Below, piece by piece: positions 1 to 64,000 of a DNA stretch of 64,000 nucleotides. The translations under genes and the position numbers were made by a program. The notes below the pieces were generated by a model that saw only the letters and a list, made by a program, of their open reading frames with translations, made no database searches and was not told the origin of the DNA. The DNA is taken from positions 206,072-270,071 of the forward strand of contig CAZENF010000002.1 of assembly GCA_964513645.1 (NCBI GenBank). The letters run 5' to 3'. This stretch comes from an uncultured Candidatus Saccharibacteria bacterium (GTDB lineage: Bacteria; Patescibacteriota; Minisyncoccia; 2-02-FULL-40-12; GWA2-44-9). Within the stretch, counting starts at the first letter, position 1, and each line of letters opens with the position of its first letter.

Positions 1-77
1 TGAAAGTTGTTGTCGAGGGAATCAAAGTTCAGGGCTTTGATTCAGTTTTACCGGTCAGCCCTGAAAAGTACGAGCTG

Positions 78-605
78 TTGAGCTCGGCGATGATCAATTG
101 GGTCAAGAAGCACATCTATTGGGTTCTTCCGATGAGCGGCATGATGGTCGCTGGTGGAGGAACCTACTGGTACATGAGTCCTGGTTCGAATCAACCGCGG
201 ATACCTTCGCAGGTTGTCCCGTTTGTTCAGCAGGGCGGAGCGCCTCAGCCGGTCTATCAGATGGCCGTTCCGTGTCAGCAGCAGGTTCCATGCCAGCCGG
301 TCATCGTCTGTCAGACCGTGAACTGTCAGCCTACGGCGCCCTTACAAGCAGCGCCGCCGGTACAGGTTATGCCGCCGGCCGTTGTCCAACCAATGCAGGT
401 TGCTCCACCAACCGTGGTTCAGCCCCCGCCAGTTCAGCAGCCACCACCGACCGCAAGGCGGCCGGCTCCGGCGGTTCAAGGAGAAAAGTGTCCATGTGTG
501 GTAAAACCGGTGTTCGAGGAGGTTCAACCTGAACCGCCTCGACAACTGAATGCTCGGGATGATCGCCGCAGAGATATCTGGGCACCTCTCAGCGCAAAAC
601 GCTGA
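78..605 (+). CDS. Pro/Gln/Val-rich low-complexity hypothetical protein with hydrophobic N-terminus. The frame is open to the window start, so it may be 5'-partial.
   Basis: The ORF starts at a TTG with an ATG at 90. PQ-rich repeats (PPVQ, QPV) and locally high GC. A hairpin terminator follows at 627-673. Confidence 0.4.
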   Translation: MSSAMINWVKKHIYWVLPMSGMMVAGGGTYWYMSPGSNQPRIPSQVVPFVQQGGAPQPVYQMAVPCQQQVPCQPVIVCQTVNCQPTAPLQAAPPVQVMPPAVVQPMQVAPPTVVQPPPVQQPPPTARRPAPAVQGEKCPCVVKPVFEEVQPEPPRQLNARDDRRRDIWAPLSAKR

Positions 606-626
606 ACTTCTCCTCTCGATACTACA

Positions 627-673
627 ACGCACTTCCCCTGCCTTCTGGCAGGAACAGGAAGTGCGTTTTTTCT
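627..673 (+). terminator. Rho-independent terminator
   Basis: 10-bp stem ACGCACTTCC/GGAAGTGCGT followed by a T-run. Confidence 0.6.
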
Positions 674-719
674 TTTATAAAATCTTGAAAAAACCTGAAA
701 AAATGATAAAATTCCAACA

Positions 720-1160
720 ATGAAACACTTCACCAAAGGTCCGAAAGAAACCCAAAAATTAGGGTATTTTTTGTTAAATAGAATAGGTTTAAGGAGGCGC
801 CGGAACGCAATTGTGGTTTCTCTGTCTGGTGATTTAGGTGCTGGTAAAACGGTTTTGGTCAGAGGGTTGGCCAGGATATTGGGCATAAAATCAAAGATCA
901 AAAGTCCAACCTTTACTTTAATGAAGAAGTATAAAATTCCTCGCTCTAAAAATTCAAAATTTCTATATCACCTCGACTGTTACCGGCTCAAAAACCACAA
1001 AGATCTTCTGGTCCTGGGTATAGACGATATTTTAAAAGATAAAGAAAATATCGTGATGATTGAGTGGCCGGAAAGGGTCAAAAAAATCTTGCCAAAAAAA
1101 CACATCAAAGTATCCATCGATCACGTTAATGAAAATACCCGAAAAATATCTATAAAATGA
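720..1160 (+). CDS. tsaE: tRNA threonylcarbamoyladenosine biosynthesis ATPase TsaE
   Basis: P-loop GDLGAGKT, the HLDCYRL motif and the typical 146-aa size. Confidence 0.8.
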   Translation: MKHFTKGPKETQKLGYFLLNRIGLRRRRNAIVVSLSGDLGAGKTVLVRGLARILGIKSKIKSPTFTLMKKYKIPRSKNSKFLYHLDCYRLKNHKDLLVLGIDDILKDKENIVMIEWPERVKKILPKKHIKVSIDHVNENTRKISIK

Positions 1161-3808
1161 AAAAACTTATTCTTATTGATTCAAATGCTCTGGTGCACAG
1201 AGCTTTTCATGCTTTACCGCCAAGCTTGACCTCGCCAAAAGGCGTCATGACCAACGCTGTCTACGGTTTTACCTCCGTGCTCCTTAAGATGCTTAAAGAT
1301 CTCAAACCCGATTATATTGCGGCAACTTATGATCTTGCCGGGCCGACGTTCAGACATGAAGAATTTGAAGAATATAAGGCCCATCGCGCTAAAGCGCCCG
1401 ATGAACTCTATGCTCAAATTCCTTTGACCAAGAACATTCTTAAAGCTTTCGGTATTCCGATATATGAGCAACAAGGATTTGAAGCCGACGACCTGATAGG
1501 CTCGTTAGCTGAGGTTGCAAAGAAAGAAAAAGGCCTCCAGGTGGTGATAGTGACCGGCGATATGGATACGCTCCAGTTGGTGGATGACGATAAAGTCGTT
1601 GTTTTTACTTTGCGAAAAGGTCTGACCGATACGATAACCTATAACGAGCAGGAAGTTAAAAAAAGATACGGTATTAAGCCCGAACAGGTAATTGATTTCA
1701 AGGGCCTTAAGGGTGACCCATCTGACAATATCCCGGGCGTACCAGGAATAGGGGAGAAGACCGCTTCTTTACTGGTCCAGGAATTTGGAAATATCGAGGA
1801 AATGTATAACAAGATCGAGAACAGTTCTAAAAAAATCAAGCTTAGTCCCAAACTTCTTGAAAAATTAAAAGAGAACAAAGACCAGGCGTTTTTTTCAAAA
1901 AAATTAGCAACAATCATCCGTAATCTCGAAGTAGATTTTAATTTAGATAAAGCAAATTGGAGGAAAAATTTGAAGGAAGAAGATGTGGAATCGACGTTCA
2001 AGGATTTCGGATTTTATAGCTTAATAAAGCGTTTAGTTGAACTTGATATCACCGCCGTTCAAGCAATGCCTTTGGATGAAAAAAAAGAAGCACCTTTGGT
2101 TAAAAATGATTCCGTAGAGATTTTAAAGGGAAACAAGGAAATTAAAGGGCTTTTAAACAGAATAATGGATTTAAAAGAGCTGACCTTTGATATCAAAGAA
2201 GGAGTTTTTATTTTTACAGATAACGGTCAAAATTGTTCCGGTTTTGATCTGGAAGACATATCAATATCAAAATCAGGCAGCGATGAGTTGTGGAAGATTT
2301 TTGTTGCCATTTTTGAAAACGAAAAAATCCATAAATCCGGGCATGACCTGAAGCCGCTTCTTAAAAAATTTACTGAAAAAGGCATTCATGTTTCCGGCGT
2401 TGTTTTCGATACCAAGATCGCAGCCTACTTGCTTAAAGGCGATCGGAAAGATTATGAACTGCCGGTATTGTATCAAAATGAATTAGGCAAAGAGTTGTTT
2501 CCAGGCGATATGAATTATCTTCTTTCGATTCGGGAACTTAAAAAACATTTATGGGAAAAAATTAAAGAAAATGGCTTGGTAAAGCTTTTCGAAGAGATAG
2601 AAATGCCTCTGATACAAGTTTTGGCCGAGATGGAGCTTTTAGGTATTAAGATAGACCAAAGATCGCTTGAGAAGCTTTCAGGATCTGTTAATTCAGAGAT
2701 CAAAAAACTTGAGAAAGATATTTATAAATTCGCAGGAATTCAGTTTAACATTAACTCCCCGGCCCAGCTAAAGGAAATACTTTTTGAGCGCTTGGGAATT
2801 AAAGGCAAGGTCAGGAAAACAGCCAAAGGCTCTTTATCAACGGCAGCGGGAGAGCTTGAAAAATTGGCGGACGAACACCCGATAGTTAATTTGATATTAA
2901 AATACCGAGAACTTCAGAAACTAAAAACTACCTATATCGAACCATTCCCGCAATTGATAGACCCAAAGACTAAGAGGATACATACAACCTTCAATCAGGC
3001 TGGTACTGTCACAGGCAGGATATCAAGTCAGGACCCCAATTTACAGAATATTCCGGTCCGGACAGAACTGGGGCAGGAATTTCGGAAATCATTTGTTTCC
3101 GAAGTGGGATATAAATTGGTATCTTTTGACTATTCACAACTCGAACTTAGGATCGCAGCTCATATTTCGGGCGATAAAAAAATGTCTGCTGCTTTTAAAA
3201 GAGGAGAGGATATACATACCCGGACGGCGGCTGAGATATTTGAAGTTGCACCGGAAAATGTTACGCCGAATATGCGCCGCGAGGCCAAGGTCCTCAATTT
3301 TGGACTACTCTATGGAATGGGCCTTCTCGGTTTTCAGAGAGCGGCCGGGGTTTCCCGTGACCGGGCCAGAGAATTTATTGACCGGTATATGCAGGAATTT
3401 TCCGGGGTGGCAAAATACATGAACGATACGGAACAAAAGGCCAGAAAAGATGGGTTTGTCTCAACTATCTTTGGCCGTCGCAGGTATTTGCCTGAAATAA
3501 ATTCAGGCATCCCTCAGCTAATCGCTCAAGCCGAAAGAATGGCGATAAATCATCCGATACAGGGAACCGAAGGGGATTTTTTAAGGATAGCGATGGGACG
3601 GATACATGAACTTGTCTATAACGAATACAACGAGAACGACGTTAGAATGCTGCTGCAAGTTCATGACGAGCTTTTATTTGAGATAAAAAATAATTTAATT
3701 GAAGAAGTTTCGCCTAAGATCAAAAACATAATGGAAAATGTGGCCAAATTAGACGTTCCGTTAGTGGCTGATATAAAATCGGGAGACAACTGGAGAGACA
3801 TGTCATAA
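1157..3808 (+). CDS. polA: DNA polymerase I
   Basis: 883 aa. N-terminal 5'-3' exonuclease domain. Polymerase motifs RISSQDPNLQNIP, LSQIELR-like YSQLELRIAAH and QVHDELLFE. Confidence 0.95.
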   Translation: MKKLILIDSNALVHRAFHALPPSLTSPKGVMTNAVYGFTSVLLKMLKDLKPDYIAATYDLAGPTFRHEEFEEYKAHRAKAPDELYAQIPLTKNILKAFGIPIYEQQGFEADDLIGSLAEVAKKEKGLQVVIVTGDMDTLQLVDDDKVVVFTLRKGLTDTITYNEQEVKKRYGIKPEQVIDFKGLKGDPSDNIPGVPGIGEKTASLLVQEFGNIEEMYNKIENSSKKIKLSPKLLEKLKENKDQAFFSKKLATIIRNLEVDFNLDKANWRKNLKEEDVESTFKDFGFYSLIKRLVELDITAVQAMPLDEKKEAPLVKNDSVEILKGNKEIKGLLNRIMDLKELTFDIKEGVFIFTDNGQNCSGFDLEDISISKSGSDELWKIFVAIFENEKIHKSGHDLKPLLKKFTEKGIHVSGVVFDTKIAAYLLKGDRKDYELPVLYQNELGKELFPGDMNYLLSIRELKKHLWEKIKENGLVKLFEEIEMPLIQVLAEMELLGIKIDQRSLEKLSGSVNSEIKKLEKDIYKFAGIQFNINSPAQLKEILFERLGIKGKVRKTAKGSLSTAAGELEKLADEHPIVNLILKYRELQKLKTTYIEPFPQLIDPKTKRIHTTFNQAGTVTGRISSQDPNLQNIPVRTELGQEFRKSFVSEVGYKLVSFDYSQLELRIAAHISGDKKMSAAFKRGEDIHTRTAAEIFEVAPENVTPNMRREAKVLNFGLLYGMGLLGFQRAAGVSRDRAREFIDRYMQEFSGVAKYMNDTEQKARKDGFVSTIFGRRRYLPEINSGIPQLIAQAERMAINHPIQGTEGDFLRIAMGRIHELVYNEYNENDVRMLLQVHDELLFEIKNNLIEEVSPKIKNIMENVAKLDVPLVADIKSGDNWRDMS

Positions 3809-3817
3809 TATAACCTT

Positions 3818-4696
3818 ATGCCCGAACTACCGGAAGTCGAAACAATTGTCAGGGATTTGAGAAAAAAAGTTATTGGCCTGAGGATAACCGATTTTTGGTC
3901 GGACCGGGAAAAACCGGTCAAACAAGCCGGCGGTTCTGCTGGATTTAAAAAAGAAATTAAAGGTAAAAAAATATTATCGGTCACTCGCCGGGCTAAATTT
4001 ATTGTGATTGATATCGAAGGAGATAAGTCACTTTTTATTCATCAGAAGATATCGGGTCATGTGATGTATGGTAAGTGGAAATTAGAGAACGGTGCCTGGA
4101 TTTCTTCTGTCCCAGGACCGCTTAAAAATGATCGCCAGAACCAGTATATACGCTATATCTGGGCCTTTAATAATGGATATCAAATGGCGATGTCTGATTT
4201 GCGAAGATTTAGCCGCGTAATCTTGGTTAAGGACAAGGACGTTTCTAATTTAAAAGAAATTCGTGATTTAGGGCCCGAACCCTTGGAAGTTTCTCAAAAG
4301 GAGTTTAAGGATTTGTTTAAAAATAAACGCGGTAATTTAAAACCAGTCTTGATGGACCCATATTTTATAGTCGGCATCGGGAATATCTATGCCGATGAGA
4401 TACTCTGGGATTCAGGAATCCATCCTTTATCTCGAGTTGAGAATTTAAAAAAGGGCCATATTGAAAAAATATTCAATTCTATGATAAAAATCTTGAAAAA
4501 AGCTATCCAAGCCAAGGGTTCAAGTGTGGATGATTACCGTACTCCGTCAGGAGAGAAAGGGAGTTATCAGGAGATTGAAAAAGCGTATCAGCAGACGGGT
4601 AAAAAATGTTTTCGGGGCGATGGCGGTGTTATGAAGAGATTGGTAATTGGTCAAAGGTCAGCTCATTTTTGTCCGAAACATCAAAAACTTTTTTAA
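3818..4696 (+). CDS. mutM: Formamidopyrimidine-DNA glycosylase
   Basis: N-terminal MPELPEVE, H2TH region and a C-terminal zinc finger CxxC...C. Confidence 0.85.
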   Translation: MPELPEVETIVRDLRKKVIGLRITDFWSDREKPVKQAGGSAGFKKEIKGKKILSVTRRAKFIVIDIEGDKSLFIHQKISGHVMYGKWKLENGAWISSVPGPLKNDRQNQYIRYIWAFNNGYQMAMSDLRRFSRVILVKDKDVSNLKEIRDLGPEPLEVSQKEFKDLFKNKRGNLKPVLMDPYFIVGIGNIYADEILWDSGIHPLSRVENLKKGHIEKIFNSMIKILKKAIQAKGSSVDDYRTPSGEKGSYQEIEKAYQQTGKKCFRGDGGVMKRLVIGQRSAHFCPKHQKLF

Positions 4697-4705
4697 TATC
4701 TTAAA

Positions 4706-5722
4706 ATGCTGAAACTTAATCTCAATAAAATACTAATTATCAGCGGCATCACAGCCTTAGTTTTTGTTGCAATTTTTTTAATTTGGTGGCAGAAAGCTCC
4801 AATCACGATAAATAATGAAAATAAGACTACTCAAACTGTTGAGATCGGCCCCAAAAGTCCGATAACGGGCACTAATTGTGACAATGCCGCTCAACGGCCT
4901 CTGGCGGTAATGATATCTTCTGATCCGGTTACTCGCCCTCTTTCGGGTATAAGCCAGGCTGATATTGTTTTTGAAATGCCGGTGACGCCGAGTGGGGTCA
5001 CGAGAATGATGTCAATCTATCAATGCGAAGAGCCGAAAGATATCGGTTCTATTCGGTCTGCTCGCCAGGATTTTATCCCTTTGGCGGCAGGATTGGATGC
5101 AATCTACGCTCATTGGGGAGGGGAGCATGGCGCGCTTCAAAATCTGAACAACCACGTTATCGACAACATTGATGCGATGAAATATGAAACGGTCTATTTT
5201 TATCGGAAAGCCGGAGTACCGCAGCCACATAACGGTTTTAGCGACTATCAGCGCCTCGTCAATGGAGCCAAAGATCTTAATTATTCTTTGAGCAAGAATT
5301 TTTCCGGCTACCCTCATTTAGAAAAAAACCAAAATGCGAGAAATATTCTTAACTTGGTTAATTCAATTTCGATAGACTATACCTCGCCGTTCAATGTTTT
5401 ATGGAGTTATGATGAAAATTCAGACACTTATAAACGCTTAAGGAACGGCCAGCCTGAAACGGATAGGAATAACGGAAATCAGGTCTCCGTGAGCACAGTT
5501 ATCGTGATGAAGACCACTTCTTCTTTTACTTCTAAAGATTATTTGACTGTTGTTACGGCCGGAAACGGCGACGCTGTAATTTATCAGAACGGTGTTAAGA
5601 TAGAGGGCAAGTGGTCAAAAGACCCTGCGACCCTTGATAGCAAACTTTTCTTTTATGATAATGATGGAAAAGAAATTGAGCTTGCTCCAGGCAAAATTTG
5701 GGTTGAGATCGAGACAAATTAG
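4706..5722 (+). CDS. DUF3048 (YerB-like) membrane-anchored protein
   Basis: N-terminal TM helix. The RPLAVMISSDPVTRPLSGISQADIVFE block matches the DUF3048 signature. Confidence 0.6.
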   Translation: MLKLNLNKILIISGITALVFVAIFLIWWQKAPITINNENKTTQTVEIGPKSPITGTNCDNAAQRPLAVMISSDPVTRPLSGISQADIVFEMPVTPSGVTRMMSIYQCEEPKDIGSIRSARQDFIPLAAGLDAIYAHWGGEHGALQNLNNHVIDNIDAMKYETVYFYRKAGVPQPHNGFSDYQRLVNGAKDLNYSLSKNFSGYPHLEKNQNARNILNLVNSISIDYTSPFNVLWSYDENSDTYKRLRNGQPETDRNNGNQVSVSTVIVMKTTSSFTSKDYLTVVTAGNGDAVIYQNGVKIEGKWSKDPATLDSKLFFYDNDGKEIELAPGKIWVEIETN

Positions 5723-5731
5723 ATCCTAATT

Positions 5732-6679
5732 ATGGTCATTTTTCTATATGGCACTGACTCTTACCGCCTAAAAGAAGCGAGAGAGGAAATGATGAAGCGG
5801 TACAAATATAAATATCCAAGCGGGATAAATTTTTTCGTGTTTGATGTTTCTGAACCTAATGAACTCGAAAACCTTGAGAAGGTTTTAAAAAGTTCTTCAT
5901 TTTTTAATGAACATAAATTGGTGATCATTTCGAACTCATTCCTTAAAAAAAATATAGCCGAAAAATTATCGGCTATATTCAATAGCTATGATATTGGAAA
6001 ATCAAGCGACATAACCCTGATCGTTTCTGAAAACAGTACTGAAAAAGATCTCGGAACTAAGAATAAAGAGCTCTCAAAAACTCTTTTACAAAGTAAGATG
6101 GTTAAAAACTTCGAACCCTTGACCGGATCAAAACTGGAGGAGTGGATCATAAATGGGTTCAAATCAAGACTCTGTCAGATAAACACAAATGCTTTAAGAA
6201 GATTAACCAGTTTAACCGGTAACGATAGTTGGCGTTTGGCGAATGAAATAGATAAACTAACTGCCTATAAGGCCGGTAAAGAGGTGACTGTCAAAGATAT
6301 AGAAAGTTTAGTTTCTGGTAGCGAATCATCTAATGTTTTTGAACTTACCGATGCCATAAGTTTAGGAAATAGAAAAAAGGCCATTGAGCTTCTATATTTT
6401 AATATTTTTACTGGCCAAGACCCGTATTATCTTCTGACTATGATAGTTCACCACTTCAGAAATGTACTCATAGTTAAAGGTCTTTCAACATCAGGACAAT
6501 CCGAACCCGAAATAGTCAAAAAGACAAAACTTCACCCTTTTGTGGTCAAAAAATCTTTAAGAAGTAAGTTCAGTCTTGAAGACGGAACCCGGGTTTATAA
6601 GAGTTTGTTGGAACTTGATTCTGGTTTCAAGAACGGAGCCATTGACCTTAAAGACGAACTCTCCGGTCTCTTAATTTGA
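5732..6679 (+). CDS. holA: DNA polymerase III subunit delta
   Basis: N-terminal LYGTDSY motif and a delta-subunit-like 315-aa helical protein. Confidence 0.7.
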   Translation: MVIFLYGTDSYRLKEAREEMMKRYKYKYPSGINFFVFDVSEPNELENLEKVLKSSSFFNEHKLVIISNSFLKKNIAEKLSAIFNSYDIGKSSDITLIVSENSTEKDLGTKNKELSKTLLQSKMVKNFEPLTGSKLEEWIINGFKSRLCQINTNALRRLTSLTGNDSWRLANEIDKLTAYKAGKEVTVKDIESLVSGSESSNVFELTDAISLGNRKKAIELLYFNIFTGQDPYYLLTMIVHHFRNVLIVKGLSTSGQSEPEIVKKTKLHPFVVKKSLRSKFSLEDGTRVYKSLLELDSGFKNGAIDLKDELSGLLI

Positions 6680-6739
6680 AATAATCTGTCCTTTGGTTAT
6701 TATTACTGTCATCGTCCCTTAAAAACCTTAGGAGGCATT

Positions 6740-8737
6740 TTGAGTCAGGATCCGGTTGTAAATGAAAACCCAAAGCCGAGCTTGAAAAACCTTATTGATC
6801 AGGAAATATCATCTTATCTTGAAAAAAGGGTTCAGAAAGAACCTATCACGATATCTGATTTTTGGGATCTTCTCGAGGCCGACCCTCAATTGGCCCAGCT
6901 CTCGCATCAGAGACTTTATTCGGCCGTAGGTTCACGCGGATACGAAGATATCAGTTTTGAGGTTGATCCCAGGCGGGCCAAACTTCTTGAACTTGAGCCG
7001 GGTTTTGTGATGAGAGTACCCAAACTTTTCACTCAACGTCTTTATGGTATCGAAAAAGTTCTGTTCTCAGTCGATAATTATCTTTATATGGCAGCGGGTC
7101 AGGGCGAAGCTTCTCGGCAAATGCTGTATTTCTGGGGTCCTCCCGGTTCGGGCAAGACCACACTTGCTGAAATAATGCGCCGAGTTCTTGAAGAACATGG
7201 CTTTTGGCAGTTACAAGACTGCGAGCATCATGACAATCCTGTCGATGCTACTCCGCGTCATTTGCGGGCAAAGATATTCGAGGATTACGGAATATTTATT
7301 GATCCGCGCGCAGACATCTGTCCCAAATGCCGTAAAAAGCTTACTGGCGAATATGGGAACGATTACAGGAAGTTCAAAGTTGAGTGGAAAACATTTTCCC
7401 AGAGGAAAAGCTGCGGTATCGCTGTGGTTTCTGAAGTTGATCCGATAAATTTCAACATGGCTGTCATGATCGGCGAGGAAGATATCTCCAAGTTGGGGGA
7501 TTACAAAAGAGGCGATCCTGAAACTCTGATCTTGAACGGGGCGTTCAGTCGCGGTAAGCGCGGTATAAATGAGATAGTCGAAATATGGAAAAATCCGGTC
7601 GAGGCTCAAAGGCCTTTGCTGACCCAAACTCAGGAAAGATATGTTCCTTTGCCTAAATTTACCGGGCAGGTGTATTCGGAGACCGTAATTATCAGCCATT
7701 CAAATGAAACAGAGTGGAGAAAATTTAAATCCGACCCGACAAATGAAGCGACTATGAACCGTATTTATGTTGTAAAAGTTCCTCACAATCTTAGACTGAC
7801 CGAGGAAGTCCAGATCTATAAAAACTCATTTCTCGACAGATCTCTTAATTTCCGGAATATCCACATTGACCCGCATTCTCTTGAACAGGTCGCGATGTTC
7901 GTTCTTTTTACCAGAATGGACAACAAGAACTCTCAAGTGGAACCGCTGGTAAAAATAAAAATATATGACGGTCAGGACTTAACATCTTCCGGAGAGCCCG
8001 TTAACATTACCCTATCTAAGTTCGGCGAGTTAGCTGACCCTAAAGAGGGGATGGTCGGACTATCTTATCGGGATGCGACCAAAAGCATAATCGAAGAAAG
8101 TCTGGCCTATTATCGTTGTTTTTGGGAAAAGGATGAATATCTCTCCAAATGCGGGGGCTACCTTAACCCGCTCTGGCTTCACAAGGCCATGGTAAGATAT
8201 GTTCAGGAATCTGATATACCAAAAGATGCCGAGTGGCCAAGAGCCGGAAAAAAACAATGGCTTTCGTTTATCCAGGATGACCTTTATCATGAACTGCTCG
8301 AATCACTCAAAACGGATGTTATCCTGGCTCACCTTAAGAATATTCAGGGTTCATTTCAGAAAACGGTCGATTATCTTTTGGGAGTCTACACAGACAATCT
8401 GATCCGGTCTTTTAACAAAGAACCGGTTGACGAAGATTTTGTTAAATCTGTTGAGGAAAAACTTCTTATGTCTGAATCTGAAAAACAGGCTTTCAGGTCA
8501 GAAATGGCCAAGGCCGCGTTCAGTTTAAAGGTCGCCGGAGAAAGTATCGATTCCAGTGCTTCAGGAAAGCTAAAGTTTTCCCTCGAGACTCTTGCCAGAC
8601 AGAACATCATGAGATCAATAGCTCAGAAACTCGGTGATCATAGTGAGAAAACCCGATTGATAGAAGCTATGACACAGATCGGCTATGCCAAGATCGGCGC
8701 CGAGACCGTGCTTGAACACGTAGCCAGACATGCTTAA
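6740..8737 (+). CDS. prkA: PrkA/YeaG family serine protein kinase (AAA+)
   Basis: The GPPGSGKTTLAEIM Walker A motif in a PrkA AAA domain, 665 aa. TTG start after a GGAGG RBS. Confidence 0.85.
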   Translation: MSQDPVVNENPKPSLKNLIDQEISSYLEKRVQKEPITISDFWDLLEADPQLAQLSHQRLYSAVGSRGYEDISFEVDPRRAKLLELEPGFVMRVPKLFTQRLYGIEKVLFSVDNYLYMAAGQGEASRQMLYFWGPPGSGKTTLAEIMRRVLEEHGFWQLQDCEHHDNPVDATPRHLRAKIFEDYGIFIDPRADICPKCRKKLTGEYGNDYRKFKVEWKTFSQRKSCGIAVVSEVDPINFNMAVMIGEEDISKLGDYKRGDPETLILNGAFSRGKRGINEIVEIWKNPVEAQRPLLTQTQERYVPLPKFTGQVYSETVIISHSNETEWRKFKSDPTNEATMNRIYVVKVPHNLRLTEEVQIYKNSFLDRSLNFRNIHIDPHSLEQVAMFVLFTRMDNKNSQVEPLVKIKIYDGQDLTSSGEPVNITLSKFGELADPKEGMVGLSYRDATKSIIEESLAYYRCFWEKDEYLSKCGGYLNPLWLHKAMVRYVQESDIPKDAEWPRAGKKQWLSFIQDDLYHELLESLKTDVILAHLKNIQGSFQKTVDYLLGVYTDNLIRSFNKEPVDEDFVKSVEEKLLMSESEKQAFRSEMAKAAFSLKVAGESIDSSASGKLKFSLETLARQNIMRSIAQKLGDHSEKTRLIEAMTQIGYAKIGAETVLEHVARHA

Positions 8738-8752
8738 CGCATGTCTTTTTTT
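8726..8752 (+). terminator. Rho-independent terminator overlapping the prkA stop codon
   Basis: Stem AGACATGC/GCATGTCT followed by a T7 run. Confidence 0.6.
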
Positions 8753-8795
8753 GTGCTAATTTAAAATCCAGCTTCCTTGTTCCAAAGGGGAAAGC

Positions 8796-9983
8796 TTGGC
8801 TAAATTCAGAGATCTTTCACAATTAGACAGAGAATTTAATCGAAGTACCGGAGACAGACAAAGGCATGCGGCTTTGGTCAGAGAATTGATGAGAGATAAT
8901 CTGGCTCAGCTTTTGGAAGAGATCGATATTTTCCGGTCTGATAATCAAGACATGTCCGGTAATTTGCAAAAAATAAGCGTTAAGATGGCCAAAGAATATC
9001 GTTTTATTTTTGGCCACAGACCTCAAAATACGAAAGGGACTGGTCAGGCCGAGGGAGTTAAGAGGGGACAAGTGGTAGGGAGTATCAAAGATCAATCGGA
9101 TGGTGTTAGTGGCAAAGATAATTTGGGTGGAATTGAGAAAGGGAGATTGATATTTGAATTAACTCCCGAAGACATAGATGACATCCTGGATGATTCGGCC
9201 AAGGATCTCAATCTCCCATATTTAAGTCGGAGCAAATCTAATCAAGTCTTATCTTTATCTGAGGCACGGTGGCGTGGTCTGAAAGAGAACGGGATAGCTC
9301 CTCGGCTTGATCTCGAGGCTTCTTGGATTGAAAAAATAAAAAGAGAAAAAATGATGTCCAAGAATAAGAGCATAGCTCTTAACCCTAAATTCATAAACGA
9401 CGATCTCCGCTATCACGGCCTGGGCATTAAACAGCGTCTTCAGACAAATGTTCTTCTGGTCTGCATCATGGATAAATCAAGCTCAATGGATGCCAAGAAA
9501 AGATACTTCACGAAATGTTTCCTCTATGCCGTTTACAATTTTGTCAGAGAAAAATATCTCAATTCGGACAGGTTGTTCATACTTCATGACACCGAAGCCC
9601 AGGAAACCGATTCCGATAAATTCTTCCGTGTTTCCGGTGACGGCGGAACCGCTATTTCGAGTGGCCCCAAAAAGGCCCTCGAATTGATAAATAAAAGATA
9701 TGACCAGGAACAATGGGATATATATTGTGTTCATTGTACTGACGGTGAAAATAATTCCAACGATAGTATTGAAGACGTGGTCAAAGTGTTCAAAGACCTG
9801 CTGGCCATCTCCAAACTTATCGGTTTCGCTGAGATCCAACCGGATAAAACGGACACGACCGCTTTTACCGATTCTGTTGTCCGTGGAGTTAAGAATGAAA
9901 GATTCAGAAAAATATTCATCACGAAAAAAGAAGATCTCCGGAGAGCTTTCGACGATTTTTTGAGTATTGAGCAGGAGGTTTAA
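8796..9983 (+). CDS. DUF444 (YeaH/YhbH) vWA-like protein
   Basis: The block LLVCIMDKSSSMD...GGTAISSG...QWDIYCVHCTDGENN aligns with the conserved E. coli YeaH block. Confidence 0.85.
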   Translation: MAKFRDLSQLDREFNRSTGDRQRHAALVRELMRDNLAQLLEEIDIFRSDNQDMSGNLQKISVKMAKEYRFIFGHRPQNTKGTGQAEGVKRGQVVGSIKDQSDGVSGKDNLGGIEKGRLIFELTPEDIDDILDDSAKDLNLPYLSRSKSNQVLSLSEARWRGLKENGIAPRLDLEASWIEKIKREKMMSKNKSIALNPKFINDDLRYHGLGIKQRLQTNVLLVCIMDKSSSMDAKKRYFTKCFLYAVYNFVREKYLNSDRLFILHDTEAQETDSDKFFRVSGDGGTAISSGPKKALELINKRYDQEQWDIYCVHCTDGENNSNDSIEDVVKVFKDLLAISKLIGFAEIQPDKTDTTAFTDSVVRGVKNERFRKIFITKKEDLRRAFDDFLSIEQEV

Positions 9984-11351
9984 ATGAGTCTCCTCAGGAA
10001 CTACTCCCTCAAAGATATCGAATATTGGAACGAACGGATAGAGAAAGAAATAATTCCATTTTTGGGTCTTGAAATCTTTCCTCAGGAATTTGAGATCGTC
10101 AGTCAAAGAGCAATGCTTGAGCGGACAGTTTACTTCGGAATGAAAGATTTTTATCCGAACTGGGCGGCTGGAAAAAGATATGATATAAAAGACACTCTTG
10201 TCGGTCTGGGTCTCGAATATCTGCCTTATGAACTTGTCAGGTGCTCGAATCCGTGTCTGGCTTATCTCATGACGGATAATGACCTCGCTATGCAGATACT
10301 TACCATGGCCCATGTTTACGGCCACAATAATTTTTTCAAAAACAACGGGCATTTTAAGAAATATGCCAAAGCCGATTCGGTGGTGGATTTCCTTAAATCT
10401 TCCGAAGAGAGAATCCGTTCTTATAGTTCGGATATTTCCATCGGTAAGGTCAATGTCAGAAAATGTATCGAAGCCGCTCATGCCCTGATGTACCAAAGTA
10501 GCGAGTTACTCGGAACTAATCCTGGCGAGGTTTTTCAACGCCAAGATCTGCTCTTGTTTTTGAGCGAAAACTCCCCAAGACAACTTCAGGACTGGGAAAA
10601 AGACATCATCAATATTGTTAGACAGATGTTTAATTGTCTGTTCAGACCGGCAATTCTTACCACCGGGGTAAATGAAGGCTGGGCGACCTACTGTCACTAT
10701 AAAATAACCCGGGCCTTAAAACTCCCGGCTGAACTTTATTTTGCCTTTGCCCGACACCACAGCAGTGTTGTGCGTTTGCCGGACCAACCAACCGCTTACA
10801 ACAAGTATCTGGTTAACTTTGTTATTTGGAACGAAATTGAAAATGCTTATTATCCGGACAACGAAGATCCAACAGCCCAAATTAGGCCGATACCTCCAGA
10901 TATGTTCAGGATAATGAGTTCGAGTGATGATGAAAGTTTTTTGTCTGGATATCTGACCAAAGACATAGCTAAAAAATTAAGACTTTTTTTGTGGGAAATT
11001 GCCCAGAATAAGGATATAACGGTGGGCCGTATCATTGAAGGGGCGGATAATGAAAAACAGGAAAACAAATCTTTTAACAAAATCAAAGAAAGATTATTAA
11101 AAGGTGTGGGGTTCAATTCGATGCCGGTTATAAATGTTGCAGAACCGAATTATGAAGGTAACCGGTCATTGTATTTAAGACATGAGTTCGATGAACGCTT
11201 TTTAGAACCGGAACACACCTTGAAGACTCTTCAGTATGTGTATTATTTCTGGGGTAAAATGGTTTTACTTGAGACCAAAACTTACAACAGAAAAGTACCG
11301 TATATCTATCAATTCGATGGCAAAATAGGAAGCCAATTCAGGAAACGCTGA
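9984..11351 (+). CDS. SpoVR/YcgB family protein
   Basis: CLAYLM...MAHVYGHNNFFKNN matches the YcgB/SpoVR signature (CIAYLM...HACYGHNSFFKNN). Confidence 0.85.
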   Translation: MSLLRNYSLKDIEYWNERIEKEIIPFLGLEIFPQEFEIVSQRAMLERTVYFGMKDFYPNWAAGKRYDIKDTLVGLGLEYLPYELVRCSNPCLAYLMTDNDLAMQILTMAHVYGHNNFFKNNGHFKKYAKADSVVDFLKSSEERIRSYSSDISIGKVNVRKCIEAAHALMYQSSELLGTNPGEVFQRQDLLLFLSENSPRQLQDWEKDIINIVRQMFNCLFRPAILTTGVNEGWATYCHYKITRALKLPAELYFAFARHHSSVVRLPDQPTAYNKYLVNFVIWNEIENAYYPDNEDPTAQIRPIPPDMFRIMSSSDDESFLSGYLTKDIAKKLRLFLWEIAQNKDITVGRIIEGADNEKQENKSFNKIKERLLKGVGFNSMPVINVAEPNYEGNRSLYLRHEFDERFLEPEHTLKTLQYVYYFWGKMVLLETKTYNRKVPYIYQFDGKIGSQFRKR

Positions 11352-11371
11352 AATATTTATTCAATAAAACT

Positions 11372-11395
11372 AAGCAGCAAAATGCTGCTTTTTTG
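11372..11395 (+). terminator. Rho-independent terminator
   Basis: Stem AAGCAGC/GCTGCTT followed by T-rich sequence (TTTTTTGTTT). Confidence 0.6.
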
Positions 11396-11417
11396 TTTGC
11401 CGGGGCGTATGATTCAC

Positions 11418-11445
11418 TTGATTTTAGCTGATTTTTATCTATACT
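11418..11445 (+). promoter_or_regulatory. Sigma70-like promoter for lon
   Basis: -35 TTGATT, 16-nt spacer, -10 TATACT. An AAGGAGA RBS precedes the ATG. Confidence 0.4.
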
Positions 11446-11480
11446 GCCCTTAACAGTCGCTCTTTTATAACAAGGAGAAT

Positions 11481-13970
11481 ATGGCAGCTGAACTGGTTAA
11501 ACTCGATATTTTACCGGTCATAGATATAAGCCCTTCTTTAATGGTTTTTCCGACCACATCCAGTTGGTTAAGTTTAACAGGCCGTTATGGCGAGGCTCTT
11601 TTTACCGATGCTGTCGCCGGCAGATGTCCTTTTGTTCTTTGTGTCATGACAATTCCAAAACGACCTGCTCCGGAGAGGTTTTACAAACTGGGCGTTGTTG
11701 CCGAACTGGAAGTTAATAGGGAAAAAGAATTCGTTGCCTTCACCGGGCGATACAGGGCCGAAGTTACGGATTGGTACGAAGGTCCAGGGGACAGTAACTA
11801 TTGGCGGGCGAGGGTTACACCGTTCGAAGATGTTGAAGAAGATTATTTTAACAAAAAAAGAGACGGCACTATTGTTACGGAATATATTTTCGAGCTTAGT
11901 GCTCTGATCTTCAGGATCAAAAGGCTTCTCAAAAGACTGGTTGAAGGCGTGGATACGGATTTTTACGGAGATATGCCTGAAATTAAATTTATCCTGGACG
12001 ATTTTGACAACTTCGATTTTAACCGAAGAGAAGGTATAGATAGTTTCGTTTGGAATTTATTGGCCGGGATTCCTGAAGCCAGTTCGAACAAGAAACAATC
12101 GATATTAAGGACAAACCTCCTGACCAAAAGACTCGGAATGATCACCGAATTGCTGGCAGAAAATATAGCCATCTTTGTTAACGAACACGGCAATATAGAA
12201 AAAATAGCCAAGAAAAATATAAAGAATTCCAGGGCCCATGAAGCAATGGAAAAAGTCCCGGTTAACCGGAAAAAAAATACCGAAGATGATTTTGTGGCGG
12301 ATGCCCATCCGGAAGTGGTTAAAAAATGGAAAAAGTTCCAGGAACTCAAACCATTCATGAACGAAGATGCCTGCCGGGTCGCAATGGAGGATTTTAGCCG
12401 CCTCAAGTCCTATAAAAGTCCCGATAGAAATACTTCGGAATGGATCAAATACGAAGCCCGTCTTGATTTCAACCTTTCTTTGCCTTGGAGCAGCGAGACC
12501 AAACAGGAAGAGAATATCAACCGGGTTATGGCGGTTCTTGATGAGGATCACCACGATCTTAAGCATGTCAAAGATACGATCTGTGACAATGTTGCCCCGA
12601 TAATTCTCAATCCGGATTGTAAGGGCAGTATCCTTTGTTTCATCGGTCCGCCTGGAGTGGGAAAAACTTCTTTGGGTAGATCCATCGCGCGTGCCTTGAA
12701 CCGAAAATTTATCCGGGTTTCTTTGGGCGGAATACACGATGAAGCATCGGTCCGCGGTCATAGACTGACCTATATCGGCTCCGAACCGGGGAAGATATTA
12801 AGAGAGATTCAGCGTTGCGGGGTCAAGAATCCTGTTTTTATGATCGATGAGATCGATAAACTGGGCGGGACTTCGGTCAATGGTGACCCTAAAGCGGCGA
12901 TGCTTGAGGTTCTTGATCCGGAACAGAATTGGAGCTTCAAAGACCACTATCTTGATGCCGGGTTCAATTTATCTCATGTCCTTTTCATTGCTACAGCCAA
13001 TGTCGAGCAGAATATCCCCGGACCCTTAAGAGACCGCATGCACATAATTCGTTTGCCTGGTTATCTGATGCCGGACAAGGTTGAAATAGCGAAGAGATTT
13101 TTGATATCCCGATGGATGCCCGAAGTCGGACTATCAAAGAAAGACGGCGATAAGGTAAAAGAACTCTTGTCCTTAAGTTGGGATGATGGAGTTTTGGAAA
13201 AAATAATCGAAGAATACACTTCCGAGGCCGGAGTGAGGAATTTGGACCGGTGTTTAGAGGTTATTCTCAAGAAAATAACCAAGGAATACCTTAAATATAG
13301 GTCAAGCGGCCAAGAATTAAAAGAGTTCAGGGTTACCGATAAAGTTGCCTCTGAATTTCTTGGCAGGAAAAAAATATTAAAAACCGTTGCCCGTCCAACT
13401 GTTCAAGGCGAAGCTATCGGCTTGGCTTGGACCTACACCGGCGGCGATATTTTGTACATTGAGAGTAAGGTCCTTAATGAATTCAATGAGGGTAAATTCG
13501 TCTTCTCTCATACCGGACTCCAAGGTAAGGTTATGGAAGAATCGACCAAGGTTGCCCTATCTCTTATTCGTGAAAGATTGGCGGATAAAGACCACGGCGA
13601 CAGGTTAAATAAAAAATCGATCCATATCCATGTTCCAGAAGGGGCGATTCCGAAGGACGGCCCTTCAGCTGGAGTAGCTTTCTACTGCTCTCTTTTTTCA
13701 GCTGTCGATAAAAGACTGGTCAAACCCTACCTGGGTATGACCGGTGAGATACGTCTTACCGGGATGATTCTTCCGGTCGGAGGTATCCGCGAAAAAATCG
13801 TCGCTGCTTATTCGGCCGGTATCAAAGAAGTTATTCTTCCCAAGCAAAATGAGCGTGATCTGCCCGATGTTCCTAAAGACATTCGGGATAAGCTTAATTT
13901 CCATCTGGTCGAGACGATTGACGAGGTTCAGGAGATCGCTATTCTTCCTGAGACCACGAATCAGACATAA
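11481..13970 (+). CDS. lon: ATP-dependent Lon protease
   Basis: Lon N-domain, AAA+ motif GPPGVGKTS and S16 protease motif PKDGPSAG with the catalytic Lys region. Confidence 0.95.
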   Translation: MAAELVKLDILPVIDISPSLMVFPTTSSWLSLTGRYGEALFTDAVAGRCPFVLCVMTIPKRPAPERFYKLGVVAELEVNREKEFVAFTGRYRAEVTDWYEGPGDSNYWRARVTPFEDVEEDYFNKKRDGTIVTEYIFELSALIFRIKRLLKRLVEGVDTDFYGDMPEIKFILDDFDNFDFNRREGIDSFVWNLLAGIPEASSNKKQSILRTNLLTKRLGMITELLAENIAIFVNEHGNIEKIAKKNIKNSRAHEAMEKVPVNRKKNTEDDFVADAHPEVVKKWKKFQELKPFMNEDACRVAMEDFSRLKSYKSPDRNTSEWIKYEARLDFNLSLPWSSETKQEENINRVMAVLDEDHHDLKHVKDTICDNVAPIILNPDCKGSILCFIGPPGVGKTSLGRSIARALNRKFIRVSLGGIHDEASVRGHRLTYIGSEPGKILREIQRCGVKNPVFMIDEIDKLGGTSVNGDPKAAMLEVLDPEQNWSFKDHYLDAGFNLSHVLFIATANVEQNIPGPLRDRMHIIRLPGYLMPDKVEIAKRFLISRWMPEVGLSKKDGDKVKELLSLSWDDGVLEKIIEEYTSEAGVRNLDRCLEVILKKITKEYLKYRSSGQELKEFRVTDKVASEFLGRKKILKTVARPTVQGEAIGLAWTYTGGDILYIESKVLNEFNEGKFVFSHTGLQGKVMEESTKVALSLIRERLADKDHGDRLNKKSIHIHVPEGAIPKDGPSAGVAFYCSLFSAVDKRLVKPYLGMTGEIRLTGMILPVGGIREKIVAAYSAGIKEVILPKQNERDLPDVPKDIRDKLNFHLVETIDEVQEIAILPETTNQT

Positions 13971-13973
13971 CCA

Positions 13974-13996
13974 AAAGCCCTTTATAGGGCTTTTTA
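13974..13996 (+). terminator. Rho-independent terminator
   Basis: Stem AAAGCCC/GGGCTTT followed by T5. Confidence 0.6.
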
Positions 13997-14037
13997 TTTC
14001 GGTTGAATTTATCAGCCATACGATATAGGATGTAACG

Positions 14038-15603
14038 GTGTTTAATCCTTATACCTATCTCCATATCGGCCAGTCTTCTGATATTCCAGAATCCGGACAG
14101 AGATGGCTTTACCGGGTCTTTGAAATAGTGCCCGGTTTTTTAGCCTGGGCAACCCTAATTCTGATATTCGTCTTATCATTTAAATTGCCGGTTTGGGTCG
14201 CTTTTTTTATCATAATCTTCGATGTCTATTGGTTCATTAAAACCGTATACCTGTCTTTCCATCTCAAGGTCTCATATAATCGTCTCCGGGCAAATTTGAA
14301 GATCAACTGGCTGGAAAGACTTAATGGTCTGGAACCGGATTCTTATAAAATTAAAACTGTCAGGTCTTGGTATGATGTTTATCATCTCGTATTCCTGCCT
14401 CTTTACAAAGAAGATTTAAATCTTGTTTCGGCGACTTTTGAGGGTCTCATGCGTTCCAATTACCCTAAGGAAAAATTATTTATCGTCCTTTGCTATGAGG
14501 AAAGGGGAGGCGAATCTGCAAAGAATGTTGTAAATGAGATACAAAAAAATTATGCTCACAAATTTTATCGCTTTATGACTATAATGCATCCAGCGGGACT
14601 TTCTAACGAAATTCCGGGCAAAGGTTCGAACACCGCTTATGCTGCCAAAATAGTTAAAGAAGAAATAGACAGGGCACAGCTTAACTATGACCAAATCCTT
14701 GTTTCTAATTTTGATATTGATACGGTCGTATTTCCTGAATACTTCGGTATCTTAACCCACACCTATCTGACCAGCGAGAATCCACTTCATGCATCATACC
14801 AGCCAATTCCTCTCTATATAAACAATATCTGGGAGGCGCCGTCTTTTGCCAGAGTCGTCGCATTCTCGGCAACTTTTTGGCACACCATAAAACAGGAAAA
14901 ATGGGAGACGGCCACGACCTTCTCGTCCCACTCGATGCCGTTTAGGGCTTTGGTCGATGTCGGCTATTGGCAGAAGAACATGGTCTCCGAAGATTCACGC
15001 ATCTTCTGGCAGTGTTTTTTGCGTTATGACGGTGACTATCGAGTTGTCCCGCTTTATTACCCCGTTTCGATGGATGCCAACGTTGCCGATACGACCTGGC
15101 AAACTTTCAAGAATGTTTATAAGCAGCAACGGCGCTGGGCATATGGCGCGGAAAATATTCCGTATTTCCTGTTCGGTTTTTTTAAGAACAGGTCATTATC
15201 TTTTTTTAAGAAATGGCGCTACGGATTTATGGTTGTCGAAGGCAATCATTCGTGGGCGACGAATGCTCTTATTATTTTTCTTCTCGGCTGGCTGCCAGTG
15301 GTTGTCGGAGGAGGGGAATTCAACCGCTCGATCCTATCCTTTAATTTGCCTCACATTACCCGCTGGATAATGACTTTCTCAATGGTCGGTCTTGTCTCTA
15401 CTGCTACGTTATCAATAATCCTTCTTCCGCCTCGTCCGCCTAAATTTGGGAAATTTAAATATCTTTGGATGGTTCTGCAATGGCTTCTTTTCCCTGTGAC
15501 GACCATTTGTCTCGGGCTTCTGCCGGCACTTGATGCCCAGACTCGTCTGATGTTAGGTAAGTATATGGGATTTTGGGTTACTCCAAAGACGCGTCGTATT
15601 TGA
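14038..15603 (+). CDS. Processive family-2 glycosyltransferase (membrane-integrated, cellulose/chitin-synthase-like)
   Basis: N- and C-terminal TM helices and the QQRRW (QxxRW) motif. GTG start with an AGGA RBS. Confidence 0.55.
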   Translation: MFNPYTYLHIGQSSDIPESGQRWLYRVFEIVPGFLAWATLILIFVLSFKLPVWVAFFIIIFDVYWFIKTVYLSFHLKVSYNRLRANLKINWLERLNGLEPDSYKIKTVRSWYDVYHLVFLPLYKEDLNLVSATFEGLMRSNYPKEKLFIVLCYEERGGESAKNVVNEIQKNYAHKFYRFMTIMHPAGLSNEIPGKGSNTAYAAKIVKEEIDRAQLNYDQILVSNFDIDTVVFPEYFGILTHTYLTSENPLHASYQPIPLYINNIWEAPSFARVVAFSATFWHTIKQEKWETATTFSSHSMPFRALVDVGYWQKNMVSEDSRIFWQCFLRYDGDYRVVPLYYPVSMDANVADTTWQTFKNVYKQQRRWAYGAENIPYFLFGFFKNRSLSFFKKWRYGFMVVEGNHSWATNALIIFLLGWLPVVVGGGEFNRSILSFNLPHITRWIMTFSMVGLVSTATLSIILLPPRPPKFGKFKYLWMVLQWLLFPVTTICLGLLPALDAQTRLMLGKYMGFWVTPKTRRI

Positions 15604-15655
15604 TTTTGTTTTCATTTTCAAATAACATACCTTCATAACCTCATGGGAGAAGGAT

Positions 15656-15925
15656 ATGACCGACCCTAAAGACTGCCCTCACAACAACGTTGACCTTAGC
15701 TGGTCTCACGGCGAATGTCCTCGATGTATTGATTGCGGGATGGTAGGGGAGTTTGCCCCGTTTCCTGATATTGTTTGGGGAAATGATCCATTAACGATGG
15801 CCGCGGAACTTATGGTATCTTCTGAAGAAGAGGCTGCCGACCACATGATCAGTTATCTGGCTTTGGCCAAATGGTCAGGATTTTCTGTTTATGACGAGCG
15901 TTTGAAAGAGCTGACGAAAAATTAA
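15656..15925 (+). CDS. Small Cys-rich (zinc-ribbon-like) hypothetical protein
   Basis: CPHN...CPRCIDC motif. Strong GGAGAAGGA RBS and a terminator downstream. Confidence 0.5.
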   Translation: MTDPKDCPHNNVDLSWSHGECPRCIDCGMVGEFAPFPDIVWGNDPLTMAAELMVSSEEEAADHMISYLALAKWSGFSVYDERLKELTKN

Positions 15926-15948
15926 TCCGCTAGAAGGCGGATTTTTTA
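15924..15948. terminator. Bidirectional hairpin terminator between convergent genes
   Basis: Stem AATCCGC/GCGGATT flanked by A- and T-runs. Confidence 0.55.
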
Positions 15949-18084
15949 TTCAAAATGTGTGAGCTTTTGGAACGATTCGAGGCGTTCTTGGAGGAGGGGA
16001 TAATTTTTAAGAGAGGGATCTTCTTTGAGAAGAGTGCGGGCTTCGAGACGGGCTTTTTTTATCAGGTCGATGTTGGCAAGGGAAGCCATGGCGAGGTCAG
16101 GCAGACCTGATTGCTTGACTCCGAAAAATTCCCCCGGTCCACGGAGCTTCATATCCTCTTCGGCCAGTTTAAATCCGTCATCTGTTTGGGCGAGTGCGTT
16201 TAAACGCCTATTTGTGGTCTTATCCTCTGTTGAACAAAAAAGAAGGCAGTATGATTGAAATTCATCCCGTCCGACCCGGCCGCGGAATTGGTGAAGCTGG
16301 GCAAGTCCGAAACGTTCGGCGCTTTCAATTGCCATGATCGTTGCATTGGGTACGTCGACGCCAACTTCAATGACCGAAGTTGAAACAAGGATATTATACC
16401 AGCCGTCCTTGAACTTATTCATTATGTCGGCTTTTTCTTTGGGCTTCATTTTACCGTGAAGCATTGCGACCTTGAGGTCAGGGAAGACTGCTTCTGATAA
16501 TTTCTTATATTCTTCTTCGACCGCTTTTACTTCCTGCCAGAGGATATTCATCTTGCTTTGTCCATAGCCGGCTTTAATTTCTTTTTTTGGATCAGACACT
16601 TCAATACGAGGACAAACAACGAAAACCTGACGCCCCTTTTTAACTTCTTCGCGTATGAATTGATAAGATAATTTTTTCTGAGATGGCGGGACAACCCTGG
16701 TGATTATTTTCTGGCGATTCTTCGGTTTTTCTTTTATGAGTGAAATATCAAGGTCGCCATAAATGGTTAAAGCCAAGGTTCTTGGGATGGGCGTTGCCGT
16801 CATACTTAGGAAGTGAGGGACAAGTTCCATGTTTTTGACTAAAGCGGAACGCTGATGGATGCCGAAACGGTGCTGTTCATCGATAACAACCATCGCCAAT
16901 TTGGCAAATGAAACATCTTTTTGGATGACGGCATGGGTACCGATAATTATACCAACTTCACCTGACGCTATTTTCTGTTTTAATTCTTTTTTGAGAATAT
17001 CTTTTCCGTCAAGCTTGGATTCGGAACCGGTTAAGAGACAGGTGTGTACGGCGCTATCTTTAATCAGCGAACCCACGGTTTCATAGTGCTGGGCGGCCAG
17101 AACTTCGGTCGGCACCATAAAAACCGTCTGACAGCCGTTTTTGGCAATCTGATAAGCGGCGGTCAGGGCAACAACAGTTTTTCCTGACCCGACATCTCCT
17201 TCCATCAGCCGGTTCATCGGATAATTTTTCTTGAGATCTTTTAATATTTCCCATAGCGAGACCTTTTGGTCGGTGGTCAGTTCAAACGGCAGTTGGGCTA
17301 TAAAATTCTGAATAAGCGGCTGGTCGAATTCTACGGAGATAGATTTTAATTGGTTCAATTTCCGTCTTTCGAGGAGAGCTTTAATCTGGAAAAGTAATAA
17401 ATCTTCAAACGCAAAACGTTCTCTTGCGGTTTCTGCTTCTACAAGCTCGTTCGGATAATGGATATCTGAAATTGCTTGGGAAAGTTCCGGGAAATTATAT
17501 TTAGAAAGAAGTGAGGAGGGGAGAGGGTCGTCGAGGGTTATGTTTTTAAGAACGGGCTTAATCAGGAAACGTAGATACTTGGAGGTTACGCCTTCGGTTT
17601 CCGGATAAACTGGTACAAGGCCATGGGTGTGTTTCAGGTTTACTGAAGAAGCTGCGGGCTGAAGGTCAGGAGAGGTCGATATCTTTTCATAGGTAGGGCT
17701 TGAAAGATAAACTCCGTTTTTGTTCAAAGAAACTTTTCCGGCCAGACTGACAAAGGTGCCCTCGGTCAGTTGATTCTCGATATACGGTTGGTTGAACCAG
17801 ACGACTTTAATTGCGCCGGATGAATCACCGACGATGGCGTTTGTAACAGATAAGCGTCTTGGGAAGATACGGCGGCTTGAGATTTTCAGGACCTCACCTT
17901 GAACATTAACTTTTTGTCCGGGTTCGGCTTGGGCAATTGGCATTAGTTCGGTGTAGTCTTCATAACGAACGGGAAAATGCCAAAGGAGGTTTTTTAGAGT
18001 TTTAATGCCAAGCCGGTTTAGCCGAGAAATATTCCTTGGCCCGACATTGCGCAATTTTTCTATCGGCAAATCGAGGGGTGTCAT
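15946..18084 (-). CDS. recG: ATP-dependent DNA helicase RecG
   Basis: Wedge/OB N-terminal domain. Helicase motifs GDVGSGKT, DEQHRFG and the TATPIPRT block. 712 aa. Confidence 0.9.
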   Translation of the reverse strand: MTPLDLPIEKLRNVGPRNISRLNRLGIKTLKNLLWHFPVRYEDYTELMPIAQAEPGQKVNVQGEVLKISSRRIFPRRLSVTNAIVGDSSGAIKVVWFNQPYIENQLTEGTFVSLAGKVSLNKNGVYLSSPTYEKISTSPDLQPAASSVNLKHTHGLVPVYPETEGVTSKYLRFLIKPVLKNITLDDPLPSSLLSKYNFPELSQAISDIHYPNELVEAETARERFAFEDLLLFQIKALLERRKLNQLKSISVEFDQPLIQNFIAQLPFELTTDQKVSLWEILKDLKKNYPMNRLMEGDVGSGKTVVALTAAYQIAKNGCQTVFMVPTEVLAAQHYETVGSLIKDSAVHTCLLTGSESKLDGKDILKKELKQKIASGEVGIIIGTHAVIQKDVSFAKLAMVVIDEQHRFGIHQRSALVKNMELVPHFLSMTATPIPRTLALTIYGDLDISLIKEKPKNRQKIITRVVPPSQKKLSYQFIREEVKKGRQVFVVCPRIEVSDPKKEIKAGYGQSKMNILWQEVKAVEEEYKKLSEAVFPDLKVAMLHGKMKPKEKADIMNKFKDGWYNILVSTSVIEVGVDVPNATIMAIESAERFGLAQLHQFRGRVGRDEFQSYCLLFCSTEDKTTNRRLNALAQTDDGFKLAEEDMKLRGPGEFFGVKQSGLPDLAMASLANIDLIKKARLEARTLLKEDPSLKNYPLLQERLESFQKLTHFE

Positions 18085-18134
18085 TGGTTAGCCGTTATTT
18101 TAACATTTTTTTAAATAAATCAACACAAGAGATA

Positions 18135-18168
18135 AACACAACCCACGCTATTAGCGTGGGTTGTGTTT
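18135..18168 (-). terminator. Hairpin terminator downstream of tRNA-Arg
   Basis: 13-bp perfect stem ACACAACCCACGC/GCGTGGGTTGTGT followed by T-rich sequence on the minus strand. Confidence 0.6.
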
Positions 18169-18174
18169 ATAATG

Positions 18175-18246
18175 TCCCCTCGTGAGGAATCGAACCTCAA
18201 TTACAAGATCCGCAATCTTGTGTCCTATCCGTTGAACGACGAGGGG
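18175..18246 (-). tRNA. tRNA-Arg (anticodon read as GCG)
   Basis: Folded by hand. Acceptor CCCCTCG/CGAGGGG, T-loop TTCGATT, anticodon loop TTGCGGA. Confidence 0.6.
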
Positions 18247-18250
18247 AAAA

Positions 18251-18859
18251 TTATAATCCCATTCTCTTTGCAATTATATCTATCAGAGAATGTTCATGCT
18301 CTTTTTCAGGCAAAAAATTTATTAACAACGACCGTATCAGAAGAGGATTCTTGTTCTCGATCGATACCGTGACATAGGGCATATACCATTTTTTTGCTTC
18401 CAGACTTAACTCCTTTAATTCCCCGGGGTTGTAATGTATCCAGAATGAGCGGAGGTCCTTGTAATAATACATTGCGTTGCCGATTGCCACACCCCCCTGG
18501 TCGATATGTATCCTTGAGATTTCAGGCCGGCGGGTGGAATAAAGTATCAGGACCAGAGAGGCCAGGACCATAAAGATTGCGGTCAGTTTGTCCTTGCCGA
18601 AATACAGCATTCCGCCACCGCCGATTATCAATGCGACGATGAGGAGGGAAAGGTATCTTTTTTGAGGATTGAAATAAAACGACGGTGCCTCCCAACCTAT
18701 TGCCGGTGAGGCAAGTGAGGTTTTAGCTTCCAGGGGTTTGATAAATTTTTTTATAATGGGAGCAGCTGGTCTTTTTATGACAAGGTTCGGCGGCGGATTT
18801 TTGAACCGCTTTTCTTTTTCTCTTTGATGCTTTTCTCTTAAGTTAAGTATTTGAGGCAT
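18251..18859 (-). CDS. Hypothetical membrane protein
   Basis: 202-aa ORF with a basic N-terminus and two TM helices. No recognisable family. Confidence 0.45.
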   Translation of the reverse strand: MPQILNLREKHQREKEKRFKNPPPNLVIKRPAAPIIKKFIKPLEAKTSLASPAIGWEAPSFYFNPQKRYLSLLIVALIIGGGGMLYFGKDKLTAIFMVLASLVLILYSTRRPEISRIHIDQGGVAIGNAMYYYKDLRSFWIHYNPGELKELSLEAKKWYMPYVTVSIENKNPLLIRSLLINFLPEKEHEHSLIDIIAKRMGL

Positions 18860-18880
18860 GGTCCTCTTTAGGAATTATTT

Positions 18881-18972
18881 TGTGGCGGTGAGGGTGAGAT
18901 TCGAACTCACGGTACGGTTTCCCGTACAACGGTTTTCACAACCGTCGCCTTAAACCACTCGGCCCCCTCACC
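18881..18972 (-). tRNA. tRNA-Ser (anticodon UGA as read). Type II with long variable arm, CCA encoded.
   Basis: Acceptor GGTGAGG, G73 discriminator, long variable arm GTACGG..CCGTAC. Anticodon loop TGTGAAA has G at position 33. Confidence 0.65.
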
Positions 18973-18975
18973 AAA

Positions 18976-19404
18976 TTAATTATCATCTTGACCGGAGGTG
19001 CGCTTGAAAGCGTTAAAACCCTTTGATATTTCGCTTAGAAGAAAAGCTCCAAGAACTTCATAGGACATGAATCTTGTCGTTGACGAAACCTCGCGGTGGG
19101 TAAAAAATCCGATCAGAAGCATCGCCAGGAGGGAAATCCACCAAATATACACGAAAAGTTCTCCGGGCATTATTCTTAACTTAACCCCAGTCCAGCGCGA
19201 TGTTTCTTTGTGGACGATGTAAACACCTAAAAGAATAAGGTAGCTTGTAGCTACAGCCTCGGAAAGTTCGAATTTAGGATTGATAAAATTGAACCAACAT
19301 AATCCCAAAAGGACGAATGTCCAGATAATAAGAAAGTAAAAAAGCAGGTCTTTTACGGAGGATAATTCAGTTCTGTAGCGCTTGGCTACTGCTTGATTAT
19401 CCAT
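18976..19404 (-). CDS. Hypothetical membrane protein
   Basis: 142 aa with four predicted TM helices. Confidence 0.45.
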   Translation of the reverse strand: MDNQAVAKRYRTELSSVKDLLFYFLIIWTFVLLGLCWFNFINPKFELSEAVATSYLILLGVYIVHKETSRWTGVKLRIMPGELFVYIWWISLLAMLLIGFFTHREVSSTTRFMSYEVLGAFLLSEISKGFNAFKRTSGQDDN

Positions 19405-19511
19405 ATCTCTATTTTAGCACTATTTTGACTGATTTGCCAGTTTTCGCGACGCTTTAAATAAGGCCTAAAAAGTATTGTTTTTAGGCGCAGAAGCACTATA
19501 ATCAATGAATT

Positions 19512-21392
19512 ATGTGTGGTATAGCCGGTTCGGTCAAATCAGGAGGGAAAAATGCCGTTGACGGTATTTTACGGTCCTTAGCTCATCGCGGTCCCGACGA
19601 TGTCGGAGTTTATTCGGATGCGGAAAATGATGTCCATCTTGGCCAGCGCCGCCTTTCGATAATTGACCTTTCTTCCGCCGGACGTCAGCCAATGGCAAAT
19701 GAAGACGGGAGTATTTGGCTGACCTTTAACGGCGAGATATATAATTACAAAAAATTAAAGCCGTTTCTGACCGGTAGGGGCCATAAATTCAGGTCAGAAA
19801 CCGACTCGGAGGTCATTATTCACGGCTATGAGGAGTTCGGCACTAAAATTTTTGAAAAACTCGACGGAATGTGGGCGGCCGCTCTTTATGACCGTTCTTC
19901 CGGCAAGCTCATTTTGAGTCGCGATCCGGCCGGGATAAAGCCGTTGTATCTTATCGAGGATGGTCAAAAAATTATTTTTTCCTCGGAGATAGGAGCTTTA
20001 AAAAGCAACTGCCAAGCCGGAACAACCCTTAACGAAAGTTCGTTGGTTAAATTTATGGCCCAGGGTTATATATATGGCGACGAAACGATATACAAAGAAA
20101 TAAAAGAAGTTCCAGTCGCAACTAATTTGGTTTTTAACTTGAAAGAGGGCGGATCTTTTAAGGAATCCAATTATAATTTTTCAGGAGAATCATCGGTTAA
20201 AACCCTCGAAGAGGGGATAAGGAGTTTTAAAAATACCTTTAACGAGAGCGTCAGACAGTCCCTCCAGGCCGATGTTCCGGTCGGAATTTTCCTGTCAGGC
20301 GGTATCGACAGTTCTTTGGTCGGGCATTATGTAAAGGAGAACGGCGCTGACCTAAAAGTCTTCACCATCGGCTTTGAAGAAAAAGATTTTGATGAGTCGA
20401 GAATTGCCCGCGAAATAAGTCGGGCTTTAGGTTTTAAAAAACACTTTGTTCATATTTTAAAACCCAAGGATATTTCCGATAAGACCGGCGAGATCATTGA
20501 CTTGTTCGGCGAACCGTTCGGCGACATGTCATCTTTACCTACTTACTATTTAAGCATGCTTGCCAGGGAGAATGATTGCCGGGTGGTTCTAAGTGGTGAT
20601 GGCGGAGATGAGTTGTTCGGCGGTTATCCGACCCAGTATCTCCCCGAGATAGTCTCTTTGTATTCTAAAACTCCGGATGTTGTTCATCAAGGCCTGGTCA
20701 GCCTCGCAGATTATCTGCCCTCAACCTATTCAAAGCTCGGATTTGAGGAAATGGCTAAGCGTTTTTTGCACGGAGCCAAGTCAGATTACAGAAAAGGCCA
20801 TTTTTTGTGGAAGGTTTTGTTTCGGATGGAAGATGTCAAAAATATATTAAAAAAAGATTTTTATGAAAAATATGTTTCGGAAGTTTTTGAACGCGGTTTT
20901 TCAGATTTTTTTGACGAAGAACCCGCAGCTGATAAAGTTTCGGAAGTTATCAATGTTGATTTTAAGACATTCCTTGCCTCAAATTGCCTGGTCAAAAGTG
21001 ACATCTGCTCGATGGCCCACGCCGTGGAATTGAGGGTGCCGTTCCTTAACCGACCTGTCCTTGAATTTGCCCGGACGTTACCTTCGGAGTATAAGACCAA
21101 ACCCTTTCAGACCAAGATTTTATTAAGAAAAACTGCAGAAGAAATTTTGCCGGCAAGTATTACCAAGATTAAGAAAAAGGGTTTTGTTCCTCCGTTATCA
21201 CGCTGGCTCCAGGGAGAACTCAAAGGTTTTATGCTTGAAAATTTAAGCCGGGATAACGTTTACAAAACAGGGCTTTTAAACTATGATGCCGTAGATTCTC
21301 TGGTTAATTCCCACCTGAAAGGCAAAAGGGATAATACCAGACAGATTTGGAGCCTGATAAGTTTGGTCAGATTTTTAAACAAAGCCAAATGA
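19512..21392 (+). CDS. asnB: Asparagine synthetase B (glutamine-hydrolysing) family amidotransferase
   Basis: N-terminal MCGIAG nucleophile and SGGIDSS PP-loop. 626 aa. Confidence 0.85.
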   Translation: MCGIAGSVKSGGKNAVDGILRSLAHRGPDDVGVYSDAENDVHLGQRRLSIIDLSSAGRQPMANEDGSIWLTFNGEIYNYKKLKPFLTGRGHKFRSETDSEVIIHGYEEFGTKIFEKLDGMWAAALYDRSSGKLILSRDPAGIKPLYLIEDGQKIIFSSEIGALKSNCQAGTTLNESSLVKFMAQGYIYGDETIYKEIKEVPVATNLVFNLKEGGSFKESNYNFSGESSVKTLEEGIRSFKNTFNESVRQSLQADVPVGIFLSGGIDSSLVGHYVKENGADLKVFTIGFEEKDFDESRIAREISRALGFKKHFVHILKPKDISDKTGEIIDLFGEPFGDMSSLPTYYLSMLARENDCRVVLSGDGGDELFGGYPTQYLPEIVSLYSKTPDVVHQGLVSLADYLPSTYSKLGFEEMAKRFLHGAKSDYRKGHFLWKVLFRMEDVKNILKKDFYEKYVSEVFERGFSDFFDEEPAADKVSEVINVDFKTFLASNCLVKSDICSMAHAVELRVPFLNRPVLEFARTLPSEYKTKPFQTKILLRKTAEEILPASITKIKKKGFVPPLSRWLQGELKGFMLENLSRDNVYKTGLLNYDAVDSLVNSHLKGKRDNTRQIWSLISLVRFLNKAK

Positions 21393-22240
21393 ACAATTAT
21401 TCAATAGTCATTCCGGCCTACAATGAATCAAATGCTATCGGCAAGGTCGTCAACGACCTTCTTGTTCTTGGCCGGAAGAGCGGCCTCAATCTCGAAATAG
21501 TTGTGGTTGACGATTCTTCGACCGACAATACTGTCCAGGTTGTTTCGAAATTCTCGGTCAGGTTGGTAAAAAACCTCCAGAATTTCGGTTACGGATTTTC
21601 GATAAAAAATGGCATTGCCCATTCATCCCATGAAAATATAATAATAATCGACGCCGACGGCTCATACCCTGTTAACGCAATTCCTGGCCTGGCAGTGATA
21701 TATGAAAAAGGTTATGACATGGTTGTCGGAGCAAGGCAAGGTAAATTTTACCGGGGGTCTTTTATAAAATATCCAGCCAGACTTATTTTTTTATGGCTGG
21801 CTGAATTCATTGCCGGACGTAAAATTCCTGATGTTAATTCAGGCCTGAGAATATTCAGAAAAAATATTTATCAAAAATATGCCGATACCTTATGCGGAAC
21901 ATTTTCTTTCACCACCACTTTGACCCTGGCAATGCTCCTTAATTTTAACTCGGTTCATTATCAGCCTATAGATTATTATGAAAGGATCGGCAAATCAAAG
22001 GTTAGGTATATAAGAGATACCTTGAGGACCGGACAGATCTTAGTTGAAACGATACTCCTTTATAATCCGATAAAACTATATTTATTGTTAAGTGCCGGGA
22101 TAATTTTAATCGGAGGCGTAGGCGTTATCTCGTCTTATTTTGTAAATAATTTCTTGGTTTTTATTGTTTTTCTGACCCTAACTTTGAGCATCGTAGTTTT
22201 CGGGCTGGGTCTGGCGGTTTTCAGATTAAGTAAAAAATAA
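21389..22240 (+). CDS. Family-2 glycosyltransferase, dolichyl/polyprenyl-phosphate sugar synthase-like
   Basis: YSIVIPAYNE...VVVDDSSTDNT motifs and C-terminal TM helices. ATGA start overlaps the asnB stop. Confidence 0.7.
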   Translation: MNNYSIVIPAYNESNAIGKVVNDLLVLGRKSGLNLEIVVVDDSSTDNTVQVVSKFSVRLVKNLQNFGYGFSIKNGIAHSSHENIIIIDADGSYPVNAIPGLAVIYEKGYDMVVGARQGKFYRGSFIKYPARLIFLWLAEFIAGRKIPDVNSGLRIFRKNIYQKYADTLCGTFSFTTTLTLAMLLNFNSVHYQPIDYYERIGKSKVRYIRDTLRTGQILVETILLYNPIKLYLLLSAGIILIGGVGVISSYFVNNFLVFIVFLTLTLSIVVFGLGLAVFRLSKK

Positions 22241-22809
22241 TGATACCTCAAAAAAAATTAAATCTCGGTTCTGGAGATTTCAAAAAAAGAGGATACGTTA
22301 ATATTGATTGGGACAAAAGAACTAACCCTGATTTTGTGCATGACCTGAATAAATTTCCTTATCCTTTTAAGGACAACGAGTTTGATCTGATCGAGGCCGA
22401 CCATGTTCTTGAACATCTGGATGATGCTTTTGGGGTGATGAAAGAATTGCATCGCATATCTAAGGGCAAGGCGGGGGTTATTATCCGGGTCCCGCATTTT
22501 TCGCGTGGCCTTACTCACCCTGAGCATAAACGGGGCTTTGATGTAACATTTCCGTATTACTTTGATCCGTCGGTCAGACAATATTATCAGGGCACGGAAC
22601 TTAAGTTGAAAAATATGAAATTACTATGGATGGCCCAGCCTTATCTTAAAAAAAGCATTTTACCGGCGCCGGTCTTTTATGCGGCCTTGGCGTTCAGTGA
22701 TTTTATAAGTTTTTTGGCTAATCTTTCTCCGCTTTTATGTTCCCGCATCTGGTGCTATTGGGTCGGTGGGTTCGAGGAAATAAGTTTTGAGTTTGTGGTC
22801 AATAAATAA
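22240..22809 (+). CDS. Class I SAM-dependent methyltransferase
   Basis: LNLGSG glycine motif and a methyltransferase-11-like fold. Confidence 0.6.
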   Translation: MIPQKKLNLGSGDFKKRGYVNIDWDKRTNPDFVHDLNKFPYPFKDNEFDLIEADHVLEHLDDAFGVMKELHRISKGKAGVIIRVPHFSRGLTHPEHKRGFDVTFPYYFDPSVRQYYQGTELKLKNMKLLWMAQPYLKKSILPAPVFYAALAFSDFISFLANLSPLLCSRIWCYWVGGFEEISFEFVVNK

Positions 22810-22814
22810 TTTAT

Positions 22815-23465
22815 ATGGGAACTAAAGAATATAACTACGATACTTTTTGGCTTCGTCTTTCGGATAAAACGGCCCACAGGGTCAGAGGAAAGTTTTTCAA
22901 ATTTTTTATGGAAATAATGAATCCGCAGCCCGAAGATAAAGTGCTTGACCTGGGGGTGACTTGCGATGCTAAACGTGACAGCAGTAATTATTTTGAAAAA
23001 TTATATCCTTGGACGAAAAATATTACCGCCGTCGGACTTGAAGACGGTTCTTATCTTGAACAAAAATATCTGGGTCTAAAATTTGTCCGTGCCGACGGGA
23101 CGGCTCTGCCTTTCCAGGACAACACTTTTGATATAGTTTTTTCTGCGGCTGTAGCCGAGCATGTCGGATCTTTTGAGAATCAGAGAAAATTCTATAATGA
23201 AGCACTTCGGGTCGGAAAGAAGGTTTTTATCACCACTCCTGACCGATTTTTTCCTGTCGAGGTTCACACCGGCATTCCGTTCCTGCACTATTTGCCGAAA
23301 AATATTTTTAGAGCCATTCTTAGAAGAATCGGCATGTCTGACCTGGCAGATGAAAAAGCTCTTAACCTTTTAAGCTATGGTGACATCAAAAAAATTATCG
23401 AAGGACAGGAAGATGCCAAGATAATAAGAAAATTCAACAGTCTTTTAGTGGTCAAAATAAGGTGA
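22815..23465 (+). CDS. Class I SAM-dependent methyltransferase
   Basis: VLDLGV motif and the acidic-loop block FQDNTFDIVFS. Confidence 0.6.
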   Translation: MGTKEYNYDTFWLRLSDKTAHRVRGKFFKFFMEIMNPQPEDKVLDLGVTCDAKRDSSNYFEKLYPWTKNITAVGLEDGSYLEQKYLGLKFVRADGTALPFQDNTFDIVFSAAVAEHVGSFENQRKFYNEALRVGKKVFITTPDRFFPVEVHTGIPFLHYLPKNIFRAILRRIGMSDLADEKALNLLSYGDIKKIIEGQEDAKIIRKFNSLLVVKIR

Positions 23466-24236
23466 CTAAATCTTAGTTCCTGAGATGCGCCAGCTTATCT
23501 GGTTGTAGTGGTCAATATGAACATCTCTGAATTCTTGTTTGTTTAACCACCGGTAGACCTGTTCTCTGGTAATAAAATTCGTTATCGGGGCGTTTAGTTT
23601 ATCTAAAACGTTCAATTTATTCCTACTAAAGGATAATTTCCGCCAGTTCCTAAAATAGTCATAATAAGGCATGAATTTAACCGGCAATAAATATACACTG
23701 TATATCGGAAGATACATCGCTACGGTCAGAACGGAGCTCAATGCAATCTTTGCCTTAAAGGGAAGTTTTAAAAACACTCCGCGTTTGACCGGTTCAAGCA
23801 GGGCCCAGTTTGGCCAATTTCCTTCCTTTGAATAGCACCAGATAATGATTCTGCCACCCGGCTTAACAAAGGTTTTGATGTTGGCGAAGGTTTTATCTGG
23901 GTCAGTGGTATGCTGCAGGACACCGATTGAGTAGGCAATGTCATATTTTTTTCCCAAGCTTATTTTAGCCAAATCTCCTTCGGCGAAAGAAACATTATTC
24001 CGGCCGGCATTATTTTTTCTGGCGATATGGGTCGTATTAAGGTCGATACCAAGAACGTTTTTGGCATAGGGAGCTATAAAGTTAATATGCTGACCACCGC
24101 CGCAACCGCAGTCAACAACGTCTTTGTCTGTAAAAAAATCCAGATCCTGGGGATATATCCATTCTTTGAATAAAAACAGAGAATCATCATAGAATTTTCC
24201 CCACTGTTCCGACCAGTTTTTTTGTTTTTTCTGCAT
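23466..24236 (-). CDS. Class I SAM-dependent methyltransferase with C-terminal membrane segment
   Basis: VVDCGCGGG motif I, GRIII motif and a C-terminal hydrophobic helix. Confidence 0.6.
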   Translation of the reverse strand: MQKKQKNWSEQWGKFYDDSLFLFKEWIYPQDLDFFTDKDVVDCGCGGGQHINFIAPYAKNVLGIDLNTTHIARKNNAGRNNVSFAEGDLAKISLGKKYDIAYSIGVLQHTTDPDKTFANIKTFVKPGGRIIIWCYSKEGNWPNWALLEPVKRGVFLKLPFKAKIALSSVLTVAMYLPIYSVYLLPVKFMPYYDYFRNWRKLSFSRNKLNVLDKLNAPITNFITREQVYRWLNKQEFRDVHIDHYNQISWRISGTKI

Positions 24237-26098
24237 TATTTTTTCGAACTATTTATAGAAAGTTTTTTTTGAAGAATTGTCGCGGCAAATTTTGTTTTAG
24301 CTTCGAAGGGTGTTCCGCCTTCCTGCCAGACCTGGTTGTAGTTTTTGTTGACCCAGTTGTATAATTTTACCCCGATATCATGCCCGAAGAAACGAAAACC
24401 GTGTTCGTTTGTATCAAGGTGAAGGTAGACTATGAAATCCGGCGGATTTTTCGAATAAGAATTTATAATGTCATCCTCGCTGAAGGATAAGAGGTCTCCA
24501 AAAGCAAAAATTACTTTGGTCGGGTCAGGCCGTCTTAGAAGATAATTCAGCATTATGCCCCTGGGCAGTACGGAAAATGTCTCATTTGGGCCGAGCCGGC
24601 GCTTAAGTTCATTGACCGTATCTTCGATTATTGGTCCGCGTTTTTGATCCACAATAAGAGTGTCATTAATATCGGTTCCGCAGCAGTCGAAGGTATTTTT
24701 TGAATAATTTGCACTGCTTATCCCGATATCTTTTACAACCATAACCGAAAACGTGACCAGGAAAAATATTTTAAATGTCCGGCCGATATTATAACGTTCA
24801 AGATATCTTGGCAGCCAATCGGTCAAGGCGACAACCGCTAAAAGTGTGGCTGGAACTCCGAGGACAAAACCGTAATGATAAATTCGAGAATTAAGAGGCA
24901 TTTTTAAAAGAAATGTTCCCGCAAGCACAAAGCTCGTTACAAGCATCGGCCAGTTTTGCTGATGATCCGGTCTGCGTTTTAAGGCCAACCAGAGAGAGAT
25001 TCCAAATCCCGCGAGAATCAATACTGGAAACGACCGGGCAATTTCAAACCAGCTTGTGTTGGGAATTAGCAAGTATTCCAAGACTCCCGTTAAGGAGAAT
25101 ATTATCCAGATTAAGAGGCGGTTAGGTCTTATATTTTTTAAAGACAGGGATATGAATATACCAACGAGGGCCATGTTAAACCAAATCCAGCTCCAGCCCA
25201 ACATCCTAAGAGAGTTGCCTAAAATATCGTTGGTACCAAGACTTGTTTTATAAAACGGCAAACTGTTCATCTGGGCCAAACCGCCGTTAAAAGCCAGGAT
25301 GAATTGTCCGAATATTCCTTTGAACGCTTCGTTGACCGGCATTGATTTTGAAAAAAGATATATGGTGACGAGAGGTGGTACCAGACCGATAAAACAGGTG
25401 GTTAAAAATCCTAAAATTATCCGGGCCTTATTTTTAAAATCTATAACAAGTTCTGTTCCGAAATAACTTAAAACTATTGCTACGGCCGGGATGAATATTT
25501 CGATCTTATTTATCACGGTTGAACCTAGAAGAAGTCCGGCCGGAATAAGCCAGATGAATTTTTTATTATTTCCCCAGCGTTTTAAACAGGACAGAAGGCC
25601 CATTATCGTCACAAATCCCAATACCAGTCCGTAGGAGTACGGTGTTAGGTAATCATAATTGCCATTCTCGGTATATCTGCCGAAAGCAAAAATTCCTATA
25701 AAAATAATACCGGATACGAATACGGACAGGGGATTGGTTATGGTTTTAAGCCAGTCTTCAATCAGCCAGACCAGTAATACTAAAATAAACAAACTCACCA
25801 CGATCAGAGTTGTAATACTTGTTCCCAGAAGATGAAACCAGAGAGCATTCAGATAAAACGGCAGAGGTCCGAAATAATTATTTATCATGTCGCGGTAAAG
25901 TACCGCGCCTTCCGATATTCTCCAGGGTATATAAAGTTCTTCTCCGTAATCAAGCAGAATATCCGCCCAGGCATACCAGCTCATTTTTATCAGATAGGCC
26001 GCTATCCCGATGTAAGTGGAGATTTTTAATACCAAAAGAATCCATTTTTTTTCTACGATCCTTGTGGGGTCAAAATATTTATTGAAAATTTCTTTCAT
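24236..26098 (-). CDS. Polytopic GT-C-like membrane glycosyltransferase (ArnT/PMT-like), putative
   Basis: 620 aa. About 12 N-terminal TM helices plus a C-terminal soluble domain. Confidence 0.45.
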   Translation of the reverse strand: MKEIFNKYFDPTRIVEKKWILLVLKISTYIGIAAYLIKMSWYAWADILLDYGEELYIPWRISEGAVLYRDMINNYFGPLPFYLNALWFHLLGTSITTLIVVSLFILVLLVWLIEDWLKTITNPLSVFVSGIIFIGIFAFGRYTENGNYDYLTPYSYGLVLGFVTIMGLLSCLKRWGNNKKFIWLIPAGLLLGSTVINKIEIFIPAVAIVLSYFGTELVIDFKNKARIILGFLTTCFIGLVPPLVTIYLFSKSMPVNEAFKGIFGQFILAFNGGLAQMNSLPFYKTSLGTNDILGNSLRMLGWSWIWFNMALVGIFISLSLKNIRPNRLLIWIIFSLTGVLEYLLIPNTSWFEIARSFPVLILAGFGISLWLALKRRPDHQQNWPMLVTSFVLAGTFLLKMPLNSRIYHYGFVLGVPATLLAVVALTDWLPRYLERYNIGRTFKIFFLVTFSVMVVKDIGISSANYSKNTFDCCGTDINDTLIVDQKRGPIIEDTVNELKRRLGPNETFSVLPRGIMLNYLLRRPDPTKVIFAFGDLLSFSEDDIINSYSKNPPDFIVYLHLDTNEHGFRFFGHDIGVKLYNWVNKNYNQVWQEGGTPFEAKTKFAATILQKKLSINSSKK

Positions 26099-26102
26099 AA
26101 GT

Positions 26103-27707
26103 TTATTTTTTTTCCGGCAATACTTTAAAAATAACGCTCAAATCCTGATCATAAACTTTTTTGAAATGTTTCGTATCTTTTTCAAGATATGCAAGGAAGC
26201 TTGTTTGTCCTCCGAACCTTCTGGTAAAGACATAAGAAGCGTGGAAATCCTTTGTAATCGCGTCATATGTAGATTTAATATGGTCCGGAGTACAATATTC
26301 CGCATCGCAGGTCTGGTCGCCGGTATCTTCGATGTTCAGATAGAAAATATCCCAATAGAGATGGGTGTCGTATTTATAAAGAAATATGGGGTCCATGCCG
26401 TAGGTATAGTAATTGTCCTGGTTCCAGAAAAACAGGGACGGAAACTGGTCAAAATATAAGTGAAAAACAATATCACCCTTGTTACTGTTTTGCTTTAACC
26501 ATAAAGCCGGGCCCTGGAATCTGTAAGGCAGCATTGCGCTAGCAAAATAACCTTCAAAGCGGGGGAGAGTGTTGCAGGCGGAAAAAGTAAGAAACGGGAC
26601 CAGAAGACAAAACAGCATTATTTTGATTTCTTTTAGTTTGTGCGGCTCCAGTTTCTCGGCTTCTGAAAGATAATGGGTAAAAGCCAGTCCGGCAAACATT
26701 ACAATAAAAAGCGTCAGGAGGTCTATTGCTCGGTTGGCGGTAACGAACATCAAAAAAGAGAAGAAGACCATTATAAAAGAGCTTAAAACCGCAACCTTGG
26801 TTTCTTTTGAAAATTCCTCTTTTTTATATATGGACAGACCGGCGATTATCAGTCCGGCAAAAAAAATAAAAAATATCGGGAAAAGTATCCGGCCCTGACC
26901 GACCCATTCGGGCGGCTGAAGTTCCGTACCGATCATGGCTTTAAGCTGTTTGCCTTTGACCAAGTAAAAATCAATCACCTGGTTGTAAATAAGTCCGATG
27001 TTAGCAACTGGATGCGGTCTGGCCATCAGCCCGGTGGCAGTTCCGGAAACGAGGGACAAAATTTTGTTTAGTCCGACTCTCTGTCCGTTGAGGAATTTAA
27101 AAATAACTATCGGCCCGACAGCGATGAACGGCAGCCAGAAAACTGCCGAATGTATCCAGGATGATAAAAAAGAAAAAATAAATACCGGCCACGAGGAACC
27201 GCTGTAAAAAAAGCTGAATATTAAAGCCAGAAAGGCCAAAGAAAGGTCGTGGGGTCTGGCCATTGCCATCCGATACATCATCCAGCTGCTGGTTATCGGC
27301 ATAAAAACAACAAAAAGCCAGGCATACCGTATATCTAAATTTTTAAAAGCGATATAAATTGAAACAAGAGCGATGAAGGTTATGACTACACCCGAGACTT
27401 TTATCGCAAAGGCCAGGTCGGTCATATACGTGAAAGGTATTAGGAAAATATGAAAACCGTACCAAAGGTCAGCACCGGCCAGGTGTATGTTTGAAAAATA
27501 TGTCCAAGGAAAATCAGTATTAAATATCCCGTTCGTTCTCAAATACCATGAGTGACGGATATGGTAGAAACTGTCCGGGTCAAAAATATTATTGCTCCGG
27601 AGATTGGTGTAGGTTGCTATCGTAAGAAAAATTAAAAAAATAAAGACCGTTTTATATATCGGTTTTATGTTGCCAAAAGATTTAAATATTTCTTGAAGTT
27701 TCTCCAT
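26103..27707 (-). CDS. Polytopic GT-C-like membrane protein (first-loop DPD motif reminiscent of STT3/ArnT-type transferases), putative
   Basis: 534 aa, multi-TM. FDPDSFYH in the first extracytoplasmic loop. Confidence 0.4.
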   Translation of the reverse strand: MEKLQEIFKSFGNIKPIYKTVFIFLIFLTIATYTNLRSNNIFDPDSFYHIRHSWYLRTNGIFNTDFPWTYFSNIHLAGADLWYGFHIFLIPFTYMTDLAFAIKVSGVVITFIALVSIYIAFKNLDIRYAWLFVVFMPITSSWMMYRMAMARPHDLSLAFLALIFSFFYSGSSWPVFIFSFLSSWIHSAVFWLPFIAVGPIVIFKFLNGQRVGLNKILSLVSGTATGLMARPHPVANIGLIYNQVIDFYLVKGKQLKAMIGTELQPPEWVGQGRILFPIFFIFFAGLIIAGLSIYKKEEFSKETKVAVLSSFIMVFFSFLMFVTANRAIDLLTLFIVMFAGLAFTHYLSEAEKLEPHKLKEIKIMLFCLLVPFLTFSACNTLPRFEGYFASAMLPYRFQGPALWLKQNSNKGDIVFHLYFDQFPSLFFWNQDNYYTYGMDPIFLYKYDTHLYWDIFYLNIEDTGDQTCDAEYCTPDHIKSTYDAITKDFHASYVFTRRFGGQTSFLAYLEKDTKHFKKVYDQDLSVIFKVLPEKK

Positions 27708-27903
27708 TGCTTTAATGTCTGCCTGACAGCATATTATAAATATTAGCCCGCTTCAAGAAGCAGGGGAGTAACGGCCTAAACTGGACTGTTTCTGGATAGG
27801 AAAAATAGGACTCGGCTACAACTTTAGCCTTCGCCAGTCGCTCAGGCAAAGTCGCAGCCCCGCCTCACGGTGGTTGTTTACTGACAACCACATCGCTCCG
27901 GCT

Positions 27904-27920
27904 TTCGAGTCCCACCCTCT
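27904..27920 (+). repeat. 17-nt copy of the tRNA-Ser(GCU) T-loop/acceptor 3' end (TTCGAGTCCCACCCTCT), inverted relative to the tRNA gene about 870 bp away
   Basis: Exact match to the reverse complement of 28791-28807. No complementary 5' acceptor or T-stem upstream, so not a complete tRNA. Confidence 0.6.
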
Positions 27921-27933
27921 TCCACAAATAAAT

Positions 27934-27968
27934 AAACAAGAACTGCCGCAGGGGCAGTTCTTGTTTCT
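27934..27968. terminator. Strong bidirectional hairpin terminator
   Basis: 13-bp perfect stem AACAAGAACTGCC/GGCAGTTCTTGTT with a GCAGG loop and T-runs on both sides. Confidence 0.65.
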
Positions 27969-28079
27969 AATGCGGAGATGTGAGGGACAATTGGAAAACT
28001 CTTATCAAGCGGCTAATTACGGCTTTTCAGGAAGTTGATTATGATTTTAGCTTGGTTTTAGGGAATTAAAAAGCCGAGG

Positions 28080-28595
28080 TTAGTCGGCTTCAAACTTGGT
28101 AATTAGTTCTTTAACACGATACATCTCATGGCTAAGATCTGCGTAAAAATGAGTTCCTGCGCCATTTAGACTCTCTCGAGTAGTCTCCACGAATTTAAGA
28201 TGCTCTTTCAATAATGGCAAAAGCGTAGCTTGACCATATTTTTCAAGAACACGAAGAACATTAAAGCGATCGCTACAATCCGGTATGTCCCTAAGTTCAG
28301 GCCAAGTCAACATCTCCGAGAGTTTTTCTACGTCATTATCATTTAATTCCGGCCCTCTTTCTGCAATATAACCAAGCATTTGATAAAGCAATGAAAGATG
28401 CCCTGGTTCCTCATCAGCCTCTACCTTAGAAGACAGGAGGCCATCAGAATGCAATTTATAAAGTTCTTCGATAATTTGGCTTGGCAACAATGTCTCATAT
28501 TGCTTATATAAATCTCGGGTTGCATCTGCTTGCTTTTGATTACGATCTAACCGCTCACTCGAATCTTGTGCCCAACGTTTAAAAATCTCGTTCAT
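28080..28595 (-). CDS. Acidic helical hypothetical protein (orphan)
   Basis: 171-aa ORF between the tRNA-Ser gene and its partial inverted copy. No family recognised. Confidence 0.45.
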   Translation of the reverse strand: MNEIFKRWAQDSSERLDRNQKQADATRDLYKQYETLLPSQIIEELYKLHSDGLLSSKVEADEEPGHLSLLYQMLGYIAERGPELNDNDVEKLSEMLTWPELRDIPDCSDRFNVLRVLEKYGQATLLPLLKEHLKFVETTRESLNGAGTHFYADLSHEMYRVKELITKFEAD

Positions 28596-28758
28596 GGCTT
28601 TATTTTAGCACCTCCTATTAAAAGGGCAACTGATGTATTCTATCATAATTTTACAAAATGTAAAGCAAAAGTTCGGATCTTCTTGACTCTATGCCCCATT
28701 GAGGCAATTTTCTTGAAACAAGGAAAACTCGAGAAGATAAGCCATAAAAAGACAAAAC

Positions 28759-28777
28759 CTTCTCTTTTGAGAAGGCT
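28759..28777 (-). terminator. Terminator downstream of tRNA-Ser(GCU)
   Basis: Stem CCTTCTC/GAGAAGG with a T-rich tract on the minus strand. Confidence 0.5.
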
Positions 28778-28787
28778 GTCTCCGATG

Positions 28788-28875
28788 CGGAGAGGGTGGG
28801 ACTCGAACCCACAAAACGCTTTTTAGACGTTTACGGTTTAGCAAACCGCTGGCTTACCATTCGCCGCACCTCTCC
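28788..28875 (-). tRNA. tRNA-Ser (anticodon GCU), type II
   Basis: Acceptor GGAGAGG/CCTCTCC, anticodon loop TTGCTAA, long variable arm, T-loop TTCGAGT, G73. Confidence 0.75.
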
Positions 28876-28883
28876 TTTGTCTT

Positions 28884-28972
28884 GGAGGGGGCTTCGACTT
28901 CGCTCGCCCCCTTCCAACCTCGCTTGCGACGGCGCACGGCGCCTGCTCGCTCCTGCCTCCCCAAGGGAGCAG
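28884..28972 (+). other. GC-rich (about 70%) element with three consecutive hairpins ending in a T-run, in an AT-rich context
   Basis: Hairpins GGAGGGGGC..GCCCCCTTCC, GGCGCACGGCGCC and CTGCTC..GAGCAG, followed by ATTTTAATT. Confidence 0.4.
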
Positions 28973-29000
28973 ATTTTAATTCTAAATTTTACCACAATTT

Positions 29001-29738
29001 TCAGCCTCTCGCAATGACCAGACAGATGACTTTTGAAGCGCCGCCGGACTTTAAAACCGAGGCCGCTTCCCTAAGTGTTCCGCCGGTGGTACAGACATCA
29101 TCTACCAACAATATGGTTCTTTTATTTATATCTACATTTTTATTAACGGAGAACTTTCCAGCTAAATTTTTGAGCCGTTCTTCTTTGTTTTGAACGTCTG
29201 CTTGGGGTTTTGTAAATTTATTTCTCATTAAGATTTCATTTTTTACCGTGAGTTGGGTTATCTCGCCGATCATATTGGACAATATTTCGGCCTGATTAAA
29301 ACCTCGCCAATTAAGGCGCCTAAGATGAAGCGGGACCGGGACTACGAGGGGATAGTTTTCGGTCAGGTTAAAATTTTTATCTCTGACAAGGTGGCGGATG
29401 TATTTTTTAAAAAGGGGTCTTAATGATGCGGCAATATCAGGTACCATGCGGTATTTAAGCGTTTTGATAGCTTTTTCGATGAGAGGATTATTGTAATCCG
29501 AAACTATCAACAAATTATCGATCACGGAAAATTCAGTACAATTAAAGCATGTTTTCCCAAGAGGTGTGGCGGTTTTACAGCCAGTGCACTCGAAATTATT
29601 TTTTATAGGAATTAAACCCAGGCACGATTTGCACAGGTATTCTTTCTTATTTTGAGGCGAAAATCTGCCGCAGCCAAGACAGCTTACTGGAAAAATCGTG
29701 TCTGCCAAAAAATTAAGCATTTGCTGGGGATAATTCAT
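29001..29738 (-). CDS. comFC: ComF family protein (ComFC-like phosphoribosyltransferase)
   Basis: N-terminal CxxC x4 zinc finger and C-terminal PRTase motif LLVDDVCTTGGTL. Confidence 0.8.
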   Translation of the reverse strand: MNYPQQMLNFLADTIFPVSCLGCGRFSPQNKKEYLCKSCLGLIPIKNNFECTGCKTATPLGKTCFNCTEFSVIDNLLIVSDYNNPLIEKAIKTLKYRMVPDIAASLRPLFKKYIRHLVRDKNFNLTENYPLVVPVPLHLRRLNWRGFNQAEILSNMIGEITQLTVKNEILMRNKFTKPQADVQNKEERLKNLAGKFSVNKNVDINKRTILLVDDVCTTGGTLREAASVLKSGGASKVICLVIARG

Positions 29739-29872
29739 GATTGTTACATCCGAGCTATGTTATAATAAAGATGGGTAAAATATAGTAATTTTTTGATTTC
29801 TAAGCAAATCAAAAGAATGTCAGGGTTTTGGGACCGGAGATTAACTACGGTTACTTTTAGGTTTTAGATCAA

Positions 29873-30964
29873 ATGCCGTTTAATTTTTTCAAATCAATTA
29901 AACCTGGAGGCAGTTTGGGAATAGACATCGGAACCTCCTCGATAAAAATAGTGGAACTTGATAAAAAGTCAGGACGTTTTTCTTTGTCTAATTACGGCAT
30001 ATTTGAACTTAAGGGTATAGAACAGCCCGGCAGTCCCGACATGGATTCCGAAAAATGGCAAAGTATTTTGAGAATGCCGGATAAAGAAATATCTGAAGGT
30101 ATCATGCAGCTTTTAAAAGCAGCTAAGATGAGTTCTGTCGGTGCGGTCGTTTCAATACCGTCTTTTTCTACCTTCGCGACCGTTATCGAGATGCCTTATG
30201 TCTCTAATGAGGATTTGGCCAGGGCTTTGCCGTTTGAAGCAAAGAAATATGTACCGATACCTCTTGATGAAGTAGTTCTCGATTGGTCAATCGTCGGAGT
30301 CGCGGACGGTACAAAAGCGGAAGCTGGACCCTCGACAGTGGAAGTTTTTCTGGCGGCGGTATCAAAAGAAGAAACAGCCCGTTACCAGACCATAATTAAG
30401 AATGCCAGTCTTGAACTCAAAGCTCTCGAGCTTGAGAACGCTGCCTTGATAAGGGGTCTTTTGGGCAACGACTTGAGTCCGACGGCCGTGGTCAATATCG
30501 GTGGCAGAAGTACCTCAATAATCATAGTTAACCGGGGATACGAAAGGGTGGGTCATAACTATGAGATCGGAGGTTTCGAGATCACCAAAGCAATTTCTCA
30601 ATCGCTTGGGGTAAATCTCGAAAAAGCAGAAGAACTTAAGAGAAAATTCGGTCTTAAAAAAACACAGGAGAATATTATCAACGAATCAATGACCTCGCTA
30701 ATAGATATGATGGTTTTTGAGACCAAAAAAACAATCGCCAATTACGAAGAATCAAAAAAAGAAAAGATTGCAAACATAGTTCTGGTCGGCGGCCTGACCA
30801 ATATGCCTGGTTTTGGCGATTATTTCAAAGAAAAGATCGGCCGCGATGTGGTCATCGGAGATCCGTTTTCGAGGGTGGTTTATCCCAAAGAATTGGACTC
30901 GCTTATGCCTGAATTAAGAAGTACCTTAGCTATCGCAATAGGGTTGGCAATGAGAGAAACATAA
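29873..30964 (+). CDS. pilM: Type IV pilus assembly protein PilM
   Basis: Actin-like ATPase fold, N-terminal GIDIGTSSIK, 363 aa. First gene of the pilMNO operon. Confidence 0.8.
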   Translation: MPFNFFKSIKPGGSLGIDIGTSSIKIVELDKKSGRFSLSNYGIFELKGIEQPGSPDMDSEKWQSILRMPDKEISEGIMQLLKAAKMSSVGAVVSIPSFSTFATVIEMPYVSNEDLARALPFEAKKYVPIPLDEVVLDWSIVGVADGTKAEAGPSTVEVFLAAVSKEETARYQTIIKNASLELKALELENAALIRGLLGNDLSPTAVVNIGGRSTSIIIVNRGYERVGHNYEIGGFEITKAISQSLGVNLEKAEELKRKFGLKKTQENIINESMTSLIDMMVFETKKTIANYEESKKEKIANIVLVGGLTNMPGFGDYFKEKIGRDVVIGDPFSRVVYPKELDSLMPELRSTLAIAIGLAMRET

Positions 30965-31061
30965 GGTGATATAATAAGATTAGATCCCTGTATTAAAATT
31001 TGACCGGAGCACTTATCAGGCAACAAACAGTTCTCCGGCGAAATTTTAGGGAAATAAGCAC

Positions 31062-31613
31062 GTGGACGGTAAAGACGGATTACAATTATTACCTGGAACT
31101 AAGAAAAGACTTGGAATTAAAATCCCGGGTGAGAACCGATTTCTTTACACCGGCAGTGCCGTATTGGGGGCGGTGCTTGTTAGCATGTTCGTTTTGCAGA
31201 ACTATATAACCTCTTTGAAAACCAAGGTTATGGACATAAATGACCAGATAACCGGGGTTGAGCAAAAAAGAAATAAAAAAGATGAAAACGAACTCCGATC
31301 TTTGAAAGACCACCTTATTACAACCTCAACCCTGATCAAACAGCACAGATACTGGACACAGTTGTTTACTTGGTTTGCCAGTACCTTGGAAGGCCAGGTC
31401 CAGATCAGATCGTTGAATGTGAGCACGGCTGGTAAAATTACCGTTTCTGCGATTGCCGCCAATTATACCGTTGTGGCCAAGCAGATTGCAGCTTTTCTTA
31501 CTGACGACAAAATAACGGATTTCAATGTCAGCAAGTTAACTGCGGCCTCAAACGGAAGCGTCGAGTTCGGAATTGAAATGAAGGTCGATCTTTCGAAACT
31601 TATTTATAAATAA
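31062..31613 (+). CDS. pilN: PilN-like pilus assembly protein
   Basis: Single N-terminal TM helix then a coiled-coil. Sits between pilM and pilO. Confidence 0.6.
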   Translation: MDGKDGLQLLPGTKKRLGIKIPGENRFLYTGSAVLGAVLVSMFVLQNYITSLKTKVMDINDQITGVEQKRNKKDENELRSLKDHLITTSTLIKQHRYWTQLFTWFASTLEGQVQIRSLNVSTAGKITVSAIAANYTVVAKQIAAFLTDDKITDFNVSKLTAASNGSVEFGIEMKVDLSKLIYK

Positions 31614-32218
31614 TGGCGAGGAGCATAAAAAATTTAATAGCCTCTGTCCTGATATCGATAAGCGGTTATCTTTTGTGGACCCAGGTTTTGCCGGACTATA
31701 CGATAGTTAACTTTTTAAAAGCGGAAGTAATATCTAAAACAGATGTTTTAAATTCAAGATCGGAAACGATCAAGAAGATACAGAATTTAAGACAGGATAG
31801 TAGCTCTAAATACACAGCACTTCAAAGATTAGCCCTGGTCGTACCGGACAAAAGAAACATCTCCGAACTTATAACGGAACTCGAAGAAATATACTCCAAT
31901 AATGGATTTATTTTGCCTGCAATAAGTTTGGGCGATCTTGAACAGGACCCGACAAGCCAGGTAGCCAAAATAGGTTTTGAAGGCGGAGCGATCGGAACTT
32001 ATTCTCAATTCTTGAGCTTTCTCGGCAGTTTTCAAAAAAGCATAAGACTGTTCGATATAAGCACTATTGATATAGGTTCAGGAACAGGAGTCGGTCTTGG
32101 TGGAGGGAATGATCCCCAGCTTACATTCAATATGAACGGGCAATTTTATTGGTTAAGGCCGGCCGAATCGGTTGTGACCCCCGGCGGGACTTCATCTGGT
32201 GCTAAGGAGGCGCCATAA
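31613..32218 (+). CDS. pilO: PilO-like pilus assembly protein
   Basis: N-terminal TM helix, coiled-coil and ferredoxin-like domain. Sits between pilN and the downstream ATPases. Confidence 0.55.
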   Translation: MARSIKNLIASVLISISGYLLWTQVLPDYTIVNFLKAEVISKTDVLNSRSETIKKIQNLRQDSSSKYTALQRLALVVPDKRNISELITELEEIYSNNGFILPAISLGDLEQDPTSQVAKIGFEGGAIGTYSQFLSFLGSFQKSIRLFDISTIDIGSGTGVGLGGGNDPQLTFNMNGQFYWLRPAESVVTPGGTSSGAKEAP

Positions 32219-32220
32219 AT

Positions 32221-32511
32221 ATGGATAGGATAATAATACAATTTGGCAGAAGTAAAATAATATTATCATTGATAATAATGATAGGTTTGGTTGCCGGATA
32301 TATGTCATACTCTCAAGCTGATGATCCGACGGTCGGTGTTATAAGCAACCAGCCGGCCATAAAAGCCGGAGATTTGGAGTATTTCAATAATTTTAATGTC
32401 GACTTTTCGATACTTGACGACCCTCGTTATAAGGATCTGGAAATCTTCGGAGAAAATCCTGTTGATGCGGGAATTATTGGTGAGCGTAAAAATCCTTTCG
32501 CTCCGCTTTAA
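32221..32511 (+). CDS. Small membrane-anchored protein (PilP-like placeholder)
   Basis: 96 aa with an N-terminal TM helix, between pilO and pilB. Confidence 0.35.
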   Translation: MDRIIIQFGRSKIILSLIIMIGLVAGYMSYSQADDPTVGVISNQPAIKAGDLEYFNNFNVDFSILDDPRYKDLEIFGENPVDAGIIGERKNPFAPL

Positions 32512-32513
32512 AA

Positions 32514-34262
32514 ATGCCGATAAAAATACCAAACACATTAGTTGAGGAATTAATTCGCCAGGGCCTGATGAACAAAAAAGACTCAAAGGCCTACGAGGAT
32601 TTGGCGCGTAAAGAAGATAAAGAACTCGGTCAGATACTTATAGAAAAAGACGTTGTTACTTCTGCCAACCTTCTTCAGATAAAATCACAGCTTTATCATC
32701 TGCCGATCGTAAAACTTGAAGAAGTTCAGATCGACAATAACGCTCTTAAAGAAGTTTCCGAAGATATCGTCGCTTTTTATAAGATAGCCCCCTTCGCCAG
32801 AGAGGGGAATGTACTTAAAGTTGGAGTTCTTAATCCTGAAGACATAGATGCCTTGGAAGCTCTTAAGTTTATCGCTTCCGGACGTGGTTTTACTATCGAT
32901 AAATATGTAATGGATTATAAGGATTTTGAGTCGGTTCTCAGAGGTTACCGTTCTTTATCGGCTGAAGTTGGAAAAGCCCTCGAATCGCTCTCGGATGAGA
33001 TAGAAGAAGAAGCCGTCGGTCCCCAGAAGATAGAAGAAATAACCGCCGAGGGAGCTGTTACCAAAATTGTTGCCTCCATCGTCAAATATGCGGTTGAGTC
33101 GAGAGCGTCTGATATTCATATAGAACCATTCGAAGAGAAGGTTAATGTCCGTTTCAGGGTAGACGGCGTTTTAATCATAGCTTTAACGCTTCCGAAGAAT
33201 GTACACTCGGCTGTTCTGACCAGAATAAAAGTTCTTTCTAACTTAAAAATAGATGAAACTCGCCTTGCTCAGGACGGCCGTTTTTCTACAACTCTGAACA
33301 AAAGAAGGATCGATTTCCGTGTTTCAACTTTTCCGACCAAGAACGGCGAAAAAGTCGTTATGCGTATCTTGGACCCGTTGACGAGCAAGATAGATCTTGT
33401 TGACCTGGGTCTCGAAGGTCGTTCAATGGAGGTTCTTGAGAGGTCTTTGGCGAAACCGTTCGGCAGTGTACTTATAACCGGTCCGACCGGTTCCGGAAAA
33501 TCAACGACCTTGGCCGGTATTTTAAAACGTATGAACAACGAGGAGGTTAACATAGTCACTCTCGAGGATCCTATCGAGTATTTTGTTGAGGGCGTTAACC
33601 AGTCACAGGTCCATGAAGAGATCGGATATACTTTTGCTTCCGGCTTGAGACATATTTTGAGGCAGGACCCGGATATTATCATGGTCGGTGAGATTAGAGA
33701 CCCGGAAACCGCTTCTTTGGCCGTTCAGGCCGCATTGACCGGTCACATTGTTATTTCAACTCTCCACACCAATGATGCCATCGGCGTTGTTCCCAGGTTG
33801 ATAGACATGAAGGTGGAAAAGTATCTTATTCCGCCGACCCTTAACGTGGCTGTTGCTCAAAGACTGTTGCGTCGTCTCTGTTCTGATTGTAAAATTAAGG
33901 ATAAGGCGAACGTTGCCGAAGAGGGGATAATCAACGCCGCTCTTCAGACAATGCCGGAACAGTACAGCAAGCAGCTTTATTCTGCGACCGGTTATGAAAT
34001 TTACCGGCCCAACATCGACAACGCCTGTAAGAAATGCGGCGGCAAGGCTTTTAAAGGCAGGATCGCTATTTTTGAAATGTTGGAAATGAACGACCATCTC
34101 GAAAAAATTATTTTAGCCGATATTTCAGAGGCGTCTTTGAGAGAAGAAGGTAAGCGTCAGGGTATGATAACAATGTTCCAGGACGGTATCCTTAAAACTT
34201 TAAAAGGCGTTTGCTCTCTTGATGAGCTCCTCGAAGTAGCTCAAATGGAGGACAAAGGGTAA
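32514..34262 (+). CDS. pilB: Type IV pilus assembly ATPase PilB (GspE family)
   Basis: Walker A GPTGSGKSTT, the Asp box and a C-terminal tetracysteine motif. Confidence 0.9.
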   Translation: MPIKIPNTLVEELIRQGLMNKKDSKAYEDLARKEDKELGQILIEKDVVTSANLLQIKSQLYHLPIVKLEEVQIDNNALKEVSEDIVAFYKIAPFAREGNVLKVGVLNPEDIDALEALKFIASGRGFTIDKYVMDYKDFESVLRGYRSLSAEVGKALESLSDEIEEEAVGPQKIEEITAEGAVTKIVASIVKYAVESRASDIHIEPFEEKVNVRFRVDGVLIIALTLPKNVHSAVLTRIKVLSNLKIDETRLAQDGRFSTTLNKRRIDFRVSTFPTKNGEKVVMRILDPLTSKIDLVDLGLEGRSMEVLERSLAKPFGSVLITGPTGSGKSTTLAGILKRMNNEEVNIVTLEDPIEYFVEGVNQSQVHEEIGYTFASGLRHILRQDPDIIMVGEIRDPETASLAVQAALTGHIVISTLHTNDAIGVVPRLIDMKVEKYLIPPTLNVAVAQRLLRRLCSDCKIKDKANVAEEGIINAALQTMPEQYSKQLYSATGYEIYRPNIDNACKKCGGKAFKGRIAIFEMLEMNDHLEKIILADISEASLREEGKRQGMITMFQDGILKTLKGVCSLDELLEVAQMEDKG

Positions 34263-34271
34263 TTTACAAAT

Positions 34272-35339
34272 ATGGCGGATTTTAAACAACAGCTCGAAGA
34301 CCTATTATTGAATGCTGCGCAGAACAACGCGTCTGATATCCATTTGTCTCCTGGAAATTATCCGATATTGAGAATAGACGGGCGCCTTATACCGTTGTCC
34401 AATAAAAAGATCCTCGATTCAGAAACTCTCGAGGGTGTTATTTCCATACTTCTTGGCGATGAGAGGAAAGCTCGCTTTGTTTCAGAGAAAGAACTCGATT
34501 TTTCTTATGAATCTGCCCAAGGCGTCCGTTTCAGAGTAAATGTTTATTATACTCAAGGCCGGATGGCGGCAACCCTTCGCCTGGTGCCTGTTCAGATTAA
34601 AAGCGTAGAGGACTTGAATCTCCCTCCGATATTAAAAGTTTTTGGAAAACTTTCCCAAGGTTTTATCTTGGTTGTCGGGCCAAACGGCCACGGTAAATCA
34701 ACGACCCTTGCGGCTTTGGTGGACCTTATTAATAAAGAAAGATCGGAAAAGATAATCACTATCGAGGATCCGATAGAATATATTTTTACACCTGAAAAAA
34801 GCATTATTGACCAGAGAGAGGTTTATCAGGATACATTCTCTTTTCATAAAGCTCTACGCTCCGCTTTCCGCGAGAATGTTAATGTCGTGATGGTAGGAGA
34901 GATGAGGGACTACGAAACTATGAGTGCTGCCGTTACCGCCGCCGAAACAGGCCATCTTGTTTTCGGTTCCCTTCATACAAACAGCGCCTCTCAAACCATC
35001 GAAAGGATAATCGACAGTTTTCCTCCCAACCAGCAAACCCAGATAAGGAATCAGCTGGCAAACACCATTTCTGGTATAATTTCTCAGCGTCTCATCCCAA
35101 GAATAAAAGGCGGTCTCATTCCTGCAGTCGAGGTTATGATCGCAACTCCGGCCATCAGAACCCTTATCCGGGACAACCGTCCTCGCCAGCTCGACCTGGT
35201 CATCGAAACCAGCCAGGAAACGGGTATGATATCTCTTAACCGTTCTTTGGCTGACCTCGTCCGGTTAAAAGAAATAAGTTTGGAAAGGGCCCAGTTCTAT
35301 TCACAGAACCCTTCGGAACTCAAAGAGTTAATACGTTAG
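34272..35339 (+). CDS. pilT: Twitching motility/retraction ATPase PilT
   Basis: GPNGHGKSTT Walker A, 355 aa, the PilT size class. Confidence 0.85.
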   Translation: MADFKQQLEDLLLNAAQNNASDIHLSPGNYPILRIDGRLIPLSNKKILDSETLEGVISILLGDERKARFVSEKELDFSYESAQGVRFRVNVYYTQGRMAATLRLVPVQIKSVEDLNLPPILKVFGKLSQGFILVVGPNGHGKSTTLAALVDLINKERSEKIITIEDPIEYIFTPEKSIIDQREVYQDTFSFHKALRSAFRENVNVVMVGEMRDYETMSAAVTAAETGHLVFGSLHTNSASQTIERIIDSFPPNQQTQIRNQLANTISGIISQRLIPRIKGGLIPAVEVMIATPAIRTLIRDNRPRQLDLVIETSQETGMISLNRSLADLVRLKEISLERAQFYSQNPSELKELIR

Positions 35340-35396
35340 GTTATAGGTAAGAAGCCGGGATTTATTAGCTGCTTACCGATAAGCTAATTTTATAAT

Positions 35397-36608
35397 TTGG
35401 CAGAATTTAGTTATCAGGCTAAAACTCGGGAAGGCCATATTGTTCAAGGGATAATCGATTCCCCGAACCAGAATCTGGCCGTCGATATCCTTCATGGCAA
35501 GGGTTATATTATATTGTCTCTCGAATCCAAATCGTCGCTAAGCACTATGGATATCTCGCTCGGTTTTCTTTCCCGGCCGAACAGCAAAGACCTCGCGATA
35601 TTCACCCGCCAGTTATCAACCCTTATTGATGCAGACATGCCTTTAAGCGAAGGTCTAAGAATTCTTGCGAAACAGGTGGATAAAGCATCTCTCCGTACGA
35701 TAATTGCGGAAATCGCCGAAGCGGTTGAAGGAGGTTCTTTGCTTTCAGCCGCCTTGTCCCAATATCCGAAATTATTCTCAGATTTCTATGTTAAGCTCGT
35801 TCAATCCGGAGAAATATCCGGAAAACTTCATGATTCTCTTTTATATCTTGCTGATTATGTCGAGCACAGCCAGGAAATAAATTCAAAAATAAGAGGTGCG
35901 ATGGCTTATCCTTCTTTTATCATATTTTCTTTAGTCGTCGTTACTGTAATTATGACCACTTTTGTCTTACCTCAATTGCTGTCAATATTTAAAGAGGTTG
36001 GCGCGACAGATTTGCCGATCACTACCCGGACCCTTATTTGGGTAACAGACTTTGTTAACGGCAATCTCCTGTTTTTGTCGATATTTTCTTTCTTTTCAAT
36101 ATCAATAATAGTTTATTTTATAAGAACACCCGAGGGAAAAGAATGGCTTGATGTGGTCAAGATCAGATTTCCCCAGCTTGGAACGATAGTCCGGAATCTC
36201 TACCTTGCCAGAATGGCGGAAAGTCTTACCACTCTTATGAAATCAGGCATCCCCATCTTAGACGCTCTTAAAATTACCGGAGAATTAGTGGGTAATTCGG
36301 TTTTTAAGAAGATAGTTTTAGATGCAGAAGAAAGCGTTAAGGCAGGAGGAAGTATTTCAGCGGCTCTGACCAAATATAAAGAGATTCCGCCGCTTTTTTC
36401 TTCGATGATAGCAATAGGGGAGAGAACAGGTAAGATGGAGTTTATCTTAGAGCATGTGTCTAAATTTTATAAATCCGAATCAGAAGCATCCATCGACAGT
36501 ATCTCTCAGATAGTTGAGCCTGCCCTTATCTTGCTTCTCGGTGTTGCGGTCGCCGGATTGGTTTCGAGCATACTTTTGCCTATATATAACGTTGTCAGTA
36601 GCGTCTAA
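35397..36608 (+). CDS. pilC: Type IV pilus platform protein PilC (GspF family)
   Basis: Duplicated GspF domains with three TM helices. 403 aa. Confidence 0.85.
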   Translation: MAEFSYQAKTREGHIVQGIIDSPNQNLAVDILHGKGYIILSLESKSSLSTMDISLGFLSRPNSKDLAIFTRQLSTLIDADMPLSEGLRILAKQVDKASLRTIIAEIAEAVEGGSLLSAALSQYPKLFSDFYVKLVQSGEISGKLHDSLLYLADYVEHSQEINSKIRGAMAYPSFIIFSLVVVTVIMTTFVLPQLLSIFKEVGATDLPITTRTLIWVTDFVNGNLLFLSIFSFFSISIIVYFIRTPEGKEWLDVVKIRFPQLGTIVRNLYLARMAESLTTLMKSGIPILDALKITGELVGNSVFKKIVLDAEESVKAGGSISAALTKYKEIPPLFSSMIAIGERTGKMEFILEHVSKFYKSESEASIDSISQIVEPALILLLGVAVAGLVSSILLPIYNVVSSV

Positions 36609-36636
36609 GATAATTATCGGATGTGGATATCTTGTT

Positions 36637-36664
36637 TTGCTAAGAATTACAGGCGCTGTATAAT
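36637..36664 (+). promoter_or_regulatory. Sigma70-like promoter of the major pilin gene, with a 110-nt leader
   Basis: -35 TTGCTA, 16-nt spacer, -10 TATAAT. Confidence 0.45.
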
Positions 36665-36776
36665 TAATCGTAGGTCCATAAAACTTCGTTTCTAAATATA
36701 AAGTTTAAGTTCTCTATCAGTTGCTTTTTAGTTTTTATCCTTAAAGCTAAAGACCAAGTGATAGAAGCTAAATAAA

Positions 36777-37349
36777 GTGTCGATTATAAAAAAACTAACT
36801 AAAAACTCTTCAAAGGGTTTTACTTTGGTCGAATTGCTGGTCGTTATCGCTATCATCGGTGTTTTAGCCACCTTGATATTGCTTCAGTTGGGTGCTGCTC
36901 GTCAAAAAGCGAGAGACGCCAAGAGAGTTGCTGATATCAACCAGGTCAGGTCCGCAGTCGAATTGTACTTCGACGATAACAGCGGTCACTATCCGAACGT
37001 CCAGACCCTTAACGATAACCTCGTTAACGTAGGTAAATATATGACCCTATTGCCGGTTGACCCTCTTGCTGCCGGAGGTTGTGGTGCCGGTGCAACTGCC
37101 AACTATAACGGTACAGGAGGTTGTTACGGCTATGCATGGAGCCCGAACGTGAATCCAGGTAAATTTCATCTCTGGGCCGAACTCGAGAGATACTCAACCG
37201 CCCTCACCGCTGATATTGACTTCAACTCTTTGGGCGCATCCCCGGTCTTTAATGGAGCTGCTGTGAACGGAGCCAGTGAAGCCCAGCCTTGTGCTGATAC
37301 GAACGTCCAGAACCAGAACTGTGTCTATGATGTCGGTGTGACTCAATAA
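36777..37349 (+). CDS. pilA: Type IV major pilin (prepilin)
   Basis: Class III signal KGFTLVELLVVIAIIGVLA, Glu+5 and a C-terminal Cys pair. Confidence 0.9.
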   Translation: MSIIKKLTKNSSKGFTLVELLVVIAIIGVLATLILLQLGAARQKARDAKRVADINQVRSAVELYFDDNSGHYPNVQTLNDNLVNVGKYMTLLPVDPLAAGGCGAGATANYNGTGGCYGYAWSPNVNPGKFHLWAELERYSTALTADIDFNSLGASPVFNGAAVNGASEAQPCADTNVQNQNCVYDVGVTQ

Positions 37350-37361
37350 GTTCTAATATTA

Positions 37362-37390
37362 AAAATCCCCCTTCTTGGGGGATTTTTAAT
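37362..37390 (+). terminator. Rho-independent terminator of the pilin transcript
   Basis: Stem ATCCCCC/GGGGGAT followed by T5. Confidence 0.7.
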
Positions 37391-37409
37391 TAGATGATAT
37401 CATCAGTTC

Positions 37410-38168
37410 ATGAATTATCTTTACCTCCTAATGGTAATTTTTATCGGAACCTGCTTAGGAAGCTTTATGAGTGTCCTTGTTTCAAGACTGGATGAGAAAG
37501 AGGGGATATTAACCGGACGGTCAGAATGTCCTAAATGCCTGGTTAAATTAAAATGGTATGACTTGGTGCCTCTACTTAGCTTTTTTGCTTTGGGTGGAAA
37601 GTGCCGTAAGTGTAAAGAAAAAATATCTTTTATTTATCCGGCGATGGAGTTGTCGGTTGCTTTTTCTTTTGCCTCCTATCTCGTTATCAACGGCTTTTAC
37701 CTTAGTTTAGCGGATATATACAGTTTAATGATGATATTTATACTCCTTATCTTATTTTTCTTTGACTTTACTTACTATATTTTGCCAGATAAGATAATAT
37801 TTCCGGGCATAGCTATATCAGTACTATATTCTGTATTTTTTGAGCCGAACTATTTCTTCGAGCGTCTTTTAACTGGCTTGGGCTTGGCGGGTTTTTTTGC
37901 TATTATGTATGTAATATCTCACGGTGAATGGATTGGTTTTGGGGACGTTAAGCTCGCTTTGTTTGTTGGCCTGTTGACGGGATTTTTATTGGGCATGTTT
38001 TCAATGCTTACTGCGATCTGGGTGGGTGCTTTTTGGGGCATCGGTATGATGTTAATGAGCAGGGCCAGCATGAAAACGGCGCTTCCTTTCGGTTGTTTTA
38101 TATGTTCTACAACCATCATAAGTATAATATTTCATGGATACATCACTTTATCCCTCACTAAATTATAA
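37410..38168 (+). CDS. pilD: Prepilin peptidase PilD (A24 family)
   Basis: N-terminal CPKC...CRKC zinc motif and eight TM helices. Confidence 0.85.
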   Translation: MNYLYLLMVIFIGTCLGSFMSVLVSRLDEKEGILTGRSECPKCLVKLKWYDLVPLLSFFALGGKCRKCKEKISFIYPAMELSVAFSFASYLVINGFYLSLADIYSLMMIFILLILFFFDFTYYILPDKIIFPGIAISVLYSVFFEPNYFFERLLTGLGLAGFFAIMYVISHGEWIGFGDVKLALFVGLLTGFLLGMFSMLTAIWVGAFWGIGMMLMSRASMKTALPFGCFICSTTIISIIFHGYITLSLTKL

Positions 38169-38190
38169 AAAAAAGACTTCTGAATATTTG

Positions 38191-38553
38191 ATGGCGTTTG
38201 TCCTTATGTTTCTTGTCGGGGCGGGTGTTTTGTGGGTCAGGGGATTTTTAAATTTAGATAAGGCGCGTCTGGACCTCGATATCAATGGTCGGAAAAGATC
38301 TTTTGAGGGCGAGGTTACTCGGAATATGACCGTTATTGACGTCATCCAGGCCGCGGCTTTGGCCGGCAATATCTCTCTTGCGTTGGTTAAGGACGAAAAC
38401 GGCGGATTTTTTATCCGCTCCATTGACGGATATTCTTCCGTGACCAGTACCAAAAAACTTGATATTTATTTAAATTCTTCAAAAATAGACCCGGCTAAGA
38501 TATCCTCTACTATCGTCAGGAGCGGAGATAAAATAATTATAACCACCGAATAA
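38191..38553 (+). CDS. Membrane-anchored hypothetical protein in the pilus operon
   Basis: N-terminal TM helix and a beta-rich C-terminus. Start moved to the ATG that does not overlap pilD. Confidence 0.4.
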   Translation: MAFVLMFLVGAGVLWVRGFLNLDKARLDLDINGRKRSFEGEVTRNMTVIDVIQAAALAGNISLALVKDENGGFFIRSIDGYSSVTSTKKLDIYLNSSKIDPAKISSTIVRSGDKIIITTE

Positions 38554-38559
38554 TGAAAA

Positions 38560-39246
38560 ATGACCAGTAATCCCAAAAAAACAAGTAATAAACTTATCCG
38601 CACAGCCGGCTTTACTTTGATGGAGGTTTTGGTGGTGATGAGTATTTCTTCTTTTATTGTTATAACCCTTCTCAGCAATGTCTTAAGGAACAGGGTTAGT
38701 TTAAGTGAAACCGCGAGGGTTATTGTGGCGGATATAAGAACCGCCCAGGCAAATGCTTTGGCCTCTAAACAATATAACAACCTTAACCGCTGCGGCTATG
38801 GCCTTCATATGCTGACTAAGAGCCAAGCTTCAACTGCCGAACCTTTCGGCCGTACGTATTATTTGTGGACAACAGGCGCAAGTCCACCAAGTTGTCCTCC
38901 TTCAGGTGGCAATGCAACCTACCAGCCGTCGGACTCAGGGGTTGTTACTAACAGGATACTGGATTCGAGACTTGAGATGTGTGATCCGCCTTCAGGACAA
39001 AATAGCTGTGCTTCGGGTACCGGCACCAGCGGGTCTTTTAATGACATATACTTCTCAAATACAAGCGGAACCATCTTTGTGAATAATAAATCCTGCCCCA
39101 TCAATAATGCCGCGCAAGGATATTCAGAGATACTTATCCGCAAAATAGGAGCAACCTGCCCGTCTTCAAGTTGCTTATACATATGCGTAATGGCTAATGG
39201 CAATATCTTCAATAGTGCCAATCCTTGTACCGCGGTTACCTGTTAA
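38560..39246 (+). CDS. Type IV minor pilin (pseudopilin), Cys-rich C-terminus
   Basis: Prepilin motif AGFTLMEVLVVMSI. Confidence 0.75.
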   Translation: MTSNPKKTSNKLIRTAGFTLMEVLVVMSISSFIVITLLSNVLRNRVSLSETARVIVADIRTAQANALASKQYNNLNRCGYGLHMLTKSQASTAEPFGRTYYLWTTGASPPSCPPSGGNATYQPSDSGVVTNRILDSRLEMCDPPSGQNSCASGTGTSGSFNDIYFSNTSGTIFVNNKSCPINNAAQGYSEILIRKIGATCPSSSCLYICVMANGNIFNSANPCTAVTC

Positions 39247-39249
39247 TAA

Positions 39250-39759
39250 ATGATCATGCACAAAGAACCCCATAGAATTCGTGAAAAAGGGACTACGCTT
39301 GTGGAAGCGATGGTTTCCGTGCTTATTTTAAGCATCGGTATCATCCCTTCATTCTCTATTATTTTGTTGGCGAACAGCTTTTCCTCAACCATAAAAAATA
39401 ATCTTATTGCTTCCAACCTTGCCCAGGAGGGTCTTGAGGTTGTCAGAGCTCTCCGGGATAATAACCGCTTTAATAACCGTGCCTTTGATTCAGGCCTTGC
39501 CGCCGGAACTTATACAGTTGATTGGAATTCAAATGCCCTTTTGGTGGTGGGAACCAACCCCTCCCTCTTATTGAATAATGTGGGTTTATACAATTATTCC
39601 AGCGGCACAGATACTGGTTTTCACCGGAGAATAATAATCGTCAAAGACCCCTTAACTTCCTGTAATTGCGAACTCCGCATAACTTCGGAAATAACCTGGA
39701 ACGAAAGAGGGAAAAGCAAACTCATTACCGCCGAATCACATTTATATAATTGGTTTTAA
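39250..39759 (+). CDS. Type IV minor pilin, PilV-like
   Basis: Prepilin motif KGTTLVEAMVSVLIL. Confidence 0.7.
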   Translation: MIMHKEPHRIREKGTTLVEAMVSVLILSIGIIPSFSIILLANSFSSTIKNNLIASNLAQEGLEVVRALRDNNRFNNRAFDSGLAAGTYTVDWNSNALLVVGTNPSLLLNNVGLYNYSSGTDTGFHRRIIIVKDPLTSCNCELRITSEITWNERGKSKLITAESHLYNWF

Positions 39760-40328
39760 TTATGTCCAGAAAAGTTTTAACTAAATTTTATTTACGAAAT
39801 AATGAAAAAGGATTTACTCTTGTTGAATTTATTACAACTATGTTTGTCTTTTCTGTCATGGCGATTATAGTAGCCGGTATTTGGGTCAAGGCCGTTCAGA
39901 TCGAGCGTAGAGATTTTTCCGCTCAAATCATCGAAGAGAATACCTTAGCTGTTTTGGATACTATGGCTAAAGAGATAAGAGTTAGTACGATTACCAATCA
40001 GGACAATAATTGTTCAGCTGCGCCTTCTGCAAGCTTAACTATGACGTTCAATGACTCTTTAGGGGGTTCGGGCACTCTGGTCTATAGTCTTGTGGGCGGG
40101 GTTGTCCAAAGAACCTATGGCGGCGTAACTTATCAGATGAGCTCTAATGATATCGTTTTTAATTCTCTGGGTTTCTGTGTTTCCGGCTCCTCGACCAGCC
40201 CTTATGGAAATGATGCAACCAGGGTCACCATCATTGCATCAATATCAAATACAACTGGAAATATCGTCACCGTAAATACCCAGACAGCCGTCACGATTCG
40301 GGATGTTAGTGCCGAGGTACAAAATTAG
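39750..40328 (+). CDS. Type IV minor pilin, PilW-like
   Basis: Prepilin motif KGFTLVEFITTMFVF. Confidence 0.7.
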   Translation: MVLIMSRKVLTKFYLRNNEKGFTLVEFITTMFVFSVMAIIVAGIWVKAVQIERRDFSAQIIEENTLAVLDTMAKEIRVSTITNQDNNCSAAPSASLTMTFNDSLGGSGTLVYSLVGGVVQRTYGGVTYQMSSNDIVFNSLGFCVSGSSTSPYGNDATRVTIIASISNTTGNIVTVNTQTAVTIRDVSAEVQN

Positions 40329-40380
40329 CATTGACCAAATGTTAACTGATCTGAAAAAAGAAAATCAGAGAGGGTCCATA

Positions 40381-41418
40381 ATGCTTTACACGCTTTTAAT
40401 ATTGATCTCGTTGATATTATTATCCGGGACACTTCTAAAGATATTTATCCCAAAGCTCCATGCAGTCAATGAGACCGTTTATTCAACTGACGCTCTTTAT
40501 GCAGCGGATAGCGGTACGGAGTGGTGTCTTTATGAGAATAACGTCAATCCGATCAAACTAGCGATGCCTTTTGATGAAGGTTCTGGTACGACTGCTAATG
40601 ATTATTCTGGTTATGGCAATAACGGCACCCTAACTAACGGCCCTACATGGGTAGCCGGCAAATACGTTAACGGTATAAGTTTTGATGGAGTTAATGATTA
40701 TGTAAGGCTGGGTAATGTATTAAACTGGCCGTCAACAAATAGCATGACCATATCTGCTTGGATAAATCGTAGGAATGTAACTAATAATGCAACAATAATT
40801 TCAAAAAAGACCAGCAACTCTTCTACCACCCCAGGGTATTCTCTATTTCAATGGTCCGCAGCTAATGGCGGAAACACTTGTTTCTATATATCTGACGGTG
40901 TAGGTCAATACGAAACTTGTACGCCCGATAATTCAACTATAGATCTAAATCAGTGGCATTTTATTGCTGTAACCTTTGATCGAGTCAACGGAAGGGCCGG
41001 CTCTTCTATATATATTGATGGAGTAAATTCCGAACAGTCAAGTTATGAAGTGGGAAATCCGAGCACTCTTGGCGCTGTTAGCAATAATGAAAGTCTTTGT
41101 ATCGGTACTGCGCCTGTTGGTGCCGGATCATGTACCACGACCCAGCTACAGTTCCCGGGCACTATTGATAATGTCAGGATTTATGCCAAAGCCCAATCTC
41201 AAGCTGAGATCCAAGCCGATATGAATACACCTGTTCCAACATCAATCCCACCCGTCAGGAGTCCAGTGGCAAGTCCCATGATGACCAACGGCTCAGTCTT
41301 TTCTATTTATTCACCGGCCTCTTCATCGACCCCATCAAATTGTACAGACTATAGCTTAAATTATAGGACCGTTGGAACATACAGAGGTATTTCTAGGTCT
41401 TTGCAGGTTCACCAATAA
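40381..41418 (+). CDS. PilX-like pilus-associated protein with LamG (concanavalin A-like lectin) domain
   Basis: N-terminal TM anchor then a LamG-like block (GNNGTLTNGPTWVAGKYVNGISFDGVNDYV...ISAW). Start set at the internal ATG with an RBS. Confidence 0.6.
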   Translation: MLYTLLILISLILLSGTLLKIFIPKLHAVNETVYSTDALYAADSGTEWCLYENNVNPIKLAMPFDEGSGTTANDYSGYGNNGTLTNGPTWVAGKYVNGISFDGVNDYVRLGNVLNWPSTNSMTISAWINRRNVTNNATIISKKTSNSSTTPGYSLFQWSAANGGNTCFYISDGVGQYETCTPDNSTIDLNQWHFIAVTFDRVNGRAGSSIYIDGVNSEQSSYEVGNPSTLGAVSNNESLCIGTAPVGAGSCTTTQLQFPGTIDNVRIYAKAQSQAEIQADMNTPVPTSIPPVRSPVASPMMTNGSVFSIYSPASSSTPSNCTDYSLNYRTVGTYRGISRSLQVHQ

Positions 41419-41463
41419 TATAGAGGTGCCAGTTCTAAAGCTATATTACTCACAATAATAATC

Positions 41464-41492
41464 TTGTTAGGATAAGACTATTTTTGTATAAT
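41464..41492 (+). promoter_or_regulatory. Sigma70-like promoter
   Basis: -35 TTGTTA, 17-nt spacer, -10 TATAAT (context TTTTTGTATAAT). Confidence 0.4.
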
Positions 41493-41540
41493 AGAAACAA
41501 ATAATAAGCGGACTATCCTCTAGATAATCCGTATAAATAA

Positions 41541-44500
41541 ATGATTAAACGTTTACACTCGTTTTCTGCGATAGCGGTTTTAGTGGCATTACTGGGAAGC
41601 GCTTTAAGTGCTTATGCTCATGGGCTGTTTCCCCAAATCGTTCTTTCCGCAAGTACAGGCACGGAAACGACCTATATATTTCAAGTTAATAATTCTAATG
41701 ATGATGCAAACGAGGATGGTGTAAATTATTCATCATCCAACCCGGAACAGTGGTTGGGTAACGGAGCATCGACCGATAAAAGTTATCTCGGCCTGCGCTT
41801 TAATGGTGTTGCAATTCCTAAAAACGCTGTTATTACTGCTGCATATCTTGATCTTTACTCTACTCAAGACCAATGGATTAATTTAAGCGTTCAGATTGGA
41901 ATGGAAGCAATCGGTAATAGTGATCCGTTTTCTGCTACTCGCCGAATGTCTCAGCTTGTATTGACCTCCACTAAAGTAGACAACAACTCCAATGTTAAAT
42001 GGTCGGCTAATGGCTGGTATAGTTTTAGCGATATAACCTCGGTTGTCCAAGAGCTGGTTAATAGAAGTGATTGGCAGTCTGGCAATTCGGTAGCTATTGT
42101 CTTAAAGGGGACAGGAACTCAGTATGGCCGTAAATTCATTGCTAGTTTTGATAGCAATCCTGGTTCTGCACCACGTTTTGTCGTACACTATATGGTTGCT
42201 GGTTCTTCTACTCCAACGCCACTTCCTACTCAAATACCAACTTCTACTCCGATACCAACCCCAATTGCTTCCCCAACTCCAAGTATTATTCCAACATCAC
42301 CTCCTTCCCCATCTCCTGTAGTGACTCCCATTCCAACTCCCATTCCTACTCCTATTTTTACCTCAACCCCTATTCCAACTCCAACTTCCCTTGATAAAAC
42401 AGCTCCTTCCATTTATTCAGTCGCAGCTACAAATCCGACCCCTTTTTCTATGACCATAAACTGGACTACTAATGAGCCGGCAGATTCTCAGGTCGAATTT
42501 TGTCTTACTTCGAGTCATTGCAATAACAATACTCCGATCATATCCTCTCTTCAGCTTAACCATTCTATTAACCTTTTTGGTTTAACTCCTCAAACCCGTT
42601 ATTATTATTGGGTTAAATCTAGGGATGCAGTTGGCAATTTAGCAATTTCATATAGAAGGTATTTTGTGACCTCAAGTTCAATTACACCAACACCTGTTCC
42701 AACCCCAACTCCAGTCGCAGGAGATACGAAACCACCCATCATCTCGAATATTTTGGTTACAAATATTGGACAATTTTCAGCCAATATTTCATGGACAACT
42801 GATGAAGCATCAGATGGCCAGGTAGAGTTTATGAACCCATGTCCTTCAACTGGTTGTCTCACCCCCGTTGTTTCAACTCTTGTAACATCTCATCTGATAA
42901 ATATTTTTAACCTTAGCCCCGGGACAACTTATCACTATGTAATAAAATCTAAGGATGCAAGCGGGAATTTATCCGTTTCTTTAAATCAATATTTCACTAC
43001 TCTTTCTCCAACACCCACTCCTACCCCAGTTCTTATGCCGACTCCTGCTCCAATTCTTACACCCACGCCCATGCCTTCCACAGCTCCTTCAGCCGACGTT
43101 TATCCCGAATCAATGTCAATGCATGCCTGGCGGGTTGGTGGTAAAAATGCACCTAACCCTCTCTATGACAAGTGTGATGACGGTACGGATATTGTTTTAG
43201 TCCACAATCAGTACTATGTAATTGGTTATGACGGAATTAAATATCCAACCTGGCATCCTCCAGTGGTCACAAACCCCATAACCGGGGTAGGCAAGTGTTA
43301 CTTTGGTCATGAACATGGCACTGATCCTCAAACCTACGTCCATTGGAATGATATTGTCCAGCATTTCGGCAAAGATATTAATGGTGACGGAATCATTTCA
43401 GCTATGATTATCAACCCATTGACCGGCCAGATAACTCCGGGCGATCGAGCTGGCATTCCTTTCGGTATCGCCAATGAACATATGGACCAATATTACAACC
43501 AGGAAAACCGAGATTCAGTCTTTGTCAGACATGAAGACCATGTCGGCCATAAAATAGAAGTTGCTAATTATGAATCCGACACTTTAAATAACAGCACCCA
43601 TACCATGGCCCAGCTTCCTGGTACGACCGGGATCAATGTACCCTACTACAAAGCAGGTTCGGAAACCTATCAGCCGACGGGTATTGTCTGTACTCATCTC
43701 CATAAATTCCATCAAGGCACCCATTCACCTGATGCGGTTAGAAACAATCTTCATGAGGTCATTTTCCATTCAACTTGCACCAGTGTAGATACCAATGGCA
43801 TCAACGCCCCGGCCTATTATCCAAGCAATACGGTCATATTAACCGGAATGATGGCTTTCGGTAATCCAGGTGAATATCTGCGCTTCTGCTTCAACGATCG
43901 AATGACTAAGGTTTGCGCAGATGGTAAAAATCCTGATGGAACCTGTGTAATCAATGACCCACTAATCAGCAAACTGCCTAAGGCAATTTACAGCGATACT
44001 CTCGGCCGAAACATGGTCGATAAATACTGTCTCGATAATTTTAGTAAATTAAATCCGGGTCTTAACTACTTTAATCCATATGAACTCTGGCAGGGTGATC
44101 TTCGGATTCAGAAGGCGGACGGAGATATGTTGGCTGAACATGGTCGACAATGGGATGTCTTAGATCCTGTCAGATTCATTGACTCAACCTCAACCACCGG
44201 CATAAGCTACAATTCGAGCCAATGTGCTTCTGGCGGAGCCTTCAGTAATATTCAGTATATCGGTGGTTGCAACTCCAGAACCCAGAATATACCTTGGGAT
44301 TCACCACTCTCTGGGTTCAGAGGTTTAAAGAGGACAACTTATTTCGGTCGCAATCGTGTTTCTAATCCTGGGGGCCCTGATGTTTGGTGGACCGATCCTC
44401 TGGGCGGTAATGCAAGTCCAACCCAATTTACATCCGGTCTCAAACAGAGAATCTCACCGGTTGAGGCCGATATCCAGAAAGTCCAATATCGTATCCAGCA

Positions 44501-44588
44501 GCTTTATGGCCCAGATAACTTCCTTAATGACCGCGCTATTCAGAGAACCTTTAATGACGGAGGGGGGACAGTCCATGCACCGAATTAG
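41541..44588 (+). CDS. Large secreted protein. Signal peptide, N-terminal beta domain, two fibronectin-III-like repeats separated by Pro/Thr-rich linkers, and a 500-aa His-rich C-terminal domain.
   Basis: 1015 aa. Signal peptide ending AYAHG. Repeated xxINWTTxExxDxQVEF modules. PTPTP linkers. HEHG and HEDHVGH clusters. Confidence 0.6.
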   Translation: MIKRLHSFSAIAVLVALLGSALSAYAHGLFPQIVLSASTGTETTYIFQVNNSNDDANEDGVNYSSSNPEQWLGNGASTDKSYLGLRFNGVAIPKNAVITAAYLDLYSTQDQWINLSVQIGMEAIGNSDPFSATRRMSQLVLTSTKVDNNSNVKWSANGWYSFSDITSVVQELVNRSDWQSGNSVAIVLKGTGTQYGRKFIASFDSNPGSAPRFVVHYMVAGSSTPTPLPTQIPTSTPIPTPIASPTPSIIPTSPPSPSPVVTPIPTPIPTPIFTSTPIPTPTSLDKTAPSIYSVAATNPTPFSMTINWTTNEPADSQVEFCLTSSHCNNNTPIISSLQLNHSINLFGLTPQTRYYYWVKSRDAVGNLAISYRRYFVTSSSITPTPVPTPTPVAGDTKPPIISNILVTNIGQFSANISWTTDEASDGQVEFMNPCPSTGCLTPVVSTLVTSHLINIFNLSPGTTYHYVIKSKDASGNLSVSLNQYFTTLSPTPTPTPVLMPTPAPILTPTPMPSTAPSADVYPESMSMHAWRVGGKNAPNPLYDKCDDGTDIVLVHNQYYVIGYDGIKYPTWHPPVVTNPITGVGKCYFGHEHGTDPQTYVHWNDIVQHFGKDINGDGIISAMIINPLTGQITPGDRAGIPFGIANEHMDQYYNQENRDSVFVRHEDHVGHKIEVANYESDTLNNSTHTMAQLPGTTGINVPYYKAGSETYQPTGIVCTHLHKFHQGTHSPDAVRNNLHEVIFHSTCTSVDTNGINAPAYYPSNTVILTGMMAFGNPGEYLRFCFNDRMTKVCADGKNPDGTCVINDPLISKLPKAIYSDTLGRNMVDKYCLDNFSKLNPGLNYFNPYELWQGDLRIQKADGDMLAEHGRQWDVLDPVRFIDSTSTTGISYNSSQCASGGAFSNIQYIGGCNSRTQNIPWDSPLSGFRGLKRTTYFGRNRVSNPGGPDVWWTDPLGGNASPTQFTSGLKQRISPVEADIQKVQYRIQQLYGPDNFLNDRAIQRTFNDGGGTVHAPN

Positions 44589-44589
44589 A

Positions 44590-44620
44590 AAAAATAGCCG
44601 TTTAAAACGGCTATTTTTTG
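44590..44620 (+). terminator. Rho-independent terminator
   Basis: Stem ATAGCCG/CGGCTAT followed by T6. Confidence 0.7.
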
Positions 44621-44678
44621 ATTGCTAATATTCTCGATCATTCTTGCTTGCGAGTGTTTTTTACTATAGCCTTATCTT

Positions 44679-46742
44679 ATGATTAGTAAAATTGAAGTCC
44701 GTAAAAGAATAGATAAACTTCAAAAGACAATAAATCATCACCGCTATCTTTATCATGTTTTGGATAAGCAGGAGATATCCGATCAGGCCCTCGACTCTCT
44801 TAAAAAAGAGCTTTTTGATCTGGAGCAGAAATACCCTGAATTTGTAACTCCCGATTCACCGACCCAAAGGGTCGGCGGCAAACCTTTAAAGGAATTTAAG
44901 AAATTCAAACATCCGGAACAGATGCTTTCCTTTAACGATGCTTTTAATGAGAAAGATATGGAGGAATGGCAATCTCGTTTTGAACGCTTATCCAAGGGCG
45001 CTGCCTCGGATGGATTTTATTCCGAGCTCAAGATAGACGGCCTTGCTATCGAGCTGATATATAAGAAAGGAGAACTTGAAATAGGTTCCACCAGGGGGGA
45101 CGGCGTCACCGGAGAAGATGTTACCCAGAACTTAAAAACCGTCGAAGCAATACCGCTTAAGCTTTTAAATGAAGATGAAGTTGAAAAAAATCTTAAAAAA
45201 GAAGGTTTGGATAAATTTATTCCCGAGGTTAAAAAATCTCTTAACGGCACCTTGGTTGTTCGCGGAGAAGTTTTTATAACACTAAAAGATTTTAAACGTA
45301 TAAATCGTGAACAGGAAAAAAAAGGCCTTAAGATATATGCCAACCCGCGTAATCTGGCGGCTGGCTCTGTCAGGCAGCTCGATCCGGCAATAACCCGTTC
45401 CCGCAATCTTGATTCTTTTGCTTATTCTTTAAGGACAGACGTCGGACAGTCCAAACACGAAGAGGAACACCTCGTGCTTAAAGCCCTTGGCCTTAAGACC
45501 AATCATAATAATAAATTTTGCAAAGACCTTAAAGCGGTCCAAGCGTTCAGAGATCACTGGGAGACGGAACGTGAAAAACTAAATTACGAAATAGATGGTA
45601 CGGTCGTAGTGGTGAACGATAACAGGATATTTGAAAAATTAGGCGTGGTCGGCAAAGCTCCTCGGGGCGCGATAGCTTATAAGTTCGCGCCGCGTGAATC
45701 TGAAACGGTTGCTGAAGATATAATTGTCCAGGTTGGCCGGACGGGAATCTTAACCCCGGTGGCGGTTTTAAAACCCGTCAATATCGGCGGGGTAACTGTT
45801 TCACGGGCAACCCTCCATAATCTTGATGAGATAAAACGTCTCGGCTTAAAAATAGGGGATACGGTCATAGTCGGGCGGGCGGGTGATGTTATTCCGGATA
45901 TCAGAAAAGTTATAACCGAATTGAGAACAGGCAAGGAAAAAGAGTTTCATATGCCGAAGAAATGCCCGGTCTGTGACAGTCCGGTTGAACAGGTTTCGGG
46001 GCAGGTCGCTTTTAAGTGTGTGAACAAGAATTGTCCGGCAATCAGGAGAGAAGCCGTATATCACCTCGTTTCTAAGCGAGCTTTTGATATTGATGGAGTC
46101 GGTCCCAAAATAATTGATCAATTGATGGAAGCCGGTCTTATTCGTGATGCGGCCGACCTCTTTCGCCTTAAAAAAGAAGATCTTCTTAATCTTGAAAGAT
46201 TTGCCGAAAAATCAGCCCAAAATACAATTGAAGCGATTAATTCGAAGAAAAATGTTTCTCTTGATAAATTCGTCTATTCTCTGGGTATCGACCATGTCGG
46301 CGAAGAAACAGCATTTACTTTGGCCAGGCGATTCCAAAAATTAGATGCTATCGCCAAAGCTAAGCTCGATGATTTAAACAATGCACCCGATATCGGCCCG
46401 GTGGTAGCGGAAAGCATCTACGAATGGTTCCAGAAACCGTATCATTTAAAGTTATTGGAAAAATTTAAAAAAGCTGGAATTACAGTTCTCGAAGAAAAAA
46501 AGAAAAAAGGTTCAGATAAATTAGCCGGCAAAACATTTGTTCTGACCGGGAGTCTCGAATCTATGACCAGAGACGAGGCCAAAGACAGGGTCAGGGAACT
46601 GGGAGGCGATATTTCTTCTTCAGTCTCAAAAGAGACGGATTATGTCGTGGCCGGGACAGAGCCCGGTTCCAAATTTGATAAAGCCAAAAAACTTGGCGTC
46701 AAAATAATCGACGAAAAAGAATTCCTGAAAATTATCGGATAA
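44679..46742 (+). CDS. ligA: NAD-dependent DNA ligase
   Basis: KIDG adenylation motif (ELKIDGLA), zinc-finger Cys4 and a C-terminal BRCT domain. 687 aa. Confidence 0.95.
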   Translation: MISKIEVRKRIDKLQKTINHHRYLYHVLDKQEISDQALDSLKKELFDLEQKYPEFVTPDSPTQRVGGKPLKEFKKFKHPEQMLSFNDAFNEKDMEEWQSRFERLSKGAASDGFYSELKIDGLAIELIYKKGELEIGSTRGDGVTGEDVTQNLKTVEAIPLKLLNEDEVEKNLKKEGLDKFIPEVKKSLNGTLVVRGEVFITLKDFKRINREQEKKGLKIYANPRNLAAGSVRQLDPAITRSRNLDSFAYSLRTDVGQSKHEEEHLVLKALGLKTNHNNKFCKDLKAVQAFRDHWETEREKLNYEIDGTVVVVNDNRIFEKLGVVGKAPRGAIAYKFAPRESETVAEDIIVQVGRTGILTPVAVLKPVNIGGVTVSRATLHNLDEIKRLGLKIGDTVIVGRAGDVIPDIRKVITELRTGKEKEFHMPKKCPVCDSPVEQVSGQVAFKCVNKNCPAIRREAVYHLVSKRAFDIDGVGPKIIDQLMEAGLIRDAADLFRLKKEDLLNLERFAEKSAQNTIEAINSKKNVSLDKFVYSLGIDHVGEETAFTLARRFQKLDAIAKAKLDDLNNAPDIGPVVAESIYEWFQKPYHLKLLEKFKKAGITVLEEKKKKGSDKLAGKTFVLTGSLESMTRDEAKDRVRELGGDISSSVSKETDYVVAGTEPGSKFDKAKKLGVKIIDEKEFLKIIG

Positions 46743-47547
46743 GAACATGTCCCTGCCAGTCGAGGTAGAACTGAACTCCGAACGGACTTGGCGGGATAGC
46801 TACTAGTATGCCTTTTGTTATGAGATCGTTTATATCTTTCGGTACTGTGCCGTACTTTTGAACATAGAGCGACACGGCTTTATCAAGGAGGTCGAGGATA
46901 TCAAGCTGAACCAAATGGGTTTTGGCGTTGTCTTTGACCAATTCATCGTTTGAAGTTGCATATATCGACTCCCATATTATTCTAGTCTGTTCGCGGTAAT
47001 TATTGCTGGTACCGTAACGGGCGGCCGCGGTCTTGGCTATCTCGCTAGCTCCAGGAGTATTGGCGGCAAGATTAAAATACTTAATTGCATTTATTCTGTC
47101 TTTAAAAAATTCGTGATAGGTAGTCGCAAGATAATAGGGGATGCGCCAGTCTGGGTCAGCATCCTGAATGCCGAGCTCGGCTATTTCAACACCCTGGCTG
47201 ACATGGCCGATATTGGGCAGGATTATCGTTGAAAAAGCGTAGGGATAGCTGAATTTAGGGTCAAGATCATTTACAACCTTGACCATGTCTCCGAATTTTT
47301 CAGGATAATCATTTACTTCTTGAACTGCATATATCCACATTAAAGAAGAAGCTGCTGAATTAAGGCCCAGGTCGACTATCTTTATCGCCTGAGCTGGAAT
47401 TATTGCCGGTGTAGTATCGGGTCTCTGGTTTATTTTAAGGTCAGAGTAATATTGGAGCATAATTATTGCTCCAATTAAGAAAGAAAATATCAAAGCTTGG
47501 GTAGCCCCCCTTTTTACAAAGGCTGTATCTATAGAGAATGAGTTCAC
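46732..47547 (-). CDS. Hypothetical exported/membrane-anchored protein, last gene of the ABC operon
   Basis: 271 aa with an N-terminal TM helix. Confidence 0.45.
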   Translation of the reverse strand: MNSFSIDTAFVKRGATQALIFSFLIGAIIMLQYYSDLKINQRPDTTPAIIPAQAIKIVDLGLNSAASSLMWIYAVQEVNDYPEKFGDMVKVVNDLDPKFSYPYAFSTIILPNIGHVSQGVEIAELGIQDADPDWRIPYYLATTYHEFFKDRINAIKYFNLAANTPGASEIAKTAAARYGTSNNYREQTRIIWESIYATSNDELVKDNAKTHLVQLDILDLLDKAVSLYVQKYGTVPKDINDLITKGILVAIPPSPFGVQFYLDWQGHVLIR

Positions 47548-48305
47548 AGGTCTTTTTTATTAAAAACAGTCCCGGCGATATAAAGAAGGAAAACTATATA
47601 AACTAATGCATAAGCTGATGAAAAAAACATTTCAGACCTTGAAATATGAAGGTTGTGTGCTATCAAGCTACGGATGTCGAATTTTTCCAAATTGGGTAGG
47701 ACGTAGTAGATTCCCAGGAGCAAATCCTTGGTCAGTCCGGCAGATTTCATTGCGTATGCCTGTATCAATCCGAGAAGATGCCCGATATATATAATTAATA
47801 TTGTATATATCGTTGAAGCGAGTGGTGTGGTAAAGACTGAAAAAAGTATAAGGAAAGCAATTAGCAGAGCCGTTTCACAGAGCTCGAGCCAGACATTGAT
47901 GAAAGCATAATAATCCATACCCCCGCCGTTGGCATAGACGACAACAAGATAGGCAGCGGTCATGAGAAATGTCAGGAGAGCTATCCCAGCCAGAAGACCC
48001 AGGAATTTTCCGATTATTATGTTTGTTCTGGTGACTGGTTTTGCCAGAAGAATGTAAGTTGTCCTTTTTTCGACCTCATCATAAACCAAATAACCTCCAA
48101 GGAACACGGTTATTATCAGGCCGAAAATATAAATTCCGGCAAGGCCCAATGTTTTGATTATAAAAATACTGTCTTCAATAGCCAGAGAACTTAGAACTGC
48201 GGTCGAACCAATGAAGATAAAAGCAAAAATAACTATTCCGTATAATATTTTATCTCGAATAACCTGGCGAAAAGTGTTTTTAGCGATTGTCAGTACGGTT
48301 CTCAT
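47544..48305 (-). CDS. ABC-2 family transporter permease
   Basis: Six TM helices. Translationally coupled to the ATPase gene. Confidence 0.7.
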   Translation of the reverse strand: MRTVLTIAKNTFRQVIRDKILYGIVIFAFIFIGSTAVLSSLAIEDSIFIIKTLGLAGIYIFGLIITVFLGGYLVYDEVEKRTTYILLAKPVTRTNIIIGKFLGLLAGIALLTFLMTAAYLVVVYANGGGMDYYAFINVWLELCETALLIAFLILFSVFTTPLASTIYTILIIYIGHLLGLIQAYAMKSAGLTKDLLLGIYYVLPNLEKFDIRSLIAHNLHISRSEMFFSSAYALVYIVFLLYIAGTVFNKKDL

Positions 48306-49006
48306 AAACTTTTTATTGTTTTTACGAACTGTTCTTCCAGCGGCAAACCCTTTCTAAAACCGTCGGTCGAACCTGAATAGATCAGCTGACCTTTATTTAT
48401 TATTCCGATCTGGTCGCAGATATTTTCAACGTCAGAAAGTATGTGGGAATTGAAAAATACCGTCTTGCCGGAGTTTTTTAATTCATGGAGGACGGATTTA
48501 ATTTCAAGGCGGCCGATAGGATCAAGTCCTTCCAGCGGCTCATCCAGAAAAATATATTCAGGGTCATTAACCAGGGCTTGTGCAAAACCCAGCCTCTGTT
48601 TCATACCCTTAGAGTAAGTTCTTATTTTTTTGTTTCGAGCATCGTAAATCCCTATTTTTTTCATTGTTTCTTCAAGTTCTTTGATAGTTTTTTTGTGCAC
48701 TTTAGGAAAAATATCAGCCGCAAACCTCATAAATTCAATACCTGTCAGCTGGTCATAAAATCTCGGCTCTTCGGGCATGAAACCGATACCCTCCCTCGTC
48801 GAAGACAGGTAAGGAGAGCGCCCGTCTATCGATATGCTGCCTGAATCAGGATTGTTGATGCCGACGGCTATTTTGATGGTTGTTGTCTTGCCGGCGCCGT
48901 TCGGGCCGAGGAAGCCAAAAACGCTTCCTTTGGGAATAACCAGAGAAAGGTCGTCGACAACCTTCTGTTTGCCGTATGTTTTGGTGAGGTTTTTTATTTC
49001 TATCAT
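48302..49006 (-). CDS. ABC transporter ATP-binding protein
   Basis: Walker A GPNGAGKTT, signature motif and Walker B FLDEP. Confidence 0.9.
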   Translation of the reverse strand: MIEIKNLTKTYGKQKVVDDLSLVIPKGSVFGFLGPNGAGKTTTIKIAVGINNPDSGSISIDGRSPYLSSTREGIGFMPEEPRFYDQLTGIEFMRFAADIFPKVHKKTIKELEETMKKIGIYDARNKKIRTYSKGMKQRLGFAQALVNDPEYIFLDEPLEGLDPIGRLEIKSVLHELKNSGKTVFFNSHILSDVENICDQIGIINKGQLIYSGSTDGFRKGLPLEEQFVKTIKSL

Positions 49007-49113
49007 GTTTTCCTTACAATAATATTACTATGTAATACGGCACAATCAAGATGCCGGAGGGTTTTATTTTTTGTATAAATTGTGATAATTTATTAGAATA
49101 CATAACCTCTACC

Positions 49114-49434
49114 ATGCTTACTGAAAAAGAGATAAAACACATCGCCGAGCTGGCCAGGATAGAACTGACAGAGAAGGAAGAAGAAAAAATGAAGGACGAA
49201 CTCTCGTCTGTTTTGGACTATGTTGTACAACTGAACAAAGTAAATACAGACCAAGTCGAGCCCCTATACCAGACCACTGGTTTGGTAAACTCCATCCGTA
49301 AAGACGAACATCGGACCGAACCGTCTGAAGGTCAGATTTTTGAGATGGATGAAAAGTTAAACAAAGCTCTCATCGGTCAGGCGCCGGAAAAGGAGAACAG
49401 TTTTATCAAGGTCAGATCGGTTCTAAGTAAATAA
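49114..49434 (+). CDS. gatC: Asp/Glu-tRNA amidotransferase subunit C
   Basis: Conserved GatC N-terminus LTEKEIKHIAELARIEL. Start set at the internal ATG. Confidence 0.8.
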   Translation: MLTEKEIKHIAELARIELTEKEEEKMKDELSSVLDYVVQLNKVNTDQVEPLYQTTGLVNSIRKDEHRTEPSEGQIFEMDEKLNKALIGQAPEKENSFIKVRSVLSK

Positions 49435-50844
49435 ATGGTAAACAACAAATCCCACACAATTAAGAGCGTTATCGAGGGATTGGAGAAAAAGGAATTTTCT
49501 GTCGAAGAGATATTCGGCCATTATGCTGTAAAAATAAACCTCGAGAACAAGAAACTCAATGCCTATTTAGCTATGTTGCCGCAGGACAGTTACAAGTTGC
49601 CCGGGCACGGGACTTTAAAAGGCGTTCCTTGCGCTATCAAAGACAATATCCTTATCGAGGGCTATCAGGCGACGGCCGGTTCAAAAATTTTGGCAAATTA
49701 TATATCCGCTTACGATGCGACAGTTATAACCCGGCTTAAAAAACAGGGAGCGATGTTTCTGGGCAAGACCAATCTCGACGAATTTGCGATGGGTTCTTCG
49801 ACTGAAAATTCCGCTTTTGGTCCGTCTAAAAATCCTCATGACCTTGAACGTGTTCCGGGCGGTTCATCCGGCGGCTCGGCCGCGGCCGTAGCGGCTGATC
49901 TATGCGTCTTTGCCCTGGGTTCCGATACCGGTGGTTCTATTCGTCAGCCCGCGAGCTTGTGCGGTGTCGTCGGTTTAAAGCCGACCTACGGACGCGTTTC
50001 CCGGCATGGAATCGTCGCCCTGGCCTCCTCGCTTGACCAGATCGGCCCTTTGACCAAAAATGTTTACGATTCAGCCATGGTTATGAATGTTATTTCAGGA
50101 AGGGATATTTTTGATTCTACGACTGCTGACATGTCTGCGGTTGATTTTACTAAAGATCTGGATAAGCCGATCAAAGGACTTAAAGTCGGAATTCCAAAGG
50201 AGTATTTCGGCAAAGGTATGTCAGTGGAGGTCAGAACAAAGGTTGAGGAGGCGATCAAAAAAATGGAGACTCTTGGCTGTAAGATAGAAGAAATAACCCT
50301 ACCTCATTCCGAATATGCTCTCGCGGTGTATTATATTGTCTTACCATGCGAAGCTTCTTCCAACTTGGCGCGTTTTGATGGAATACGCTACGGCCACTCG
50401 GCGCACCATGCCAAAACCCTCCTCGATGTTTACCGGAAGAGCAAAGCTGAAGGGTTCGGCCCCGAACCCAAAAGGCGGATAATGTTGGGAACCTATGCTC
50501 TTTCTTCGGGTTACTATGACGCCTATTACCTCAAGGCTCAAAAGGTCAGATCTTTGATAAAAAAAGATTTTGAGGAAGCTTTTAGGAAGGTTGACATTAT
50601 CGCCGGGCCAACCGCGCCGACCACAGCTTTTAAAATAGGGGAGAAGGCGGCCGACCCGCTTTCGATGTATCTTTCCGATATTTACACTGTTCCGGTCAAT
50701 TTGGCGGGTCTGCCCGGAATCTCTATACCTTGCGGCAACGGTTCTGAAAGCGGTCTGCCGGTCGGATTTCAGCTTATCGGACGTGCATTCGATGAAGAGA
50801 CGGTTTTGAGAGCCGCTCATCAATTAGAAAAATCACTTCAATAA
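49435..50844 (+). CDS. gatA: Asp/Glu-tRNA amidotransferase subunit A
   Basis: Amidase signature [13 protein letters not shown]...[12 protein letters not shown]. Confidence 0.9.
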
Positions 50845-50848
50845 ATTT

Positions 50849-51349
50849 ATGCAAATTTTAAATATCGACTTTAGCTTGTGGTTCTTCCGAATAAAACTAT
50901 TTTCCGGCATATTGTCATTGATCTTCGGCGGGGTCGGAGTTTATTTCATAGTTCAATTCCAAAAATTAGTGGGAGTAAAAGCGCAGGCCTCGAAGCTTGC
51001 TCTGCGTCTGGACCAGGCACAGTACATGTCCGGGAGCGAATCAAAATGGGAAGAGATAAAAAGACATATCAATTCCGACCGCGAGTCAGACTGGAAACTG
51101 GCGGTTATCGACGCGGATAAATTTCTCGACGACCTGCTTAAAAAAGACGGCTATCCCGGAGAAACAATGGGAGATCGGCTAATGAGCATTGATAAGGCGC
51201 AATTTGTAAGTCTCGACGGGCTGTGGGAAGCCCATAAGATAAGGAATAAGCTTGCCCACGATGTTAATTATTTTTTGCGCTACGCCGAAGCCAAAAGAGC
51301 CATTCAGTGTTATGAAGCGGCTTTGAACGAGCTTGGTTCTACGGGTTAG
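50849..51349 (+). CDS. Hypothetical membrane-anchored protein
   Basis: 166 aa with an N-terminal TM helix. Confidence 0.45.
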   Translation: MQILNIDFSLWFFRIKLFSGILSLIFGGVGVYFIVQFQKLVGVKAQASKLALRLDQAQYMSGSESKWEEIKRHINSDRESDWKLAVIDADKFLDDLLKKDGYPGETMGDRLMSIDKAQFVSLDGLWEAHKIRNKLAHDVNYFLRYAEAKRAIQCYEAALNELGSTG

Positions 51350-51393
51350 ACTTGTGAATTTACATCCCTGAAGGCCCGTTCTATAATATATGT

Positions 51394-51864
51394 ATGAAAA
51401 AAGTTAATTTAGACAAGAAGCTTTGGACAATTGTCGGTATTTTTGCGGTGGCAACTTTTGTTGCCATGGTCGTAATAAGCAACACGTCCCAGGAGGTGCC
51501 TATGGGCCCTGGGCAGAAGGTGGTTTCACCCAAATTATCTACTCCGCCAACCTCGGTCACATCCGGTACGGCGAAACAGGTGGCGACTTATACTAATTTG
51601 GTACAGCAGTACCAGGGCCGCCATATCCAGTTTGACGCACATTGCCAGGCCATTCCGAATTACGTTACTTACAAGAACGGGACCAATGTCATGTTCGACA
51701 ACCGTTCCGGCGATGCCAGATATATTTCTGTCGGCGGCGCCAAATACTATCTACCCGGATATGGATATAGGGTCCTTACTTTATACACCAAAACCTTGCC
51801 CCAGACACTCTATCTCAATTGCGGGGCCGCAGTTAATGTCGGCAGAATTCTTCTCCAGCGTTAG
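51394..51864 (+). CDS. Hypothetical membrane-anchored/exported protein
   Basis: 156 aa with an N-terminal TM helix and a Ser/Thr-rich linker. Confidence 0.45.
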   Translation: MKKVNLDKKLWTIVGIFAVATFVAMVVISNTSQEVPMGPGQKVVSPKLSTPPTSVTSGTAKQVATYTNLVQQYQGRHIQFDAHCQAIPNYVTYKNGTNVMFDNRSGDARYISVGGAKYYLPGYGYRVLTLYTKTLPQTLYLNCGAAVNVGRILLQR

Positions 51865-51877
51865 TATATAAATTAAA

Positions 51878-51917
51878 ATAAAAAAACAATCCCGCTGTTT
51901 TGCGGGATTGTTTTTTA
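51878..51917. terminator. Bidirectional terminator between convergent genes
   Basis: Stem ACAATCCCGC/GCGGGATTGT flanked by A7 and T6. Confidence 0.65.
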
Positions 51918-52421
51918 TTGAGTGACCGTTATTCTGCCGGTATCGCTTGGTACAAGGTGATTGTGGTACATCCAGTTTCCTGTTTTGGTAATTTTAAACG
52001 ACCAGGAGCTACCGGGCTTGGTTCCGTCGCAGGCGTCGAACGAGACGTTCTTGGGATCTGGACAATGTTGGACCATCGAGGTGCCGCTGTAGAGCATGTG
52101 GGTCGGATGTATGCCTGAAGCGGTCCACATTGCACGGCTGCTCGAATTAACGAAATTCACGATTGTTCCTATTTTTATATTTAATACGTTCGGAATGTAC
52201 CCGGAGTCGGTATATTTAACCAGCACTTCCTGGGCCGATTCAGGTGGTGTGACCCTGGGCGAGACCGTTTCAGAAGACGGATAAACCTGGACCGGCGGGA
52301 TGGAAGGCGAGGGGGTTAGACTGGCAACGGTTGTCGGAGTAGGGGCTTTGAATTTTAAAAAGAGATACGTTCCTCCAACCAGGAGAAGCAGAACCACCAT
52401 CACGATTAATATTTTGGTCAT
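51915..52421 (-). CDS. Cupredoxin-like (plastocyanin-fold) exported protein, putative
   Basis: N-terminal TM/signal anchor and a PT-rich linker. Beta-strand pattern IKIGTIVNFVN. No canonical Cu-ligand quartet was confirmed. Confidence 0.4.
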   Translation of the reverse strand: MTKILIVMVVLLLLVGGTYLFLKFKAPTPTTVASLTPSPSIPPVQVYPSSETVSPRVTPPESAQEVLVKYTDSGYIPNVLNIKIGTIVNFVNSSSRAMWTASGIHPTHMLYSGTSMVQHCPDPKNVSFDACDGTKPGSSWSFKITKTGNWMYHNHLVPSDTGRITVTQ

Positions 52422-52501
52422 AATAGGGATTATATCATAAGCTATCTAAAATTAATCTCGCCTTGTCTTAAGGGGTAATTCATATTATTATATATGGATA
52501 T

Positions 52502-52568
<67 letters not shown>

Positions 52569-52574
<6 letters not shown>

Positions 52575-52629
52575 AGCAATGTGTCACCATTGGCACCAAA
52601 ACAGTCAGAAATGGCTGTTTTTGGTTTAT
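52569..52629 (+). repeat. 61-bp perfect direct repeat, copy 1. Spans the last nucleotides of tRNA-fMet plus its terminator hairpin.
   Basis: Identical to 54948-55008. Confidence 0.9.
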
Positions 52630-52647
52630 AAAATAAAAGAGAGCATT

Positions 52648-53142
52648 TTAAGCTCTCGCATCCACTAATTGAGTTTTCAGAAGAGATCCCTCCCTCACGG
52701 TTGTAAAAATCGGCCTAATGGGACCGGATGGCCAGTTGAACTGAATCGGCTTTTCGAATCTTTTAAGATCAGTAAAGAAATATCCGAATGGCAGCGGATA
52801 AACACCAGCTCGATACCCCTCTCTTTCAACCAATCTTCGTGCCTGACTACGAGTCAGATTATTGAAGTTCAGATACATCTGATACTCTTCACGTTGTTTA
52901 AGTTCTCGAACAGATACGAGTCGCCCAACCCCGATAATAATCCCGTGATTTTGTCTCCCGCTCTCGTATTCGTAATTGTTCACGCAATGCCAAGCAGTTC
53001 TTCCTGAATTATATAGAAGCACATCGCCTCGATAATCCCAATCATAGCTTCTGGTCTTTACGCCATATTCACCTAACTGTAGTCGTCCGTCCAAAAGCAT
53101 ATCGTTATATGGATACCAATTAGGAAATACCGGAAGTTTCAT
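52648..53142 (-). CDS. Hypothetical protein (orphan) inside the repeat-bounded islet
   Basis: 164 aa with an AGGAGA RBS. No family recognised. Confidence 0.5.
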   Translation of the reverse strand: MKLPVFPNWYPYNDMLLDGRLQLGEYGVKTRSYDWDYRGDVLLYNSGRTAWHCVNNYEYESGRQNHGIIIGVGRLVSVRELKQREEYQMYLNFNNLTRSQARRLVEREGYRAGVYPLPFGYFFTDLKRFEKPIQFNWPSGPIRPIFTTVREGSLLKTQLVDARA

Positions 53143-53220
53143 TAGATTCTCCTATTGTTTCAGAACTGATCCACATATTACTCTTAATCTATACTATTTC
53201 AAGCAGAAGAAAAACTATAT

Positions 53221-53274
53221 ATCTCCCCGATATTCACTATCAATTGTTGCCAATGACGGCACACTTCTGCAACA
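53221..53274 (+). repeat. 54-bp repeat element, copy A, with internal palindrome TGTTGC(N18)GCAACA
   Basis: About 87% identical to 55631-55684. Confidence 0.7.
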
Positions 53275-53285
53275 CTATAGGAGAG

Positions 53286-53311
53286 ACAGACGCCGAAACG
53301 TCTGTTTTTTC
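53286..53311 (+). terminator. Plus-oriented hairpin plus T6 immediately after repeat copy A
   Basis: Stem ACAGACG/CGTCTGT followed by TTTTTT. Confidence 0.5.
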
Positions 53312-53326
53312 TTGGCCTGTGAGGTT

Positions 53327-54859
53327 CTAACCGAGGAGTTTTATTCCGACGAGAAATGATATTAAAAGCAGGGCTATAATAATCCCTGTTTCCTGGCTTG
53401 TCATTTTGTTCGGTAGCGGTGCCGACAGGCCAGAGGGTTCTTCTGTTTGGGAAGTTGAAGGTGGCGGGGAAAGTATCTCGAATTCGGACAGAGAATAGAA
53501 AGTAGCATTATCGTTTTCGTGGACTACTTTAAGAACGTAAGGCCCGGAGGGTGCGGATAAAGGTACGGTAAACTCGGTGTCGAAAGAATCGCCGCCATTC
53601 TCAACTTCCATATTGCCAAGCTCAAATGAACTTACCGTGCCTTCTATCGATATAAAATATTTCCCTGATTCCTGGAGCCCGTCGGCATTTACGGTAAATT
53701 TGTCCCCAGCCAAAATTTTATCCGGCTTGACCGTTATGGCCGGTATCATATGAGCGTATGCGTTCTGAACTAAAAAAGAATTATCTTTTATTGGCCAGAA
53801 TAACCCTTCCTTCATAGTTTCTGTTTTATGCAAATATGCTTCGGCTCCAAAAAGCAATAATGTTGCCAGTATCAGTCCGCCAAGTACCATTATTGGTTTT
53901 CTTTTGGCAGGATGAAGATACGGATTTGTATCGATAAAAGGTATCAGCGCCAAGAGCATAAAAAGTATAGCCGGGCCGAAAATAACCGCCTTAAACCCGA
54001 AAAAATCTTCCATTCCGTAAAAAGGCAGAAATGGCCAGGGTGGTTTGGTAAGTTCGGCGCCGACTACGCCCGGAGTTCCAAGGGGGTCAGGAAAGACGAG
54101 GGCCATCAACCCGAGAACAGAGAACAGAATGAGATTGCATCCTAAAAGTTTTTTAAGATGTCCTGCAAAATTTGACTCTCCTTCACCGGCCGTTGAACGG
54201 CTGATCGCTTCAGGCGTCGGAGCCGGTGAGATCCCGTGAAGCTTTATTAAATAAAGATGAATGAACAGAAAGGATAAGAACAAAAAAACAAGAAAAGTTA
54301 TATGAGCGAAGAAGACCCGGGCTAAGATAGGGATACTGATCGCAAAACCGGAAGTGAACCATAGGCCCATGCCGCCTAAAAGTTCGCCGACCCCGATATT
54401 ATGAGTCAGCGCTTCAATCGCTTCCTGGTCCTGTTTAAGAACCGTCCCGGTGAAATAAAACGCCAGGGCCAGTACTAAAAGCATCAGGCCGGTCAGCCAG
54501 ATGAATTCCCGCGGTTTTTTATAACTTCCGGAAATAAAAACACGGACCAGGTGAAGCAGAATTATCACTATAAAAAAATTCGCGGCCCAGTAATGCAAGC
54601 TTCTTAAAAATCCTCCGAAAGGAATCATTGTCGCCAGATAAATTATGCTTTTGTAGGCGTTATCGGGGGACGGGTTATAAAATTGGGCCAAAATAATACC
54701 GGTTAAGACAAGGATTACAAAACATCCCAGAGCCACACCCCCCAACATATAAGGCGGGGTATTGGCGTGACGAGGCACACCATAATAAAGCCGCGAGATA
54801 CCAAGCCGTTCATCAAGAGCGGACCACAGGCGGCTTGAACGGAATCCATCTTTTTTCAT
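53327..54859 (-). CDS. Cytochrome b (bc-complex type) N-terminal domain fused to extra TM helices and an extracytoplasmic beta-rich domain with a C-terminal TM anchor
   Basis: Helix B signature RSLHYWAANFF...LLHLVRVFISGSYKKPRE (compare RxLHxxGAS.FF...H..RG.YYGSY..PRE). Second His pair AHITF...FIHL. 510 aa. Confidence 0.7.
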   Translation of the reverse strand: MKKDGFRSSRLWSALDERLGISRLYYGVPRHANTPPYMLGGVALGCFVILVLTGIILAQFYNPSPDNAYKSIIYLATMIPFGGFLRSLHYWAANFFIVIILLHLVRVFISGSYKKPREFIWLTGLMLLVLALAFYFTGTVLKQDQEAIEALTHNIGVGELLGGMGLWFTSGFAISIPILARVFFAHITFLVFLFLSFLFIHLYLIKLHGISPAPTPEAISRSTAGEGESNFAGHLKKLLGCNLILFSVLGLMALVFPDPLGTPGVVGAELTKPPWPFLPFYGMEDFFGFKAVIFGPAILFMLLALIPFIDTNPYLHPAKRKPIMVLGGLILATLLLFGAEAYLHKTETMKEGLFWPIKDNSFLVQNAYAHMIPAITVKPDKILAGDKFTVNADGLQESGKYFISIEGTVSSFELGNMEVENGGDSFDTEFTVPLSAPSGPYVLKVVHENDNATFYSLSEFEILSPPPSTSQTEEPSGLSAPLPNKMTSQETGIIIALLLISFLVGIKLLG

Positions 54860-54947
54860 GAGTTAATTATACTACCAACTTCTGACAAACACGAACGGCT
54901 GATAGCCGGTTGATCCCATAATTGCGGCTCGGACATCGTTCATCGCT

Positions 54948-55008
54948 CGCAACAGCAATGTGTCACCATTGGCACCAAAACAGTCAGAAATGGCTGTTTT
55001 TGGTTTAT
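54948..55008 (+). repeat. 61-bp perfect direct repeat, copy 2 (att-like duplicate of the tRNA-fMet 3' end plus terminator)
   Basis: Identical to 52569-52629. Confidence 0.9.
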
Positions 55009-55066
55009 TTTACAAATAAAGTAATTTTTGTTATTTTTCATCAGCTAATAAGAGGGGTCTTTAACA

Positions 55067-55600
55067 ATGGCGAAATCGAAAATGATAAGAATCACCTTTG
55101 AGGAGCAACTGGGCAGATTGAGATTTAATTATTGCGGTCCGGAGGGCACAGTGTCGGATTGGGTTCCGACCAAGCTGGCAGAAGAAGGCTCGAATAACGA
55201 AATTCGGAAATATGTTATCAATAAAGCACGAAAAATTATCAGGGAACAAGAACAGAAAGGGCAGCAACTAATCCGTACCCAAGAAATTATCAAGAAAACT
55301 AACATCTCGATTTCAGTAACATATAACGGTATGAAGCTAAAAGGTAGGATTACTCACAATGACGGTGGACGAGGCGGTATAGTCGTTACCCTAGAAAAGC
55401 CAAAAGCTCTTTCAGCCCAGGATACATTACAAATGTGTTTCGCTCTTGCTATGGGTGGAAAGCAGATTTTTTTACCGAATGGGAAAGTAGCTCCTTGGGC
55501 AGTAGAACGGGCAAAAGAATTGCTTGCCCAGATATATCACAAACAAATAGTTCAAAACCGAGCAAAGATATTGAATACTAATACAGATATCGCCGACTAA
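55067..55600 (+). CDS. Hypothetical protein (orphan)
   Basis: 177 aa with a GAGGGG RBS. No family recognised. Confidence 0.5.
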   Translation: MAKSKMIRITFEEQLGRLRFNYCGPEGTVSDWVPTKLAEEGSNNEIRKYVINKARKIIREQEQKGQQLIRTQEIIKKTNISISVTYNGMKLKGRITHNDGGRGGIVVTLEKPKALSAQDTLQMCFALAMGGKQIFLPNGKVAPWAVERAKELLAQIYHKQIVQNRAKILNTNTDIAD

Positions 55601-55613
55601 TCATCGGCTTTTT
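55592..55613 (+). terminator. Terminator overlapping the stop codon (GCCGACTAATCATCGGCTTTTT)
   Basis: Near-identical to the terminator at 56820-56841. Confidence 0.6.
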
Positions 55614-55630
55614 AATTTACAGAGGCATAA

Positions 55631-55684
55631 ATCTCCCCGATATTTTGAATCAATTGTTGCCAATGACGACATACTTCTGCAACA
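55631..55684 (+). repeat. 54-bp repeat element, copy B
   Basis: ATCTCCCCGATATT..CAATTGTTGCCAATGACG..CTTCTGCAACA shared with copy A. Confidence 0.7.
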
Positions 55685-55833
55685 AACAGGAAACAATCCA
55701 GCAACTTCCACAAACTCCTAGATAAAGCCGCATATTCGCCTATTAGAATACCCCCGTATCATCTCCTTTATTACTATTGACAAAACAAAAAATTAGTTAT
55801 ATTGTTTTCTTGCTCATTAAAAGAAGTAGGTAG

Positions 55834-56253
55834 ATGATGCTCTTCAAGTTGATACGAGAATTTCTGGATAGAATAGCTGATAATCATTTAAAAGCCGAAA
55901 ATCGCGAGAGAAAGTTTGTCGTAAAGTTTATTGGAACGAGGGTTGTTGAAGTAGCTTTGCGGATGTACGAAGACGACGGACATAATGAATATCTTTTTTG
56001 GTATCAGCCCGATTCTGTTTGCAATGAGTTTTTTAGAAAAGCGCAGAACCAGTTAGCAGCCGACCTAAAGTGTTGGAGCAAATTCTATAAGTGGACCAGA
56101 CGGCTTCAAAAATCTCTCTACCCGATCGCTTGGTTGCTTAATTATCTGAACAACAATCTCAAGCTCCCATTTATTTGCCACCACTATTTATATTTTTGGT
56201 CCCAGAATTTGGACTATAATACTGGCAACTGGAATATAATCTCGGAACTCTAA
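55834..56253 (+). CDS. Hypothetical protein (orphan, Trp/Tyr-rich)
   Basis: 139-aa ORF. TTGACA-N17-TATTGT promoter-like upstream. Confidence 0.45.
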   Translation: MMLFKLIREFLDRIADNHLKAENRERKFVVKFIGTRVVEVALRMYEDDGHNEYLFWYQPDSVCNEFFRKAQNQLAADLKCWSKFYKWTRRLQKSLYPIAWLLNYLNNNLKLPFICHHYLYFWSQNLDYNTGNWNIISEL

Positions 56254-56351
56254 AGCGGCGATGGCCTCTTTTTGATTTTATCTACCCACTTCATTTTACA
56301 ACCCTAACCTTAAATGCTATTTTCTCCTCAGTTCCTTATCCGGAGACCAAG

Positions 56352-56501
56352 ATGCTTCAACGCTTAGCATTTTCCGTGATTATGAGTATTCTCGTCTCTT
56401 TTCTCCTGTATTCTCTGATGACCACAAAACCGTCGAAATGCTTCAGCTGGCCTGATACTACCGGACCTGATTCAATGGCAATGAAATGGATTTGCCGCTG
56501 A
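56352..56501 (+). CDS. Possible small hydrophobic peptide (49 aa)
   Basis: ATG six nucleotides after GGAG, one predicted TM helix. A hairpin at 56521-56545 follows it. Confidence 0.25.
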   Translation: MLQRLAFSVIMSILVSFLLYSLMTTKPSKCFSWPDTTGPDSMAMKWICR

Positions 56502-56577
56502 ACGGATTTATTCCTTGATCAATACACCTATTAGGTGTATTTTGTTTATTAGTTCTTGGTTTAATACGGGGAACCGC

Positions 56578-56814
56578 ATGATCGAGAATATGAAGTTTTG
56601 GGAAAAATTAGATAAAATGCTGGGTGGGGATAAAGACCCTTTTGACGTGCCTGTTGGACCGACCAAAATGTGTATAACTGCCAGACAGTTGGTTGCTTTT
56701 GTAGATGATGGAGAAAAAGACGAAGGTGCTCTCAATGAATTTATCCAAAAACACCTGGGTGATTGCAGGGAATGCTTGGACCGACTGAATAGATACAAAG
56801 AAGTAAGAAAATAA
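56578..56814 (+). CDS. Small zf-HC2-like protein (putative anti-sigma factor-type zinc finger)
   Basis: C-terminal HLGDCRECLDRL (H-x3-C-x2-C). Start set at the internal ATG. Confidence 0.45.
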   Translation: MIENMKFWEKLDKMLGGDKDPFDVPVGPTKMCITARQLVAFVDDGEKDEGALNEFIQKHLGDCRECLDRLNRYKEVRK

Positions 56815-56819
56815 TTTGT

Positions 56820-56841
56820 GCCGACCAATCGTCGGCTTTTT
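56820..56841 (+). terminator. Terminator GCCGACCAATCGTCGGCTTTTT
   Basis: Twin of the terminator at 55592-55613. A TTGACA -35 lies immediately downstream. Confidence 0.6.
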
Positions 56842-56899
56842 ATTGACAATAAATTACAAGAAACTATCCTGTCAGCAGGACATTAAAAGGATAACTCAA

Positions 56900-58024
56900 T
56901 TGCCACAAAGAAATATAGGTATAATCGGAGCTGGCATAATAGGTACGGCTATTGCAAGATATCTAGCCCTTAGTCTTAAAGATGGCTCAAAGATAACAGT
57001 CATTGAAAAAGAACCGGGCGTCTGTATGGGGACAAGCCGGTTTAACAGCGGCGTAAATCATTCGGGATTTCACCAAAATCCAGGTTCCTTGAAAGCCGAG
57101 CTCGCTTTCCGTGGAAATCGACTGATGCAAGAATACGTTGAACAGAATCTTCCGAAAAAAAGTTATTCAAATTGTGGAATGCTAATTGCCATCTCACGGA
57201 GTGAATTGGCCAATAATCTTATTCATGATTTGCCTGATCTTGTTCATATGATAAGAAGAGGTCGGAAGCAGGGGATAAGTTTTAAATTTGTCGGACCTTT
57301 GGCAATTAAGAAAATTGAACCGAATATAAGTGCTTTGGGCGGGATATTTATACCTCAGGTATCTGTCATCGATTCTGTTGCGGTGTGTAGGTCGTTTTAC
57401 CGGGACGCCATTTCACATGGAGTTAAGTTTTACTTCAATCACTCCGTCAGCGATATTCGGCTAACCAAAAATGCCTATATCGTCAGAGCCGGGGAGGATG
57501 AATTCAGTTTTGACTGCCTGATAAATTCAGCCGGTCTTTATGCCGATGAGATATCTTCAATGGCCGGAGTCGCCGGTTACAAGATATATCCCTGGAGAGG
57601 TGAGTATTTTCAGATAGTCGGTCTTCCGGATGATTATATCCGGACTCTCGTTTATCCGGCCGTTTCTAAGAATTCTCCTGGAAAAGGAATTCATTTAAGA
57701 CCACTGATGGACGGTAAAGTTTTGGCCGGGCCGAGCGCGTTGTTAGCCAGTTCAAAAAAAGATTACAACAACCGTCTGCCAAAGGAAGTTTTTCTAAAGG
57801 CAGTGAACAAATTTTTCCCGGATATACAGGAGGATAATTTGATACAGTCCTACGCCGGTATTAGGCCTAAGCTCCGGGTGGGAGGAGAGGAAGACGATTT
57901 CGTGATAAATGTCGACAGAGAAGAACCTCTTCTAATAAACCTTATAGGAATAGAATCGCCAGGTTTGAGTGCATCAATGGCCATTGCCGAATATGTGTTT
58001 GGTCTTATGGAAAAAGTGTGGTAA
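56900..58024 (+). CDS. FAD-dependent oxidoreductase, L-2-hydroxyglutarate oxidase (LhgO)-like
   Basis: Dinucleotide-binding IGIIGAGIIGTAIA. The block GTSRFNSGVNHSGFHQNPGSLKA is typical of the LhgO/DAO family. TTG start inferred after an AAAGGA RBS. Confidence 0.65.
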   Translation: MPQRNIGIIGAGIIGTAIARYLALSLKDGSKITVIEKEPGVCMGTSRFNSGVNHSGFHQNPGSLKAELAFRGNRLMQEYVEQNLPKKSYSNCGMLIAISRSELANNLIHDLPDLVHMIRRGRKQGISFKFVGPLAIKKIEPNISALGGIFIPQVSVIDSVAVCRSFYRDAISHGVKFYFNHSVSDIRLTKNAYIVRAGEDEFSFDCLINSAGLYADEISSMAGVAGYKIYPWRGEYFQIVGLPDDYIRTLVYPAVSKNSPGKGIHLRPLMDGKVLAGPSALLASSKKDYNNRLPKEVFLKAVNKFFPDIQEDNLIQSYAGIRPKLRVGGEEDDFVINVDREEPLLINLIGIESPGLSASMAIAEYVFGLMEKVW

Positions 58025-58119
58025 CTCTTGCCCGATATTACCCATTGATCCACACCCTTTACTAAAGGCAAAATTAGTGTTATTATCTTGCCAAGTTTAC
58101 TAAAAATCGGAGAAGATTC

Positions 58120-58428
58120 GTGAGCTGTACAGCTAAGAAAAGATCTGTTAAGTTCTGTCCATTTTGCGGTTCTGACCTGATCTCTCACGTTAGTAATGGC
58201 GTTTTTTTCTGCGGTCAGATGAATCCTACCGAAGAAAGCGTTAAGGTCCAATATGCGACCGGAAAGAAATTATGTGGACGTATTTTCAGGGTGGTTTATA
58301 GTCGCAGAGTTAATGCGAATGAATTGAGAAGAAGATTTAATGATATTCAGCAGATACTTGTCCGAAAAGGGGAAATTCCTAATCCTCCCAGAAGAGGCAC
58401 TTTCCTAAATAATACAGCGGTCCGATGA
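58120..58428 (+). CDS. Small zinc-ribbon hypothetical protein
   Basis: CPFCGS...C motif. GTG start after GGAGAAG. Confidence 0.45.
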   Translation: MSCTAKKRSVKFCPFCGSDLISHVSNGVFFCGQMNPTEESVKVQYATGKKLCGRIFRVVYSRRVNANELRRRFNDIQQILVRKGEIPNPPRRGTFLNNTAVR

Positions 58429-58443
58429 TCCGGACCGTTTTTA
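58417..58443 (+). terminator. Terminator overlapping the stop codon
   Basis: Stem CGGTCCG/CGGACCG followed by T5. Confidence 0.6.
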
Positions 58444-58517
58444 TTTATATATTATCTTGAATAAACTTTGTATTATGATAAAATAATAAGTAATATTTAG
58501 TGCTTTTGCATCTCCTT

Positions 58518-58589
58518 GCCGGTGTAGTTCAATGGTTAGAACGAGGGACTCATAAGCCCTAGATAGTAGTTCGATTCTACTCACCGGCA
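58518..58589 (+). tRNA. tRNA-Met (CAU anticodon; elongator Met or tRNA-Ile2 precursor cannot be distinguished)
   Basis: Acceptor GCCGGTG/CACCGGC, anticodon loop CTCATAA, T-loop TTCGATT. Confidence 0.7.
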
Positions 58590-58591
58590 CT

Positions 58592-59875
58592 ATGGATAAA
58601 GATTCATTAAAACACCATTTTCACACTTTTGATTCAGGGCTGCGTTTAGTCGTGGTGCCGATGCCGGCAACCAAAACCGCGACGGCTTTTGTCTTGGTCG
58701 GAACCGGTTCCAAATATGAGACTAAAGAGATAAACGGCATCTCCCACTTCCTCGAACACATGATGTTCAAGGGTACGGCTAAACGGCCGGACAAGCTTCA
58801 AATCGCCAGAGAGCTCGAGGGAATAGGAGCAAATTTCAATGCCTTCACCGGCAAGGAATATACTGGCTACTATGCCAAGGCCAGTGCTTCAAAGCTCGAT
58901 AAAATAACCGATGTTGTTTTTGATATTTTTTTGAACTCCCGTTTGGCGGCCGAAGATATCGACGTCGAAAGAGGGGTAATAATCGAAGAGATAAATATGT
59001 ACCGCGACCTGCCGCAACGTTATGTTGGAGAACTTTTTGAAAGACTGTTGTATGGCGACCAGCCGGCTGGCTGGGACATTGCCGGAGAAAAAGAAATTAT
59101 AACTTCGCTTAAACAGAAGCAGTTCGTTGATTATTTCAATACTCATTATATTTCATCCAATACTATTGTTGCGGTGGCCGGGAATATCGATGCTGAACAG
59201 GTCAAAAAAACAACCGAGGAATATTTTAAAAATATCCGCCAAGCGAAGAAAATATCAAAACTTGCGGTAAAAGAAGAACAATCATCACCGCAAGCCCTGA
59301 TACATTACAAAAAAACCGACCAGACTCATTTTGTTTTGGGTTTCCGGGGTTACGATATGTTTCATAAACAAAAATATGCCGCGAGTGTATTGGCTTTGGT
59401 TCTTGGCGGCGGAATGAGTTCGCGTTTGTTCCAGGAGGTCAGGGACAAAAGAGGCCTGGCTTATTACGTCGGTGCCGATTCGGAGAATAATACCGACACT
59501 GGTGTTTTTGCCGCTTCGGCCGGGGTTAATAATGACAAAACAATGGAAGCGATCAAAGTAATAATGGAAGAGTTTTATAAAATTAAAGAAAAAGGCATCA
59601 CTTCGGAGGAGCTTCAGCACGCCAAAGACCAAATCGAAGGCAGTATGGCCATATCTCTTGAGAACTCGATGACCATTGCCCAGTCATATGCCTGGCCGAT
59701 TTTGTTCGAAAACAAGGTTTTGACCCCGGAGGAAGAACTCGGTAAAATAAAGAGTGTAACCCTCGATGATGTTTCGGCGGTGGCCAAAGACACTTTCGAC
59801 AATAAAAAGCTCAATCTCAGTCTGATAGGGCCTTTCAAAGAAGACGAACCGTTCAAGCAAATTCTTAAGTTATAA
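58592..59875 (+). CDS. M16 family zinc peptidase (insulinase-like)
   Basis: Inverted zinc motif HFLEH...E. 427 aa. Confidence 0.8.
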   Translation: MDKDSLKHHFHTFDSGLRLVVVPMPATKTATAFVLVGTGSKYETKEINGISHFLEHMMFKGTAKRPDKLQIARELEGIGANFNAFTGKEYTGYYAKASASKLDKITDVVFDIFLNSRLAAEDIDVERGVIIEEINMYRDLPQRYVGELFERLLYGDQPAGWDIAGEKEIITSLKQKQFVDYFNTHYISSNTIVAVAGNIDAEQVKKTTEEYFKNIRQAKKISKLAVKEEQSSPQALIHYKKTDQTHFVLGFRGYDMFHKQKYAASVLALVLGGGMSSRLFQEVRDKRGLAYYVGADSENNTDTGVFAASAGVNNDKTMEAIKVIMEEFYKIKEKGITSEELQHAKDQIEGSMAISLENSMTIAQSYAWPILFENKVLTPEEELGKIKSVTLDDVSAVAKDTFDNKKLNLSLIGPFKEDEPFKQILKL

Positions 59876-60949
59876 ATGGAGTATAAAGAACATGTTCACG
59901 TCCAGGTAACCACTTCGACCTTGCTCAAAGGTATTTTGCTCGTGCTCTTTTTCGTATTTCTCTATGTCCTGAAAGACGTCATTATAATCTTTCTTTTTGC
60001 GATAATCATCGCTTCGGCCATCAGTCCTTTCGCGGACTGGCTTGAAGGCAAGGGATTCCCGCGCCTCTTAGGTGTTTTAATATTATACTTAACTGTCTTT
60101 GGTCTGATAGTTTATGTACTAACCCTCGTCATTCCTTATATCTCAAACGATATCGCCCAGCTGTCGGCCTCGTTGCCTAAAGTTGTCCAACGACTTTCAA
60201 ATTCACTCGACACGGTCCAGCAGGGTACATCAAAGTATTTTGATTTTGTCAGCGAGATCCAGAATATTCTTGATAGCTTCTCGGTCTATCTTCAACAGTC
60301 GTCCCAGTCGGTCTTTGATATTATCGTTAATGTTTTCGGCGGAATCATGTCATTCATCGCGGTCATAATCATATCTTTTTACCTGTCCGTGATGAAAAGA
60401 GGAGTTGAAAGTTTTATTGAATCCGTCGTGCCTGAACATTACGAGGCCTATGTGATGGACATCTGGAGACGTTCAGAGTCAAAAGTCGGCCGGTGGCTAC
60501 AGGGTCAGATGCTGCTTGCGATGATAGTCGGTCTAACTACATATATCGGCTTGTCTCTCATCGGAATAAAGTTTGCCTTGCTTCTCGGTTTACTGGCGAT
60601 AGCGCTTGAGATTGTGCCGATTGTCGGGCCGGTATTATTTGCTATCCCTGGAGTTATCCTGGCCTTCATTCAGAGTCCGCAGCTTGGTCTTTGGGTCATC
60701 CTTTTTTACTTAGCGGTTCAACAGACCGAGAGTCATGTTCTGGTACCGATCGTGCTTGGTAAAACAACTGGCCTCAACCCGGTCGTAGTTATTATGGCTT
60801 TACTTATCGGTCAGCAATTATCTGGTATCACCGGCATGCTTTTGTCGGTACCGGTGGCAACGGTGATAGTTGAGATGCTCGAAGATATCGCAAAACATAA
60901 AGAAGAAGCTAAGCACGTCTTGGACACGGCGGAGGCCTCTGTAACGTAG
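59876..60949 (+). CDS. AI-2E family transporter (PerM/UPF0118)
   Basis: Eight TM helices and the conserved LLGLLAIALEIVPIVGP block. Confidence 0.75.
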   Translation: MEYKEHVHVQVTTSTLLKGILLVLFFVFLYVLKDVIIIFLFAIIIASAISPFADWLEGKGFPRLLGVLILYLTVFGLIVYVLTLVIPYISNDIAQLSASLPKVVQRLSNSLDTVQQGTSKYFDFVSEIQNILDSFSVYLQQSSQSVFDIIVNVFGGIMSFIAVIIISFYLSVMKRGVESFIESVVPEHYEAYVMDIWRRSESKVGRWLQGQMLLAMIVGLTTYIGLSLIGIKFALLLGLLAIALEIVPIVGPVLFAIPGVILAFIQSPQLGLWVILFYLAVQQTESHVLVPIVLGKTTGLNPVVVIMALLIGQQLSGITGMLLSVPVATVIVEMLEDIAKHKEEAKHVLDTAEASVT

Positions 60950-60950
60950 A

Positions 60951-61655
60951 ATGTTATATATCGTAGCAACCCCAATCGGAAATTTAGAAGATATTACCTT
61001 GCGGGCCATCAGCGTTTTGAGAAGCGCTGATTTTATTTTGGCTGAAGATACCAGAGTGACCAAGATTCTGCTTGATAAATATAACATTGAAGTTAAAACA
61101 ATAAGTTATCATCAGCACAGCGGTTTCCAAAAAATCGAACAGATAATCGATCTTTTGAAAGGGGGCAAGGTTTTAGCTTTAGTCACTGATGCCGGAACTC
61201 CTGGCATTAATGATCCTGGAAATTATCTTGTCGCCAAAGTACTCGAAGCTCTACCGGAGGTTAGAATCGTTCCTATTCCTGGGGCGAACGCAGCAGTTTC
61301 GGCTTTAAGTATCAGCGGATTTCCGACGGACAAATTTGTTTACCTCGGTTTTCCACCTCACAAAAAAGGCCGGCAGACATTTTTTCAGAGACTGGGCGCT
61401 ACCCAGGACACGGTTGTTTTTTATGAGTCTAAGTATAGAATAGCCAAAGCCGTCAAGGAATTAAAAGATATGGCGAAAATAGGGGAACGTCCGGTGATGG
61501 TCTCCCGGGAGCTGACCAAACAGTTCGAGACCATCTATCGAGGCACGGCTGACCAAATAATGATAAAATTAAATAGCCACAAGGATGACCTTTTGGGCGA
61601 GTTTGTAGTAGTTGTCGGTCCGATAGAAAAAGATAAGAACTCAAATGAAGAATAA
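60951..61655 (+). CDS. rsmI: 16S rRNA (cytidine1402-2'-O)-methyltransferase RsmI
   Basis: N-terminal LYIVATPIGNLEDIT and the tetrapyrrole-methylase fold. Confidence 0.85.
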   Translation: MLYIVATPIGNLEDITLRAISVLRSADFILAEDTRVTKILLDKYNIEVKTISYHQHSGFQKIEQIIDLLKGGKVLALVTDAGTPGINDPGNYLVAKVLEALPEVRIVPIPGANAAVSALSISGFPTDKFVYLGFPPHKKGRQTFFQRLGATQDTVVFYESKYRIAKAVKELKDMAKIGERPVMVSRELTKQFETIYRGTADQIMIKLNSHKDDLLGEFVVVVGPIEKDKNSNEE

Positions 61656-63168
61656 ATTTTATATCACAACCGCAATTGCTTACACCAATGCTCCGCCACA
61701 CCTCGGCCATGCTTTAGAGTTCATCCAGGCGGATGTTCTGGCCCGTTACCATCGTTTACGGGAAGATGAAACTTTTTTTCTGACTGGAACGGATGAGCAT
61801 GGAACCAAGATCGCGCGTTCAGCGGCAAAACATCAAAAAAATGAGAAGGAGTTTGTCGATGAGATATCGGCCAAGTTCGTTGAGCTTGATAAATTACTCA
61901 ATATTTCAAATGATGATTTTATCCGGACAAGCGACCGGTTACGGCACTGGCCCGCTGCCGAGAAACTATGGCGGAAGCTAGCCGAGAGCGGAGATGTTTA
62001 TAAAAAAGCTTACGAAGGGCTTTACTGTGTCGGACACGAAGCTTTTATAAAAAAATCCGAACTTATTGGAGGAATGTGCCCGATTCATAAGACGGAGCCC
62101 GAAAAAATAAAAGAAGAAAACTGGTTCTTTAAGCTCACTAAATACAAAAAAGATATAAAGGACAAAATAGAATCAGGCCAACTGGCTATTGTGCCCGAAG
62201 CGAGGAAGAATGAAATTCTAAATTTGCTTGATGATGCCGAAGATGTCAGTTTTTCAAGACCATCCGCCCAGCTTAAGTGGGGGATACCGGTGCCCGGGGA
62301 TGATTCGCAGACGATGTATGTCTGGACGGATGCACTGACAAATTATATTTCGGCTCTTGGTTATACTTCAGACGACGAAAAATTTAAAAAATTCTGGCCG
62401 GCTGATGTCCACCTGGTCGGTAAAGATATTGTCCGCTTCCATGCAATTTATTGGCCGGCGATGTTGATGTCGGCCGGACTTGAATTGCCAAAAGCAATAT
62501 ATGTCCACGGATTTATAACCGTTGACGGCGAGAAGATGTCGAAATCGATAGGCAATGTTGTTGATCCTGTCGAATTGGTCAAAACATACGGCCCAGAAGT
62601 AACCCGCTATTTCCTCCTCCGTGAGATACCTTCCGGTGAAGACGGAGATTTTTCTTATAAAAAACTTGAAGAAAGGTATAACGGCGATCTGGCCAACGGC
62701 TTGGGCAATCTGGTTCAAAGAGTCGTGACCTTGGTTGATTCAAAGCTTGCCGGAGAATTAATTTATAAAGACAACAATCTGGACAAAGTTGTTGTAGGTA
62801 GAACTGCGGAAATTTTCAAGGAATATATTAAAAATCTTGATAGTTTTGCCCTTCACGAATCCTTGGTTAAGGTCTGGGAACTTATCGGCTACGCGGATAA
62901 ATATATGGACGAAAAAGCGCCTTGGTCAGTGGTTAAACATAATGCTGTTGTGAGCGAGCCTCGCCAAGGGCGGGAAGCCGAATTCATCAATATTATGACC
63001 AATCTCTTCTACACCATATATAATGTAAGCTGGATGCTCGTTCCGTTTATGCCCGAAACAGCTGGTAAGATATTCAATATGATGGGTGCTGACAGAAGGG
63101 CAAGCTCTCTTGATAATTATAAATTCAGAGTACAAAAAAGCGGGGGTTTATTCCCGCGTCTGGGTTAG
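61645..63168 (+). CDS. metG: Methionyl-tRNA synthetase (short form)
   Basis: HIGH-type motif PPHLGHA and KMSKS. Confidence 0.95.
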   Translation: MKNKFYITTAIAYTNAPPHLGHALEFIQADVLARYHRLREDETFFLTGTDEHGTKIARSAAKHQKNEKEFVDEISAKFVELDKLLNISNDDFIRTSDRLRHWPAAEKLWRKLAESGDVYKKAYEGLYCVGHEAFIKKSELIGGMCPIHKTEPEKIKEENWFFKLTKYKKDIKDKIESGQLAIVPEARKNEILNLLDDAEDVSFSRPSAQLKWGIPVPGDDSQTMYVWTDALTNYISALGYTSDDEKFKKFWPADVHLVGKDIVRFHAIYWPAMLMSAGLELPKAIYVHGFITVDGEKMSKSIGNVVDPVELVKTYGPEVTRYFLLREIPSGEDGDFSYKKLEERYNGDLANGLGNLVQRVVTLVDSKLAGELIYKDNNLDKVVVGRTAEIFKEYIKNLDSFALHESLVKVWELIGYADKYMDEKAPWSVVKHNAVVSEPRQGREAEFINIMTNLFYTIYNVSWMLVPFMPETAGKIFNMMGADRRASSLDNYKFRVQKSGGLFPRLG

Positions 63169-63525
63169 TTTAGGAAGAGATTTTTGGTGGTAATGCTCAA
63201 GTAATTTCCAGGTGATAATACCTCCAATAAACCACAACCATGCCTTAGGATAAATACCGGTCATCATCATGGCCATAAGATATCCGAACGGTATCATAAT
63301 TCTTCCGCATTCAACAACTTCTTCGCGGTAGCTACTGTCTTTGAAAAGGAAAATGGGCCAGCCAAGCGATATTTTCAGGACATTAAGCGTAAAGACATGG
63401 ATAAGTTTAACAACCCTAATCAGACCAAATTCAGTGAGAGCATAACTCAAGGAATACATAGCTCCACATAAAGTAAACAAGAACCCAAGGCCATAAATAC
63501 CGAGCAGAATATAAAGATAGAACAC
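63148..63525 (-). CDS. Hypothetical membrane protein
   Basis: 125 aa with four TM helices. Confidence 0.4.
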   Translation of the reverse strand: MFYLYILLGIYGLGFLFTLCGAMYSLSYALTEFGLIRVVKLIHVFTLNVLKISLGWPIFLFKDSSYREEVVECGRIMIPFGYLMAMMMTGIYPKAWLWFIGGIITWKLLEHYHQKSLPKLTQTRE

Positions 63526-63574
63526 TTTTAAGTCATTTTTTAAAATTAACTGTTTTCAAAGATATCACAACTTT

Positions 63575-63606
63575 TGATAAAATAAAACCGCAGGTTATTC
63601 CTGCGG
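63575..63606 (-). terminator. Terminator whose loop contains the stop codon of the upstream minus-strand gene
   Basis: Stem CCGCAGG/CCTGCGG with a T-rich tract on the minus strand. Confidence 0.5.
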
Positions 63607-63900
63607 TTCGGACGTATCTTTCTTGCCGGCGATGTATGCCGTTTTGCCGAGTAAGTAGGGCCACTGTAAGGCTCTAAGGGCGCAATGGACCAGGTACGTA
63701 AGAAATGTGGCCAGAGAATGAAGTACTACGTACACACAAACTTCAAGGCTGTCTTTAGAACCAAATTCATTTTCAGAATCGTCTACGTGTTTGGGTAGGT
63801 ATCTTACAAAAAAACCAAGATTAATTAATAGAATAATTACGAATGCTATTCCGGAGATGATAAGATATCCGTAGAGGATATGATACATGTTATACCTCAA
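63595..63900 (-). CDS. Hypothetical membrane protein
   Basis: 101 aa with two TM helices. Confidence 0.4.
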   Translation of the reverse strand: MRYNMYHILYGYLIISGIAFVIILLINLGFFVRYLPKHVDDSENEFGSKDSLEVCVYVVLHSLATFLTYLVHCALRALQWPYLLGKTAYIAGKKDTSEPQE

Positions 63901-63931
63901 AGAACTATTAGAGGATTTATATCACTAAAAT

Positions 63932-64000
63932 ATGAAATTATCAATTTTCGATTCTCATTGCCATCCCCAAGCGCACCAATACGAAAAAGACCGCGAAGAG
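63932..64000 (+). CDS. TatD family hydrolase, 5' fragment (runs off the window)
   Basis: N-terminal MKLSIFDSHCH matches the TatD metal-binding HxH start. Confidence 0.55.
   Translation, partial: MKLSIFDSHCHPQAHQYEKDREE

Follow-up and report, generated by a model that had tools for sequence, protein, structure and literature searches.

Does the secreted protein of 1015 residues encoded at the end of a type IV pilus cluster belong to the pilus? This question is raised by bases 29001-44588 of the window analysed here, a 64,000-nt stretch of bacterial DNA. We found two neighbouring but separable units, and the overall account that we favour, with a probability of roughly 60%, is a vertically inherited pilus cluster having a LamG-bearing minor pilin, followed by the gene for a separate secreted protein that is probably an enzyme.

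The first unit, bases 29001-41418, is a type IVa-like pilus cluster that has been inherited vertically; its order is comF (divergent), pilM-N-O, a gene for a small membrane protein, pilB, pilT, pilC, pilA, pilD, a 139-aa ORF and four minor pilins. All ORFs that a sequence-only reading had named are present where it had placed them, its family assignments hold, and its claim of a complete type IV pilus cluster is supported. The comF gene (29001-29738, minus strand; ComF/GntX family phosphoribosyltransferase-like protein; TIGR00201 1e-27, PF00156) had been described as followed by pilM-pilN-pilO; the gene is indeed there, but because it lies on the minus strand, it diverges from pilM. An equivalent divergent comF is found upstream of pilM in most relatives. 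All further genes are on the plus strand. They begin with pilM (29873-30964; PF11104 3e-38), a pilN-like gene for a bitopic protein (31062-31613; assigned by position, with PF05137 at only E=0.09 and 31-56% identity in relatives) and a pilO-like gene (31613-32218; PF04350 E=3e-4, below cutoff, at a conserved position). A 96-aa membrane-anchored pilus-cluster protein (32221-32511; 31-75% identity in relatives) gave no family match in profile searches. Then come pilB, an extension ATPase with an MshEN N-terminal domain (32514-34262; PF00437 5e-118, PF05157 8e-11), pilT, a retraction ATPase of 355 aa (34272-35339; PF00437 9e-42; 62-94% identical in relatives), and pilC, the platform protein (35397-36608; PF00482 3e-54, two copies). 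The major pilin gene pilA (36777-37349; PF07963 N_methyl 4.5e-9, TIGR02532) has a class III signal, KG↓FTLVE, read from the sequence. The promoter and terminator ascribed to it earlier correspond to a promoter-like site upstream (TTGCTA-16-TATAAT, 36637-36664, 10/12 matches) and a terminator-like hairpin downstream (a CCCCC/GGGGG stem, then a T run, 37366-37381). The pilD gene for the prepilin peptidase/N-methyltransferase (37410-38168; PF06750 (A24_N_bact) 1e-26, PF01478 7e-11) precedes orf139 (38134-38553), a conserved membrane-anchored protein found at the same position in most relatives with 27-44% identity and giving no family match in profile searches. This conserved ORF between pilD and the minor pilins had been overlooked before. 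The three minor pilins claimed earlier all have N_methyl motifs: minor pilin 1 (GspH/ComGD-like, 38560-39246; PF07963 1.6e-4, with the ComGD and GspH models below their cutoffs), minor pilin 2 (PilV/GspI-like, 39250-39759; TIGR02523 1e-9, below cutoff, and PF07963) and minor pilin 3 (ComGF/GspJ-like, 39750-40328; PF07963 1.8e-6).

A type IVa-like system is recognised here by the PilB/GspE extension ATPase with the PilC/GspF platform protein, by the prepilin peptidase with a class III (G↓FxxxE) major pilin, and by PilT with PilM/N/O, of which PilN and PilO are assigned weakly or by position. Among the ORFs of the cluster, we found none for a secretin. In type IV pili, PilB sits on a PilC platform, is held by PilM/N/O and polymerises PilA processed by PilD. 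If this established biology applies to the present cluster, its PilB, PilC and PilM/N/O would assemble PilD-processed PilA in the same way, the four minor pilins would initiate assembly and come to lie at the tip, and PilT would retract the fibre. The description of the cluster as competence-type is only loosely right, the machinery being type IVa-like (PilM/N/O plus PilT) and not ComG-like. We rejected a ComG-type competence pilus, defined as a ComGA-ComGG operon with equivalog-level ComGC/GD/GE/GF/GG and lacking PilM/N/O and PilT: the cutoffs of the ComGC, ComGD, ComGE and ComGF models are 49-80 bits, far above the 19-35 bits scored here, and both PilT and PilM are present. The conserved comF neighbour is the sole hint of DNA uptake. 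The cluster shares PilB, PilT, PilC, PilD, PilM/N/O and major and minor pilins with the type IVa-like pili known from monoderm and CPR bacteria, such as the Saccharibacteria T4P (PMC11623550), but is Yanofskybacteria-like and adds two conserved small genes, those of the 96-aa protein and orf139. In itself, such a cluster is ordinary for Patescibacteria.

For comparison of gene order, we used 80 loci with PilC at 50-77% identity, of which 34 reach ligA. The order and content of the pilus cluster are conserved in these 34 Yanofskybacteria-like relatives, and the best named LigA matches are likewise from Yanofskybacteria (the best named matches of the C-terminal domain of the 1015-aa protein are from Woesebacteria). 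The host is a tiny, groundwater-type, Yanofskybacteria-like (Parcubacteria/Patescibacteria) bacterium. Two features set its locus apart from those of its relatives, and they adjoin each other: a LamG module and the 1015-aa gene.

The LamG protein, previously listed as separate from the minor pilins, is present (PF13385 3e-25, at aa 128-304) but is itself the fourth minor pilin (40303-41418), at the PilX/GspK position. A LamG/ConA-like lectin module of about 235 aa, with a Pro-rich linker, is inserted within it (40570-41286, aa ~90-328), so that PF13385 lies between two pilin-homologous segments. The orthologs in all 34 relatives, which are only 117-145 aa long and align to aa ~20-90 and ~329-371, lack the LamG module. 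The fourth minor pilin thus acquired an internal LamG/ConA-like module in this genome alone. Its N-terminus, QRG↓SIMLY, which has a putative site of processing by the prepilin peptidase, lacks Glu5. Subunits of the GspK/PilX type lack Glu5, and GspK has an extra domain inserted in its pilin body. With such tip minor (pseudo)pilins our protein shares its place as fourth gene of a four-minor-pilin set, the Gly at -1, the lack of Glu5 and the extra domain in the pilin body, but the inserted domain is LamG instead of the GspK alpha-domain, and the only family evidence is a weak PilX_N match (PF14341, E=0.024) in one ortholog (L090), the window protein itself matching neither PilX_N nor T2SSK. Since no N_methyl or PilX_N match exceeds its threshold and Glu5 is absent, the protein might be read as a signal-anchored membrane lectin that is encoded after the minor pilins by chance. 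We consider this unlikely: a small ortholog fills the fourth minor-pilin slot in 34/34 relatives, and in the orthologs a hydrophobic helix comes after an invariant G-S-I, which is the GspK/PilX-type pattern and likewise comes without Glu5. Moreover, a second relative carries a different module (Gly_rich_2) grafted onto the same scaffold.

The earlier idea of the LamG protein as a tip component therefore appears plausible in the form of a tip-exposed minor pilin, given the fourth-slot position in 34 relatives and the pilin-like segments flanking the lectin module. Having taken up this module, the fourth minor pilin is a modular lectin pilin, and the pilus tip probably displays a lectin, by analogy with the modular minor pilin PilC of Streptococcus sanguinis, whose lectin module is ConA-like (PMC9934059). 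Both modules belong to the ConA/LamG superfamily, the level at which they were compared, and ours is similarly expected to be in a tip complex and to bind glycans. In S. sanguinis PilC (PMC9934059), however, the module is grafted onto the C-terminus, whereas here it is inserted within a very small pilin with pilin segments on both sides.

The 1015-aa gene (41541-44588, plus strand) forms a separate, monocistronic unit that was inserted between the pilus cluster and ligA in this lineage only. It is absent from every one of the 34 relatives in which the pilus-ligA junction is retained: there, ligA directly follows the fourth minor pilin and starts 399-1357 bp past the end of minor pilin 3, compared with 4351 bp in the window. 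None of the 80 PilC loci contains a match to the N-terminal domain, the fibronectin type III (FN3) modules or the C-terminal domain of the protein. These comparisons do not bear out the proposed tie of the gene to T4P loci. That the gene has its own transcription unit is supported by a promoter-like site (TTGTTA-17-TATAAT, 41464-41492, 10/12 matches) within the 122-bp intergenic gap, and by a terminator directly 3' of the gene (44589-44619), a perfect 15-nt inverted repeat lying between a run of A and a run of T. This promoter-like site and that before pilA are the two best on the plus strand of the 18-kb region, in which the total number of promoter-like matches is not above that in shuffled sequence.

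The protein has the expected two FN3-like modules, Pro/Thr linkers and a His-rich C-terminal domain of about 500 aa, including the HEHG (aa 590) and HEDHVGH (aa 664) motifs. As read from the sequence, the N-terminus (MIKRLHSFSAIAVLVALLGSALSAYA↓HG) is a Sec-type signal peptide (aa 1-26, cleavage AYA↓HG) with no class III prepilin signal, and the C-terminus (...GGGTVHAPN) has neither LPXTG nor a hydrophobic tail; accordingly, neither of the two signals suggested for it, prepilin-like or sortase-like, is present. The protein leaves the cell through Sec. It begins with a beta-jelly-roll domain (aa 27-219, 41619-42197; AlphaFold pLDDT 93.9) that is DNRLRE/CBM96-like. The NF033679 (DNRLRE) model matches it full-length but weakly, at E=5e-3 and 16.8 bits (under the cutoff of 34), and reaches up to 5e-9 in seven homologs. 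In Foldseek, the model of this domain matches a CBM96/DNRLRE domain (PDB 7VBO, PMC9971899) and a chondroitin-sulfate-binding CBM (PDB 8WAB) with a probability of 1.0 and TM of 0.5-0.64, the same fold at only ~14% sequence identity; it also matches TGF-beta/BMP prodomains. These CBMs bind chondroitin sulfate and alginate (PMC9971899; PDB 7VBO, 8WAB), and the N-terminal domain probably binds a polysaccharide, likely an acidic one. A first Pro/Thr linker (42198-42392) leads to the two FN3-like modules (aa 285-375 and aa 394-487, 42393-43001; PF16656 1.3e-13, PF00041 4e-7), which are 40-45% identical to each other, and a second linker (43002-43079) leads to the C-terminal domain of 502 aa (43080-44585). 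The FN3 modules and linkers would serve as spacers. The same layout of CBM, Pro/Thr linker, FN3 and catalytic module is known from multimodular secreted carbohydrate-active enzymes, including cellulosomal ones, but the presumed catalytic module here is outside the CAZy, Pfam and PDB families, and the 1015-aa protein has no dockerin (PF00404) match.

The C-terminal domain belongs to an uncurated family, of which we found 1652 homologs and 475 genome loci in CPR phyla, Gemmatimonadota, Burkholderiales, Lysobacterales, Actinomycetota, Chloroflexia and Acidobacteria. Partner modules in the homologs are dockerin (12 of 51), EF-hand, PA14, CBM_4_9, DNRLRE, beta-helix, FG-GAP and RTX; dockerin, CBM_4_9, PA14 and beta-helix are also partners in secreted carbohydrate-active enzymes. 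In diderm bacteria, the homologs are lipoproteins of 420-500 aa. The best 80 of the 475 genome loci were inspected, and none of the 82 homolog loci examined has pilB, pilC, pilT, pilM, pilD or a LamG pilin within 10 kb. These observations bear on the earlier proposal that the LamG protein and the 1015-aa protein may jointly make up an adhesin or enzyme module at the pilus tip, used to attach to a host or surface or to capture DNA. The genes adjoin on one strand, each is a novelty of this lineage beside minor pilins, and both products have carbohydrate-binding-type modules. Nevertheless, we regard a joint module as very unlikely in view of the Sec signal, the gene's own promoter-like site and terminator, its absence from the 34 relatives, the 0/82 pilus-linked homologs and their nature as dockerin-fused proteins or lipoproteins. 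A second locus (L163) is the same organism reassembled, so the arrangement of LamG and 1015-aa genes occurs in one organism only. For this reason synteny cannot reveal a functional link between them, although their adjacency could reflect one.

What, then, does the C-terminal domain do? It is confidently modelled (AlphaFold pLDDT 91.3) and yet matches no well-known enzyme family: the window domain and the cores of 51 homologs have no Pfam-A or NCBIfam match, a PDB profile search with the domain gave no match at E<=10, and its model gave no Foldseek fold match (best E=0.29, TM<=0.15). Ten His residues (H555, H572, H590, H592, H664, H667, H670, H724, H738 and H1012) are conserved in 89-100% of 66 proteins, and six Cys (C545, C586, C717, C746, C895 and C910) in 98-100%; six of the His and four of the Cys are invariant in these proteins from several phyla, with the two further Cys at 98%. 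Although overall identity across phyla is only ~30%, about 60 columns reach at least 92% conservation; besides the ten His, they include Arg, Glu, Asp, Asn, Tyr and Trp residues. The domain would be stabilised by disulfides and built around about ten conserved His, most plausibly a metal centre, and probably acts on a substrate. Because it has no known relative by sequence or fold, its assignment as an enzyme comes from this conservation and from the fusion partners, which together point to a probable enzymatic role and glycan substrate. Most likely, the 1015-aa protein would be a secreted metal-dependent glycan-active enzyme and not a part of the pilus.

The lack of any catalytic family or fold match would also fit a metal-stabilised binding or structural domain, similar to an adhesin or a surface-layer protein, by which the cell or the protein would adhere to a surface polymer, and the FG-GAP, RTX, dockerin, PA14 and DNRLRE partners also occur in adhesins and S-layer proteins (PMC9971899). 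Such a role is improbable, however, as the strongly conserved columns form a pattern typical of active sites, not of binding surfaces, and the domain always occupies the catalytic-module position of CBM-linker architectures. Extracellular nucleases and phosphoesterases often have His-rich metal sites, and CBM96-type modules like that matched by the N-terminal domain bind polyanions. A secreted nuclease or phosphoesterase feeding DNA uptake and nucleotide salvage in a reduced genome would explain the location by comF, the pilus and ligA, among DNA-related flanking genes. However, neither the sequence nor the fold of the domain proved similar to that of any nuclease or phosphatase, and the homologs have no DNA-related neighbourhood. 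Because ligA adjoins the pilus cluster in all relatives without the 1015-aa gene, the neighbourhood is also uninformative, and this reading seems extremely unlikely. Returning to a glycan-active enzyme, we think it possible, though tentative, that the domain founds a new extracytoplasmic metalloenzyme family with an unseen fold and a centre of about ten His, spread over at least eight phyla and recruited, in CPR bacteria, into secreted proteins that contain CBMs and dockerins. That in this organism the domain and the lectin-tipped pilus act jointly on one host or matrix glycan is a much more doubtful proposition.

For the pilus, the fourth minor pilin emerges as a scaffold that takes up differing modules (LamG in this genome, a glycine-rich domain in one relative), which could offer episymbionts a simple route to altering the targets of their pili. 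The C-terminal domain is the more useful lead. It represents a large multi-phylum family that has a confidently predicted structure but neither a known fold nor a curated model, and that in CPR bacteria occupies the site of the catalytic module of carbohydrate-active enzymes. The family could, for example, represent polysaccharide-cleaving or polysaccharide-oxidising enzymes of a new class. Once one member is characterised, well over a thousand sequence clusters would gain an annotation, and new chemistry might come to light.

We found a type IV pilus (T4P) cluster at 29001-41418 of the window, with every open reading frame listed by the sequence-only reading where it had placed it. Profile searches identified ComF, PilM, PilB, PilT, PilC and PilD, as well as class III signals in the major pilin (PilA) and three minor pilins; the PilO match is weak, and PilN is named solely by its position (PF05137, E=0.09). 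The comF gene is on the minus strand, divergent from pilM. PilB (32514-34262, +) has an MshEN-type N-terminal domain (PF05157, 8e-11), a type of domain that binds c-di-GMP in other systems. The pilus would operate like other type IVa systems. Four open reading frames of the window, encoding 521, 620, 534 and 171 aa (14038-15603, +; 24236-26098, -; 26103-27707, -; 28080-28595, -), were left unmatched by Pfam at E<=1e-5, and three of these are grouped immediately upstream of comF.

Scanning metagenomes with PilC yielded 80 loci of 50-77% identity, each of which was searched with every protein of the cluster. The common order is comF (minus strand), pilM, pilN, pilO, a 96-aa gene, pilB, pilT, pilC, pilA and pilD, followed by orf139, minor pilins 1-3, a small fourth gene and ligA. 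The orf139 gene (38134-38553, +), missed in the earlier reading, precedes the minor pilins, shares 35 nt with the end of pilD and encodes a membrane-anchored protein of 139 aa. It has no family match and is kept at the same position in most relatives with 27-44% identity; the pilus cluster probably includes it as a component that had gone unrecognised. The distance from the end of minor pilin 3 to the start of ligA is 399-1357 bp in all 34 loci reaching ligA (399-734 bp in 32 of them) and 4351 bp in the window. The pilus cluster is thus conserved and normally ends at ligA. In three loci (L109, L115 and L117), the 10 kb downstream of pilC have no pilA, pilD or minor-pilin matches, indicating that the cluster is split in some lineages. 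The best named relatives of the window's LigA are from Candidatus Yanofskybacteria (69-75% identity), which places the host in the Parcubacteria group of Patescibacteria. Two features of the window are not typical of a reduced genome in the Patescibacteria: a 510-aa cytochrome b-like protein (53327-54859, -; PF00033, 6e-24) and a PrkA and DUF444 gene pair (6740-9983, +).

The last gene of the cluster (40303-41418, +) encodes the LamG protein (PF13385, 3e-25). In relatives, the product of the fourth gene is 117-145 aa long, with a conserved ...Q(R/K)G-S-I... segment, a hydrophobic helix and AADSxxEWC at the N-terminal side and C...YRTVGTYRGISRSL at the C-terminal side. The window protein keeps both the N-segment (aa ~20-90) and the C-segment (aa ~329-371), between which are inserted ~235 residues comprising the LamG domain and a Pro-rich linker. 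This sequence comparison identifies the LamG protein as the fourth minor pilin, enlarged by an inserted module. The G24-S25-I26 residues, invariant in all orthologs, lie upstream of the NCBI-annotated start (P0121, 345 aa, Met27). Since that start would remove them, it is probably too far downstream, and the real start is probably ATG 40303 or codon 13 (40303-40380, +). The protein occupies the fourth minor-pilin position, has Gly at -1 and lacks Glu5, and these are traits of GspK/PilX-type tip subunits; a PilX_N match in one ortholog (E=0.024) is the only profile support for this type. The lack of Glu5 and the single PilX_N match might also suit a membrane lectin that is not a pilin, a reading we consider unlikely in view of the two ortholog segments and the invariant G-S-I. 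In another locus (L154, 13062-14330), the fourth minor pilin has a C-terminal Gly_rich_2 domain of ~290 aa (PF21722, 2e-24) in place of LamG, so the same pilin scaffold takes different modules across lineages. A characterised precedent for a lectin grafted onto a minor pilin is Streptococcus sanguinis PilC, a glycan-binding protein with a ConA-like lectin, which modelling places at the tip of the pilus (PMC9934059). The earlier proposal of a LamG-bearing pilus tip is therefore supported and can be sharpened to a LamG domain inserted in the fourth minor pilin, and the pilus tip of this organism would probably display a lectin.

The same reading had joined to this tip the 1015-aa protein encoded next (41541-44588). 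As pattern matches, the two best plus-strand promoter-like sites fall in the intergenic gaps 5' of pilA (36637-36664) and of the 1015-aa gene (41464-41492), the regional total of such consensus matches being not above the number in shuffled sequence. The latter site is TTGTTA-17-TATAAT within a 122-bp gap. Assigned likewise by pattern, a hairpin with a T run lies downstream of pilA, and directly 3' of the 1015-aa gene an A run and a T run enclose a perfect 15-nt inverted repeat (44589-44619). Judged from these signals, the 1015-aa gene forms a separate unit. Its product begins with a Sec-type signal peptide (…LSAYA/HG), and neither a class III signal, an LPXTG motif nor a dockerin was found by sequence inspection and profile search, so the prepilin or sortase signal that a pilus part might carry is not there. 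The N-domain, FN3 pair and C-domain have matches in none of the 80 PilC loci, and hence in none of the 34 relatives.

We then compared 82 C-domain loci (81 distinct places, up to 10 kb on each side, including the best 80 of 475 genome loci). PilB, PilC, PilT, PilM, PilD and the LamG pilin are near none of them. An orphan pilin gene is near one (L012, 7897-14037), where it follows three tandem paralogs with a dockerin and a His-rich domain, the third with an extra inserted domain. No pilus machinery is close by, and we read this link as a coincidence. Tandem duplicates of C-domain genes also occur in L003 and L065. A pilus-tip module of the LamG and 1015-aa proteins, suggested by their adjacency, is accordingly improbable: the latter has a Sec signal and its own unit, is absent from the 34 relatives and has homologs away from pilus machinery. 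Of two observations taken beforehand to speak against it, the C-domain indeed lacks synteny with T4P genes, and a match to a known enzyme family was not found.

Neighbour clustering of the 81 places revealed no informative partner and none conserved across clades. The second-largest cluster is an artefact of antisense shadow ORFs in high-GC genomes; P-type ATPase neighbours are of mixed types (heavy-metal HMA and Ca/Mg); a topoisomerase, an alpha/beta hydrolase and a 691-aa protein recur in one Burkholderiales clade only; and an 800-aa neighbour common to three loci is ClpB or ClpC. The closest C-domain homolog (79% identity) adjoins a CBM_4_9 protein and a dockerin protein. The closest named homologs are from Woesebacteria (Microgenomates), and the host genome is Yanofskybacteria-like. 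This, together with the absence from the 34 relatives, suggests that the 1015-aa gene was gained specifically in this lineage, perhaps through transfer, with the route and direction of the gain being inferred. No direct repeats flank the gene beyond the Pro/Thr linker repeats. GC skew is -0.21 at 42001-44000 and positive in most other intervals; the drop coincides with C-rich Pro/Thr linker codons and degenerate 12-36-nt repeats and is thus not a sign of foreign DNA. Exact look-ups of the 1015-aa and LamG proteins returned no contig, and the one contig reached via a cluster member, L163, represents the same organism at 100% identity and so adds no independent evidence. The arrangement is from one organism only.

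In the 1015-aa protein, the signal peptide is followed by a jelly roll (N-domain, aa 27-219), a Pro/Thr linker, two FN3 modules with 40-45% identity to each other, a second Pro/Thr linker and the 502-aa C-domain (aa 514-1015). The N-domain weakly matches the DNRLRE model (E=5e-3); 7 of 51 homologs also match this model, at up to 5e-9, and the region common to those homologs is the N-domain. Its AlphaFold model (pLDDT 93.9) matches a chondroitin-sulfate-binding CBM (8wab, TM 0.57-0.64), the alginate-binding CBM96 representative 7vbo (TM 0.50-0.53) and also BMP/TGF-beta prodomains. CBM96 is reportedly ~30% identical to DNRLRE domains (PMC9971899).

The C-domain contains HEHG at aa 590 and HEDHVGH at aa 664, as described earlier. 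It has 1652 homologs at E<=1e-3 in a 90%-identity clustered collection and 475 confirmed loci in species-representative genomes; the 50%-identity representatives number 2825, 1185 and 308 at E<=1e-3, 1e-10 and 1e-30, counts that take in some proteins with the N-domain alone, since that profile spans it too. Labelled sources include Woesebacteria, Dojkabacteria, Doudnabacteria, Saccharibacteria, Gemmatimonadota, Burkholderiales, Lysobacterales, Actinomycetota, Chloroflexia and Acidobacteria, several MAG labels in the genome collection appearing unreliable. Over 66 proteins from these groups (full-length numbering), H555, H572, H590, H592, H667, H738, C545, C586, C717 and C746 are 100% conserved, C895 and C910 98%, and H664, H670, H724 and H1012 89-98%, along with many Arg, Glu, Asp, Asn, Tyr and Trp residues. 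In CPR, the architectures are N-domain plus C-domain (18 of 82 loci) or dockerin/EF-hand plus C-domain; other partners are PA14, CBM_4_9, beta-helix, FG-GAP and RTX modules, and the homologs in diderm bacteria are bare lipoproteins of 420-500 aa.

The C-domain position in CBM-linker-FN3-catalytic architectures, the carbohydrate-related partners and the active-site-like conservation suggest, as the likeliest reading, that the 1015-aa protein is exported by Sec and works as a CBM-targeted enzyme. The His-rich C-domain, plausibly metal-dependent and disulfide-stabilised, would then be its catalytic module. Among 51 members, the C-domain core is covered by neither a Pfam nor an NCBIfam model, its profile matches no PDB sequence at E<=10, and the motifs HEDHVGH, FGHEHG and TWHPP brought up no literature. 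A non-catalytic binding domain would accord with the lack of a family match and is unlikely given the active-site-like conservation. Purple acid phosphatase was considered from PF16656 matches and a GHEH motif and rejected, as PF16656 matches the FN3-like modules alone and no metallophosphatase fold was matched by the C-domain model; that the C-domain is a nuclease or phosphoesterase, as its His motifs might suggest, is very improbable. A zincin or metzincin was rejected by direct sequence reading, as HEDHVGH fits neither HExxH nor HExxHxxGxxH. The C-domain AlphaFold model is confident (pLDDT 91.3, pTM 0.92), and Foldseek against PDB and BFVD gave no match (best E=0.29, TM<=0.15). The predicted CBM-targeted enzyme represents a large, uncurated His-rich family with a fold unmatched in these collections, and the pilus cluster next to it offers a fourth minor pilin that accepts modules.

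Follow-up and report, generated by a model that had tools for sequence, protein, structure and literature searches.

Why does a 54-bp sequence recur, in the same orientation, within the accessory region of a Parcubacteria (CPR) bacterium? The genomes of CPR/Patescibacteria are tiny, and little is understood of how these bacteria acquire genes. The first-pass annotation of the 64-kb stretch of DNA analysed here (the window) offered three answers: a small, independently terminated RNA or antitoxin RNA of about 90 nt, a shared operator site, or the end of a miniature mobile element. The evidence favors the last of these. Most likely, the repeat is the right-hand end of two recombinase-less single-gene cassettes lying at or near the initiator tRNA gene, and the cassettes are most likely a small variant of a kind of mobile DNA that is already known.

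The description of the repeat itself was accurate. Both copies are on the plus strand, at 53221-53274 and 55631-55684, and are identical at 48 of 54 positions (89%, for a claimed value of about 87%). None of 100 dinucleotide shuffles gave two matches to the 54-mer, and no further copy with three or fewer mismatches occurs in the 64-kb window. The reported 6-bp inverted repeat is present, as TGTTGC (53245-53250) and GCAACA (53269-53274) separated by an 18-nt spacer. The similarity extends 4 nt more to the left, giving a repeat referred to here as D2, at 53217-53274 (D2a) and 55627-55684 (D2b), with 51 of 58 positions identical (88%). Both copies are intergenic and, as had been claimed, each is upstream of a gene on that gene's own strand, D2a preceding g164 (164 amino acids, minus strand) and D2b preceding g139 (139 amino acids, plus strand). 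The plus-oriented hairpin with a T6 run behind copy A, at 53286-53311, is also real.

Could D2 and this hairpin encode a small RNA of about 90 nt? The strong plus-strand terminator after copy A speaks for it, as does the folding z score of -2.9 for 53221-53311, but that signal is due wholly to the hairpin. The equivalent stretch of copy B, which has no terminator, scores -0.09, and D2 on its own gives nonsignificant values of -0.96 to +0.74 against shuffles across both strands. Rfam has no match to D2, tRNA being its sole finding; a subthreshold HgcE match that overlaps D2 on the minus strand (22 bits, with a gathering score of 50 and an E value of 0.12) is at chance level. The promoter and terminator scan found neither a terminator nor a promoter, on the plus strand or otherwise, common to both copies. 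Substitutions between the copies are not compensatory, and the hairpin is joined to a tRNA 3' end in relatives (described below). Structure thus largely refutes the small RNA, which we regard as scarcely credible.

A shared cis-regulatory site, either an operator or an UP-like element serving the adjacent orphan genes, would suit the intergenic position of both copies upstream of a gene, and a weak minus-strand promoter-like match (53243-53214) does overlap D2a. This match is not kept in D2b, however, and D2 faces in opposite directions relative to g164 and g139. The best promoter-like site of g164 lies about 15 nt from D2 and that of g139 about 93 nt from it, and Pfam searches of the ten open reading frames (ORFs) in 50849-58428 revealed no regulator gene nearby. 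A regulatory role also leaves unexplained the second repeat, the common hexamer, and the junction in a relative that are described next, and it is therefore very improbable.

The second repeat pair, D1, was absent from the first-pass annotation. It occupies 52564-52629 and 54943-55008, 66 nt that are 97% identical and include 60 nt of exact identity, and its copies are spaced nearly as far apart as those of D2 (2,379 and 2,410 nt). Together, the two pairs delimit two units, A and B, with a common layout of D1, one gene, and D2, in the same order and spacing. The features of the region are as follows, the cargo modules being defined by the ORF list plus the promoter and terminator scan.

52502-52574, plus strand: initiator-type tRNA-Met (CAT), found by ARAGORN and matched by the Rfam tRNA model at 66 bits; putative primary attachment site.
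52564-52629, plus strand: D1a, left arm of unit A and putative attL, made up of CGCAACA, the 21-nt GCAATGTGTCACCATTGGCACC, and terminator hairpin hpB.
52639-53202, minus strand: cargo module of unit A, with a promoter-like site (53202-53175), g164 (53142-52648), and a terminator (52657-52639).
53217-53274, plus strand: D2a, right arm of unit A and putative attR, with terminal core GCAACA (53269-53274) and dyad symmetry with D1.
53275-53313, plus strand: hairpin hpA plus T6, the candidate original terminator of the tRNA gene, which unit A would have displaced by 699 nt.
53327-54859, minus strand: 510-amino-acid protein with a cytochrome b N-terminal domain (Pfam PF00033 and PF13631; NCBIfam).
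54943-55008, plus strand: D1b, left arm of unit B, with core GCAACA (54949-54954) and left flank TTCATCGCTC.
55004-55619, plus strand: cargo module of unit B, with a promoter-like site (55009-55037), g177 (55067-55600), and a terminator (55592-55614).
55627-55684, plus strand: D2b, right arm of unit B, with terminal core GCAACA (55679-55684).

Where exactly do the units begin and end? Identity within the D1 pair begins at CGCAACA and identity within the D2 pair stops at TGCAACA, so that the same hexamer bounds both units. Unit A accordingly covers 52570-53274 and adds 699 nt, while unit B covers 54949-55684 and adds 730 nt. GCAACA flanks each of them (52570 and 53269 for A, 54949 and 55679 for B), a repeat of only 6 bp, 4 of which belong to the tRNA at A. 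We estimate the probability that the D1 and D2 boundaries would agree at one hexamer by chance as about 2e-4 per register. Beside this core, D2 matches the reverse complement of D1 at 20 of 26 positions, a dyad symmetry reached by 8 of 5,000 shuffles, 32 of 5,000 random window segments, and 2 to 6 of 3,000 trials in an anchored matrix; in that matrix, no other combination of flanks has comparable symmetry. The two reconstructed empty sites have marginal similarity to each other (247 of 5,000 controls).

One of these boundaries lies in a tRNA gene. D1a starts (52564) inside the 3' end of the tRNA-Met gene, and the core at 52570-52575 consists of the last 4 nt of the tRNA and 2 nt downstream. 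ARAGORN finds the tRNA intact, and its initiator features can be read directly: C1 is mismatched with A72, and the anticodon stem is closed by three G:C pairs. No other tRNA in the window has additional copies of its 3' end. The resemblance was also sought elsewhere. An apparent decayed tRNA preceding D1b gave a suggestive alignment that was reached by 539 of 3,000 shuffles, which is chance level. When the left flanks of the GCAACA junctions were compared, D2a-D2b was the sole significant pair, so that the idea of tRNA 3'-like remnants in all of them was rejected beyond the adjacent CCCC.

We give about an even chance to the interpretation in which D1 is the attL arm and D2 the attR arm of two CIME-like, integrase-less cassettes of about 0.7 kb, site-specifically integrated at the 6-bp core. 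How would such a cassette work? Its circular form would carry an attP of structure D2-GCAACA-D1, an imperfect palindrome with arms of about 23 to 26 nt around the core, and would recombine with a chromosomal site having the same 6 bp. The primary site would lie at the very 3' terminus of the initiator tRNA (G70-A73 plus CA). Integration there would keep the tRNA intact and supply a new terminator, the D1 hairpin hpB (52598-52621 plus a T run in the terminator scan), while the old one, hairpin plus T6, would end up beyond D2. For unit B, the target would have been another, similar core located 1.7 kb downstream. The enzyme, a recombinase, would act in trans and be encoded outside the window; since a shared core of 6 to 7 bp is flanked by inverted arms, a tyrosine recombinase is the most plausible enzyme on sequence grounds. 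The predicted junctions are CACTTCTGCAACAGCAATGTGTC for the circle or a tandem arrangement, CCCTCCCCCGCAACACTATAGGAGAGAC (also given as CCCTCCCCCGCAACACTATAGGAGAG) for empty site A, and CATCGCTCGCAACAAACAGGAAAC for empty site B. One attP, two attB sites, and four junctions are thereby supplied as concrete, testable sequences.

Does anything resembling the empty site exist? The nearest relatives are only 76 to 78% identical in GatA, and the informative ones are a group of four contigs (L077-L080) from distant relatives, with GatA 76% identical. In these, CCCCGCAACA is contiguous with a homologue (30 of 35 positions) of the hairpin and T6 that follow D2a. The reconstructed empty-site junction aligns with that of L077 at 40 of 49 positions (equaled in 1 of 2,000 and 13 of 5,000 controls), at a site that is not syntenic and adjoins no intact tRNA, CCCCGCAACA being tRNA-3'-end-like. 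Because CCCCGCAACA is joined directly to the hairpin homologue there, the hairpin behind D2a is probably the tRNA's own displaced terminator rather than that of a small RNA. In the same contigs, CCCGCAACA occurs three times on one strand, in each case with a terminator behind it and between accessory gene modules, for a chance expectation of about 0.08 copies per strand. L077 contains no D2-like sequence and no partner for the middle segment of one of these sites, K1. A resemblance between the left part of D2 and a 20-nt repeat in L077 proved to be within noise.

K1 is the CCCGCAACA copy that has a D1-like hairpin (26 of 29 positions identical to hpB of D1a). It also has a left flank that resembles TTCATCGCTC, the left flank of D1b (14 of 5,000 controls). 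With both features together in a distant relative, the left junction of D1b may be old rather than the product of a recent insertion.

Are the units insertions at all? A resident D1/D2 frame of a variable gene slot beside the tRNA could have been duplicated locally and its content swapped by homologous recombination or gene conversion with DNA of other strains, with no dedicated recombinase; the repeats would then reflect ordinary local genome plasticity. Gene conversion or recent duplication would be expected to leave D1 copies as alike as these (60 of 60 positions), the spacings of the two pairs are nearly equal (2,379 and 2,410 nt), a D1-like hairpin with a similar left flank is already present at K1, and no recombinase was found by eye in the 64-kb window. 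The 60/60 identity of D1 beside 51/58 for D2 counts against two independent insertions, unless the D1 arm is constrained or was homogenized by gene conversion. However, a simple tandem duplication predicts homology between the sequences preceding D1a and D1b and between those following D2a and D2b, and neither was found. Nor does a duplicated frame explain the common hexamer at the ends of both repeats, the D2/D1 dyad symmetry, or the CCCCGCAACA-hairpin junction in L077. We consider it unlikely, if by no means far-fetched. In favor of the cassettes, the region from 51.4 to 56.8 kb is variable as a whole in comparison with relatives.

The inverted similarity of the ends invites another explanation, a nonautonomous transposon with a passenger gene (a mobile insertion cassette or cargo MITE). 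D1 and D2 would contain imperfect terminal inverted repeats (TIRs), CAGCAATGTGTCACCATTGGCACCAA and CAGAAGTGTGCCGTCATTGGCAACAA, CAA within GCAACA would be a 3-bp target duplication, and the transposase would be encoded elsewhere. The 20/26 terminal similarity and the small size without an enzyme gene agree with this, and the predicted empty site is identical to that of the integration model. The target context is the difficulty: at least 6 to 7 bp (CGCAACA) are identical at both insertions, which is more in keeping with a site-specific recombinase than with DDE transposition of the usual kind. The window contains no related insertion sequence (IS), whether parent or further copy, and no further TIR copy, and in relatives CCCGCAACA recurs by terminators without such TIRs, as an att core would. 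Like mobile insertion cassettes (MICs) and MITEs with passenger genes, the units have short imperfect inverted ends and no transposase; unlike them, their ends are about 55 to 60 nt long and nonsymmetrical, with a terminator on one side only. Transposition is a decidedly doubtful origin. Xer/dif-type modules (IMEX and pdif) use a 28-bp site resembling the host dif, in which XerC and XerD arms surround a 6-bp spacer; to our knowledge, the sites of the units bear no resemblance to published dif consensus sequences.

What do the units carry? Each has one ORF, and neither contains a recombinase ORF. The cargo genes are unrelated and on opposite strands, g164 on the minus and g177 on the plus. The g164 product, which has no Pfam match, is predicted to adopt an ASCH/PUA-like fold (pLDDT 94; matching the TRIP4 ASCH domain with probability 1.0 and a TM score of about 0.5 to 0.6) and is referred to here as a putative ASCH-like nucleic-acid-binding protein. 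It has 26 homologues in varied contexts. The orphan g177 also lacks a match; its module is 76 to 78% identical in nucleotides to modules in three contigs (L062, L074, and L075), themselves about 89 to 94% identical mutually and set in three different contexts without D1 and D2. Since homologues of g164 and g177 occur elsewhere without D1 or D2, the arms are not merely the genes' own flanks. PADLOC, PHROGs, and NCBIfam suggested no function for g164, g177, or g139. Apparent strain variation downstream of a g164 homologue (L067 versus L068) came from gene calls alone, the DNA being identical. The cytochrome b gene between the units is treated as flanking DNA belonging to neither. It was considered, with segments of L077, as an extra element in a stack of three, but its flanks have no dyad symmetry and only two units are claimed.

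Among known systems, integrase-less elements that accrete in tandem at the 3' ends of tRNA and tmRNA genes are well documented (PMC5704250; PMC3146451). The units resemble these CIMEs and ssrA islands in their bounding repeats, putatively of att type, which take in the end of the RNA gene used as target (PMC5704250; PMC3146451), and CIMEs in being stacked downstream of an RNA gene, with what appear to be att arms kept and no integration or transfer genes inside. D2 has its counterpart in the Dehalococcoides ssrA islands in a conserved 15-bp motif, carried by the element directly upstream of the repeat (PMC3146451). The units differ from CIMEs in size and content (about 0.7 kb with a single gene), in a core of 6 bp rather than about 20 bp, in joining the same arms to unrelated cargo in opposite orientations, in having no known cognate integrase-bearing element, and in showing no sign of being decayed larger elements. 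Islands and prophages at tRNA genes, which use tyrosine or serine integrases and an asymmetric 3' sublocation, likewise occupy the extreme 3' end, leave the tRNA intact, directly repeat the crossover segment (in the units, a candidate repeat), and have dyad-symmetric arms, here in the putative attP (10.1101/2020.11.02.365908). Their direct repeats are usually 15 to 221 bp and the smallest island with an integrase and direct repeats in that study was 3.5 kb (10.1101/2020.11.02.365908), whereas the units have a 6-bp repeat, 0.7 kb of DNA, and no integrase gene inside.

Integron cassettes are a further comparison. They share with the units a length of about 0.5 to 1 kb, a single gene, a recombinase acting in trans (as proposed for the units), and a common site framework around unrelated cargo. 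In the units, however, the palindrome is split over both ends in the manner of attL and attR, with no intact attC at the 3' end, and the motif read from the sequence, TGTTGC/GCAACA, departs from GTTRRRY/RYYYAAC. The units have their own promoter-like sites and cargo in either orientation, while integron cassettes mostly lack promoters, and no adjacent intI, attI, or Pc was seen. A bolder proposal is that D1 and D2 are reusable arms of an integron-like but differently built cassette-exchange system in CPR, in which arms of about 55 nt and a 6-bp core by the initiator tRNA would frame single promoter-gene-terminator modules in either orientation, moved by a recombinase in trans, and related cores (CCCCGCAACA plus a terminator) would organize the accessory region in other Parcubacteria. 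We think this quite improbable.

If the units are mobile as integrase-less cassettes, they would rank with the smallest known cassettes that integrate site-specifically (a single gene between arms of about 55 nt, with a 6-bp core at the initiator tRNA) and would show the shuffling of accessory genes, including one for an ASCH-like nucleic-acid-binding protein and orphans, in CPR. Is there a source for the missing enzyme, or a trace of movement? Judging N-terminal translations by eye across the 64-kb window disclosed no integrase or transposase, and neither did Pfam on the ten ORFs in 50849-58428; a cognate integrase-bearing element was found neither in the window (by eye) nor in L077-L080. In the collections searched there was no excised circle, no third copy, and no close strain with a true empty site. 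JGI metagenome contigs, GTDB representative genomes, IMG/VR, phages, and plasmids contain no DNA like D1 or D2. Searches of the collections with the D2 core plus a unified D1/D2 pattern gave chance matches only (at most 28/67 identity outside fixed positions), as did the attP query for the D2-D1 junction, and BLAST of the reconstructed attP against phages and plasmids returned nothing meaningful. IMG/VR scans for both hairpins gave no match, and the tRNA 3' end matched nothing but a tRNA array (in L081, a contig of 380 kb), which is irrelevant. In Logan, D2b is present at 100% identity in two contigs, one of which (L001) begins at 54979, where 31-mers to the right of D1b first become unique; the other is L002.

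The 54-nt repeat reported in the first-pass annotation was recovered exactly, at 53221-53274 and 55631-55684 on the plus strand, together with its 6-bp inverted repeat (18-nt spacer) and the hairpin plus T6 beyond the first copy. Even with 3 mismatches allowed, the window contains no third copy, and two matches arose in 0/100 dinucleotide shuffles. The copies agree at 48/54 positions and the similarity reaches 4 nt further left, giving a 58-nt element, D2 (D2a, 53217-53274; D2b, 55627-55684), that is 51/58 identical (88%). A second repeat pair, absent from that annotation, is D1 (D1a, 52564-52629; D1b, 54943-55008), a 66-nt element with 97% identity, of which 60 nt are exact from CGCAACA onward. 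Its copies are spaced by 2379 nt, nearly equal to the 2410 nt of D2. D1a begins 11 nt inside a tRNA-Met gene (Rfam, 66 bits) that, judging from its sequence, shows features typical of bacterial initiators, namely a C1xA72 mismatch and an anticodon stem closed by three G:C pairs. The local order is as follows, with genes such as g164 named by length in amino acids.

Features around D1 and D2, in local order
52502-52574, predicted tRNA-fMet, then D1a
52648-53142, minus strand, g164, between D1a and D2a
53286-53311, hairpin plus T6, after D2a
53327-54859, minus strand, cytochrome-b-like gene, between the hairpin plus T6 and D1b
55067-55600, plus strand, g177, between D1b and D2b
Last, after D2b, a promoter and g139

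A second tRNA-Met (CAT; 58518-58590), clearly unlike the initiator-type one, is present 6 kb downstream, where an M16 peptidase gene directly follows it; the window holds no displaced copies of its 3' end. Elsewhere, the very large IMG/VR contig L081 (IMGVR_UViG_3300031992_004563, 380 kb) carries 14 tRNA genes in 9.8 kb (positions 1-9802), among them an initiator-like tRNA-Met whose final 22 nt, together with the ACA, exactly match those of the window's initiator-type tRNA.

The layout of D1, a single gene, and D2 occurs twice, as unit A (g164) and unit B (g177). The two cargo genes are unrelated, lie on opposite strands, and each have their own promoter-like site and terminator. Where do the units end? 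Identity between the D1 copies starts at (C)GCAACA and that between the D2 copies stops at (T)GCAACA, beyond which the flanks are unrelated between copies. Therefore, the same hexamer brackets both units, at 52570/53269 in unit A and 54949/55679 in unit B. Beside it, D2 matches the reverse complement of D1 at 20/26 positions, a score that 8/5000 shuffles and, among random window segments, 32/5000 also attain. When every left flank is compared with every right flank, the D2-left/D1-right pairs alone stand out (2-6/3000). Joined, D2, GCAACA, and D1 form an imperfect palindrome around this core, which is the anatomy predicted of an attP core site (the joint of a circular form), with its halves split into the attachment arms attR and attL.

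Distant relatives offer a candidate empty site. In their contigs, L077-L080, GatA, g161, and DAO are contiguous; therefore, the window's whole 51.4-56.8 kb segment is variable relative to them, and ~5.5 kb is lineage-specific (g156, g168, tRNA-fMet, both units, cytochrome b, g139, and g99). When window 51350-56815 is compared with L077 11400-13100, DAO is on the opposite strand in the relatives, the DAO block being inverted. The DAO-carrying strand of these contigs holds three same-orientation copies of CCCGCAACA (~0.08 per strand expected by chance), at 17460, 15033, and 13524 (minus strand) in L077 and likewise in L078-L080. A terminator hairpin follows every one, and the copies separate accessory modules of toxin–antitoxin-like (HicB-like, RelE-like) genes and of MerR-like plus DUF4325 genes. 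The L077 site K2 reads ...TGTCCCCGCAACA followed directly by AGGCAGGAGAAGCAGACGCAAAAACGTCTGTTTTTCC, that is, the tRNA-3'-end decamer joined to a homologue (30/35) of the hairpin plus T6 after D2a. A reconstructed "empty site A" (52566-52575 + 53275-53313) aligns continuously to K2 (40/49; controls, 1/2000 and 13/5000), and in the window the two halves stand apart by exactly 699 nt of D1–g164–D2. This junction and separation lead us to read the hairpin plus T6 as the tRNA's own terminator, displaced, which explains it best. This L077 site is not syntenic with the window and has no tRNA, nor does any tRNA lie within 21 kb of the L077 CCCGCAACA copies. Site K1 reads ...TTCATCCCCCGCAACAG plus 25 nt and a hairpin 26/29 identical to that of D1, and K1 also resembles D1b in its left flank (14/5000); D1-type arms therefore occur in the wider lineage. 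The terminator-bearing right arms are unusually conserved for intergenic DNA at such evolutionary distance. The left flanks of K2 and K3 also have a 41-nt repeat in common (71%), and L077 16656-16675 and 18152-18171 (plus) are an exact 20-nt repeat, ATTATCAATCAATGTCCCCG, in intergenic or 5' regions 1.5 kb apart.

How might the units have arisen? There is perhaps an even chance that they are two ~0.7-kb integrase-less cassettes integrated by site-specific recombination at the 6-bp core. One would have entered at the very 3' terminus of the initiator tRNA gene and the other at a comparable secondary site, with D1 as the attL arm, also furnishing a new terminator for the tRNA, and D2 as the attR arm. 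A miniature mobile-element end, one of three earlier suggestions, gains support in this more specific form from the repeats, shared hexamer, symmetry, and L077 junction. CIME and accretion arrays have been described at tRNA and tmRNA genes (PMC5704250; PMC3146451), and the D1/D2 units would work alike; the position of unit A also fits the "asymmetric 3' end" sublocation already described for integration at tRNA genes. The units differ from these arrays in size, in their very short core, in having identical arms that enclose unrelated cargo in both orientations, and in being without any known cognate integrase. No recombinase was seen in the 64-kb window by eye or in a Pfam scan of ten ORFs (50849-58428), and no circle, close-strain empty site, or third copy was found in the window and collections searched. 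D1/D2-like DNA was absent from GTDB representative genomes, JGI metagenome contigs, IMG/VR, phages, and plasmids, where pattern matches were all chance. The window belongs to a 283-kb NCBI contig from a Yanofskybacteria-like member of the Parcubacteria, whose closest GatA relatives are only 76-78% identical.

Besides these absences and the non-syntenic, tRNA-less L077 site, the cassette reading has two more weak points: arm divergence is unequal (perfect identity over the 60-nt stretch of D1, 88% for D2), and the K1 homology may mean that the D1b junction is old. Its main rivals are a duplicated "slot" maintained by homologous recombination, which seems unlikely, and a target-specific non-autonomous transposon, which we consider quite improbable. 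Could the arrangement be an assembly artifact? In principle, the 60-nt exact D1 repeat permits an alternative, in which a tRNA–D1–g177 chromosome coexists with a circle of 2379 bp (D1–g164–D2a–hairpin–cytochrome b). The data must contain each of the four junction sequences, given the 7 differences between D2a and D2b and the unique left flank of D1b. g177 and D2b are 100% identical in independent Logan assemblies of two runs, and Logan contig L001 begins at 54979, the first unique 31-mer right of D1b, which fits D1 as a real repeat in that sample.

The annotation's other two readings of D2 found no support. A small or antitoxin-like RNA of about 90 nt was rejected: Rfam reports the tRNA alone, with nothing accepted at D2; shuffled sequences fold as well as D2 by itself, whichever strand is taken; the z score of the 91-nt copy A (-2.9; copy B, -0.09) is owed to the terminator hairpin; and a search for a shared promoter found none. 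As for a shared operator, D2 lies in opposite orientation and at different spacing relative to g164 versus g139, and no regulator gene is nearby. Sub-threshold Rfam matches to isrI (52335-52430, plus; 27 bits, gathering score 45) and HgcE (53201-53321, minus; 22 bits, gathering score 50) are regarded as chance.

The cargo has a wider distribution. A g177 module that begins with the ribosome-binding site and closes with the terminator is ~89-94% identical (94% against L062) among three unrelated contexts (L062, 474-1028; L074, 1610-2163; L075, 3486-4020), homologous to window 55048-55619. D1, D2, and the core are absent around these modules, which have sharp boundaries and no visible flanking repeats; single-gene modules in these CPR genomes seem mobile by means other than D1/D2. 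The homology stops 8 nt short of D2b; its left edge coincides with the D1b end in L074 and lies 40 nt beyond D1b in L062. g164 is one of a family of 26 homologues, whose contexts vary. It follows that D1 and D2 are not flanks belonging to the genes themselves. Pfam gives no match for g164, which is confidently modeled with an ASCH/PUA-like fold (pLDDT 94; TRIP4 ASCH domain matches, probability 1.0), the best PDB matches being the DNA-bound TRIP4 ASCH domain and bacterial ASCH proteins; its alignment (26 sequences, g164 plus 25 homologues) has 37 invariant columns.

In the 510-aa protein encoded at 53327-54859, residues ~36-263 make up a cytochrome b/b6 N-terminal domain, whereas the ~250-aa C-terminal extension is without a family match. 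Such a protein is unusual in a Parcubacterium; descriptions of the Parcubacteria usually state that they have no respiratory chains.

Several small accessory genes that are unrelated to one another, both in this genome and in genomes with g177 homologues, are followed by a near-identical terminator hairpin, GCCGAC(T/C)AA...TCGGC plus a T run:

Positions of the GCCGAC(T/C)AA...TCGGC hairpin
window, 55592-55614 and 56820-56842
L062, 1006-1028
L074, 1535-1555 and ~2147-2165
L075, 3396-3416 and ~3998-4018

Its loop contains a TAA stop codon in several of these cases. Shuffles are expected to give zero matches. This hairpin may be a marker of module boundaries.
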